Counted from the first letter of the stretch, positions 1 through 60,362 are shown. The stretch: 60,362 bases of DNA from Catajapyx aquilonaris (GCA_000934665.2 JYFJ02002241.1:1-60362); one strand, 5' to 3'. Notes: generated by a model not told the origin, from the letters alone. A program made the numbers and translations.

Positions 1-1515
1 CTGTATGGATCTGGGAGCCGGACATTGTTGGATTGTTGCCCACAGGTGGTAAGGCCTCTTTGGCTAATTACACCTGCAATTCTTTTATCTAGGGCCAAGG
101 TTGTGTGGGTGATGCGAGTGGAGTGCGCTGTCATGTGCTTGGCGCTGGGTGACGACGTGGTCACTTTCGAGTTGCCTGGAGGCTGGGCAGTACACGTAGT
201 TGTGGGTCATCTGTACTGACTGGTGGTTGTCGGTCGTTGGAGGGAGACTGTACCGATAGACGAATGGTAATGATATTCCAGTGGAGGGATCGAAATAGTG
301 TCATAGATGGGAACGTACTTTGTATTGAGAGTACGAGTTGGTGAACTTGAATGGGTTCACTGATTGTTGCGGGCCGATGCTGTAGTTGCGGCAACGTGCC
401 TGTGGAGTCATGTCAAGATTATTTGGATATACTGTAATGGGAAGTTACATAGAAAGTTGACTTGATCACGTGTTGATAGAAGGTCGGACCAGAATGGTGG
501 GTCACATGTGTGTCGGCTGGGCCACATGGACGGCTGGAGGGCAGTTACCATCACTCCACAAGCCGCACACCCCTGACGAGCCCCAAGTAAGGGCGAAACG
601 CGTCGGGTGTTGTTTGTGAGTAGTGGGTGCTGATGTGATGTAGGTGATTCTGCAATATAGTTACTTGAGCATAAGACGCAGTCTCTCCAGTTTTTTCACC
701 TAGAATTCCACACTCCCTGATTCTCATACCTCGTCAGAGCCTACACCAGAAGGTGGGTCACATGGTGGATCAGGCAATTGTATGCTGATGGACGCTCGTT
801 CATGTTTTGGATGAGTGGTTGTTCATATCAGGTTTACCTGATGTGAATATCGTCGTTAGGGACGACGATGACACTTGGCTACGTTGTTGAGCGTAGGCTG
901 AGGATCTTGATTCTGTCGAGATGTGACCGTGGCCAGTGACTGTGTCATTGCTCCATGGATGCGAGCATCCATGCCCCGTTGATCAGTGAAATCCCTTGGT
1001 GGGTACCTACGGAGGGGTGGTGGTCGCCCAAGTTTGGGTGACATCACTTAGTGGGTTGTTGCAGGACTCTCTGGTCAAGGAGTCTAGACACCTGACAGTA
1101 GGAGATGATGAATATGGCTTGTATGGAGCCGGGGGCGAATTTTGATGTACCTAGAAGTATGGTTAAGTCAAGACTTGGTGTTGCTGGTTAAAAGGAGGGG
1201 GTTTTAGGGTCAATGAACTGACGCCGGTGTAAAGGTGGGGTGACAGCATTGTTGGGTCAGCATTGAAGCGCCTAGCAGTGTTACTCGTGCCTAAATGGGG
1301 AGCTGGTATGCTCTCGCGCGAGGTTCTAGGATCCGGAACAACCGTACCAAGCTGGTGACATTAGGGATAAAATTCCGCAGCCGCCGAGAGGGTTGTGATG
1401 GCTGTTGGAAGTGGTGTCATTTCCAATGGGGCTGGCCGTTTTTGAGTCAGAAATGGGTTGGCATGGATTCTGGCCAGAGCCAGTTTTACGTAGATGGTGA
1501 TATTGGTTAGCAGGG
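1..1515 (-). mobile_element. Possible heavily decayed Penelope-like retroelement remnant
   Basis: Minus-strand translations give PLE-like motifs in the expected order: KLALARIH..FL (~1440-1490), LLGTSKFAP (~1130-1160), PSVIVVPND (~850-880) and a DP-containing motif (~755). There are many stops and frameshifts. The nested hammerhead supports a PLE context. Confidence 0.3.
567..610 (+). ncRNA. Type I hammerhead ribozyme (minimal PLE/retrozyme type)
   Basis: Stem I ACACCC 567-572 pairs with GGGTGT 605-610. Core CTGACGA 573-579. Stem II GCCC 580-583 / GGGC 591-594 with loop CAAGTAA. GAAA 595-598. Palindromic stem III ACGCGT 598-603. GTC cleavage triplet 602-604. Confidence 0.87.
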
Positions 1516-2608
1516 GAGGACTCTGTTGAAAAAGAAAAAAAAAATAATTAGTAACAGTAGTGATGATCACATGGTCATCGTGTGGTATTGGACACGACGA
1601 TGAGGTGGTTTGAAATAGCAATTCTTGCATAGTGCAACAATTGTGGGAAATGGAAGATGTAAAAGTAAGATGGAAATCTTACGGATTTTTTAAAACAATC
1701 TGGATAGCCCTTGCGCAATTGTGCATGGGTACTCAGAGAAGACCGTACGGCAAGAGGAAGAGGCGGAAACGTGCTCCAGGGTGAGGACCGGGATGCTGAG
1801 GAAGAGAAGAAGACGGACTGGGCGGACGCGGCTGAGGACCAGGAAGCTAAGGAAGGGAAGAAGACGGAGTTGGAGATGCAGGTTGGTGGCAGGAAGAAGG
1901 ATGTGGAGGAGAAGATGTTCGACTTTTGCAGCACCTGTCCAGACATTTAGTTAGCGAAAATACGACTGTGACATGTCCGTTCAAGAATTATACTAGGGCT
2001 TATAATAACAAGTCATCTTATAAGTCACATGTGCGCAGGCAGCATAAGAGCACTACTTTGTGAGATGTTAAGGCAGACTTTCAAGTATGGGACAAGCATG
2101 CAAGTTCAGGTCAAGCAGAACAGACGTTTGACACTAGCACAGATATGGAGATCAACTATGACAATAGTGACGTATATAGTGAAACTGAAGATCAAGATTT
2201 TCACAAAGTTGATGTTCATGCATGTAATAACACCGTTTGGCGGTTTTATTTGGAATTGCATGCAGATCAACATGTTCCAAACAACAGTGCAGCACATATT
2301 TGATGGAATAGGGAGTCTTGAAAGGCTGTCAAATGACCATGTAACTAACATACTGGCTTCAGTGTTACGAAGGCGCGAAGTTTCATCTGAGATTAGTAGT
2401 AGCATCATCACGGAAGTCACAAGCAGCAATCTGTTTCCCAATGCTCATTCTCCTTCAGGAACTCTGGTTCTATGTAGTCCATGTTAGACTCATAAAACTT
2501 GTTACGTTTGTGACAGGACTGCAGAGTTCATTGAACTGAGCCATTGCAGGACAGAAAGTCGCTCAAATGCTGCATAATTATATCCATATCCATATATCCA
2601 TAAGAGCC

Positions 2609-4445
2609 AAATCGGCGCCAGGTCCGGATTATATATCTAACGCGATGTTGAAGGAAAGCTCCTCGAAGATGAGAGATGTTCTTTTTGAAATTTTTGCGAA
2701 ATGTATATGCGAGCATTCCTGCCCAGATGGTTGGGCCGAAGCAAAAATTGTTCCCATATTTAAGGCAGGAGATGGTTTGGATCCAAATAATTACCGACCC
2801 ATTGCCCTATTTAACAATACTTTTAAGCTGTTTACTGCAATTTTGGCACTCAGATTACGGAAATGGATTGAGACATTCCATTTGATCCCTGATTGGCAAG
2901 CAGCCTTTTGCAAAGGCCGTTCGTGCCTGGACCATCTCTTTACCTTACAAACCTTGATTAATAAATATCTGAGTAAACCTAAAGGAAAATTATATGCGGT
3001 ATTTATTGACCTGTCCAAGGCTTTTGATTCTATTCACCATAAATTACTTTTTTGGAAATTGGCCCAACTAGGCATGAGTCACAAGTTGCTCATGCTTTTA
3101 CAAGAAATTTATAGCAAAATGAGAATTGTAAGCCACGAACTAGCGCAGGACTACATTCCGATTGTCCAGGGCCTGCCACAAGGCGAATCGATGAGCCCAA
3201 CTTTATTTAACCTTTTTCTATCGGATATGTCGGACTTTTTGTTATCACATGACGCAAATGGTGTTAACCTTGGACTGGGTACGCCAGACATAATTTTTTT
3301 AGCTTTTGCGGACGATATTGTTCTTCTGTCTGACAATCCGCTATACTTACAACGTAATTTAAATGCAGTGCGTGCCTACTTTGGAAAAAATTCCCTACAG
3401 ATAAATCTGAAGAAGACAAATATTCTATGCTTCCGACGTGGCGGAAGAAATCCAGACCGCCCTTTTTGGTGGGGTGAGACACGGATAACCCCCTCTAACA
3501 CGTAGATCTACTTAGGGGTTCCATTCACTATATCAGGGAAATTCAATGTAGCAGCTCAATATTTTAAAACCAAAGCCTTGGCTGCGATAAATTCAATGTG
3601 GTCGACCCTAATAAAGCTAAAAATTAGAGATATCCAGGTTGCAATCAGGCTATTCAATTCGAATGTTCTCCCCATAATCACATACGGCGCCCAGATCTGG
3701 GGCCCGCGGTTCTCCTCGGTGATGAACCAGGTTCGGTTGACCTTTTTAAAGAAACTTTTGAGACTGCCCAAGAATACTGCTTCATATTTTGTCTACCTTG
3801 AAACTGGACAGACTCCTATCTCTCTTATATTAATAAAGCAAACTGCGAAGTTAATCAGTAAGTTTAGCCAAGCTAAGCAGGGGACTATATTACGCAACGC
3901 GTTCGACTATGCCACAATCTCAGACAAACCAAATTGGCGCAACTCGTATTCAGTTCTGTTGGCTCAATTGGGGTTATCCTGGCAGGACCGATCTTACATC
4001 GTTACTGTTCAAGTCCAAACAACTTCTGAGTCAGCAGCTCCTTGCCAGCCTCCAAGATACACATAGATACCAACATTACAGGCAGATTAAACACACACAT
4101 GAAATTGAAACGTATTTTTTATATGGTTTGCCACTTTACACGCAAAGAATGTTAGTTAACCTAAGGAACAAATCCCCATATATCCCAATCAACCACGAGG
4201 TATCTGTACAAATTGAAAGTGATGACAATTGTAGTTGGTGTAACTGTAATACTCAATTAACGACCCTCCATGTTCTATTTGAGTGCCCAATATTTGAGAC
4301 CCCACGGAAGAGTTACTTGAGTGACCTTTCTATTGTATCCTCGGAATTGTTACCATTTGTGTTTGCCGATTTGTCCAAAGTCCAGATTTATGCCCTTTTT
4401 TCTTTTTTCTCAAATGTTGTAAAACGTATCCAACTGTGTGGTTAG
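2609..4445 (+). pseudogene. LINE ORF2 reverse transcriptase plus C-terminal CCHC knuckle, disrupted
   Basis: Motifs KSAPGPD, NYRPIAL, FIDLSKAFDSI, GLPQGESMSPTLF, FADD and YLGV, with C-terminal CSWC-x8-H-x4-C. In-frame TAG at 3503-3505 and a frameshift near 4000. Confidence 0.9.
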
Positions 4446-4533
4446 TATGGCGATGCTCGGTGGTTGTGTCCCCCTAAAAATGGCCAATAGGCCAGCTAAT
4501 GGGGTAGAATAAATAAATAAAAAATAAATAAAA
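2609..4533 (+). mobile_element. 5'-truncated non-LTR retrotransposon (LINE) with A-rich tail and 15-bp TSD
   Basis: Target-site duplication ATATCCATAAGAGCC at 2594-2608 and 4534-4548. (AATA)n/A-rich tail at 4508-4533. RT coding sequence begins right after the 5' TSD. Confidence 0.93.
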
Positions 4534-5747
4534 ATATCCATAAGAGCCTGCAGTCTTTAAGCCCACTAATTGATCACATCCATAGTGGAAGTTGCTATAA
4601 GAACAATCCACTCTTCAAAGATAATCCAAATCCACTTCAGATTATCTTGTACCAAGATGCATTTGAAACTGTGAACCCTATTGGGGCAGCTCGGGGGGGA
4701 AAAAAACAAACAAACATAAAATGTTGGCAATATACTTCCCGCTTGCAAATATTCCAAAGCATTTGCGATTCTCCCTGCGTGTAATTAGGCTGGTGATGCT
4801 AGTTCGAGAGGCAGATGCCAATGCAGCAGGGCAGCGCATGTTATTTGCCAGATTGCTGCAAGACCTGCAGGTTCTCCAGAAGTCAGGTGTGGGCATCAAT
4901 GGGAAGTCAGTGCTTGGGACTGTCCATTCCATTTTGGGGGACAACCTGGGAAGCCATTACGTAGGAGGATATGGCATGAACCACTTCCTCGAGCATAGGA
5001 TTGAGAACTTGGCTAGGAAGCCCTCAGCTACAGTAGTAGGCGCCTTGTGGTTCCCAAGCCACTTCCGGTTTCATCACCCTGTGCTGAACCCTAAAGTGAC
5101 TTGGGACCCACAGGATGAGGCACGAGGTTGGTGGGCCAAGGTGGGCCAATCCATGCATGCCATTGTTGTCATGCCATTGTTGACCAATCTCCAAATATAC
5201 ATGCCATTGTTGACACGGAGCGGGTGAAAACAATAGGATCCTTGGAGCAAGCCAACCTTGTCATCCTGCCACCCCCAGATGAGGGCAGGGTCAACCCTGT
5301 AGTTACATGCATTGTTGGCATTGTTGGCATCATAGGTGTGCTGCATGCTAATTGTTGTCGCATGCCATTGTGGATTGGTGAGGCCAGCTCAGAGAGAATG
5401 ATCCGGGCCAAATGATACAGGACAACCAGATAGGCAGGCCCAAAATATGCATGCCATTGACACCTCGTTTCTGCCACGAGAAAACAATGGGAGAGGGCAG
5501 GATCCACGTGCCCTTGGGAGGAGCCATTGAAGGCACAATAGAATAAAAAGAGGGATCCGAGTGGGAAGGAAAATATTATTGTGAAGAAAAAAACAAATAA
5601 ACTCTCCAGAGAAATTATGCCCATTTTTATACCAGGCAAAACAGGGCTTCCACCTTTAAAGTGCCCAAAATATTTTAACAGTGTTGCCAATTCAGGGCGG
5701 ATAAACCCAGTTTCCAGCCACAAAAAAATCGACTGATGACCCAAGTG

Positions 5748-6148
5748 TTAAACCTTTATTTCTTTTCCCATACATTCTTTATACCTTCCATTTGTCACAT
5801 TTTTTGTTTTGTCAATGGTGAGGAATGTAAAAGGTTTCTTATTCCAACAACGCATACACTCTGTTTAAATTCTTGAAAGTTGTCGGAGCAGTGGTCGCGA
5901 AAGATCATGTTCAGGTTGCGATCGCAGACGGGAAAGACGAACAAAATGTTGGAATTGTCACGTATGAGCGCGGCGGGAATTCGTGTATACGTCTGAGCCA
6001 GATACAGGGTGTGGGTATTACGATGTCGCCCGTGGGTGAAGGCATCCATAATAATTCTCTGTTGTTCCAGCATGACATCGTCCAAGATTAACAGTTGGGG
6101 GCCATGTGGTGCGGAGGAGGGGAGCGGGGGCTCGTCAGTAAATACCAA
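5748..6148 (-). pseudogene. A32-like DNA-packaging ATPase, C-terminal half (Polinton/Maverick or adintovirus type)
   Basis: Walker B LLILDD, arginine-finger motif GRHRN, YLAQTYTRIP and IRDNSNILFVF. After a frameshift near 5858 it continues CWNKKPFTFLTIDKTKNVTNGRYKECMGKEIKV* (stop 5748-5750). Walker A half is absent. Confidence 0.75.
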
Positions 6149-6468
6149 TCTATGCCCTTTGTTTCAGAACAGGATTTTCGGACCGTCGCCTGCGCCTGTC
6201 CCGCGCTGCCCCTGACCCTGCCCCTGCTCAGGATTCGGCTACTGCCCCTGCTCGGGGATTCGGCTACTGCCCCTGATTCAAGGGAAGAGGCAGCCATCCC
6301 CGCCCCTGGCCTCATGGATCATATTCATCGGTATGTGTGCTGTTCAAGCAAAGTGGAAAAGAGGAAACTCATCCTTGCTTGATTGGTGCCGGTAATTTAA
6401 TACTTATTATGTCAATCCACCCCACCCCACAAGAGCTCAGTCAAAAATAATTTTATTTTCATATTCAG

Positions 6469-6857
6469 GTACAAGTCCATATGACTGTGAGTCATTTGTC
6501 ATAGTTCTAGACAAAGTAATGGCCATCAAGGGCATTGAAAACTACCTACAAGGAATGGTGACATTGATGGCCACATATTATGTGTTTGGGCTATCCTATC
6601 CCGCCAGTAGTTCAACCACTCTTGAATTCATTCAGCGGTAAGTTGACTGTTTTAAAAGTATATCTTGAAATGTGTGCTTATTTGTGTTATTGTAATTGAC
6701 AGATTCTTCCTGGGGGATTAATCCGGAGCGCGGGTCGAAGAGCCACACTCCAGGAGGGCGCAGTAGGAGTGGCGTGGACGCCAAAATTCTCAAACTCATC
6801 AGTCTACTGAAACAAAAGACATGGCAGCTGGATGCCATGCCCTTGACCCAGCACTAG
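6469..6857 (+). pseudogene. Last two exons of the CMC/EnSpm accessory ORF (SAMD3-like C-terminus)
   Basis: Exon 6469-6637 (..LMATYYVFGLSYPASSSTTLEFIQR), GT-AG intron 6638-6702, then exon FFLGINPERGSK.. with one extra G causing a frameshift. AATAAA near 6917. Confidence 0.6.
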
Positions 6858-6954
6858 TACTTCTGTTGTGATTCGTGTGACCGACTGTTACTAATGAATT
6901 GATGAACAGTTGTCCAATAAATAATTTGCCTAAACACTGACCACATTTCGTGCT

Positions 6955-6972
6955 ATTTTTTTTTTTACAGTG
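6955..6972 (+). mobile_element. CMC/EnSpm 3' terminus (reverse complement CACTGTAAAAAA)
   Basis: TTTTTTTTTTACAGTG ends at 6972, just downstream of the accessory ORF. ACTGTTACTAAT near 6885 is the inverted match of ATTAGTAACAGT near 1547, hinting that the left end lies near 1520. Confidence 0.55.
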
Positions 6973-9289
6973 TACTTGATACAGTAGCCCTGCATGAAGA
7001 TATAATATTATATGCCATCACTTAGCCGTATTGAGACACTGAAACTGGGAAATTATATATATGTAGTGCAGCATAAAAAAAGATTTTAATACTTATTACT
7101 TTATGCTATTTATAATAATGAATGGTTTTTAGGAAGAGTGAGAATGAGGCGTGTGGCCAACAGGGAGCATGGAAGCAGGCGTCCAGAGCCCAACGCATGG
7201 GGAGTAAGGAGGGAGTCGAATGCACACACTGCATTAATTGGCTGTAACCTTTTTGAATAATAATTGAAAATATTTGAAATTTTAATTTGACTTGACCACC
7301 CTTTATTTCCAACCTTGCCCGCTTCACTATCACTTTGAGTGGAGGCCACCCTGGACTTTAAACCAGAAAAGTTGTTAGTTCAGGAGCCACTCACAAATGG
7401 TGAGAATGAATGGCTCTGGAACTTTCGTATATCGTAGCAATACTAATTGATATTTTCAGACATAAAAAAAAACCAGGTGGGTACAGTGCCATAAGTTATT
7501 CTGGTTGCTGCACTGCTGGTCAGAAAAACAACTTTCACTTGAAAAAGGCAGTACAACTAACAAGAACCAGTGATCTACAATCTTAGTAATATCTCCAGGA
7601 AACAAACTCTTACTATGTTTTCATTCGGGCATCACAGGGGGACAACACCTTCCGAGATTGAAAACCAGGAAGGACGGTCATGAATAAAGTGTCAAGACCT
7701 GAAGAAAGTGGTTTCATATTATGTCATGTCATATATTATTACTCTTGTAGATGAAGCTTGTAGATCTCATATACACAGCACTATTCAGTCAAATTATGTC
7801 TAACATGTCCAAAAATTAGATGTGGAGAAAAAGGTGCATAATACATATATGTGAATTTCATTTGCCTTCTTGTAGAATGCTCAAGAGACCAGAAGTTAAC
7901 TTCTTATCAATTCACAATTCACACGGTGTCAAGTGACAAGACTCCCGCGGCAAGCACACCGAGAGAACCAATTAAGAAAAAAAGCACGACTTGCACCCCG
8001 CCATCACGGGTCGGTTGCCATCACCGGCACCGACCAAATACTACACTTTGACATCATTGATAAGGACCTTATATATGTGTACACATGACGGCACAGGCAT
8101 ATGCACGACCTCAGTAAGATAGCCAGAATCTTGCACAGCCAAATGTCCAGCTCTTTGCAGACCACAGTTGCCCTTCCCCTGGCAAAGAGTGGCTGCCCGT
8201 AAAACATGGAAAGTCTCCTTCAAAATACCTGACATCCAACTGGGTTTTCACCTGCTTGTACCGCCGGATCTTGTTGCACTACACTGCGCAAATAAATCCG
8301 CTAACATTGTGTTATCAGCATCTCTCACAGCCAAAAGAAGGAAAATATGATCAGAGACCTCATAACCGGAGCTCGTGAAGTGAGCATACATGACATCCAA
8401 ACACTTCAAAAGCATTATGGAAACGAGGTTTGGCACCAATGCTGCAGGTGACAGACACAAATAATATTAGTGCCGCATGGCAACATATTCCTTCTCAATA
8501 AGGCACGCTCCTGTTTAACCACGAACCACACCTTTTTCTTCTTCACAGGCCACGAGCAAGAGGGGCTCAGAAAATGAAGCAAAGTTCTTGCATTCCTCTG
8601 GCAGGTCAAACACTTCTGAAACACTCTCAATCATGGCAAGCGTGCCGAGGAAACTCGCCGCGGTCACCACCGGCCGGGGACATTCCACACAATACAGAAC
8701 TGATACTCATTACACACAACTCTCCTTTATAATAAATGGATTCTCAAAAAAGTGGACTTCACCCAGTCAATCATACTGTTGTACCAGACGATGCCAGCAC
8801 CGCTCAGGAGATGGGAGGAACACATTGTGTCGGGCACAAACTCACAAGTGATTGAATGTGGCAAGTTTCACATGAAGATACGCAGTTACAGCAGGGTGAA
8901 ACTGAGCCTGCTGCAGGCCACACGAGCGGAAACGCGAGCAACGAACCACAACCTGGTCCTTCAAGAGAGCGGTTTTACATCGGGTTAAGTGTGGGGCATG
9001 TTACCATCAACTGAGCAAAATTTTTAAACTGGCAAAGGGATTCCAACTAAGTTCACAAGGACAGTACCAGATGGGACTAGGACTATCTACACAATCAGCA
9101 AGAACTATATATAGAGCTACTACTGGCCACTTTTAGATTGCGAAATTGGACCGACTTGTTCAAGCACCTAATTTCAGAGGGACGCTACAAATCCAGTAAC
9201 CATGTGGGGGCTCCCCAGCACGCAGTTTTCCATGAGCTAGAGAAAAACCCGCTACAAATACAGCACATTGCGGCTCACGGAATGGACCT

Positions 9290-9600
9290 TCACCACGGCT
9301 TTAAACATGGGAGGTCATTCGGACACCGATGGACTGTAACAACTCCACATGATTTTTCCACAAGACAAAATTGCACCACGAGAAATCCTGCAGTTCTTAG
9401 AGACACAAACTAAATCAACGTCTTTCCTAAAGCATCCGGGTGGAGTTACAAATACTCCTCAGGATGTCAGTGGCTATCGCAAGTGGAGAGCAGAGCTTTA
9501 CCACGGTGAAGCTCATAAACACAACGTATCTATGGCTGACGAGAGACTCACATCGCTTGCAGTGTTATTCATTGAAAACGAAACAGCGCAGCGCAACCAT
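9290..9600 (+). pseudogene. hAT transposase C-terminal dimerisation domain remnant
   Basis: VFPK..LQILLRMSVAIASGEQSFTTVKLI followed, after a frameshift, by MADERLTSLAVLFIENETA. Confidence 0.75.
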
Positions 9601-10717
9601 CAGTTTGCAGGTCACGAAGCTCGGAACACTCACTGGTTGCTGTCCAGTAAAATCCTGCATGAACTACATAGAATGGCAGAAGTGTGAACTTTCTGATAAT
9701 ATTTTATGGCTGAGTGAGTTTCAGCATTACTCTCAACACACATTAAACCGTAAACCTTGATAAGAGTTATAGGAACACATTGAAATGTACAAGTGTGAAA
9801 ATTAGATAATTGGTTGAGTACGAGAGTCTTTTTGCACTTTAGAAATTTATCACACATCACATAACAGGCCAAACCGAGTTACTTTCCACAAACAATAATA
9901 ATGGATGAAATGATTGACAAGGTGCCTGCGACGGAAGTTGGATGCCACACTCATATTACATCTGAGACGCACAAAGAGAGGAATCCATTGCAAACTTTTA
10001 AGACATTGTCATGCGACAGGTAGTGATGTCAAGTCTTCAACACATGCAGCTCTAAATAAGCTGGCTAAAACATGAGAAATCAGTCGCATGCCTGTACTAT
10101 ACATGTAAATAAATATTATCAATCCTGTAATGCAGGCAAAAATGATTCAGATAGGCGCATTATGTCCCATGGTTTAGCCATGTTCCCTCTCCTAATTACA
10201 CAATCATCAGAGGTTGCTGCTTCTGGGGGATGGATCAGAAAATAGGTACACATCAAAAGGATAAAGAGTGTCGAAGGGTGTCGACTTGATCAGCCAGAAT
10301 CACATAAAACTCAAAACGGTGGATGCCGCGAGTCATTTGTCACTTTGCAGATGCGGCTCTTCCGAATTCTTAGAGAGAGTAACACATGATGAAATTAGTC
10401 AGGATCATTCACGCACAAGATTCAAGCATTGTATTCAAAGGCACGTATATGATGGTACCAGCTACAACAGTGATGGCACACTCATTCTATGAAACTGCTC
10501 TAAGTTACGTAACAAAATGGACTGAAAAAAAAAAACTTTCATGACTTCCAATCACACCGTTGGATAACCTTGAACAAGAAGACCTCTATGGGTACACACT
10601 GAGAACTTCATCTCTTGAATCTCAGGAGCTGTCCGGTGCCAGTTATTATCGGGGTGTTCCTGAAGTGGGATCAGGGGGACACTACAATATGCAAAAGCTA
10701 CGTTATGCTTTTGCTAA

Positions 10718-11837
10718 CCTCCAGTGTACACTTAGATTTCATTTCAATCCATAGCAACAGTACTAGACTTGAACTGTAAGCAGAAAATGTCTGCCATTGT
10801 TTTTAGCACTCAGTCGAAGACAATAAACCTGCTGAATGCTTATACGGAAAGTAAACCAGACTGTCATATAATACAGTAATTTCTCATACTAAAGGCCCTG
10901 GGATCTGACGCCACAAAATGAATGCCCCTTGCACTAATGGCAAGCACTGATTTCTCAAGATCAATATCTTAATCTCCAGCCAGCCTGTACCCCCTTGGCA
11001 GAGAAAGATAACTACCCATGTGGAGAAGCCCACATTTGAAAAGATGACCAAACGGAGACCAAATATCAAAGACAAAGGATGCCACTCTGGGGGAATCTGC
11101 ATGATGAGTCCAAAATCATATCTTCAGTGCATAACTGCTTTGTTAGACCATAATATAATTCCTACATATTAGAAATGCCGAGACAGTGTCAATCAACTAT
11201 GACGCCGAAGATGTTTACACCACTGTCTGACTGTATGGCTCACTCAGTACAGCGAAGTATAAAAAGTATAAAAAGTTGGGCATTGATGACGTATGAAGGA
11301 CTACCACAACAGGACGGCACCGATGAAGATGTTGCCCAATAACCTACAGCTTGCAGACAGGGAAGGTTTGAAGTGGCCACTCTTCAAGTGGAGGAAGGCT
11401 TCATGCTGAAATTAACCTCCTTCCCATTTCTAGTTGAGTAACTGTTCTCCAGTCCAAGCAAAAGGGGCTCTCCTTCTCCCCCCGCACCAAGTGGTCTATA
11501 CATAGTGCAATGTCTTCCTTTGCTTAGAAGAAGGTCTCAAATGTTTCATGCTGTCTCACAGAATTTAAAAAATTGAGAAACGAAAGTTACTTTGTACTGT
11601 TAGCAATACTCAATTCATTTCAAAAGATGCTAAGACACAACAACATATTGCATTTAATAGTCCTCTAACTCTAACACAAAAATGGCACTTTAGTTTCCGT
11701 TCTGTGCCATACCATTATTACCTTGCATATACAGTATTTGAGTTAAGCCTGTGATGATGACCACCTCACCTGCCAATATCAAACAAAAATTAATAACCTC
11801 AGATCCCAACTTGGGCGGCATGTGCTGGCCCGCAAGG
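10718..11837 (+). repeat. Diverged dispersed repeat, copy 1 (blocks 10718-10860 and 11761-11837)
   Basis: Both blocks match 43300-43445 and 44149-44225 in the same order and orientation, e.g. TATACGGAAAGTAAACCAGAC and CCAATATCAAACAAAAATTAA..CAGATCCCAACTT..TGTGCTGGCCCGCAAGG. Confidence 0.7.
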
Positions 11838-13797
11838 GTACCGTGTTGCTGCAAATGGGGCTGCTTGCAGGGTTGCGACTTGTGACTGTAGGTCTTGCAT
11901 CAGTCATATATGCATCTGGATCATTGAAATTATCATTCCAATTGATGATCCTGGCATTTTAAAACAATTGCATTATATGAATTCAAGATGCATTTGCATG
12001 TAATCACGAAGCACAAAGGGTTCGAAGAACATTACTCATCGCGACTTATACTAGAGGTTCTGGACGATTGTGCCGCAGAAGAAGAGGAGCAACTTGTAGC
12101 TCTGACAGGTAGGTTTTAAATAATACGGTATTATTATTCCATATTCACACTGCTTAATTATACTATTAGCGTAACGGCCTGTCTGACTATGACATTATTT
12201 TATTAGTTATTACAAAGTGATACTTTTTCGTACGTATATCCGGATTATTGCACTGCATTGGCTTGAATGTGGACAAGGAAATGCCAAAAGCTGACGGGGA
12301 AAAATCTTCAAACAAAACGACTAATACAATTTGATCCACTTCACAAAGTAATGTTGACATGTGAGGGACCAACTTACCCAGATAATCTGTTGGAAATAAA
12401 CAATGCCGAAAAGCGACTAACATTATAATATCGGCTTGCTGGCGCGAGTTGCCTGGCCCAAAGGTAGCAGTGGTATTCTCAATAATGTCAATCAGGTCAA
12501 TTCACCTGGTGTCTCTTCTGCCCAAGCCTCACCCGACTTGGTATGATCAAGAAATGCACCTGAGAAGACCAAGAGCAGTTTTACACAAGCAACTTAAGGA
12601 GAATAAGACGACGTGACGTCCCACTAATAACAAAATGAATATGGTAATAATTTATTAGAAAAATGTCCGTTAATTCTTGTCAAGTGTTCAGCCCATTGTG
12701 CTGCGACCAAATTAGAACTGCATGAACATTTTATTGCCATATGGACCATGGTGTTTGTGTGGATGATTTAGAACGAGCAATGCCTCGATGTACCCGGTCT
12801 ATGAATTCCATGAGAGACCATGACACATTAAACATCACAGGAGATATCATTAATGGGGATGAACTTAAATTCTCCTATGGTAACCGGTACGATTAGACAT
12901 TTTTATGCCACCACAGGCCGAAGGAGAGCAATGAGGGAATATCTCAGCCATGGCTGCTGACATGTGCCAATAATGAGGGATTCCTGCGAAATTTCAGGTA
13001 AGCCCGCTCGGAACACTGCAGCCACAACGGCCACAACGGAATTATTTCCAACGGGGATAAGGTGAGAAAAGCATTACATCTACAAGTACCGGTAGTGTGT
13101 GTTACAGTACACACTTGTTTTAACGTGAATTCGCATGTATATGAAGACATTATCGACTGGTCTGCATATTACCAAATTCCACCGACATTGCATTAGAATA
13201 TTAATTGGCAGCATGACGTTCACGTCATCGGAAGGTAATTATGCATTCCCAACAGCTCCTAATTTAAATATGATTGCTATGGCAAGCAACATACACGGCA
13301 ATAACTTTTTCAACTTAATAAATTTCTTGCAAAATGTGAACAAGCCTATGCATTTTCTTACTTACTGAAGTAACAAGGCTGGATGTTAAACAAACAGGGT
13401 ATGTGTACCCCAAATTACCTTTACAGCTGTCCCACTCACCACTTTGTTGTCAACTTCAGCTCCTTTTCTTTCTCTCTCCTGTATTAATATCAATAACAGC
13501 ATCCCAAGACAAGTGCGAAGAGTGCTTCGTGTACAGTGCACATCACAATGACGAAAATCACACGCCAAGAAGACTGAACATAAAACAACAGCAGCTGATG
13601 CGAGAGAAAAGTACCAAGAGGATTCTGCCATTGAACACATTGCATCCAGGGAACGAAATCGTGAGATAGCGGAAATTGTGTTGCCAAAAGGACCCAAGTA
13701 TAGATATAAAATATATGTGGCGAGGAATGGCCTCACTGCATTTTGCTCGGAAACCACTGATGTACAACGTGACGTGGTGTTTCTAAATATTCAAAAT

Positions 13798-14491
13798 TTA
13801 TTGTCTTGGCATAACTGAAGAGTCATCATACATTATAAGACCGAAGACCATTAACTGCAAATGAAGATATGCACACACTATTTCGTCAAAATTATGGCTT
13901 ACATGCAAATAGGAATCGTTATTGCATAACACAGTCCAAATATTGTTCATGCCGAATTGTATGCTTCTAGAGGCGAGAATTGCATTGCACAGACTTGCCC
14001 CGATATAATCATCTGTGTCCACATTTCTCATTAACCCAACACCCGAGTAACAACCAATTTCATGATGTTGAACGTTATGCACGCACGCGTGTCGTTGAGA
14101 AAACAATCTGCAAAGAGGAGAAAGACAGCAATGAACATGTTTAGTTAATGTTCCGGCTTGGAGACGTGACATTTTGTGAAAATTCCTGGACAGGTCTTTT
14201 TGCAGTATCAAAACCAGGGAATGTTCACCTTCTGTCCCGTCTCCAAGCTGCAACATTCGCTCGTAGTCGGAACATACTCCGAAACAACTTACGTGTCAAT
14301 TTCATCCCTGGAATGAGTTTCAGCAGACCTGGAGCATAGGGAATTCCTGGAATGTCCGGGAAGCCTTTGTCATCCGGTCTGTCTGTGGTTTGTTTTGGAC
14401 GAAATGGGAACCGGATTCTGGGAATCTGAGGAGCAGCCTGCAGTGATGCTCCTAGGAGGACGAGGAATACGATGCAGAGTGACCCACGCAT
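13798..14491 (-). CDS. Candidate spliced gene for a small secreted Pro/Arg-rich, Cys-containing protein
   Basis: ATG at 14491 in GCAACAATG context. Signal-peptide-like MRGSLCIVFLVLLGASLQA then APQIPRIRFPFRPK. A phase-2 GT-AG intron 14228-14108 (strong pyrimidine tract) joins in frame to an exon with 4 Cys; stop at 13798. Two optional in-frame 45- and 48-bp GTAAG..CAG introns. Confidence 0.45.
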
Positions 14492-15299
14492 TGTTGCACT
14501 TGTTGCTCTGCTTATTTTATGTGCCACACTGATCCAAGAGCTACACTTCTGGTGATCTGAACCAGTCACCCCCGAGCAGACAGAGGAATTCCTGCCATCC
14601 ATTCATACCCGCAAATGTATTGTTGCATTGTGTGTGTTGCAGCTGTGTTTTGTTCCACTCCCTGCTCAACCGCATTACGGCCTTGTGTGATACGAGGAAA
14701 TTAAAAAGCCAGATCGATGCAACACATGCCTGTACCACAAGCACTGTTCATTGCAACATTATAAAATTCAGGTGCAATAAATCATGCAGACTAGATGCAA
14801 GTGGAAGGCGTCAGAGGAGGAGGAGGGAGAGGCTGACTCGTAACACCCAAATAGAGGCACACTTGGAGCAAGTGTGCGTCACAATTTATTAACTCTGCAA
14901 CGAGCCAAATTATTTACATCTGAGCACACACCTAATTGTTCATTACCCCCAACCCCCACAGGCTGGCCAGCACAACAGACAAATGCTTCAGGCTCAACAG
15001 AGACACAAGAATTACCTGGAGAAATCGCCCAGTGACTACAGGAACATGTGAGACTGTACAGTGCCCGACAAAATAGCATTCCGTAAATGTGTGGCGATTA
15101 ACACAGGCAAAAATCATTGTGTATTTTAAGGAACATCTGGGTAGCATCAAGATTTCTTACGGCATGGCTGGTGTGCACTGGAAGCAGTATACAAGACTCA
15201 GAACAGCGCGCACAGGAGCAGTGTCAAGCCAAGCTCGACAAAGTCCAACCAAATACGTATTATACCACCATTGAATAAAGTAGACAGATTTGGAGGAAA

Positions 15300-15530
15300 T
15301 ATTAACGACGATGCAAGACTGCAAGGAGATTGCGTGACATGGGCAATGGAGGCGCAACAACCAGCGGATTTTTAGGGATGACGTACCTAAACGTCATGGA
15401 AACATGGGAAGACACGGACCATACAGTCAGACGCTGCCTAAAAAGGTATGATGATGAAGAAGGGACAGTGCAGCCAGGCCCCGACGCGACGGTGGAAAAC
15501 AACCCCTGTTGCAATGTTGGTTCAACAAAG
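15300..15530 (+). pseudogene. Possible Tc1/mariner N-terminal HTH remnant
   Basis: TVRRCLKRYDDEEGTVQP resembles the Tc1 paired-like HTH followed by the GRPR region. Confidence 0.35.
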
Positions 15531-15740
15531 TAACACCGACTGAGAGTGACAGACTGTGTCAGAGTCCCAAGTGTTGCTCTGTAGCTGCTTCATCCCCCAC
15601 ATAAAAGGACGCACAAGGACACAATTGAATTTATTCCAAAACAGGGAAATGCATGTTCACCCTTTATTGCTGGAAAGGACATACGCTATACGAAGATCCG
15701 AGGCAAGATGATGGGGACTGGTTTAGGTCAAATTGTTTAG

Positions 15741-17177
15741 TTAGGGGGAAGATGTGATAACGTGTCTTCCTCCTCCAGTCTCGGCGCCTTTGAATTGCGC
15801 CAGAACAATCAGGTATGTGGTCACAGCACCTGCAATCTGATATTTATCATATTACGATCAAAGCTAATTTCAAAATGACACACTCTGACTCTCACCGAAG
15901 TCACCAGTCCACGGTTGATGGCAAAGAAACTGGCTGCTGTTATTTGGACTGGAGGACCACTCATCAGCTTAATTAATCCCTTAATCTGCATTATGGACAA
16001 AAAAAGGTTACTGCACATGTCCTCCCAACATAAATATTCAGCTTTGCTAACCTGCGCTTTGCACTCCGAGGCCTTCTTTAGAGCGCACACTCGGATCAGA
16101 TCTGGCAATGAAGTGGTTGCCTGTAACCAAACAATAATTACGACTGATTACACATGTTAGGCAATGAGTCTGTGCACTTAGTTTTGGAGAACATTCGTCA
16201 GAACTTGCCTGGTTTGGAATCGAGCCCAACAGAACTGTAAACAAAACCACAGTCAAGATGTTGCATGAAATATTCACGACGAAAGCTGCAATCGCACCTT
16301 CTGTGCCTCTTTCGGTAAGTATGACTATATAAAAGCTAAAACCCATGATGGGCACTATGAAAAAAAGGTAAAGAAAAATCAAGGGCACCCCGTAGCATCG
16401 GGACACATCGTCCACTAGGCGGATGCAGGAAGAAAACTGATCCAACAGCTGATCGTAATCCGGTTTGACCCATTTCTCCGGGTCATTCTGGTCGCAAATG
16501 TTGTGACATATGTTGCTAATGGCTCGGTTAATTTCCTGCAGAATTTTGCTAATTATCACTGCCAAGTAGGCCACATGCGTCATGAGTATGTGGGCCAATA
16601 AGGAACTGTGCCACACAAGGATGAAAAATGAGATGAATAGGAAATCAATATTTGCACCGCGCAATATTTCATCGACCACAATGCAAAAAGTGCTTATAAA
16701 TGTGAAGATCATGCACAGTATGACCACTGTTATCGAGTATGTTCGCAACGTGGATTGGTTTAATGAGACGCCGATGGATGACAGTTGGCGCATTATTACT
16801 TGCGAATCCTGAATTTTAGTCTGCATTAGAATCAGCACTAGCCATGGACACAGCACCACAACCGCAACATGACACACGAAAGCTATTCTCTCCGTGGATC
16901 CCATAGTAAATGTCTCTGCCACTATTGGTAATCCACACCAGCTGTAGACGGTCACATAGGCGACAAACGTGACGACATGAATTAAAACGGGCCATCCCTT
17001 GAACCATTTCCTATTCCCGAAATCTGCCAAGTCTAGTGTCAAAGGGCACTGCAAATATCCACCGAAAGCACTGAGAACTGCGATTGGCTTGTAAGATATC
17101 CAGAAGGAGGGATCGGGTGTGGTGAAAGTTGCTGCAGAACTTAGGAAACGTGTCACGGGCGTTGCTGCTTGACTCAT
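15741..17177 (-). CDS. Gustatory receptor (7tm chemosensory receptor superfamily), 407 aa, apparently intact
   Basis: Exons 17177-16209, 16120-16052, 15985-15896 and 15836-15741. Three phase-0 introns of 88 bp (GC-AG), 66 bp and 59 bp. Multiple hydrophobic helices, and C-terminus ITAASFFAINRGLVTSIAGAVTTYLIVLAQF carrying the TYhhhhhQF signature. AATAAA signals on the minus strand near 15663 and 15630. Confidence 0.92.
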
Positions 17178-18624
17178 TTTCCGAGAGTACAAAATTCAAG
17201 CAGATAGTTGCAGAAAGACTCCTTGCGTGTGACTGAAACACTTGGTGGGTTTGATAAATTTTCTAAGGTTACATGACTTCTCTCACTGGATAATACGCGA
17301 GGCGCACGACATACGGAATTGTAGGCCATTAATCATCCAAGCCGATCAATGTCGTTACAAATGCTTCCAATGGTGAGAGAGAAGGACGTGAACGGGGACT
17401 CTCAACATTTAACATGCTGGTAGGCACCAAAATGTTGATATAAACTTGAGGAATTTTAATGATAATTTACCGATCCTTTCAATATTCATAGGCGATTGTA
17501 AGCAATTTCCCATTCGTACTAGCAGCAGGCAGCAGTTAATCAATATTGATTATTGCAAACGACATGTCATTTCGCTTATTACGCAAGTCTTCAGTAACCT
17601 ACCATATGCCGTATTTTCATATTGCAGACATTTTCACTGGCCATTCAAACATGCACGTTCCATTGGCTTTGTCTTAAGAAAATTACATCAGCATCAGTTG
17701 AGAAATTTGCAAGCGAACGACATAATCCTACGTATGAAGCCATATTCGCTGGCTTCGGAGGACACGGGCCTCCATATTGTACAGAAGGAAAGTGCAATTA
17801 ATTGTACCTGAAATCATACGACCGAAATTAGGAAAGAAGAAGCAGATCTTCAAAGAAAGCCCAAATGGCGACAACCAACAATCAAGAGCGTTACGGATAA
17901 ACACAATGACTAAGGCTGGCACACTTGAGGTTACTAGGTGGCAGGCGAGTGCCACTTAATTTGTAATAATAACGGTCCAAGGCTCATGAGGTCACCCAGG
18001 TTGCTACATCAATTCCCAAGGATAGGGCGAAATCCACTATACCCAAATATACCGTACATAAACTTCCACGTTATGACAAATGAAGGCATTACTAGTGTCT
18101 TATTGATCAACTGTCGCTTAGAATACTGCATGTAATACACCCATCACCTAAGGGTCACAAACCCCCACCGTGTTGTTGTTGTAAGGCGTGACTCGCCTTC
18201 TGGAAGTGGTTGCACATGAGTTCACCGCTCCCCTAAGAATAGCGCTCATCTTGCACCCTTTTTGTGAAACGTTGACACAACGTACAAAGCCCAAAAAATA
18301 GGCCGAGTTTAACCCCGATCATAACAATATGAAGAAAAGAAAAACATCCGAAGCCTCGATTTATATACATTCTCAGGGGATGAATCGCTGAACTTGAGAT
18401 CACTTGAGATAATTACTAGGTCTGGCGACTTGCTGAATCCACGCACTTCAGGTCGATAAAAGTAATTGTAATTTGTACTGATCATCTGTGGGACTACAGG
18501 TGACCAAGACACGGAAACATAATATGCCGAAGTGACTGGCATTAAAACTATCCATACACTCCCTACATATCACGTGAACGTTGGAGAACGTGATCAATTC
18601 TGTTTCACCCTTACAACACGTATT

Positions 18625-18771
18625 GTATCATCAGTTGAAAAAGAACTGTCCCAGTCATCCTGACGTGTGGGCTGGCCGCTCGACACACACCATGTAAGTT
18701 ACATGGTGTGTGTCGAGCGGGCAGCACACACATCAGGATGACTGGGACAATTCTTTTTCAACTGATGATAC
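18625..18771. repeat. 147-bp near-perfect palindrome
   Basis: 73-bp arms (18625-18697 and 18699-18771) around a single G at 18698, with 4 mismatches. Confidence 0.95.
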
Positions 18772-19399
18772 CAATACATTGAACAGAGGCATCACTGAGT
18801 AGTAAGATAAGCATGGTAGGTCAGCTACTGACCAAAATAATAACCTGCCCACGATGTCAAACTCGCGCCATTACAGACAACAACAAGGGAGTACACACAA
18901 AAAAAAAAACTCCTCCAATAATGATTTCTGTTTTCGCATGCGATTCATATCTATAATTATATTTTGTACACGAAAGTAGATGCCGCTCGATTTCACACTG
19001 ATTAACAACGGGAGGATATTGCTCCTCGACGAAGGATGCAGCCATTCATTCCAGAAACCTGGCTCAGGGTGAAAAGAAATTTGGAGTTGCACGGATGAAT
19101 GATACAGGACCAGCCAACTACCGCAAGCAGAGACTACAAGTACGCTTGCACAAGACAACCACGCCTGTTCATTCTTTTTTGGACGTATCCATATTACATT
19201 CATACTCACTGTCAGTAATAACCAACAGGCCTAAAACAGACTGCTTTAGAAAGATGATCATGCCTGGAATTATTATTCCTCTCATTGGCGATGAAACGAC
19301 TGTAGAGAAACGACCTGAAAAACTACAGCCTACCTGTCATGTAAGACACACGATATGCACACACATTGGATTATATTATATTCTTCTGGCTGTTCCCAG

Positions 19400-19590
19400 G
19401 TGTTTGTTTTGATGACTATAAACTTGCCGAAGACGCCACACTTGACCTGAAGGATAAGAATGGGGACACACTCTTGCATCACGCCGCTTTGTTGAAACAT
19501 TACAACATAGTGAGGCTTTTAGTTGGGCATGATGGATACCTCATCAACTCTATACACAAAATTTTACTCACATGGATAAGGACTGTGTGA
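19400..19590 (+). pseudogene. Isolated ankyrin-repeat exon fragment
   Basis: ATLDLKDKNGDTLLHHAALLKHYNIVRLLV matches the ankyrin consensus and follows a pyrimidine tract plus CAG acceptor near 19399. Confidence 0.55.
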
Positions 19591-21220
19591 TGCGTGAAAT
19601 AAAATACGCAATTCGACACCACCCGACAGAAATTACAACACACAAAATCCACCAGTAAATAGTATGGCTGTATCATAAGTAATAGATTTATAAGTCCTTC
19701 ACAGGCCAGGCCAACCCCACGCCAACTTGTACGGGCCAGACGTATGTGCATTGTGAAAATAAAGAGATGTATAAGAGTATATTCACTTGGGGCCAGTGCT
19801 GTCACACTCCATAGAGCTACCGGAGTTTAGACCACCAAAAAGGATGACTGATCTGGACGTGGGCATCTGGAACTCGACCCGGAGGCCCAACAGGTAGGTA
19901 AAAATCACAAGACAGCTCCACACTGGCGTCGTCCCGTCTGGTTCTTGCAAATGCACAGTATACATTAGTTGATTTCAATCCTTCAGTACACCAAGGCACC
20001 ATCAACCAAGACGGTGGTAGTGCAAGATTGAAAGATGATTAACAACCTCACCCAAGGACGACGTACTATAGCTTAGATGCACAATACATGATCTGCTGGA
20101 AGTGACGAATCTGCAGGGGGTCTACACAAATGGCTATTATCAAGAGGGAACATCAAAGATGTGCACTGATGAACATTGCGCAGGGTGTAGTCCACTTACA
20201 AGGTCACCAGTGTAACTCAGCAAAAAATGACTACTGACACTTTCAATATTATTTAGGTGAGTCATGTGTACATCAAGATCTTGCAAATTAGATTACAGCT
20301 ACATTCCCATCCAAAAAAGAGTGATCAATTACAGACCGAGACAGCAAACTTGGTTTTTTGGGAGGACTAAACATGACCCCATGTGCCACAAAGTTAGCCA
20401 TAAAAATCCTTCCAGTATAAACTGTTACGAGATGATTTCGCAACAATGATGGAATACCAAACGGACCTCTTTAAACGTGCCGTCACCGGCAGAGTCGTTT
20501 ATTAATTCCCCTATAGATTGTGGCTGCGACGAAAATCTTTTAAGGAGTTCAGGGAGGTTTGTTCCAAGTTTCGCCCGCACCGTTTAATTATTTCAGTTAC
20601 TATTAGTTATGAAGACTTTTTCTCCCGCAGTTTTGTCTTACGTTAGATCAGATAACCATGTTATACAGAGAAGACGACGAAAAATCTGAGGCTGAATGCA
20701 GAGAACCGCACATTAAAGCGGTGGTTTGCCGATTATGAGAAGGAGACCAGACGGAAGGAAAAACTACTCGAGGGTAAGTGGCTTCACATGAATCAATTCT
20801 TCAAATTTATCCCAAAATCACGTCTTCAATGCGCCAAAGACAAGACCAATCCATAGGTCACCCCTATTTTCCAATCAAAACTATTAACTTCTGGAAAAAT
20901 GTGAAACCATTGCCAATTCCCGAAAGAAATTTTGCACTAGATGTTTGACCCGTAATCTACTCAGCCTTAGAAAATCGTAGAATGTTAAATTTGGGTGGCT
21001 GAAAGTACTAATATATTAATTAATATTTATCATGAGTTTCCAAAATGAAAAATTGGCTCGGGGTCATGTAACTGCAGGTCATCAGTAACAAATGTCAACA
21101 GGGGAGGCATTGCCTACATTAGAAAAAAGTTGCGTATATTAAAATGAAGGTCACTTGCAAAAGTAATGCGTCATGGAATACATCGTATTGTAGGTGCATA
21201 ATACAAATAGGCAAGTATTA

Positions 21221-21357
21221 GAAAAAATCCCTACCCTTACCCCATGTCCTTTCATCCTTGCACCGGAGTTAGAAGAAAAATAGAAAATTGAAGGAAAAAT
21301 GGTGGTATTCCACTCCCCTATAAGGGCCTATGGCCCTATCACGGGGTACATAAAAAA
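21221..21357 (+). mobile_element. 5'-truncated copy of the tRNA-derived SINE
   Basis: Near-identical to the 3' part of 47730-48086. A-tail present. 12-bp TSD AGGCAAGTATTA at 21209-21220 and 21358-21369. Confidence 0.9.
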
Positions 21358-22394
21358 AGGCAAGTATTACTGTAAAGCACGATACCTTTCCTTTTCATTA
21401 TCTCTCTGTAGAGGAAGTGAAGTACTAGAAGGCTACAGTAGTAAAATGTAACTTATTCAGACATCACGTGAGCCTGACAATAGTATACGAAAAAAAAATC
21501 ACTAGTTGTTATGAGCACAATATTAAGAAATTGATGCTGTACGGGGAGGAGGTAATGCAGCTGGGAACGATGACCACCAAAACTGGCCTTCAAAGTGCGG
21601 ACACCAGAGTAGGTATATTTCTTCTAACTCTGGCACCAGTGGCACGACACACCACCCCCCGACCACAAATACATCGAGGTACTACTTATACTTCAACACA
21701 AAAAATACTAGGACAGGCTTATAAAGTGATCCCTCAAACCACTTATTCTTCTTATATGTACTGTCTCCTACCCCAATGTAACTAAATTGTAGCACAACCC
21801 TCACATTGTGGAGAGAATAGTGCAACATTTGACTATGTCCGTTTTGCAGGATGTGAAAGAAGGGCAAGAAAATTCCGAGAAACAGAGGTCATTGATATAT
21901 AGGCCATAGATCGACTCCAGTTTGCGAGTAGACGACGCTACTGCCGGCATAGCTCTTCGGGGTCCCGGGAGAAACACAGGAATCCACTTAGAACATTTTT
22001 GCATCGTCAGCCGCCACATGTCTGTAAACGAAGACTACCTTGTACGAAGACTACTGAAATGCAAGATATGTCCATAAAAAGTACAACCTCGATGGCCGAG
22101 AAGGATGGCGGGCAGAAAAGAAAGGCCCAGCAGGCAGAATATGTCAGAAAAACATTGTTAACTTTCGCTAAAATTAACATCATTTACTTCACAAGTGTCG
22201 TGGGAATAATAAATGCGACTCGCATGATATGCCACTTACGACGACAGTATTCCCCATCACAGCTGCAGTATGGGAAGCCAGCCACGGGCTGAACTCTCGC
22301 GGCCATGCTTGTGACCAATCTCGTGTCGCAGGCTCTCAGCTTATAAGGACGCCACTGTAGCATCCTTAAGCGAAGAGCCTGCGACACGAGAGGA

Positions 22395-24410
22395 AGACGA
22401 TGGGAGACCTATAATATCAGGATGTGAAGCAATCTAGTTGCAACCATACCCACTGAAGAAGAGAAACGTTATTACCCTCCTGTGACATCCCTTGAAAAAG
22501 AGCTCTGCCATCTAAAGAATGTTGATGCCATAATTACAATGCCAAATAATGACGATTATAACACGAAATGCATTTTTGTATATGCTTAATGATAATAAGA
22601 TATGTGGATTTGGAAATGTCTCATTCGGCACATCATGGAAATGTGGTATCACTAAAAAACCATTAAAATACGCTTGGCCGAGGCGCGCCTTCCTTGCGGC
22701 ACCGCAGGACAGAAAACCATTCGTGACCGCGTCGAATCGCCACGATAGGCTTACCTTTTGTGGCAAGTATAAGCCGTTAAGCAATCTGTATGTACTATTC
22801 TTTGCAAATAATTAATGGACTGATATCCATATACTGCATGAAATGCACCCATCTACCTCCGACCCACTCACTTTTGTTTCTCTCTCATACCAAATGCATA
22901 ATATACTGAAGTATTGTTATGTGTCAGTTGCATTCAGGGGCATTACTGTCTATGGAACTGGGACCCAAAGGAGACTACCCTCAGGGCTAAGCAGCTGGCT
23001 TCAAAGCAAATAAGTATACTCGAAGTAATTAATAACAGAAATGTGATCCTAATGACATGGTGGAACGTCTTCTCATGCCCAGTGAGACGGTGTTCGGTGT
23101 GGTTTCACACATCATTACTGCAGAAGCACACAATCACTCAATATCTGGTATAGTCACAGCAGCTAAAATATATGGTCGATGAGCATGAAATTGGCGTTCA
23201 TAAGACGATAAAGATAAAAGAGTGGAATTGACAACGATTCAGTTCATGAGAAGTGAGGACACAGAGGGCCGAGTTTTCACAATGCAGAGATACCAGCCAT
23301 CTCGTTAAGTACACATGCCGGATGTGGATATTTGAAATTATAATTATAATTGATTATTCTGGCATTATAAAACAATTCTACACTGCATGAATTCAAGCCC
23401 AAGTAAGCAACCTTCATGGCAGCAGAGAGCAACGTACTAATTAACCTCACCTCAATATTATTTTTTGCATAGGCATCAACAAAATCAACGTCAAATAACA
23501 TATGATGGAAAGAAGCAAAAAAAAAAAAAAAAATGCTCATATCTAATTTATTAAGAGAAGCTTTGAAACCTCTGATCTTCTTGTACCCTCTTTACCACCT
23601 AGTTCTTCCGTTTCGTCACACATTTGGCATTCTCTTTACTGCTTGCTTTGGAGATATCACTTCTTACCCAGCCAGTGCAGTGTCCAGATCCGCAATTCCA
23701 TCAAATAGCCCCCCGATGGTCACATTAGATCACGTGAAAAATATAGTTAAAGTGCTACTGCAATTATATACCATAGATGCCCATTGGAAAAATAATGTGT
23801 GGCATAATCCAAAGCTTTCATCACCACGCTATTGCAGACCAGTCTAATAATTGCAATTTTCTAAGAAAACAGCAGCCGATATTATGAGTGAAACCAGTAA
23901 TTTTTAGGACGAGATCGCGACCCTTGTACCATTTGATTCCGTGAGTTTATGGCGCCATGTATCAATTGCGCACAAAATGTACATGACAATGGTTGTTGTA
24001 CATTTATGTGCAACGTACGCACTTTTATTATTGTTAATTAATTATACACAGGGCATGCCTTAACCTAGTGCCCCTGAATGGAGCCAGACCATGGAAGAAG
24101 GAGAACCCACCTTGTCGCTGCTGTCCTCTTCTCCAGGAGACACTCCCCATGCAAACCATACAACACATTTCAGACACCAACAAAAAGTTCGTTCCCTATG
24201 TAGCATACACTGGGGATTGTGCCAGGATGGAAAACGTGTCACACCGCGTTTCGATTGCCATTGGACCTGCTTAGAAATACCAACTCCTCATGGCCGAGGG
24301 ATTTAGAAGAGGTGATGAACTCGACAGGGGAAGAGGACATATACTCGTTAAGAAGATTCGGACGGACAGAAGATTGAGGGAACAACTAGTGCACGCTAGA
24401 CTGATGAGAA
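22395..24410 (+). mobile_element. Scattered Penelope-like fragments (near 22400-22430 and 24070-24410)
   Basis: GRPIISGC (PLE RT motif) near 22400. GARPW..PPCRCCPLL and RTDRRLREQLVHARL resemble the PLE RT-endonuclease linker. Short and degenerate. Confidence 0.3.
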
Positions 24411-25756
24411 AGACTGATGGGGGCAACGACTAGATGCTACACCCTGAGAGTGATATGACTGTCACAGAAGTTTCGGCATCTGTATCACTACGAGTGTTCA
24501 TGGATCTAACTGCCAAATGGCTATTACAAGCTTTACTCCTTAGCGTTCAAGGCAGTGCCTTGAACGCTAAGGAGAGTGAAAAAATTAACACTCATAACAA
24601 AAAAAAGAGGGGGTTTTGATGGCAGTAGTGGCCAGGTCCAATTGTATTCCATAAAGAAATTATTTAGGCTACCATACACCACTTCGAATTAGTCTACACA
24701 AGTACTGGCAGAAAATGCATTTCACCTTCATTTATCATGCGCACTTGACATTTTCCCCCCCATATAAAATGTTTTGCACAGCTCTTGTACATTCAGCAGA
24801 AATGATGCCGTATAAACATGTGCCACTTTGATTACTGGGTTTTTCTCAATCAGACCTGTTGTAATTTCATATTCTTGACACCATATCCTGCCTTCCACAT
24901 TAGAATCACCCAGCATCAATCACCACGTACAATGTTCACTGCATCCTTATTAGGAGATGAGTTCCCCCATCATAGGTACAACCTCCTAATGTGAAAGAAG
25001 AACTCAACCGCATGGTGCGAACTGAACGTGATTGAAACGGTTGATGAGCCGAGCATGGTGTGGATTACTTACGTCCACAAACTAGGCTACAATTAACGAC
25101 TGGTGTTTTCATGTCATTTTTACCAAGCAGCATCCTATTCGACGACTGGAGTGACGAGGATGAAGCACACCAGGGTCCTTACTCTCCACCGTTGAGGAAG
25201 AGATTTCGGTCAGTCTTTGGTCCATCTTCCAGTGAAGAAGAAAATGAAGAATCACAAATCAAGCACACACTAGTAAGACACTGATTCTCCAACCATACGG
25301 CAAACTGGCCCAGGGCGGGGCAATAAATATTATTATTATTATTATAGTAAGACACTGGGGATGGGTTGAAAATGCAGTGTCGTCTGATTATTGACACACT
25401 AGGGAATTTGTATGCCAAATTCATATCTGAGGGGCAGAACCTGGAAGAAGCACCTGTGAAATTGTCCTAATCCAAGTTCTGCAAACTGCGGCCTTTCTGG
25501 GTAAGACAAACAAAATCTAGCCGATAGAGATCTTTGGCTGTGCTGGCTTCTAGATCTAGATGGTATAGTACCATTGGAAATGGGTTTAATATTAAATTAG
25601 TTAGTAGTTGCAAAATGTGTTCCATTGGACAAGATTAGCAGTGCAATTAGGTTTTTTTTCGGACAGTAAAAAATCGCCCCTCATGTATTAAGAAATCTCC
25701 TGAGACACCACTGCAGGGTCAAACTGCCGTGCAACATTGGTGTTTTCTTATAATAT

Positions 25757-26030
25757 TTGCCAATTATTTTAGACGGAATAATACCAGAAGGGATGAGCGA
25801 TGAAGAGATATCCCAACAACCCTGGATATCTCTGTCGGTTCGATCCATTCAAAGATGGGTCAATCGGTATGAAGAGGATGCAAAGGGGCTGAAAACGCGG
25901 GAGATCCCTGGGCACCCTCGTGTCCAGAGCAGGACGAAGCCCTAGTGGAGGCAGCCAGAGAGAGACCCTTTCAGACAACCACGACGACTGTCAGGCGAGA
26001 TGTCCCGGATTTTCCCGGCAACTGTGACAC
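25757..26030 (+). pseudogene. Tc1-like transposase N-terminal remnant
   Basis: LSVRSIQRWVNRYEE..LKTREIPGHPR, then after a frameshift ALVEAARERPFQT. Confidence 0.65.
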
Positions 26031-29000
26031 TGAGTTGTTTTTAAAATGGGAGGACCTGTGAACGCGTGGTCTCTGCGCCTCTGATCGCCGTGTTCCGAAA
26101 TCTACACGCGCGCACTAAAATCAGGATTAAAATGAAGACGTCATAAGTGACTCGCACATGTTCCGTTGCTTACAGGCTGAAAGAAAAGGGCATAAAGTGC
26201 AGGGTGCCTGCCAAGAAAATTGTCCTGACGGCAGGTTTCTGGGTGGGTCATCCGGGGGCATGACGCGGTCGTGTTCACATCTACCCCTTGGCATATCAGC
26301 TACTGGATGACGACCTTCTCCCATTGGAAGCAAGGTACCCGGAAGAGCAGGGCATCAGATTCGTGCAGACAACGCAGGGACACACACAGCTAGATATAAT
26401 ACTAGAACGAAAGGTGGACTTCTGATTGTAATCATTGTTGAGGTGTAAATCACAACGGGCCGCCCAGTCTATGACATCCAGTCCGCGGGGCGAATCCAGC
26501 CGGTCTCCCCGGAAGCTTTGTACAAGACCCACTGAGAAGGATGGATCAACAGCAGAAAAAGAAAAAACCAAGTAACAACTGTACGTACTACCGTTTGATT
26601 GATATAAATTATTACGTCGCTTTGTCTAGGTGTACCAGTCACGGCTCGTAGATTCATATTCTGCGGAGAACCAATAAGCTATGACAACACACCACAGCAG
26701 GTGAGACAATAACTAACTTCCTTTCAAGGAAGAGGAACGCGGTGAGAGAACTATACCATCATCATCCTCACACTTCTTTTTGTCATAAAACACCTGTACA
26801 GGTCATGCCACATTACAAGAGGGCAAATTTACCAACCACCATTTTTGCCTGTACCGAATTAACAGAATGATGTTAACGAGTAAAAAATACTTTGGCAAAC
26901 CCTGAACTAAAGGTGTGTGGTGACACGGCATTTCCACGCAAACACGGACATGGCATCGCCCCATAAAATCAACCGGAAAGAAACAAGCATTGGTAGCAGA
27001 AGGATCCATGGTTCTGTTTCCCACGAGATTGTGAAATACAATGTCCCGCCAGGCCAGTTGAGATAGTGGAAAATGAAGGAAATGTGGAAGCCACAAAACT
27101 CTAGATGACACATCATATTCAGACTTATTATTCGACGTGGTTACGGAAGTTGAGTCAGTGCGTCATGTTACCTGTCCATGCGGAGGCCCCAAGGAATGAC
27201 CGTACATGCAATTCTTGTAATCTGCAAGCAATTTTAATGAGTAATATTGGCACAAAACTGACACGTTTCAGTGTCCGTTCGACGACATGCCCAAGCGACA
27301 CCCAGTCTGGAGCTAAATCACAAGATATGGCAAGGTCTAACATAATCAATGCAGATGAAACTGTGATCGTTCTCTCGTATTTTGCTCCTACATAATAATA
27401 CATAAACTTCGTGAGATTATGAAATGTGAGCACGTGCATAAAACTTCCCGTTAATATCGCAGGGTGTATTGTTATTAGGAGAAAAGCAGCTCTAAAGGGG
27501 GGAGTCATTTTTCGCCTTATATTTGTAACAGGCCACTTCAAATATATGTACTTAGCAGTTAGTCTGATGGAAATTTGATTATGCCGTGAATGCATATCTG
27601 GGAAATGGGTGCCTAATAGTGCAACGCATTCCCCGTATTTGGCTATCTGGGTAGCTACAATGGATAACTGACACTCATTGCATTTTAGTATATGCCACAT
27701 AATAGCGGGTCTCATTAATGTACATCTTGTTGACAGTCAGCATTCTCCATGCATCTAACAGGGATGCGCAGCAAGCAAGGATGCCCCAAGTTGCAACAGC
27801 AGAAGAAAAATCATGTTGAAATAATTACCACATAAAAAAAAAATGCCAGATGGCGACATTCCAAATGAAGAAACATATAAGCAACTCCAGGTTAGTTAAT
27901 AATTTATTCTTATTTTTGGTTGTGCTTTGTGATGCACAATTTCAACTATTCGTGTATTTCATTTTCCAATGACACTCTGTACACTATATTATTACAGGCA
28001 ATGTCACTGACAATGTCTGCAGGAGACCAGCTCACAGATGACGCCATAACCTTCTGAAATCTCGTCTTCTAAAATCTACTTAGCCGAAGAGATGAGACAT
28101 TCGCGTTATACAATGATCTGCAACCATGTTTTCTAAATGAAAAATGTGTTACAAGTATATGTGGAGACAAATGTGTTGCGATGGTTATTATTTTGCTTGG
28201 CCTTGCTCAATTTGTAAACCAACATGTTTAACTTCAAAAATCTCAGACTGTGACATACCAAGGTTTGCTGAACTGTACACTGTTTGTCATGTGCCACTGA
28301 GTCGGGTCATTCATGTACGGACTCAGTTAATTTTTGCATATAAATACACATTATTGTTCATTTTTCATGGATGTTGATAAGTATCCAAAATATTACACTC
28401 CACAAAGACTGTCCGAAATTATTTCATGTTTGAAAAAGTAAAGGGAACATGATTGTACATATGTTCATCAGTGAAATATTTCTCCGGATATCCAAACATT
28501 TCATTGCAGCATCAGCCAAGTGGCCCACAAATGTGCTGGGATGAATATATTATGCTCCTTTGCGGCGTGGGTGCCAGTATTCTCAGTCTGACAGGTGTGC
28601 ATTTTGAAACTACACTTTATGACGTATTGTCACAAATATATGTCATGTATCAATATATGGCTCTATACATGACAGTTGTCGCATATATTTATCCAGGGGG
28701 AAAAAAAACACATCACTTTAGTCAACCCGGACATTTCTTGGAGTGTAGACATTTCGTGTTCCATAACTACCTCACGGGTCACATAGCCGGGAGGATTGGC
28801 ACATTTCACGACCATTAAGAGTTGGGTTAAACCACAGTGAACCCATCGTTGAATGAAGTTGCCAGCCAATGATTTAAGTATATTTGTTAATCAACAAAGG
28901 GTTCAAATTCCAAATCTTCAGAACAGGGTACAGAAGAACGCATACTACAATGGACACAAATTCTGCATTTCCAAGGACGGTGCACCAATTTGAAAGGGAA

Positions 29001-31249
29001 AGACCAAGGACGAAAGAACCAGCCGAGTAGGAGGTACACAGAGTGGATGAAACGCTACAGATGGACAAAGAAGATGCAGAGAGTCAGACTCTGTCCAGGC
29101 AGTCCGTGCCCTGCATAACTAGTATTATCGTGGGCCAATCAGAAGATGATGATGATGGAGAAAAGGGTGTCCTATCATAATAAGACACCCTGGCTGATTG
29201 ACCACGCCCGTCGCACACATGGACCAATCAATTTTACAAGCAGTAAGTACACCAACCACGTGCGTGCACATCAGCCTTGGCCGTTCAACAATGACGACCA
29301 AGCTACAATACCTCTCTTACTGAAATGCGTTGCTCATTACATAATCACAATGACGCAAGACAATACAATCTCTGGCCGTCAATTTTTCTCGCGTTTGTCT
29401 GCTGCCGCCTTCATCATATAATACAAAGAACGAGTGGACCAATTATTCGGAAGCCATCCAGCTCAGACATTCACCGAATCCTGGTTACGGTCTGGGAGCT
29501 CCATCTTGCCGAGATATACATAATATCCCTGACATGTACTTTAGTATTAGATATGTATATAAGGGGGCTTACCCGGCATAGCCATCTACAGCCCCCGGCT
29601 CCATCAACATCTAATCACCGAATAGTGACATCATAAACAAACAAGAGGAGCCAAAGAAACCTGGACATGTACTGCTGAGGATGACAGCTTCTCATAGTTA
29701 GCACTAGGTCTAATACTGTAAGCATAGCGAATGGTAAAAGATTACAATATGACAAAAAAACATTGTAAGAACTCCATAATATGACATCTCAGCAGCCATG
29801 GATGAGGTGGAAATCCACCAACAGAATATACGACCGCTACAAATAAATGCGAAAAAATGGCATTATAATTTTAAGCAGAATTCACTAGGTATCCACACCT
29901 ATGCGGCAGGTTAATTTCCAAAACAATCGCCCCATTGAGAGGAGTGGAAAAAGATTTCAACCTCCAAGTAAAGGCCCCATCCGCCTCTCTCTTGTTGCAT
30001 GCACATGGTGGACTTAGGGTCTAGAACGAAATACGTGTACATTTGATCTGCGGTTAGTTCCAGTGTAATTATATGTCTAAAACATTACATAGTCAGAAAC
30101 ATAGATCAATTTGGTTTTTTAGTGTGATAGCAATAATTTGTGATTTTACAGATCCCTACAGAAGAGGGCAGGGTACAGACCTACAAAGTTGCAGGGGTTG
30201 AAGATTTCCTCTCGAGAAGCATCAACCCTTCAGCCTCTAATATAAAACGCAGCTTCCGAATGAAAGCGCATTGAGTGACAAGTTACATAAGTAGCACACA
30301 CATAGCATGAATTCCGAGGAACGAGATTTTTATTTAAAAAAAAACAACTTTGCCAACATGTGTAATATGTAACAATATGTGACAATATATGTACTTTTAT
30401 AAAATGACAATAAATTTCTCGGCCACAAGAGATCACTTCGTGCAGAAATGTGATGTAATTTTTGGCAGCCTATTTAGTAATCAGCACTAGTAGACTAATC
30501 ATGGCATTATGTTATGAGGAAGTGGAGAACACTGATACACTTCACATCATCTGTTTCAAGCCCATTATCATTAAACCCATGTATACACTTTATATTATAG
30601 TCTAATTCTTCCATTTCATTTGGACTCCTAGCCATATGCGAGGTATTTCAATGCAGGCAAGGATGGACTTCTGTCCGATGTTGAAGACCGTGTCGACATG
30701 AAGGGCGTGGACGTGTGACTGACACAGTGGATTCGAGGGCTGGGTGGAGAAGGATTGGGCTGCTTATCGTGGTCACTCCCATGTGGCCAGCTTCCTCTTG
30801 GACAGGGGAGAGGAAGTAGACGCAGTAGATCGAGGGGGACATCATGCTGTAGTGAATACACCCATACACGCGATGAACATCATATGGAATGCCTAGGTCG
30901 TCTCCCGCCAAGATTGGCGATTTAGTCATGTCATGCGTCCAAATCTTATCACTTGTGACCAAGCTAGGTGACATCTTTCAATTTTTCACAAGATTACTGC
31001 ACATTTCACACAGGCTTAAGCTTAAAGCATTGGGGGTAAGTTACATTCTACAACAATGCAATTACAAATTTCAGTGACAACAGGGCTGCTCAAGTTTTCA
31101 GCCACACTGTGGGAGTTGCTCTGGAAACCAACGCAAGTAATGGCACCATTCCCCACCAAAGTTCATATGGACCATGTAGTTGGACAAGTGAACTTCATGT
31201 TCTATATCCTAAACAACCAGGACGTAAACCACTCCTATTAATCCCTTGC

Positions 31250-31510
31250 TCTTCCTCGTTGGTTTATAAGGCTGATTACTCGGATTATGATGACTTGCCT
31301 AGAAGGTGCATTGGCTATTCCCATTTCGCTGTTGGGATGGGAACACGCCTGAAATGCCCTTCCTATCATCTATGGTGTGTAAGTTTCATTCCTCCTATGA
31401 TTCTGATGACGGCGACTTGCCTAGTAGGTGAATTGGCTATTCCCATTTCGCTGTTGGGATGGGAATACCCCTGATGTGCCCTTCCTCGTAAGTTTATAAG
31501 TTTCATTTTC
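31250..31510. repeat. Tandem duplication, ~122-bp period, about 2 copies
   Basis: GACTTGCCTAG.AGGTG.ATTGGCTATTCCCATTTCGCTGTTGGGATGGGAA begins at both 31292 and 31414. Confidence 0.85.
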
Positions 31511-31624
31511 TGGCTGATTCTTATTAACACCAGGACACACCCAGGGCCCCTCATGAGGTGTTGGAATCAGCTCTGGCGAACTGGGCTAACATGAACATTT
31601 CACTGCTGGCTAGGCAAAGAGGAA

Positions 31625-31990
31625 ATAGTATTATTTAGCCAATAATAATGGGTGATGAGAAATGGATCCTCTATGACAATCATACGAGAAGGAAATGTTG
31701 GGTGGTCCATGGAAAACCACAACATAACAGAGAGGCCCAATATCCACAGGAAGAAGGTGCTGCCCTGTGTCTACTGGGACCAGAAGGGCATCATCTGTTC
31801 CAATCACGTGTAACGGTGACAGCAGACCCCTCCAGTAGACTGATAAATTGCGAAACTGGCCTAAGCCCTGCATCAGCAGGACACAAAATATGTCTCAAAC
31901 CAAAAGCAGGTTATCCTCCGCCATGACCATGGAAGGCCTCATGTGGTGAAAGCCACAGAAGAGAGCTGGACCTGGGCATACATCTGCTGC
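31625..31990 (+). pseudogene. mariner (DD34D) transposase remnant
   Basis: IIMGDEKWILYDN, KKVLPCVYWDQKGII and VILRHDHGRPHV. Confidence 0.82.
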
Positions 31991-32439
31991 CCTAACAAAC
32001 AACACTAACCATCAATTCCAAACAAAGACCGGCACCAATGTTTTAGCATCTGATACATACTCTCTCCATGTGGCTCCAGTATAAAAATTTGGTGCGCTTG
32101 GGTCTTGGGACCATATCTTGTCCCATATCTGACTCCTACTAAACCTAGCAATCTCCATTTACTCCGCCACGATTTCATACCTTTTCCCTCCATCATCAAC
32201 CCCTCAACCATAATGGTCACATTACAAAAAAGCATACCAAGAGAAGGCCATCCTAAAGAGCAGTACATTTTGACAGGAGTAAAAAAAACCATTCCCCTGT
32301 GAAAATATAATTACTGGCCCATGGGCCCCTTTACTGCGGAAAGCTTCATATGAGTACAGCTTGAGTGTTTTAATATCTGTTTTCTGCCATCTGATATTAT
32401 TAGGCGGAACCATATATGAACAGCGGATGCCAAATCAAG

Positions 32440-32610
32440 GTCCAAAAATTTGACCAGTATTGCCTGGCTACTGCCAAAAAAATATGTTGACCAGTATGGC
32501 TGGTATTACATGCCAACCACTGTCCATAAAATCCTCATTCATGGGCCAGCCGTCATCAAATCGGCTTTGTTGCCAATACGAGAACTATGGGAGGAGGTAC
32601 AGGAGGCTAC
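32440..32610 (+). pseudogene. Transib transposase C-terminal fragment
   Basis: YGWYYMPTTVHKILIHGPAVIKSALLPIRELWEEVQEA. Confidence 0.8.
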
Positions 32611-33579
32611 TGCTACAACTATCCACAGGCTGAACCATTGGTCACTCCGGTGCCCCAGCAGGTGCCTCCAAACAATATTAAACAGATTTAAAGAAAGAAT
32701 TTTGGCAGTTACGCTACTTGACTTGACCAACCAACACTCATTCGCCAGCAAGACCGCCATTAGTGTCGCCATCGAGAAAAGAGATAAGAAGCGAGACTAA
32801 GAAGAATAGTGTTACTAATAATGCTGTGACTCCCCTACTGCACGTTCTGGGAAAATACCATGAGGAGCTTTCCAAAGATGCACGAACATTGCTGAAATTA
32901 CGAGGAGCCAGTAGAGGGTGGTCCAGTTTAAAAACTTGACAGTGGTGATAACCATCACACAGGAATACACAATATCATGCATCTAGACGCCTCCAGTGTA
33001 CACTAAATTGATTTCAATCCATACCATAGTAACTTCAACTGGCTGGACCGATTTGTTGTTAAGAGAAATTTTACACAAGAACCTTCACAGTCCTAAAGTG
33101 GAGGGTGTTGCGTAAGACAATTTAAATCCCAGAAATTTCCTTACTCAACTTCTGCCAGAATATTACACGGACAATATCATGACAGCCATACCTGGCAAAG
33201 TTGATGGGAGCGTCAAGAAATTCAAGATCTCGGGCCGGAAGTACTTGGGATTGTTTAAGTGTTTCCCATCTCTGTGATGATGATTATGAGGCGAGAAATA
33301 CCCATAATGCTAACAATTACAACGTCGAGCCTCATGCCGATGTGGGCCATGCAAACAGCGATACATAACAGAACCTGGAGACTGCACTGGATTGTTCAAA
33401 TGTGCTACCAGCAACAGGAAGGGTAACAGTCATAATATGAACTCCATTGATATTAAGAAAAGCTGATAAAAATTCTTCCCTTGTGACTCTGCACGAACAC
33501 ACGACTCTCTTAAGAGCTTGCTTACAGGTGGTAATCAACATTGATATATTCTGTACAATCCGTACAAAGACATGGCATA

Positions 33580-34125
33580 GTGCGACACAATGCGGACGAC
33601 CTGAGAAGGATTTCCTGTCGTCTTCGGAAATAGTGAAGAGGAGGAAAACAGTAGAGCTTAGACAACAAGTGCCAACTGCACAGATAACTTATGCAGCTGC
33701 CATAAATCTTCGGGAAGGATGGTGATGAAGCCGCGGAGAAAGTGGTGAAAGAGGCTACTACCACTACGCCCACGAGAGCGGAAAGGATTTTAAGGCGATG
33801 AAGAACAAACCAAGGAGCAGTCTTCATTAACGCCAAAAGACGCTCTTGCGCTGATTATTTCACAAAATTTCACGAAAGAACACTACAAAATACTTCGCCT
33901 AACAGCAAAAAGCCATGTTCATGATCTATACCCATACTACGAAGAGATACGGGCATGTTACATACGCGGAGCCACTATCTCTCAGTTATATGACTTACAA
34001 ACTGTGTGTGAGAGAGAGACCTGTTCTCACTGAGATGTTTAGTTTTGGCTTGTCTGTCCTGCATGCTTACATTCGTTTTTTTCCGAATGTTTGTTGCATA
34101 TTTCTTATCGGCTCGAACTTAAATC
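33580..34125 (+). pseudogene. Transib transposase N-terminal/central fragments
   Basis: GRPEKDFLSSSEIVKRRKTVELR..ITYAAAINLRE..TPTRAERI and FGLSVLHAYIRFF..LLHISYRL, with large internal deletions. Confidence 0.72.
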
Positions 34126-34499
34126 ATAGAGGGTGAGTTACATCTGGTAAAAATTGTCACTTTCTGTTGATAGCTACTTAGCCCTTGCAGCGACTAATAC
34201 GGCATCGGCAGTTATTGTTCCGCTACCACATGGTGAAAATTCCCCCAGGAGCCACAGGTATGTCATTGTTACAGGACATTCGTGATCTGGAATTAGTGCA
34301 CAAGTGGCTTATTTATCTGGCGTTATTTCTAGGCTAGGCAGGATGAGGATTTTGACTTAACGGACACTGATATAGCGTGTATGATCCTCCATACATCCCA
34401 CCTCAAGAGCCAGCACCATCATCTGATGATGGTGATGCAGATTTGCAGGTGCATCCACCAGATGAACCCAGAGGTGAGAAGCGTTCTCGACAAGTAAGA

Positions 34500-35097
34500 G
34501 GAATACCTTCCTGCAGGACTGTCCATCAGTAAGCTGTACGATGATTACGTAACTTTCTGTAAGGAACTAAGTGATAATCCCCATAAGGAGAGTTTTTACC
34601 GCCAAGTATTTGTATCCGAGTTCACAACCGCTTTCACAAGCCCAAGAAGGACCAGTGCGACACATGTGCTGCCTTTGAAAACATGCCTGATGAACAAATA
34701 GAGATTCAGAAGGCTGATCATGATGCTCATTTGGAGAGGAAGGAGCAAGCGAGGGCACACAAGAAATGTGACAAGTCCAGAGCTTCAACTGACAAGAATT
34801 TCACTAGTTGCTCTTATGACATGGAGAAAGTTCTCCTGACACCTAATTTAAAGGTGGGCAAATTATATTACAAGAGGAAGTTGCAAGTCTTCAACTTTAT
34901 TGTAGAAAATAATTGTTCTGGACTGCAACCTGCTACATGTGGAGCTAGATGGATGGAAAAAAGGGGGTTTTCTGAAACAGGCACCTGCCATTGGGAATAT
35001 TCCCACAATTTACCTGATACTACAAATGAAGTGGCAATGTACTCCGACACGGCAGCCGGTTTTGGCCAAAACCGAAATCAGATCATAGCAGCATGTT
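34500..35097 (+). pseudogene. Sola-type transposase remnant
   Basis: FHKPKKDQCDTC, YDMEKVLLTP..LYYKRKLQVFNF and MYSDTAAGFGQNRN. Confidence 0.75.
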
Positions 35098-35250
35098 GAC
35101 GACACAGCTGATGGAAGAGCGACACACCACTGCCAACCTATCGACTAAAATGGAGGAGGTGCTCCACGAGTGTGGCATTCACAAAAAGACTGTAGCAATG
35201 GTCACTGACAATGCCTCGAATGCGGTGAACGCTGTGCGGGACATGACTAT
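35095..35250 (+). pseudogene. hAT (Ac-like) transposase fragment
   Basis: EERHTTANLSTKMEEVLHECGIHKKTVAMVTDNASN. Confidence 0.7.
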
Positions 35251-35269
35251 AGTGTTGAGGAGCAGACGG

Positions 35270-36075
35270 TTACTAACGTGTACTAATAGGGCCATTACCG
35301 ACCACCAAAAACGGGAACAGATACGCTCTGGTGGTGGTGGATTTTTGCACGAAATGGGCAGAGGCCTACCCGCTACAACGGATAGATGCTCCCACTGTCA
35401 TGTCGCCCACACTTTTGTGAGATAATTCATGTGTCAATATGGTGTTCCTTCCCACCTCTTGTCCGATCAGGGCACACCATTCGATAGTGAAATTTTCCAT
35501 GAAATCAGCAAAACCTTCTCTTTTCAAAAGTCCCGCACAATAGCATACCACCCACAGGGGAATGGTATGGTGGAGAGACTCAATGGGACCCTTGTTCATA
35601 TGTTGAAGGCCTTGTCCACCACCAACTCGGACTCATGGGATGAGTTACTCCCTTATTCCTTACTCGCCTACCGAAACAACGCCCATGCATCTACCAATAC
35701 AATCCCTTATCGGATGACGTTTGGACGCGAAGATATACACTGCCAGAGGACCTCCTCGTCTTAGGTCGTACCAATACGGCAGAGTCATCGTCTGACCATG
35801 TTAAGAGAATGTCGCATGACCTCCACGACATGTTCAGCAATGCTCGCAGCAAATTAGACGCTGCCAGCTAAAGAAACAGAAAACATATGACGACAAATAT
35901 GCCCCATACCCCGAGAATCCTTGGGTATGGCTAAAGAAAGGTGTACATCAGAAATTCCAGACGACTTGGGCAGGTGCGTATAGAGTAGTACGCCGCACAG
36001 GTGACACCACCTATCAAATAAGCGATTCAGACTCGAACACGAGCCACATCCATTTCAATCGCCTTAAACCAGCTT
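35270..36075 (+). pseudogene. Gypsy/Ty3 LTR retrotransposon integrase remnant
   Basis: LVVVDFCTKWAEAYPL, YGVPSHLLSDQG, AYHPQGNGMVERLN, LLAYRNNAHAST, GPY/F-like WAGAYRV and HFNRLKP. Confidence 0.88.
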
Positions 36076-37479
36076 TTGGCGTCTCAAGCCCGGGGTCTCC
36101 CCCCTTCATCTCGTGCAGAGTTGGGCAACTGTGGACATGATCGCACGAGCACTTTTCTGCGCAACGAGTTCTATTTAGGCGAATCTTTCAGCGCAGTGAG
36201 TTGTGTATTTGAATGCCTCTAATTTTAGCTAGTGTCATCAGTAGCACAGCGTAGCTTATCTAATACATATTTCAAGACCTATGTCTGTCTCTCTGTGACC
36301 TATGCAAATCCATACGGAGGCCTCCACATATGCCCCAGGGGTATCACCAGGGGTAGTTTTTTACCGGGAAGGTTCGTAGCGCATTGGAATTTACATCCGA
36401 GGTCATCCTTGGCCACAGGAGGCGAAAAGAACTTTGGATGTTGGCCCCCTGTGTTCTAATAATGCTGTTCAGTTGCCCTGGAAACCATATTCCTTCCCTC
36501 CTCTCCCTCCTCTCTCTCNCCCCCCCCCCACATGCCACCGCCTCCTCCAGCACATCAGTGTCATTACATTTCTACGTGGTGGCTGTACTTTGGTCAGTGT
36601 TTTTGCACTCACATTGGTTGCATACTTTATTGTTCCAATTTAGAATTTATTACACACTGTTGCCTTGGTTATGAGACTACTGGTGTAATTGGGTGATGAT
36701 CACGTTTTGTTCATAACATTCAAAGAGTTCCATTTCTTGCTATCCTGATGGTATCTTATTCCATGTTTATCCTAGACACGGTGGCACGGTCCAACTGCAG
36801 CCTCGGGGCAGGCCCAGGGTTCGAGCTGGTGGTATACAAATGCGCTGTTTGTAAGAATAGCGGTTTTGGGTTGTTTGTTCAGGCAGCCTGTCGGAATTTT
36901 CTTGGCGTACTTTTTCTGCCATACCTTTTCCTCTACGTATACTGTGTCGTGCTTTTTGTCTTCATTCTCTTCTTCCGAACTGTGTTACGTTCTGTGTCGT
37001 GTAGTTTTCAATCGTTTTGCTTTTATTTGTTTTTTCCCTCTTTGTAAATTTTGGACCTCCACATTCTCAGTGTATATTCAGAAGTCCTTATGGGATGTGG
37101 TTTAACGTGTTTAAGGTGTGGTATAAAGGTATAAGGTGTATAAGGTGTGCCATAATGTGGTCTACGTAGGTTTGTGTCATGCAGTTTTCAATCTTTTTTG
37201 CATTTGTTTGTTTTTTCACTTTCTAACGTTTAGACCTCCACATTCTCAACACCACACCAACTTTAACATGGGCCTAAAAACATAGCAGCATTGGCAGAAG
37301 CACATTGGATACACACAGAGTTCGGCTAAGGGTGAGGGACCAAGAGACTGAGGAAGAACACCAAGCATGTCTCCACTCTATGAGAAACAGCGGCCATCAG
37401 TCGGAGATTAGCTCCATTTTCATCAACCCACCTCCTACATGCCGCTTTCCATTACTCAGGAGACATTGACAATAATTCT

Positions 37480-38150
37480 TCTGTCGGTGTTGTTGCAATT
37501 GGATCTATGTCAGAGGGATGCCACCATTGCCAGGCAAAGAAGTGGAAGAGTGAAACAAAAACGATCTGTTGCTCCATTGGAAAGGTTAGCCTTCCTCTAC
37601 TGGCTGAGCCTCCACAGCTACTTAAAATGCTCCTCTTATAGGCACATCACCTGATTCAAAACATTTCCTGAAGACCATCAGAAATTACAATAATTTGACC
37701 TTCCAGATGACATCTTTTCGGGCCAACGTTGTTAGAGAAGGGGGCTTCATGCCTACATTCAAAGTGCAAGGGCAAATTTACCATCGCATGGGATCACTCC
37801 TTCCTTCAGAAAATGCGAGTCCGCAGTTTCTGCAACTTTACTTCGTGGGGAACATGCAACAGCAGGCAGAATACCGTTGCACCTACTTAAACGGCACACG
37901 CATGGACATCATACTGCAACTTCAGGAGATGATCCATTCCACCCACTCTTATGTCAAGAGCTTCAAGCTTGCACTTGAGAGTCCTCCTCCTCTGGAATTT
38001 GACTTGGTCATTGATGCAGACAAGCGACCACAAGGTGAGCATCGTGGTCGATTCAATCAACCTTCTTGCAATGAGATTACTGTGATCATGAGTGGTCAGG
38101 AGCATGGTAAGAGGGATATTGTGGTGAAGCTTCGAGACAACACGCTTCAT
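37480..38150 (+). pseudogene. Helitron Rep/Hel N-terminal remnant
   Basis: CHHCQAKKW..CCSIGKVSLP, FQMTSF..FMPTFKVQGQIYHRMGSLLP..FLQLYF, DKRPQGEHRGRFNQP and RDIVV. Confidence 0.88.
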
Positions 38151-38559
38151 CTATGCAATTATGAACGTAATTGGCTATACCAAATATTGCATGTGCATCA
38201 AGTCCAGAAAACACACATTGGATATCAGATTGTAAGCTCTGCCATGCTGGAGCTTCTACTGTTCTACATTCTACATTTACTTCTACATTTACTGCACAAC
38301 CTTCAATTTTTCATGACATACTTTTGCTGGATTTTGGAGGTGTATTGTGTATTTTCTTGCAATCCGACATCCTTAGTGTGTTGTTTAGACTTCATGCACA
38401 TGCAATATGCTCCATGTCACTGGTATGCCAACATTGTATAGCCATAATTATTGCAAATCAACGAGTCACTCCTATGGAAAAGCATTTCATAACCCGAGCA
38501 ACGCCGGGTATCCTGCTAGTGTTTAATATGTTCAGGTCCAGGCCAGGATGGTAATTAAG

Positions 38560-39092
38560 AGAGTTCAAGACATGAAAAACTAGAATCCAGAAGCTATTTA
38601 GAGCGGAATTGGGACTCCTGATTGACCAACCAAAACCTGGAGGATGCGGGAATTCCAATGACGGTAACATTGCGAGATATTTCCAGGAAGGCTCTTGTCT
38701 ACAAGAATTACAGACCTCGACCAGAGACTCTCATTCGGCGCTGTGCCATAATTCTGCGAGCAATTTCATCAGGCTACGATATTGACGCACAAGCTTTTAA
38801 CGCTGATGCCCTTGAGACAGCTCGAAGTTTTGTCTCAAAATATCCGTGGTTCTATATGCCTGCTACTGTGCACAAAATATTGCTGCATGGCTCCATTATA
38901 ATTTCGGTTTCAATTCTACCTATTGGAATTATGTCAGACGAAGCACAGGAGGCGCTAGGCATGAGGACATCAAGCATATACGGGAACATCACACCAGGAA
39001 GTGCTCCAGGACGGCCACAAATTAATGAAGACCTCCTGCACAGATTACTGGAGACTTCCGATCCGCACATTTCATCTCTGAAAATAGTATAA
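38560..39092 (+). pseudogene. Transib transposase C-terminal remnant
   Basis: IQKLFRAELGLLIDQPKPGGCGNSNDGNIARYF, YPWFYMPATVHKILLHG..LPIGIMSDEAQEA and NEDLLHRLLETSDPHISS. Confidence 0.88.
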
Positions 39093-39124
39093 ATTAGCTA
39101 AAATTTAAGTAGTTAAGTGTGTAT

Positions 39125-39245
39125 ACATTGGCAACTTTGAAGAGCCACCTGCAGAAAATATGGGATGCATTCACATCTGAAGAATGCGAAGCACTAAGTG
39201 ATTCCATGCCAGCACGTCTTGCAGCCAAAGCTACATCATATTAAA
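39125..39245 (+). pseudogene. Tc1 transposase extreme C-terminus
   Basis: LKSHLQKIWDAFTSEECEALSDSMPARLAAKATSY*. Confidence 0.6.
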
Positions 39246-41024
39246 TGTCAATGTTTGTGCCTTACTGATTGCAAGTGACCGAATGATATTGTGTCAGTGC
39301 GCACTGTGAACGAATATTTCCGTGTCTGGTAGCGCATTTTCAGGAGGGCATATTATTTACGATCATTTCTAGTCCCAGTGGTACACCAGAGACACCCCTG
39401 TACAGCGGTACTACCACGCGTCGCGACACTTTTCCCATCTCCATCCAAGCAGATGCGCAGGTGAACGTACCATTATGATTTTTGGCAAGTAGTTAATAAT
39501 TTACGCTGCATGAAAATGCTTAAATCTCTCTCAAATCATTATTAAATCTCGCCTTATTCTGCCAATTTCGTGCAAAATATAATATGACTGTGTTGCATGT
39601 TACGTCCTTAAAGTATGTAAAAGGGAATTAATCAGATTCTTTTTCACTTAGTAAGGAGAAAGTTGGTGACACAGGGCTTGCAAAAATGTATTTGCCCTTG
39701 GTTTCAAGCAAAGGAAGAAACACGTATGAAAAGAGGGTGACAAGCATGTCCTATGCAGATATTCAACTCATGACACCAATATTCATATGGACTCTAACAT
39801 GGAATTCAGCCTGTCAAATGTTGCAGAGCTGCAGCCCAAAACCTGTGCTCTGGCAAACTATGGTGTGGCACATGCCGACTGCGTCTGTGTTGTGTCATGT
39901 ACAATTCATCAAGACTTAAAAAGTATAGTGATTGCAAATGCAAGGTCAGCTTTAGTAACAAGTGGTCAAGAACAACACGGACTGCATTGGAAAAAGTGAT
40001 TTGAAAACCAGCACAAGATGATGCCCACATCGGGGATTGATTTCTGCAATCCCAGGGCAAGATGTACAAACCCTACTTGAGAAGGTGTTTAGAGAAATTA
40101 TGGTGGGCTTATAAGCACAATAAATACCTTATCATCACATACTTGAGGATAACTGCATAATTATACATACTGCTATGCAAGTGAAATGCTTCACTGCTAA
40201 AGGTTATCGAAGGAAGGAAGGAAGTCCTCAGGTGGAGGGTGGGCCATGAGACACAACTACATAAACGTACAGCTCTCGCTAGAAGAAGAGTCTGCTGGCA
40301 AACCCTGGTAGCTAGGCCGCCTAATTGTGGGGACTAGGCCCAGATTAAGCACAAAGACCATGACCACATAGTTTGTTAGTATGACTTGTGATACTTTATA
40401 TCCATTGCGACTACAGATGCAGTAAGAATCGTGATATGATTACTTATGAGGCTGAATTCGAGTCCATGTGGCCAGTTTGTTGTTGGCTGGCTGCAGGGCA
40501 CATATTTCTTGGAATCTACTATAGAATATTGCACACACTCATACCAAATGCATGGTACTTTTCCATCACACATGTATTGCTGACATCATGACTACAAGAC
40601 AAGACATCAATGTAAAAATCTTGGTACTAGTGTAACTTGTGACGACGAATGAGTGAGAGACCTCCCGTTCATTTGCACCATGCGTCGAATACAGACAGCA
40701 CATTGCCTAATACGGTGTCAAATGAATCACATCCAGTTATTGGCAGTGCTCTCATAACTTGCTTATACATGGCAAATCCAAGTCCTGCCAACAAAAAATA
40801 TACATTTACATATCAGTAATCAAATCACGCCGTACTGCAAAAGTAAAATATGTCCACATTAGCCAATCCATACAGGGTGATCCTACGATTATGGAAATCA
40901 TGGTTTTCTGAAATATGTGGGATATAAAACTGCTAGGTCAGCATACCCTAACAGTCATTCTATTCAGCTATTAACCCCTTCGGCCCCAGCGCATAGGCGA
41001 CTAGAACTTGACCATTATGCTATC

Positions 41025-41183
41025 TATGCAAAGATAAGAATGACGGGAGGGTTACGAGTGTTTTCCTCTGCCCAATTTCTTCCAAGAAAGGAGCCTCCAG
41101 ATGATTCTAAAACATTGAAGGCTTTTGAGACGAATCTCAAGAGTTTCAGCGCATAAGCACGCAGATTCACAGCAATTAAGGTA
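41025..41183 (+). repeat. Dispersed ~160-bp repeat, copy 1 (possibly Tc1/mariner MITE-related)
   Basis: Highly similar to 53180-53338. A TACAGGGTG mariner-type end lies upstream at 40871. Confidence 0.85.
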
Positions 41184-42492
41184 GTTTGGCAGTGAATTGG
41201 AATGTTCTGACAAACCAATTTTCTGCTTATATCGAGACAGATTTGCCCAAGGTAGTGATATCAGTGGCTTTTATTCATCCTAATGCAATTTTAAATGTGC
41301 TTTTATGCCGTCGCCACTGTGGCCTCGTCCCCAGACGCAGACGCCCAAGGCGCCTTTACACCGGCCATGAACATCGGGGTCACCGCCAGAGCTTTTGCAT
41401 TTGAAATAGCTGCCGACACCCCCTCCCCTCGAGGAGGAATCGACGAGTTCAACGTTCTTCGCGCTAGGAAACACACAGTCCACATTTCAAATCACCTAGC
41501 AGCAATCACCTCCTACGATGAGGTGATTACGGCTCCAAGTTCAAGTGAAGGCAGTGAATTAACGAGCACAAGTGCCAAGTCTCAGCTGCGACGTTTGAAG
41601 CAGACTCATGACCTCTCTTTAACAACAAGAAAACTTGACTGAACTTGAAGACACTGAACTTGAAGCAGTTAAATGTATATTATAGTTAACGTGACTGCAG
41701 ATACCAAATGACACCACCTACATCAACCACATTTGCTTGTTAACATCCACCTCCGTATGACACTTTTCGTACGATCTGCATATATCCATTCAAGAGGAAG
41801 CAGGTGTGTTAAAGTTCCAGGACATCCAGGGCCACAAAGACAAGAAAGTGCACAAGAAGGCACTCAATCTCAAAATTTACTTGAGACTACGGTAGAGCCT
41901 GACCGACTATCCACTCACACAGATTGAAGTACCAACCACCGCAGGTAAATATAATTACAACAAAGCACATGCTCCGGGTAGAAACTGTATTAAGATAGTA
42001 GACTCTTCAAGAGACCATTTGAATGGCTCAACACTGCTGCGGCAAAAAAGAGAAAGGGAGCTGTAAACAAGGCATTGGCACAAGGCAGGATCTGGCACAA
42101 GGTGTGGTTAAACAGCAGGACCTACTTACAATAGAAAATATTAGTAGTACCTGGGAGGAGGTTGCCTTTCAAGCGAATGCTGCTGGCCAGGCCAAGAAGC
42201 ACGAGACAAATGGTCAACCTGAAGACTATGGTTAAGTGCCACAAGGCGTATCAAATGTGTTAAGAAGGCCCCAGTTATTCCCCTTACATAAATACCACGT
42301 GATCGAGTATAATATGCCAACAGGACGACTGAAATCCATCAAATACCCAGCATCCACTCTGGATAGCGACGCCACAAAATCATTAACCTTGTACTTATTC
42401 CAAACTGAGCTAAAGCAGCTCTATATGTTATATGTAATCCCTGCAGGCATGACCCATGAAAATTTTCCAGTTCATTTTCAGCATTTTTTCTC

Positions 42493-42610
42493 CGAAACTT
42501 TTCCATAACTTGTGAGAATGACAGATGTGGATGGACCGTCATCCAGAGAAGAGACAACACATGTATGCAAGAAGCAATTCACAAAAGAGGTGCAGTTTAA
42601 TAAGGAAATT
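42493..42610 (+). pseudogene. Fibrinogen-related domain (FReD) exon fragment
   Basis: NFSITCENDRCGWTVIQRRDN matches the FReD motif C..GGWTVIQRR.D, followed in another frame by EVQFNK. Confidence 0.45.
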
Positions 42611-43299
42611 ATTTGCCCTGACTGAAGAACAGTGCCCCCAGGCTCAACCATGAAAGTGCAAGAAGACCATTTAGGAAGATGGGGCCCTTTCCTTTTACTG
42701 CGTATGGATTCAGACTTGTGATATTAACTGTGATGCTACAGCAATGACCTGCATCATTATCTGAGCACTTCACAACTGGATTCGGATGTCCCATCCTGAT
42801 AAAATACACCACATTGTTCACCAGCTCAATCCTAACGTGGTGCATTTCATGAATGGGGTTTCATGTCACTTGCAGACTATCAGATCTGTCACTAGGATGA
42901 TGTGTGTACAGTGTTGGATACCACAATAAGCTGAGTGTTCATAATGAACATTTGGATTGTAGCAAGGAACTTGATTAGTCACATGTTTATAGGACATATT
43001 CCTAAATGTCACACAACAGAATAGTTCCAACATGGAAAATTGATGGTAATAATCAGAAATTAGTGTCACATAAGTTCATAACGGATCATCTTGTTATGAT
43101 CTAGAAAATAGACCAAAGACCGCCAGAACTCAATATATCTGGCCAAGTCAGACTAGGTCATATGGAAATGAGAAAAAGCAAAATTATGCATTTCCTAACA
43201 GGCAGTGTACCTGTATGGGACGAGTTCCTCCTAAGCATCACATGGAAATCACAGCCCAACGAGCAAGGTGCTGAAAGGTAAATGTGCAGAAATTGTACA

Positions 43300-44225
43300 T
43301 GTACATTAGATTTCATTTCAATCCATACCAACAGTACTAGAATTGAACTGTAAGGAGAAATTATGTGACCCATTGTTTTTACCACTCTCAGTCAGTCAAG
43401 GACAATAAAACTGCTGAATATGTTTATACGGAAAGTAAACCAGACAGATCTTTTTATATGGGACACACAGGTCCACCCAGTCAGGAATGCAGGGGCCAAA
43501 AAGCATCAGAGAAGAGAGGAGGCCAAGCCTTGTTCAGCTCCAATGCTAAGATGGAGTGGAAAGAGACTACTTGAGACACTTTACCAAATTTCAGCAAAAG
43601 ACCAAGGTACCTGTACCACCAAATAACAAACCAAATTGGAGACAAACAGCCCACAGTTGGAGATGAGGTATACAGAAATATGAGAAATGGCTCACATCTT
43701 TGATGATGTATGCTGTCCACATCTGATACATAAAACCTGCATTGAGAGTTTGGAAAGCCAGGTTGCCAGACATCATTATGATACGCCAGCAAACAACATT
43801 GATGGTTACATCAATGTAACCGACATCCAATTTTGCTTCCATCTGATGGAATGAGAGAGAGTTTAAGAGAAAACATTGTTCACACTGTGTGCTGCATGCA
43901 TTGTCGGTGATGATAAATACCAGTAAATGCCCATTACCATTTGCTTATGCATGCAAATGCTGAGATTTTCTGTGATAACTGCACACACGTTTTCTCAAAA
44001 ACATTTTTAAGTACACCAAGTTTGGAGGAGACACTGGACTGCCTGTCTTGCCCTATACCACTCTACTTGGGTTCAGGCTATTTGGGTAGCTAGGCCAGGA
44101 GTTATTGATGCATACAACAAAAACATGATGTTCATCAGGTGAATGTCCACACCTCACCGGCCAATATCAAACAAAAATTAAGAACGTCAGATCCCAACTT
44201 CGGTGGTATGTGCTGGCCCGCAAGG
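43300..44225 (+). repeat. Diverged dispersed repeat, copy 2 (blocks 43300-43445 and 44149-44225)
   Basis: Collinear matches to 10718-10860 and 11761-11837. Confidence 0.7.
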
Positions 44226-45658
44226 TGTGGCACCAGTAATGCAGCCTTGGTGGTATGAACTTGCCAAAGTTTTTCTACCAGTTATGGACATAGGGACAGT
44301 ACCAGCAATTTCACCCCCTCAATCTACAGTGGACTGTGAGAGAAAATGTTTTAAAAACCACCGGGTAAAATTTGTTTACTAATATTTTCCATTTCCTTCG
44401 CCTGAGAATAATCCACATGGGAGCCATTTCAGCAGACTGCATGGAAATCAAGTAATTTAGGGCCTCATGAGATTAATGCAGGTGTTAGACAGCTCAGTGG
44501 AACATTTCTTTGGATTAAAATAGGAAAAAAAAGGTCCAGGACCTCTCAACAACCTTGGCACATCAGAGCTGCAGACAGGAATTGATGCAGAGGAAACAAC
44601 AAGACCAACCAGCCCATGTGAATTTCCCACATGTGACTTGTTCTTGGAGCAATTTGTAGCCCTCGCTACTTCTGTTTGTCTCAAATGATGGCGGCAACCC
44701 GGCCCCTGGGTCTTCTTCCCAACTGTTACCCTCACGTCGTCCCCGCCAGTACCCCGCAAGGGATCTCTTGATGGTTAGGGGATTGAAGCCCATCCCAACC
44801 CAGTGTCTCAGAGGCCTCCTCCTCATGCCGTCCATCAGGTCCTTCCATACAAGTGCAGGAACATTAGCTTTGTCCATAACAAACACATGTGAGTCACAGG
44901 GCAAGGTTGGTATGCCGCTTCATGATACTCGAGTACTTTTTTTTTCCAAAGCCCTCACTTTGTCCATTACCAACCATATCCAACTATATTGAATAGGGCA
45001 AGCAGGCTGTTTGTTTGAGTGGGTAGGAGTCATGCCAACTGTGGCTATCTGGTTATTAGGAAACACAGACGGGACAGGACTTTCTCAAGAATGTCTCTCA
45101 CTAAAATCTAAATGGGAATATCATTGCCCTGATCCATCTCAAGTTCTTCAAAATATGTTTCATCCTGGTCCATATGCTGGTGAGATTGCTTGCAACTTAA
45201 TGAAGGGGGAAATTGACCCAAACGCGACGCCATGTTGGTGTGTCCTTGAAAATCTGAAAAGAAGAGGGCCTGTCTTAATTTTCAGTCTATATCACATATT
45301 CACAACAGAAAAATGCCAAGCAATAAAATACATGGTCCAAAAATTATAAATGACCAACTCAAATGTTATGACGACACTTTTCCCACTGAAAAATGTAGAC
45401 AAAAAATGTATTAATTTGGTTCCAAGAATTTTGTACCTCACAAAACATCCCACACATGAACCCTACAGCAACTGGCTCATTTCTACTGGAAGTGCTGACC
45501 TTGTAAAAATCCAAGGTATGCAACACAACAGTGTGTCATCAATATCATAGCATTCATATGGCCACTCTGGCAGGACTTTAGATGCCCTGTGGATCACCCT
45601 GTATGCATATAGCGGGTAAGTCCAACCTTTCCGCTTTTAAAAACTGTCCTTCAGATTC

Positions 45659-47129
45659 CAGGACCCGTATTCTGGCCAAAAGACGGAAGCGGTTTGTCGA
45701 ATGCGCGCGGTGACGTCAACATGACGTAGACTGGGTGTTTCCTGGCCTTGCCTGGTCGCCTCTCCCAGCCCCAGGATTGGTCGGCGGGGCAGGGCTGGGG
45801 GAGAATACCCTCCGCGCGATCGATACTATCCACGCGTCATATTCTGGTCAATGTTGGCTGAGTTTGTCGCGCGTCCGGCCTAATGCGAGCCGCGATGCTG
45901 CTGCTCGGTCATTCTGCGCGGCTACCAAAGCCATGCCGAGTGCGAGCCAGAGGCTGAGACCGCAGCTACCTACTTGTGTCCTCGGCGACCCTGGGCAGCC
46001 CGGGGCCCATTCTAATGTATGGGTGTTGTGCTGCAATGAACAAGTAGGGTGTGTGGCTGTGAGAGCCAACAATGGAGCACCACCTGCTGCAGAAGAGGCG
46101 GCGAGAAGACGGATACAATATCACGATTGCCATTGTCTGCTTCTCGCTCAGTCGGACGGTGGGTCTAGGAGCACCCCCCCAAAAGCGCCTCTTCCTCCAT
46201 AGGGAAGACGCACTTGAAGTGCTCCGAGACAAAGACATCAGAAGACGTTACAGATTATCAAAAGAATTGGTTCTCTGGGTGTGCAACGAAGTAAGGAATG
46301 AATTGGAACCGAAGCGCCCATCGAAAACTACCCTCAGTGTAGAAACGAAGGTTGGTGTCAATGGAACATGAACTGTAAGTATTGGGACTAATTTCATGCA
46401 TGACTCACACTGCACATGAACCATAGCAGTTATTGTAAGGTGTCACCTTTCCCATTCGGCATTGGCAAGTGACATTTATTGCCATTGCATTCACTAGTAG
46501 CAATGGTCAAGTATATTTAGCAAATAAAATTGGCTTTCACATGTGACCTATGAATAGGTACTCACAGAACACAAGTGGAACATTTGCGGAAAACTGCTGT
46601 GACTAGATTCAACCTAATTTCGCATTCCAATGAGCTGGCAATGACATACTTGAGACACTTACATATGGTGTACATTTATATAAAAGTATCTTTCATGGCA
46701 AGCACAGTGTGACATGAAGCAGTGTAAATATGGCCATGGCAGTGTCAAAAACAAGTCCTCGTGGTTCATGAAATGTCCCTTGCTTTAGGCATTGCATCAG
46801 TATTGAGTAATGCCCACATTGGAATAATGAGGCTGCTCTGTCACAGGTGCTGATAGCCCTTCGGTTACATTTGGTCCCTTTCACGGGTGACAGCCAGCTG
46901 ACACCCTCTCATGTAGCTGTCAGCTGGTGGCGCTGGAACTCGCCATCCTTGATTGGCCCTCACTCACGTTATCCCAAAGCAGGACCGCACCTACTGATAT
47001 CATCTCTCGATACCACCAAACGTCGCGCGGCCTTGCCTCTCCCTCAGGCCAGCCCCTTCGGAGGCATATGTCACCGCGCGCATTCGACAAACCGCTTCCG
47101 CGCGCCTTTTGGCCAGAATATGGGTCCTG
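45659..47129 (+). mobile_element. Internally deleted PIF/Harbinger element with ~55-bp TIRs
   Basis: TIRs 45659-45714 and 47070-47129 with CWG ends. HARBI1-like N-terminus REDALEVLRDKDIRRRYRLSKELVLWVCNEVRNELEP..LSVETK is spliced (intron 46351-46846) to VLIALR. Confidence 0.82.
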
Positions 47130-47729
47130 TTGTGAATTTTATACAAATTTACGGCATTGTGAATCATGGGTTCATAAGCCTACAACCCATGTTTTCTTAA
47201 TATATGATGATGAGGTTGCTCAGCAACTTTCACCTGGAAGAAACATTGACACACTGGGTTACAGCATACCTGTGCATCAGCCAAGTGATGATGCTGTTCA
47301 CCATTTCACCCCAATCTGAGCTGTAGTTTCACGCCACAGGTAAATGGCCACAGTTCCATACAACAGGGACAGCAGTTCCACTGAAGTCGCCTCACTCACC
47401 AGCGACACCCTCACTGAGGTGGACACTTTTGCGAAGGCTCAGCTTGTTGAACTGTTGCAAGGTGGGAGTTGGGATTCATCCATGTTGTCCATCACTTTGT
47501 GGTAGCAGACAGATGATGTTTTGTCTGAAAATAATGATTAATGAGCATCAATGACAGTCAATTAAAGCATTTTGCATCGGACATGGTGATCAAACTTCTT
47601 GCCTTTCTCTGTCAGCTTTTTTCCTTTGCACTAAGCTACTTAATTTTTATCCAATAAATTATACTCAGCAAAGTTCCTTTCAACATGCACCAACACAAAT
47701 TGGCACTTGTTTCCATTGTCTGATGTCTT

Positions 47730-48086
47730 GGGGAGGTGTGGTGGCCGCGATGGTAACGTCACGGCTTGCTCAATGAAAGGCCCCAGGTTCGATCCCCGCC
47801 TGGGGAACTTTCCTTTCACCTGCGTCAGGAGGGTCTCTGACCTGCACCAAGGAGGTGTCTGGCAACCTAACCTCCTGGGGGACTGCACATGACCCCTTTA
47901 CCGACATTGCACTTGCACTCATGTTCCCTCCCCAAAAATCCCTATCCTTACCCCATTTCCTTTCATCCTTGCACCGGAGTTAGAAGAAAAAATGCAGAAA
48001 ATTGCAGGAAAAATGGTGGTATTCCACTCCCCTATAAGGGCCTATGGCCCTATCACGGGGTAACGTAAAATAATAAAAAATAAAAA
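47730..48086 (+). mobile_element. Full-length tRNA-derived SINE
   Basis: Box A TGGCCGCGATGG 47742-47753, box B GGTTCGATCCC 47786-47796, 3' stem-loop and A-rich tail. 15-bp TSD ATTGTCTGATGTCTT at 47715-47729 and 48087-48101. Confidence 0.93.
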
Positions 48087-48136
48087 ATTGTCTGATGTCT
48101 TACATACATGACAGAAGTTTCGCATAGCATGCATCA

Positions 48137-48444
48137 GGTTGTGTTTACACATGAGCGATTTGATCAGCGATTAGCTTCTCTGAATGATGCAAGCTGTAGA
48201 TGTTCTGACATCACTACAGAAGCCATCGCACTTGCAGTGCTGCCTGCCGCCACACTACTGCCACTTGAATACGGTTGATTTGTCAATGACTTCATGGATA
48301 CAGCGATAAGGCATTGCTCATGCCTCTTTCAAATAGACCCAAGCACTTTCATCAGCGATTCTCTCACTTCCAAAAGGCGACCCCCTACTTTCTGCCCAAT
48401 ATTGGTTTCATCGCTCATCAAATAGCTCATATGTCAACGAGGCC
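48137..48444. mobile_element. MITE with degenerate ~28-bp TIRs (Harbinger-like)
   Basis: Left end GGTTGTGTTTACACATGAGCGATTTGAT versus right-end reverse complement GGCCTCGTTGACATATGAGCTATTTGAT. Confidence 0.55.
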
Positions 48445-49013
48445 TTAAGACGCACGGAGAACAGGCACACCTCGCTTTGTGACATTTTCCTAACATGGTG
48501 CTTCTAATGATAATAATTTCCGGCACTTACATGCTCTTGCAGCACACGTTAGCCGCGGATTACTTCATGGTGCTTATAATTGTCACTTTTGCATTGGTTA
48601 CTTACGCCTAGTGCTATTGCGCCCAATATGATAGTGTAAAAGTTAAAGCCTTTCATGTGCAGTAGCGAGGTCCCTGGTTGCATGAGCTGGGAAGCAATAT
48701 TAACTCCGCAGCATCAGGCTGGACCCTGTGGGCCCCTAGGTCAAGGGGAGATGCGCACCTGTTCAGTCCAGGGGCGGGTCCCGTCTGCAGGAGGTGGGCT
48801 GGAGGGGCCCAGGGGCAGCCCAGGGGTCCGTCCAAGCAGGCAGGGAGGGCCCGGGGGCGGACCAGGGGCGGCCCAGGGGCAGGCAGAGAAGCGAGGCCAT
48901 CCCGACAGAACGTTCGGCGTAGTTGGCTGGTTGCGGCTTCCCCCGTCAGATGGCGGGGTAGATCCAGGAGGGTATGGCCCAGCGGGAAAGGAGGAGGCGG
49001 CCATGTTTGGTCC

Positions 49014-49196
49014 ATTGGTGAAAGACACTTGTTATCTCCTGCACATGTGATTATTATTTATAATCTTGGGAAAGCTTCCATTTTTTTATTATTAGTTTTG
49101 TTCTGATGGGAAGTTTCAGAAATAATAATTACTCAAGATATACATTTGCACTCGTTTTGTAGCCAGCAACACAAAATGTTACAACTGTTGTAAGAT
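49014..49196 (+). repeat. Duplicated segment (other copy 58525-58709)
   Basis: Near-identical ~180 bp lying upstream of each hAT copy. Confidence 0.9.
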
Positions 49197-49440
49197 CCCA
49201 GGCAGCACAAAAAGTTGGGCCAATATTGGACGAATGTTGGCCCAATATCTTGAATCTTGGGCAATATTGGCAGCAGATCTATTGCCATTCAAACTCGCCA
49301 AGTAGCACAAAAAGTCGGCCAACGTAGGAACCAATGTCGGGCCGATGTCGTGTGAAAGTCGGCAAATGTCGGGCCGATGTCGTGTGAAGGTCGGCAAATG
49401 TCGGCCGACTTACCAGTCTGTGGCCAATCTTGGCCGAATG
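49197..49440. mobile_element. CMC-type end fragment(s) with palindromic subterminal repeats
   Basis: CCCAGGCAGCACAAAAAG and CCAAGTAGCACAAAAAG starts, repeated TTGGCCCAA / GTCGGGCCGA motifs, and a 31-bp tandem duplication near 49333-49400. Confidence 0.5.
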
Positions 49441-50502
49441 TAGGGAGCCGACCTATTATTATCCCCGTGCTAAACTCGTGCGAAGGCAGATAATAACGGT
49501 AGCAGCTTTATGCGTGAGTACGTCACGAGTTGAGTCTAGTCAGGCATAAGGACGAGTGGAACTGCGCGGTGACCTCCGCTCCTTCTCCGCCCTTGGTCTA
49601 CAGGCCTACAGCAACCCGGGGCCCGGGGCCCACCCTCGCCGCTGCCCCTAGCTGGGTCTCATGCACAGCTGGTGAGTAAAAGGTTCAGGCCTGAACTGCA
49701 CGTATTATTGTTGCAATATAATATTTGCACATTCAACTTCATTGAAATGTTTCATGATCATTTTCAAGCGACACATTTATAAATGTTAATTGTATTAGGG
49801 TTGGTTTTTAATCCAGGGTTTCACTTAACAGGTTCATTCAAAACCAGCGTAAGGACGGCAGGCGTGATGATGGAAGGATTGGAAGCATCAGGGCAGCCAG
49901 CATCAAAATGATAACGGCGCAGCGGAGACTTATCAGGACAAGACAATGCTGAAGTGACTGTGTTGGCCGGTGTTGGGATTGCTGGAGTAGTGAAAGTTTG
50001 GTGCCAAAGTTTGATATGATGTGGGAGATCTCTGCATCCAGATGAGGATCGCTCCCGGGATGGAATTTGCCATGACGAATCGCGATCACTATTTTTTTCA
50101 GAGCATGAATCCTGATTCGCCTGTCACGCCAGAGTCAGTGAATATAGTGTTTCACAGAGTTCCAGTGCTTGGTGATTTTTATGACTATCCCTGCAAATCA
50201 TCCTCTACATTTCAGTGTATAAAATTGGAAAATGTCACAATGCCCACTTGTAAAAAATGCACACTTGTAAACTGTCACAGATAGGTCATCAGTGCTTGGC
50301 TATGGAAGAAAGATATGTCGTCGTACTGAAGCATCAAACATTTTAATGTATGTGATTCCAATCACTCTTATCACTCGTCCTCAAAATTTGCACACTTTAT
50401 TCAGAATAACCCTGTATAGCAGAAATGTAACTGTGGCATTCCGGTGGTTATGCTTCTTTTTCCCTGTCATCGAAGGTTTTGGATGTACATAGTGTTATGA
50501 GA

Positions 50503-51186
50503 CTTGACTGTACTCCCGATGTCAGTCACCAGGAGCAGATGACACTGGTAATCCAGATTGTGGATGTGACAGAATCAAACGTGGTTGTAGCTGAATACTT
50601 CTTGAAATTTTTGCGTGTGACACGACAGGGAAACGGGCCTATCAAAGTCACTGCTAGCTAGTCTCGATGAACTTGGACTTGCCATTAGGGACAAGGGTAT
50701 GACAATGGCGCAAATATGAAGGGACATAACCAGGGAGTTCAAGCTCGCATTCTGCAAATTAATCCCCGAGCGTTCTTCACATCATGTGGCTGACATAATT
50801 TGAACCTGGTTTTATAAGATATAGGCCAAGTGTATCCCACAAGCAATGGCTTTTTTGGGGGTGATTCAGAGACTATACACCATTTTCGCGCACTCAACAA
50901 ACAGGCGGCACATTTTAAAGAAACACACACACATAAGTGTTAAACCATTATCGGACACACGATGGGAATGCCGGGTGGAAAGTGTCAAGGCAATTCGTCA
51001 TCAGACCAGTTTTGAATTGTGCGACATAACAGATGATGCAAAAATCAAGAGTGAAGCGGAATATTTGGTCGAGCATGAACTTGAAAATTTCGAATTCTTG
51101 CTTGCTACGATCATCATCTAGTACGACATCCTTTTCACTGTGAACACTGTCAGTAAAATGCTACAATCTCAGAACATGCAGTGGAT
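50503..51186 (+). pseudogene. hAT transposase remnant (ZMYM1/DUF4371-like), copy 1
   Basis: LDCTPDVSHQEQMTL, QGYDNGANMKG and VKPLSDTRWECRVESVKAIR. Confidence 0.88.
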
Positions 51187-51211
51187 GTCGCTATTCAGCA
51201 AGTCTCTGGTC

Positions 51212-51259
<48 letters not shown>
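51212..51259. repeat. (TAT)n microsatellite
   Basis: About 16 consecutive TAT units. Confidence 0.97.
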
Positions 51260-51260
<1 letters not shown>

Positions 51261-52179
51261 ACAGCAATGGGCAGTCTGAATATTATCTTAGGTCAGGATC
51301 ACTTTTAATGTTGTAAAGTTAGTGACTTATGTTGTAGCTGCTGATATCTAGTGTCTTCCCAACAGTATGTGCAGGTCCACTGTTATTTAAAAAAAAAAGT
51401 GTGAAGTGTGAAAATAGTTAGATTTCAGCTAGCTCCTGATCATGACTTTCATGGTTCATATCATAATTTATTATTGTTGATTACTATATAAGTATTCCAT
51501 GTTATACTTAACTCTTGTGGGATCCTTGTTTTCAAATGAAATAATTTTACGCATCCCAAGTTGTAGTTATCGACAGCATAAATCACTATGTCTATTCCTA
51601 CTTGCAGGCAGAAAAATCAGAGCATGCTGTGGCAAATACTCCAGGATCAAAATTGTTTTTGCCAAAGGATGGGAAGAAAACCACTTACATCAATGATCCT
51701 CCACAGGATGTAATCCTCCCGAAGGATTGTACAGTGGAGAGGGCTTGGGGGTATACTACATAAAAAGTCTTGATTACCCTAGTGCATTCTCCCAGCTCTT
51801 AGGATTATTCCAGATCACTGACACCCAAGGACACATTTTATAAGGGGTGGATGACAAGCAAGCTAACTGTATTGCTAAATCATGTGCCTGACAGACAGAG
51901 GGGGAAGAAGAAGAGGAAGTAGACTGCTGAGCTGAATAAATGTTTTTTACAATGAACAAAATGATCTCTTGCCGGAAGGAAGGGCGACTAGTAAGGGACA
52001 CCCTGTATAATAGGAAGTCCGGCAAAGGATTCATAAACTATCATTTTGAAAACGATGAGTGTCTCCCACTTTCGAATTAAAAAAACACAGGAAGGAGGAC
52101 AAGTCAAAACCTGCAGTTGTAGATCATGGTGATAAAAGTGAAAGTGACGACTTGGCCACGGGGACATGAATGGAAACAC

Positions 52180-52330
52180 TTTTCTTCAGTGGATTAAGGA
52201 TCCTCAATACACCACCAGGGAGCCTAACATTCGTGGACAATGCTTCATGCAATTCTACTCAAGAGGAGGAGTTGGCCAACCAGAAGTGGAGGAAGGAGAC
52301 AGGCCAGAAGTGGCTTGAACATCTGCACCT
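52180..52330 (+). pseudogene. Tc1/IS630-like transposase fragment
   Basis: LTFVDNASCNS..KWRKETGQKWL resembles the DNASYHS..WRK..IQ.WL region. A CACCCTGTA mariner-type end lies near 52000. Confidence 0.45.
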
Positions 52331-52853
52331 GCTACCCCCTAGTAATCATCTGAAGAAGGCGCATTCAGATTTGGATGACCCACTCAAACGGTTATAAAAT
52401 CATTTTGTACATGCTGAAATGTCAGTGGATTCTAACTTGGCAACTGGGACCCACACTGCACAGCTGCTGGAGAAAACACTCCGTTCTATGATGGAAGAAT
52501 GAAAAATACCAGAGGAAAAAAATACAACTTGTGTTAGAGATGGCCCAGCCACCATCGTCAAACCAGCAGGTACAATCATTTCCGTCTAACAGTCATCTGC
52601 TGACTGTCATCACAGTACCATATCTGAGGGCGTCAAGAAATCATGCCCAGAACGAGATCTATTGATCATCAAAACTGATAGATCTCAAAAGCAAAATTTC
52701 CATAGCGTCATAGCTGCACTGTATTGTGCATTTACGTCGACATACTTCATATTTGAGGACGATACCTACAGTACACAGCAGTACAGGTTGTTTTAAGTTC
52801 GATTGACAACAACCTGTTGCTTCCGAGCAGCCCAAGTACGAAGAGAAGCAGTC

Positions 52854-52899
52854 CTACGGCTACGAGCAGCCCAAGTAATCGGGCTGCTCGTAGCCGTAG
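52854..52899. repeat. Perfect 19-bp inverted repeat with 8-nt loop
   Basis: CTACGGCTACGAGCAGCCC - AAGTAATC - GGGCTGCTCGTAGCCGTAG. Confidence 0.95.
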
Positions 52900-53179
52900 T
52901 TCTGCTAAAAACCGTTCGTAATTGGGGTACAAATCATTTGATAAGTTTCTATCTTTTTAGATGCCGCCAACAAAGTCATCCGAGGTAGACAGCCGGGCCC
53001 AGGTAGCTGCTGCACAACGGGAGGTAGCTGCTGCACAACGGGAGGTAGCTGCCCTGTTTAGTAGTCTGGCTTGATTTGTTGAGTGGGAGGAGAAGGGGGA
53101 TGAATCAGTTGGGGACCATTCCTTCTGTTATACTCACAGGTTTTTACTAAATCAGCATTGTTCTCCCATAAGGCATAGA

Positions 53180-53338
53180 TATGCAAAGATAAGAATGACG
53201 GGAGGGTTACGAGTGTTTTCCTCTGCCCAATTTCTTCCAAGAAAGGAGCCCCCATATGATTCTAAAACATTGAAGGCTTTTGAGACGAATCCTTCGAGTT
53301 TCAGCGCATAAGCTTACAGATTTACAGCAATTAAGGTA
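53180..53338 (+). repeat. Dispersed ~160-bp repeat, copy 2
   Basis: Matches 41025-41183. Confidence 0.85.
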
Positions 53339-53685
53339 TTTCTTAAGCCATATCTGAGGGGTGGGGCTTTGCGGGTAAGCCCTATCCTTTTACACAGGGT
53401 GACGTAAGAAATACCAACCCTCTTTCACAGAAATATTTTCCATCCGACGACATGAAAATATACTATACAAGGAAAATATGTTATAGAATTTTTGAAGTTA
53501 AATTAAATATTCCTGAAGCTCCTAGTACTACAACATATAGATATAATATTACGCGTTACAAGTGCCTTAAAAATCGACCGAAGTATGGCAATGTTGCGTA
53601 ACCTCAGCAGTTGTGTGCCGAAGGTGTCATGGCGGCCTCCAGATCCCCTCAGAACTCGCTGTCTCGTATAGTACCGGACAAGACC

Positions 53686-54412
53686 ATGTCGAAACGCCAG
53701 CCATTTCGGTGGAAGGGGAAGTTGGTGACCGAAGCTGTGTATCGCAAGAGACTCGCCCAGCGAGAATACGCACAAGGAAAAGCCAAGAAACCAGTCGATC
53801 GCAATGAAGACGAGTGTGTTGTGAAGGGGCGTCGTCTGGTTGACTTCAGTGTACTGGCAAAGTACATGCGTTGTCGCATGTGCGACGCAATGATGTCCTT
53901 AGAAAACATTGAGGGAGAAGACCAGCATGGCTTGGGTTTTGTGTTGCACATCCGCTTTCTGCATTTTGTGTTTGTCAACCCAGTGCCCACCAGCATGTCG
54001 GCATGGGTGGCAGGCAGACCCTCTTCGACGTAAAGAGCAGGATCCATCTACTTCAAGAGTCACTTGCAATGAGGAATTTCTTGGCACACCTGACACCAAG
54101 AGGAGGCGAGTGGTCAGTGACCGTGCAGCTCCCTTCATTGCTACAGGTACTCCAATGAGCCAAAAGAGTGGCATCCAAAGTAGGGGACGACAGCGCACAT
54201 CAGTCATTGGTCACTCTCAGGGACGTGGTGCGCCTCATGGTTGCATATGACATGGGGTTCAGCTGCAGGGGCAATGGTCACAGTTATGACAGTTTGAATG
54301 GCTATGGAGCATTGATAGGATGTCACAGGGGGCTTGTGTTAGACTATGGTACTAGGAACAGAAAGTGTAAAAAATATTACTTAGGCCACCCAAAAAAGGA
54401 CCATGATTGTAG
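53686..54412 (+). pseudogene. Mutator-like / Kolobok-type transposase remnant
   Basis: GRRLVDFSVLAKYMRCRMC..LENIEGEDQHGLG and AYDMGFSCRGNGHSYDSLNGYGALIG..VLDYGTRNRKC..HDCR. Confidence 0.75.
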
Positions 54413-54439
54413 ACTTTTATTCATGCTTGCACATGTTCA

Positions 54440-54600
54440 GCCAGCTAGATACACTACACAAGCAAAAGATGTACTTCAGGAATCGAGGGTGGTACTACAT
54501 TGAACCAGTAGAAGTAACATTGGGTCAGCGCTATGATCAAAGATACAGCAATGTCACAGTCAGGCAAATCATGAGAGAGAACGAAAAGGTGGTTCATATT
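54440..54600 (+). pseudogene. Possible CMC/EnSpm transposase fragment
   Basis: DTLHKQKMYFRNRGWYYIEPVEVTLGQR resembles the YF..P.E..LG region of animal EnSpm transposases. Confidence 0.4.
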
Positions 54601-55009
54601 TGCCTTCCGGTCCCCCGCAATGGGCTAGGAAATTGATTACATGTGGTACCACTTTCCTACGAAGGACGGGGGTCGGTCCAAGCAGGGTTCATTTCCAAGA
54701 AATGAAAACATGCTGTACAGCAAGAGTAGAAGGGTCAAGGGAGCACACATGGAATTTTTCGCCCTTTGTGACATGTACTGTATATCGGACAAAATTGCGT
54801 CGCTGTCCGCATCCGGACAGCAGTTCAATAGCCCTGCCCTGGAGGAATTATGAGTGACACGTGCATACTGTGTCCGGATTCCCTCGATAGTGGAATGGCC
54901 GTCGTTAATGTAGAATGCAGGGATTTGGAGGGATTGAAATCGGCGAGTGCGCTCAGAAAAGACCAGCAGGCCAAGGAAACCAAGAAAATGGCACAGGCGG
55001 CGTGTCATT

Positions 55010-55830
55010 CATGAAGTGGTGACCATTACGACAAGCACAGCTGGCACAATATTGTATGAAAAATGGTACACTGACATAAAAAGGTTGCCAGAAGGAGAAA
55101 ACCTGCGCATTGGTGAAGCTGCAGCCGAAATCATCCGGCAGGATATCCATGGTACAGTCTATCGCACCGACACTTAGCCTGCTGCAGATCCTACCTCCTT
55201 GTCATGTGATGATAATTTACCGTCCACATTAGCACACTTTCTGAAGAAGGTCATAACTTCCAAAAGTGTCAAGGAAGTAGTTGTGAATCGCAAGCGTGCA
55301 GCTATCGGTGAGGCTGTAGTAGGGGTGTACACCCATCGACATTATGGCTCAAGACATATAGTGGACATTGTCAGCAGTCTGTCGTTTTCTGTTACATACA
55401 AGAAGGTTCAGAGGTGAGTATGAGGATGACAGAATAATGACTTGTAATTAATGTATCACAATCACATTTACTTCCAAAATCACATGGGTTTCACTTTTAA
55501 AAAAATTTACATACAGGTACGAATTCTCAATGATGGAGACCTCTAAGGCCGTCCAGGCTATTCGCGAAGGTGAAGAGTACACGCAGTATGAGTTTGACAA
55601 TGCTCATTGCGACATCAAGGCAATGAATGGACTTGGAACGTTCCATATCATGGGAGGCATGCGATTTACAGCGCCAGCGAAGACCCAGACTCAGCGAGAC
55701 ACCACGCATCCTGAGTCCCCCACCTGCCACTGAGATTTCTACCAATGGGAGAATGATTGTTGTGTGGTATAAGAAGCCGCCAAATCCTGGTCTGAAAGGC
55801 GTGACTGTTAGAGGGCTGGGAGACCTCAAC
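55010..55830 (+). pseudogene. DNA-transposon protein remnant, probably Academ-like
   Basis: ILYEKWY..RIGEAAAEIIRQDI and GVYTHRHYGSRHIVDIVSSLSFSVTY, then an intron near 55414-55517, then YEFDNAHCDIKAMNGLGTFHIMGGM. Confidence 0.5.
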
Positions 55831-56048
55831 GATCACGTCTCAAGGTGGGTGACTAAAATTAGGTCGGGCGCACTCACGAGAAAAACCAAGCTTATGCCGC
55901 GCCGCCACTCTATTCGAGGTATTAATTCATTATTTTATTTTCCTTACAGATCAGTGGAAATCGGTCTAGCAATGGCTGTCAGTCAAAAATGAAATCATCC
56001 TCCAGCATAGTAAAATTTTCTATAGTTCAAGAAGTACGGGACAGCTAG

Positions 56049-56170
56049 TTGGGCGTCCACAGCGTAAAATGCGATGGCACACGTGATGCTGCTGGCTCGG
56101 AAAGCTTTGCAATTGTGGTTCGTTGTGTTGCAGCTGACATCAGGGTTGAAGCCACTGGACTTTTGAAGTG
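56049..56170 (+). pseudogene. hAT transposase fragment (first catalytic Asp region)
   Basis: HSVKCDGTRDAAGSESFAIVVRCV. Confidence 0.55.
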
Positions 56171-58751
56171 TATATCTGAGAATACCAATTTCATTATGTC
56201 TGCCGGGTGTTCATCTGCTCTGCAGCGAAATAATATTAATTTTTTTCTTCGTACAGAAATCCCAGGTTTTTCTCCACCCTGGATCAAACGCTGGAGCAAC
56301 TATATGAGAGATTCAGAGAAGGACGATCTGAACTGTACAACACCATTGCTTCACTTTTGCCCCGTTCAGGTGACTCTTTCCTTACGAAGGAAAAATTGCG
56401 ACCACTTCTACAACTGGAACTTGTTGGATCCATAATTGATTAGAGTGGCAAAGACTCTCATTCAAGAGCAGCTCTCTGACGAAACGGATATAATTTCTAT
56501 GCCCTTGCAAGGATTTCCTAACTTGCACAGTATCTACCCGATGAACATCGTGTCGCCAACTTGTGGCGGGCCGACAGGTGGCATATTTGCGACGCGTCGC
56601 TAGCGACATCCGCGCTATTGTGCCGCCTTCTTTGGATGATAGATCTTAACAATTTATTTCCCGGGCAATATGCTGTCTTATTTTTATTGCCTGCAAATCG
56701 GTGTGGTCACTGCAGATATTCTGAGAATTGACTATATATTGACACAGAAACCCATTTTGCTAGGGACATATAAACTGAGTTATACAGTATACATGCCACC
56801 AGGAATTAGTGCAATGCAAAATGAACAAGCTGAGTTATTGGCTTCTTTTCTCTTATTCTCAGTTCAGTTTATTTTTATTGGATTGAATGTAATTAAAATG
56901 GAATGAATCACACATTACTAGGGCTCAGTATTAGCAACTGCTGCGACATATTAACAGTTGAACATGCTAAAACCAGAACTTCTTTTAAACTGCAGAAAAA
57001 ATCCCAATAAGGATGCAGTTAATTTGAGGTTCCTTAATATAAAAAATAGAAAAAGGTTTACAGCGTTTCTCGTGTGAACCAAATAAGTCCTGCATGCTGA
57101 TTAAAATGTCCATTTTACTCATGCTATAGCATGAGGTGAGCTTTGTCTTTGTAACATACTTTTTTTTTTACTTCACAGTGTATTAACTACATTTGTTATG
57201 ATAAGTAAGATGACATTTCAATTGATATCTGCAATTATTTTAGATGATATACGGGTACTTCTTGCCCGCCAAAAGGCACAAGAGTCTGAAATTTACACAG
57301 ATGTGAACTCAACGGAATTGGAAGATGTTGCAAGGAGGAGGAGGAGAAGAAAACGCTTGTACCCTGTAAGATCATCATCGGAAAGTGACCACGAGGCTCT
57401 CCCATTACCAAAAAAGAAGAAAAAGAAGAAAGCATCTGCAGGAAGTATGCGCCGTTATCATTAAACTACGAATTATTTGTCGATAGTATTACCATTTTAC
57501 TTTCCTTTCATGCAGAATACAGAAGGCTTCCCCGACTACCACCACTTCAGCTAGATGAAGAGGTACCCATCAGCTCCAGCCCAAGAGTTGGGCATCTCCA
57601 AGGTGCATATAGCCGCAACTGATTTTTCTGTGCAATCACCATTTCCCCGGGAAAAAAGTAAGTTATAATAACTAAACACATATATAGGAAAGGGCAAAGA
57701 AAATATAACTTATTCTTCAGGAGTATGCTATCTCATGAAACTACCCTTATATCGTCATGTGCAGTTTTACTGCCACAATGCATTTAGCTATTGCTCACCT
57801 GCCAAATGAAGTTATCATAATGTGGAGTGTTGCATTAGGCCATTGTTTATTGTCCAATTTATTTGGTGTGACAGACCATAGCATGTATCACTTACACAGG
57901 TCATTTGTCTTATTTCAGTTATTTTGCAACATTTTGGCATGCCTCTGCCAGCTGAAAAAATTATGTTGGAACATTTTTATTTCATAGGTTTCAGACAAGG
58001 CCTTGCCCAGCAACTGCCACAGCTTCAGCAACCACGCCATAGTGGTGAGGATAACCTTAGTGGTGATAACGATAGTGATGAGGATAACATTTTTGCTAAA
58101 AATCTCCATGAATCATGACATGTGACTGTTGTGAGTGCAATAACATTATTCTTTAATTTCCTAGGTTCTAACATAGGAGAAGAGCAATCAAGCTTTGCAC
58201 AAGACTTAACTGCACTGGAACAAATTGACATGTTCCATTCGTAATTGTTCATTATTAGTATAATTACTGACGCATGATCTGTAGAGAAAATATATGTCCA
58301 CATTAGCAGCAGCAGGTGACCGTCGAGAGGACGTTTTCGTACCTGCGCTTTATCCTGAGTGCCCTATGAAGTCGCCTATCACGTAGCGATGTCAACGACA
58401 TCCTCCTCGTATGGTGCAACAGGCTATTCCAAAAGGAGGAGTAAAACTAATGAAAATTATTTTCTAAATTCAGAGTGCTGTTATATCATTTTGTTTTCTT
58501 GTTATGTGGAGGTTATAAGATGTTATTGGTGAAAGACACTTGTTATCTCCTGCACATGTGATTATTATTTATAATCTTGGGAAAGCTTCCATTTTTATTA
58601 TTTTTATTATTTTTGTTCTGATGGGAAGTTTCAGAAATAATTACTCAAGATATACATTTGCACTCGTTTTGTAGCCAGCAAAACAAAATGTTACAACTGT
58701 TTGTAAGATAACACTGCCTTTGGTATAATATAATATATCAGGCTCATAAAA

Positions 58752-59581
58752 ATGGGTGCCATACAAGACCATTACCTCGGACATCGTATCCTAGATGATC
58801 TGACTGAGCTGATGGCGTTGGAAGTCCGTGAAAAAATCATCGAGAGAGTGAAACGTGCCAAATATTTTTCAGTGATTCTTGACTGTACTCCCGATGTCAG
58901 TCACCAGGAGCAGATGACACTGGTAATCCAGATTGTGGATGTGACAGAATCAAACGTGGTTGTAGCTGAACACTTCTTGAAATTTTTGCGTGTGCTTGAC
59001 AAGACAGGGAAACAGGCCTATCAGAGTCACTGCTAGCTAGTCTCGATGAACTTGGGACTTGCCATTAGGGACAAGGGTATGACAATGGCGCAAATATGAA
59101 GGGACACAACTAAGGAGTTCAAGCTCGCATTCTGTAAATTAATCCCCGAGCTTTCTTCACATCATGTGGCTCCCATAATTTGAACCAGGTTTTATAAGAT
59201 ATAGTTCAAGTGTATTCCACAAGCAATGGCTTTTTTTGGGGTGATTCAGAGACTATACACCATTTTCGCGCACTCAACAAACAGGTGGCACATTTTAAAG
59301 AAACACACACACATAAGTGTTAAACCATTATCGGACACACGATGGGAATGCCGGGTGGAAAGTGTCAAGGCAATTCGTCATCAGACCAGTGGCATCAGGG
59401 ATGCCCCGATTGAATTGTGCGACACAACATATGATGCAAAAATCAAGGGTGAAGCGGAATCTTTGGTCGAGCATGAACTTGAAAATTTCGAATTCTTGAT
59501 TGCTACGATCATCTGGTACGACATCCTTTTCACTGTGAACACTGTCAGTAAAATGCTACAATCTCAGAACATGCAGTGGAT
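58752..59581 (+). pseudogene. hAT transposase remnant (ZMYM1/DUF4371-like), copy 2
   Basis: HYLGHRI..IIERVKRAKYFSVILDCTPDVSHQEQM, LSDTRWECR and IWYDILFTVNTVSKMLQ. Confidence 0.9.
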
Positions 59582-59909
59582 AGGTAATGGAGTAAATATG
59601 ACACTGACAATATATCTCTATCTCTATAAATAAGGAAGCTTCATTGTTAGTTTGGATGTTTGTCCCTTATAGAAATCCAGGGGAAGGCCCCTACACTGCC
59701 TTAAATTAGCATATCGGGGGTTACTTTTTCCAAGGAATCTAACGCCGCATGTTTCAGCTTCCGAAAATGTACCTAACTCCCACAACACGCATATTCCTGC
59801 CTCAACAATTAGCTTACAATAATAACAATAAATCAATTTGCATTCCCATGGAAATGCCTCGCTTTTTTTAGCTATTTACCTCCCTGCATCGTACCGCAGG
59901 GAGGGAACC

Positions 59910-60241
59910 TTTATTTCGTCTTGATGGAACCTTTTTGACGTAGCGCCCGGGCCCACGGGCAGGGTGACTGGGAGGGGATGTGCAAGATGCAAGTGCAATT
60001 CTCAAACGGTATATTTTGTGAACTCCCCCGGGTGGATTAGTCTGAGGAGATTCCACCCGAAACGAAGCCAGAGACGACCCAACTCTGCACGGGATGAAGG
60101 AGGGAACCCCGGGCTGGGTTCGAACCCGACGTTTCCGCAGCGCCACTTTGTCTCCCCTAGGAAATGCCCTTATGCCACAATACCTAGCAAATTAAACCAT
60201 CTCCGTAAATTCAGCGCATCCACCAATTACGCTAATTGGCC
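59910..60241 (-). mobile_element. Candidate second tRNA-derived SINE family
   Basis: On the minus strand: box A-like TAGCGTAATTGG (60234-60223), box B GGTTCGAACCC (~60126-60116), an ATTGCACTTGCA..CCCTCCC core shared with the 47730 SINE, and AATAAA near 59910. The post-box-B segment also matches 36087-36126 on the plus strand. Confidence 0.45.
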
Positions 60242-60362
60242 ACCTCACGTGACTTCGTATCTTACGGTAATTCTGGGATTTTGTGGGATTTGAAACTAGA
60301 CTTCCAGACAAGGTAAATACAATTAAATAATATAGTACTTGCAAAATATTACTCCGTGTTGA

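Follow-up and report, generated by a model that had tools for sequence, protein, structure and literature searches.

Why do the recognisable remnants of transposable elements (TEs) in a 60,362-nucleotide stretch of Catajapyx aquilonaris DNA (GCA_000934665.2, JYFJ02002241.1, positions 1-60362; hereafter 'the window') share one orientation, and could the locus be a uni-strand source of piRNAs? The window is a graveyard of truncated, adjoining TE fragments from many superfamilies, and its recognisable coding remnants lie nearly all on the plus strand. Such a bias would fit a one-strand piRNA source, and an ordinary long transcribed region would fit it almost as well. We present the locus as a candidate, not as a discovery.

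Orientation of the transposon remnants

Both strands were searched for TE coding sequences. We scanned every stop-to-stop open reading frame (ORF) of at least 50 aa against Pfam (n=558; 290 plus, 268 minus) and rescanned all those of 62 aa or more at E<=0.5 (n=344; 180 plus, 164 minus). The read-through frames of 30-45 kb were also searched against solved structures at E<=0.01, covering two of the three plus-strand frames and all three minus-strand frames. The ORF scans of the whole window placed transposon-type Pfam families at eight loci on the plus strand versus one on the minus strand. Solved structures identified five TE loci in the two plus-strand frames of 30-45 kb (Mos1 mariner, HzTransib twice, a retroviral/Ty3 integrase and Helraiser) and none in the three minus-strand frames of the same interval. 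The union of these both-strand searches is 11 TE loci on the plus strand, three of them weak (E 0.001-0.05), versus one on the minus strand, and targeted searches added two further plus-strand loci, giving 13:1. By our own arithmetic, the one-sided binomial probability is 0.003 for 11:1, and 0.02 for the 8:1 that is left without the weak matches. The plus-strand loci represent LINE, mariner, Transib (two copies), Gypsy, Helitron, Mutator, hAT and the DUF7869 family, and the DNA transposons in the window favour the plus strand by about 9:1. The loci and related features are as follows.

567..610, plus: type I hammerhead ribozyme motif (Rfam RF00163, 34.7 bits versus a gathering score of 34, E 2.4e-6)
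2540..3502, plus: LINE-type reverse transcriptase ORF, 321 aa (Pfam RVT_1, E 7.7e-36)
5798..6163, minus: Polinton/Maverick-type A32-like packaging ATPase fragment (Pfam Pox_A32, E 5.3e-5)
9340..9684, plus: candidate hAT C-terminal dimerisation region, a lead only (nearest named Atlas clusters carry Dimer_Tnp_hAT at 0.88-0.89)
22534..22812, plus: weak Tc1/mariner-type helix-turn-helix (HTH) (Pfam HTH_Tnp_Tc3_2, E 0.021)
25754..25942, plus: weak transposase-type HTH (Pfam HTH_29, HTH_32, HTH_23 and HTH_28, E 0.0014-0.017)
31639..32065, plus: mariner transposase fragment (Pfam Transposase_1 at 31639-31923, E 1.3e-6; Mos1 chains, E 1.5e-7)
32420..32797, plus: Transib transposase fragment, copy 1 (6pqn_A, E 3.6e-11)
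34501..35150, plus: DUF7869-family protein fragment (four relatives, E 6e-34 to 2.5e-15; placed by tblastn)
35030..35422, plus: weak, short hAT-like piece ahead of the integrase start (Pfam DUF659, E 0.047)
35426..36137, plus: Gypsy/Ty3-type integrase core and C-terminal domain (Integrase_p58_C, E 1.5e-8; PFV integrase, E 3.7e-9; Ty3, E 2.6e-5; Pfam rve and rve_3 weak)
37626..38438, plus: Helitron transposase N-terminal region (7lcc_A, Helraiser, residues 174-346, E 2.1e-14)
38622..39089, plus: Transib transposase fragment, copy 2 (6pqn_A residues 343-458, E 4e-20)
50498..51186, plus: hAT-like element, second copy (blastn over 712 bp, 92.7% identity to the 58.9-kb copy)
54159..54500, plus: Mutator-like transposase fragment (Pfam Mutator, E 1.1e-10)
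58734..59630, plus: hAT-associated DUF4371 protein fragment (Pfam DUF4371 at 58734-59033, E 1.7e-4)
60078..60115, minus: 39-bp inverted match to 36087-36125 (blastn, 92% identity)

The reverse transcriptase ORF has more long plus-strand ORFs on either side, between 1972 and 5224. The structure 6PQN is HzTransib (10.64898/2026.08.26.747230); the two Transib fragments share 50% identity, and the matches of copy 2 and of Helraiser were recovered again in the read-through frame search. Truncated fragments adjoin one another, as within 34.5-36.1 kb, where the DUF7869 fragment, the hAT-like piece and the integrase meet. All four relatives of the first of these carry DUF7869; it is presumably a transposon fragment. 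The hAT-like ORF at 35030-35422 found no support among solved structures. The hAT-like copy at 50498..51186 lies in direct orientation to that at 58.9 kb (ORF blastp, 86% over 102 aa). Pfam searches of the six read-through frames of 8401-9902, which contain the hAT lead, showed no TE family.

The only TE-type match on the minus strand is the packaging ATPase (23.2 bits versus a cut-off of 22.8), which the initial annotation had recognised as a minus-strand Polinton ATPase. It had also placed a tentative minus-strand Penelope-like element (PLE) at 1-1515. We rejected this candidate: neither strand shows a reverse transcriptase or GIY-YIG Pfam match, and nothing was seen by eye in the minus-strand frames. 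At the left end, the tools support a single feature related to PLEs, the hammerhead, which sits on the plus strand with its catalytic core intact. Hammerhead ribozymes have been located in the PLTRs of PLEs (PMC4209133), and the motif is of the kind found in PLE repeats.

The arrangement of repeats and long ORFs can be read alongside these matches. Of the nine blastn repeat pairs separated by 3 kb or more, eight are direct; the pairs are not all independent. The sole inverted pair among the long-range repeats joins 60078..60115 to 36087-36125, and its right-hand member may be what had been taken for a minus-strand SINE; ARAGORN found no tRNA-like gene of the kind expected in tRNA-derived SINEs. 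ORFs of at least 130 aa number 18 on the plus strand versus 2.0 expected, and eight on the minus strand versus 3.0 expected. Three long minus-strand ORFs gave no match: 13801-14295 had no relative, 27158-27736 had none among 1.84 billion representatives, and 5172-5747 had none among solved structures, the one collection used for it. Pfam at E<=0.5 added no TE family in 1-19 kb or 40.9-60.3 kb, and plus-strand frame 1 of 7001-22000 had no match among solved structures. The strand counts cover the recognisable remnants, and about 85% of 7-44 kb carries no annotation; most of the window is unannotated because the libraries used span few TE superfamilies.

TE fragments are thus densely packed in the window and strongly biased to one strand, as in a uni-strand piRNA cluster (11:1, or 13:1 with the targeted searches). 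The direction and strength of the bias that had been noted by eye were borne out when both strands were searched; its size fell below the claimed 25 of 28 insertions and probability of about 1e-5. Where about 25 plus-strand fragments from more than 10 superfamilies had been counted, the tools support 11 loci, or 13 with the targeted searches, and seven named superfamilies (LINE, mariner, Transib, Gypsy, Helitron, Mutator and hAT). CMC, SINE, Sola, Harbinger, Kolobok and Academ-like elements received no tool support, Harbinger being seen by eye only. The reported richness in DNA transposons over LTR elements holds, with Gypsy/LTR accounting for one of 14 TE loci.

Host-type genes within the field

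Two host-type coding features lie among the TE fragments.

15744..17195, minus: gustatory-receptor (7tm_7) chemoreceptor gene, four exons (Pfam 7tm_7, E 4.8e-9)
19345..19587, plus: single ankyrin-repeat ORF (Pfam Ank, E 3.1e-5; plausible acceptor and donor)

The 7tm_7 match falls in a 382-aa ORF and covers model positions 25-309. The last exon, 15744-15851, extends it to positions 351-367 of 370 (E 0.0057) and contains the TM7 motif, which is a hallmark of the gustatory-receptor (7tm_7) family. The gene's match to the family profile includes the C-terminal TM7 motif. Its introns are about 60-90 nt, with splice sites judged by eye, and we annotate it as an intact host gene. A word-indexed protein search found no relative of the chemoreceptor ORF, and the window contains no paralogue. 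It is the only source of minus-strand coding exons in the Pfam scan of every ORF of 50 aa or more, a scan that short exons would escape.

The ankyrin ORF could be either a real exon or a pseudo-exon. A weaker Ank match lies at 30723-30893 (E 8.9e-4). We considered an ankyrin gene spanning the window and rejected it, just one convincing repeat having been detected. The intact chemoreceptor gene inside the field on the minus strand and the exon-like ankyrin ORF on the plus strand are both points that we count against a piRNA source.

Composition skew and poly(A) signals

We also analyzed base composition and poly(A) hexamers along the window. The composition delimits one domain.

7001..44000, no strand assigned: compositional skew domain of 37 kb (A > T and C >= G on the plus strand)

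A+C on the plus strand reaches 53.07% at 7-44 kb; to the right, at 44-60 kb, it is 50.3%, and to the left, at 1-7 kb, 47.9%. Of 57 1-kb windows with starts between 7001 and 35001, 55 have a positive skew. The domain has sharp boundaries of about 1 kb in width, one near 7 kb and the other near 44 kb, and is broken by a T-rich block at 36.0-37.5 kb. Verified TE pieces (+0.096) and the remainder (+0.090) are equally skewed. It has been reported that in human genes a sense-strand G+T excess, with an equilibrium of 52.7%, is a footprint of transcription, as are antisense repeats, and that DNA transposons show the weakest bias of any class in human and mouse (PMC1391917). The minus strand shows such an excess, with 53.07% G+T across 7001-44000, under a rule that is one of human genes and mammals and may not be that of this host.

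The poly(A) signals behave differently from a further prediction. AATAAA and ATTAAA together occur 29 times on the minus strand at 7-44 kb versus 28.2 +/- 5.0 expected, which is no depletion. On the plus strand there are 31 versus 41.4 +/- 6.2 expected, a mild depletion (14 of 300 shuffles gave 31 or fewer). Selection to keep a minus-strand transcript free of interruption would predict the reverse of this pattern.

An excess of A-runs (13 versus 4) was set aside as independent evidence, being accounted for by composition alone. Too few differences separate the repeat copies within the skew domain from those beyond it for a substitution asymmetry to be read. The right third of the window, 44-60 kb, contains plus-strand TE copies and lacks the composition skew, which, like the weakness of three of the 11 loci, we count against a piRNA source.

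Possible explanations of the strand bias

We tentatively propose that the window is a uni-strand piRNA source locus with a minus-strand precursor. A long minus-strand transcription unit would enclose it, and within this unit insertions antisense to the transcript would survive or be kept. Processing of the precursor would yield small RNAs that are antisense to the mRNAs of transposons. We infer the minus-strand transcription, its direction, its promoter and the piRNAs from sequence features. A uni-strand piRNA cluster is defined by plentiful 24-32 nt small RNAs with a 1U bias that map uniquely to one strand, and by a long single-stranded precursor that starts at a discrete promoter. The sequence-level prerequisites of such a cluster are present, namely a same-strand bias over at least seven superfamilies, truncated fragments that adjoin one another and the sign of the skew. 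Three points speak against it: the minus strand shows no depletion of poly(A) signals, LTR/Gypsy enrichment is absent, and a long minus-strand gene or intron would predict the same footprints. Our slight preference for a piRNA source comes from the bias being equally strong for cut-and-paste DNA transposons and retroelements, which counts because ordinary selection within genes touches DNA transposons least of all the classes.

It is somewhat unlikely, in our view, that the window is instead an ordinary part of a minus-strand gene (a long intron, a UTR or a lncRNA), without a small-RNA function. Germline transcription would then produce the skew, and purifying selection would purge sense insertions because they bear poly(A) and splice signals. 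Introns make up a far larger share of a genome than piRNA clusters, which we counted in favor of this explanation. It predicts the same footprints, a sense-strand G+T excess and antisense repeats (PMC1391917), and the skew starts sharply near 7 kb and stops sharply near 44 kb, as a transcription unit would. LINE and LTR elements in introns have also been reported to show an antisense bias (PMC3088655), in line with an intronic origin. However, no minus-strand exon was found beyond those of the compact chemoreceptor gene, with its introns of only about 60-90 nt, and poly(A) hexamers are undepleted on that strand. The plus-strand bias extends into 44-60 kb, beyond the skew domain, and DNA transposons reach about 9:1 here, yet they are the least biased class in human and mouse genes (PMC1391917).

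A same-strand run that arose by chance, has no function and was picked from many scanned windows seems quite unlikely. A few non-independent insertions, together with the A-rich sense strands of old elements, may help such a run to appear. The strong matches alone, at 8:1, would not be extreme for one of many scanned windows. Non-independence is possible for the pair of hAT-like copies and for the Transib copies, which lie 6 kb apart, and the A-run excess follows from composition. However, all tool-supported loci give 11:1 to 13:1, independent signals concur (the direct repeat pairs and the windows skewed one way), and randomly oriented old fragments would not yield a uniform 37-kb skew. A plus-strand transcription unit carrying sense TE fragments, such as an ankyrin-repeat gene or lncRNA, is very improbable: the plausible splice sites of the ankyrin ORF and the mild plus-strand depletion of poly(A) hexamers would suit it, but there is a single convincing ankyrin unit, the sign of the skew is contrary to the sense-strand rule, and selection in genes removes sense-oriented TEs.

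Returning to the piRNA source, we regard as doubtful its fullest form, a flamenco-type one-strand source outside the arthropod models, whose archive would consist mainly of DNA transposons of the cut-and-paste and rolling-circle types (mariner, Transib, hAT, Mutator, Helitron) in place of retrovirus-like elements, and whose transcription would run through the intact chemoreceptor gene. If this were true, antisense-capture selection would be as strong on DNA transposons as it is on Gypsy in flies. If small RNAs confirm a source here, TE strand bias, including that of DNA transposons, could locate piRNA sources from sequence alone in animals that lack small-RNA data, as is already practised for the flam-like loci of Drosophila. 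If the window is an ordinary transcribed region, then composition skew and repeat orientation together would mark an unannotated transcript.

Comparison with known systems

The closest known systems are flamenco and the flam-like unistrand piRNA clusters of Drosophila, also treated by FlaHMM (PMC11400887). Such clusters have been found de novo by their strand-biased TE content and then confirmed by sRNA-seq; flam-like clusters are defined there by LTR/Gypsy enrichment, the bias being driven by Gypsy only, and by synteny between species and a location away from centromere and telomere (PMC10643416). The window resembles them in its dense array of TE remnants with a strong same-strand bias. It differs in its content, with one Gypsy-type integrase among 14 TE loci and the rest LINE, Polinton-type and, mostly, DNA transposons, in the protein-coding gene inside its TE field, and in being known from sequence alone.

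Compared with the transcription footprints of ordinary genes (the FEAST predictors), the window shows two of the three tested for the minus strand, a G+T excess and antisense repeats. It lacks the sense-strand depletion of poly(A) signals, and its DNA-transposon orientation bias is far stronger than that described there (PMC1391917).

Outside Drosophila, the core clusters of mosquitoes are described as unidirectional piRNA clusters fed by transcriptional read-through (10.1101/2022.08.22.504762). The window would be like them in its antisense captured elements, its one-strand arrangement and a mixed content beyond Gypsy, and a gene on the same strand might, by read-through, bring about the transcription of such a field.

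Strand distribution of transposon-derived sequences

The analysis drew on the sequence of the window itself, together with libraries of proteins, RNA families and solved structures. We scanned all stop-to-stop ORFs of at least 50 aa in the window (n=558; 290 on the plus strand and 268 on the minus strand) against Pfam at E<=0.01, and repeated the scan at a relaxed threshold of E<=0.5 on every ORF of 62 aa or more (n=344; 180 plus, 164 minus). The sole TE-type match on the minus strand in the first scan was Pox_A32, and the TE-type gains from the relaxed scan lay on the plus strand only; together, the two scans gave eight TE loci on the plus strand versus one on the minus strand. Nine more matches to unrelated families (E 0.002-0.009, both strands), each under its curated cut-off, were read as chance. 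Because Pfam overlooked fragments that were detectable with real transposase sequences, frames of the 30-45 kb region (two plus and three minus) were also translated with X at stops and searched against solved structures at E<=0.01. Plus frame 3 matched HzTransib (E 5.1e-18) as well as Helraiser, a Helitron transposase (E 2.8e-12). Plus frame 2 matched HzTransib at a second site (E 3.6e-11), the integrases of PFV (E 3.7e-9) and Ty3 (E 2.6e-5), and the Mos1 mariner (E 1.5e-7), whereas none of the three minus frames of this region gave a match. One plus frame of 7-22 kb likewise yielded no solved-structure match. The HzTransib structure is 6PQN (10.64898/2026.08.26.747230).

Transposon-type matches in the window (Pfam unless stated)
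2540-3502, plus: RVT_1, E 7.7e-36
5798-6163, minus: Pox_A32, E 5.3e-5, narrowly over its curated cut-off
9340-9684, plus: candidate for a possible hAT dimerisation region; nearest named Atlas clusters, 0.88-0.89
22534-22812, plus: HTH_Tnp_Tc3_2, E 0.021
25754-25942, plus: transposase-type HTH, E 0.0014-0.0059
31649-31810, plus: mariner Transposase_1, E 1.3e-6
34587-35096, plus: ORF with four relatives, E 6e-34 to 2.5e-15, placed on 34501-35150 (targeted search)
35030-35422, plus: DUF659, E 0.047
35426-35761, plus: rve and rve_3, E 0.016-0.052
35820-36137, plus: Integrase_p58_C, E 1.5e-8
37626-38438, plus: ORF matching Helraiser residues 174-346, E 2.1e-14 (targeted search)
38622-39089, plus: ORF matching HzTransib residues 343-458, E 4e-20 (targeted search)
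54159-54500, plus: Mutator, E 1.1e-10
58734-59033, plus: DUF4371, E 1.7e-4
Plus strand: SH3_Tf2-1 and a second mariner frame, relaxed scan

The ORFs for the targeted searches were picked by eye, and these searches are hence not strand-blind. DUF7869 was present in all four relatives of the ORF at 34587-35096; the search with the ORF at 35030-35422 gave no convincing match, and the hAT identity of the one at 9340-9684 is a lead only. To balance this targeting of the plus strand, three among the longest unexplained minus-strand ORFs were searched as well: no relatives were found for 13801-14295, none among 1.84 billion representatives for 27158-27736, and none among solved structures for 5172-5747. 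We also observed that three unrelated TE protein fragments abut at 34501-36137 (plus), in the same orientation and with no spacers between them: a DUF7869-family piece, then a hAT-like piece of roughly 100 bp, then a Gypsy-type integrase. Such a mosaic may have arisen, for example, by recombination or by nested insertion with deletion.

Searches covering both strands thus placed 11 TE loci (three of them weak) on the plus strand and one on the minus strand, or 13:1 once the DUF7869 fragment and a second hAT-like copy (50498-51186, plus) were included. The initial annotation had counted about 25 of 28 TE fragments on the plus strand and had proposed a flamenco-like uni-strand piRNA cluster transcribed from the minus strand; plus-strand genes were easier to spot there, because only the plus strand was read, as printed. 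Its observation holds in part: the bias is strong, but roughly half as many fragments were found as had been claimed. LINE, Tc1/mariner, Transib, Gypsy, Helitron, Mutator and hAT were supported on the plus strand, together with one unclassified family, whereas CMC, SINE, Sola, Kolobok and Academ were left without support, and Harbinger had a by-eye resemblance at 46063-46368 without search support. The proposed minus-strand Polinton ATPase was recovered as the Pox_A32 match.

Comparison of the window with itself gave 12 repeat pairs, nine direct and three inverted, and eight of the nine pairs at least 3 kb apart were direct; the pairs are not all independent, because two pairs of pairs represent the same elements. 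The two Transib pieces are co-oriented, with 50% identity at the protein level. ORFs of at least 130 aa exceeded the shuffled expectation on both strands, more so on the plus strand (18 versus 2.0) than on the minus strand (8 versus 3.0), where the eight take in the receptor gene together with ORFs that lie opposite the Mutator fragment in antisense.

Host genes and other features

Other features in the window
567-610, plus: type I hammerhead ribozyme motif with intact catalytic core, narrowly over the Rfam gathering score
15744-17195, minus: chemoreceptor gene of the gustatory-receptor family, 7tm_7, Pfam E 4.8e-9 (16050-17195), model positions 25-309
18636-18760, both strands: palindromic element; mir-2483 and mir-3121 models, under their gathering scores
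19345-19587, plus: ankyrin-repeat ORF (Pfam), with plausible acceptor and donor
30723-30893, plus: ankyrin-repeat ORF (Pfam)

The chemoreceptor gene is complete, with four exons. Its first intron is GC-AG and two more are short (splice sites by eye). The TM7 motif lies in the last exon, which matches 7tm_7 model positions 351-367. Since its introns are only about 60-90 nt, the gene does not span the TE field. A word-indexed protein search gave no relatives, and there are no paralogues within the window. The ankyrin ORFs may be relics of a plus-strand gene or captured fragments; a motif scan showed no convincing further ankyrin units beyond the ORF with plausible splice sites. The palindrome is probably a MITE-like hairpin and no conserved microRNA.

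The minimal type I hammerhead form is reported from the terminal repeats of Penelope-like elements (PMC4209133). No PLE reverse transcriptase was found near this motif on either strand, and the tentative minus-strand PLE at 1-1515 found no protein support on either strand, the plus-strand hammerhead being the sole PLE-type feature. Positions 1-1000 are G-rich on the plus strand (GC skew +0.30 and GC 49% over 1-2000), and this stretch contains neither a tandem repeat nor a protein match.

Base composition and transcription footprints

Of 57 overlapping 1-kb windows with starts at 7001-35001, 55 had more A than T on the plus strand, and the excess of A returned at 38.5-44.5 kb. This skewed domain is bounded at about 7 kb and about 44 kb by transitions about 1 kb wide, and the A+C content was 53.07% within it (7001-44000), 50.3% in 44001-60362 and 47.9% in 1-7000. 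About 85% of the domain is without annotation. Verified TE pieces (+0.096) and the remainder of the domain (+0.090) had the same skew; therefore, the coding remnants recognised cannot alone explain it. Plus-oriented TE copies also occur in the right third, where the skew is absent. A T-rich block at 36.0-37.5 kb (AT skew -0.23), containing the window's single N (36519), breaks the domain directly upstream of the Helitron fragment; it may belong to the 5' non-coding portion of the Helitron, or it may have been inserted later with opposite polarity.

For human DNA, Glusman and colleagues describe four transcription footprints: the sense strand is enriched in G+T (equilibrium 52.7%) and poor in poly(A) signals, substitutions within repeats are biased, and repeats prefer the antisense strand, LTR elements the most and DNA transposons the least (PMC1391917). 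Compared with these, G+T excess and antisense repeats are both seen in 7-44 kb for a minus-strand transcript; however, poly(A) depletion on that strand is absent. Counts of AATAAA and ATTAAA in 7001-44000 were compared with dinucleotide-preserving shuffles (n=300): the minus strand carried 29 hexamers versus 28.2 +/- 5.0 expected, and the plus strand 31 versus 41.4 +/- 6.2 (14 of 300 shuffles had 31 or fewer). This mild depletion on the plus strand is contrary to the direction implied by the composition skew.

Nature of the locus

The best single reading, although not a clean one, is a transcription unit read from the minus strand, in which repeats are biased towards antisense. Judged from the sequence, we tentatively propose, at less than even confidence, that this unit may be a uni-strand piRNA source locus, which would account for a strong bias whatever the TE class and for the patchwork of truncated fragments. 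An ordinary minus-strand transcript, either a long intron or non-coding, would account for the skew and for an antisense bias of moderate size; however, the roughly 9:1 ratio among DNA transposons is hard to explain in this way, and the Pfam scan of ORFs of at least 50 aa, which would miss short exons, showed no flanking exons on the minus strand. We consider such a transcript only slightly less probable than a piRNA source. A rough Bayes estimate took as assumed priors that clusters occupy 1-3% of the genome and introns about 35%, with assumed antisense fractions of 0.85, 0.6 and 0.5; it gave 0.3-0.5 for a cluster given 11:1, and placed the cluster below the intron given 8:1. Chance, as the source of the same-strand run, is rated a little lower again. 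By our own arithmetic, the one-sided binomial probability is 0.003 for 11 of 12 loci and 0.02 for 8 of 9. A plus-strand transcription unit, opposed to the skew, is very improbable, and a small share of the probability is given to none of these readings.

Comparison with known piRNA clusters

Among known systems, the window most resembles flamenco and the Drosophila flam-like clusters; unidirectional clusters elsewhere among animals, for instance the mosquito core clusters, are close as well. The window has a strand-biased TE field in common with all of these. In flam-like loci, LTR/Gypsy enrichment is defining and the bias is driven by Gypsy alone (PMC10643416). The window lacks this enrichment. 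The flam-like clusters were located by a strand-bias scan of the same kind and then confirmed by small RNAs (PMC10643416). As it stands, the window is a reasonable candidate cluster; if confirmed, it would be one more piRNA cluster, distinguished by its DNA-transposon archive and embedded receptor gene.
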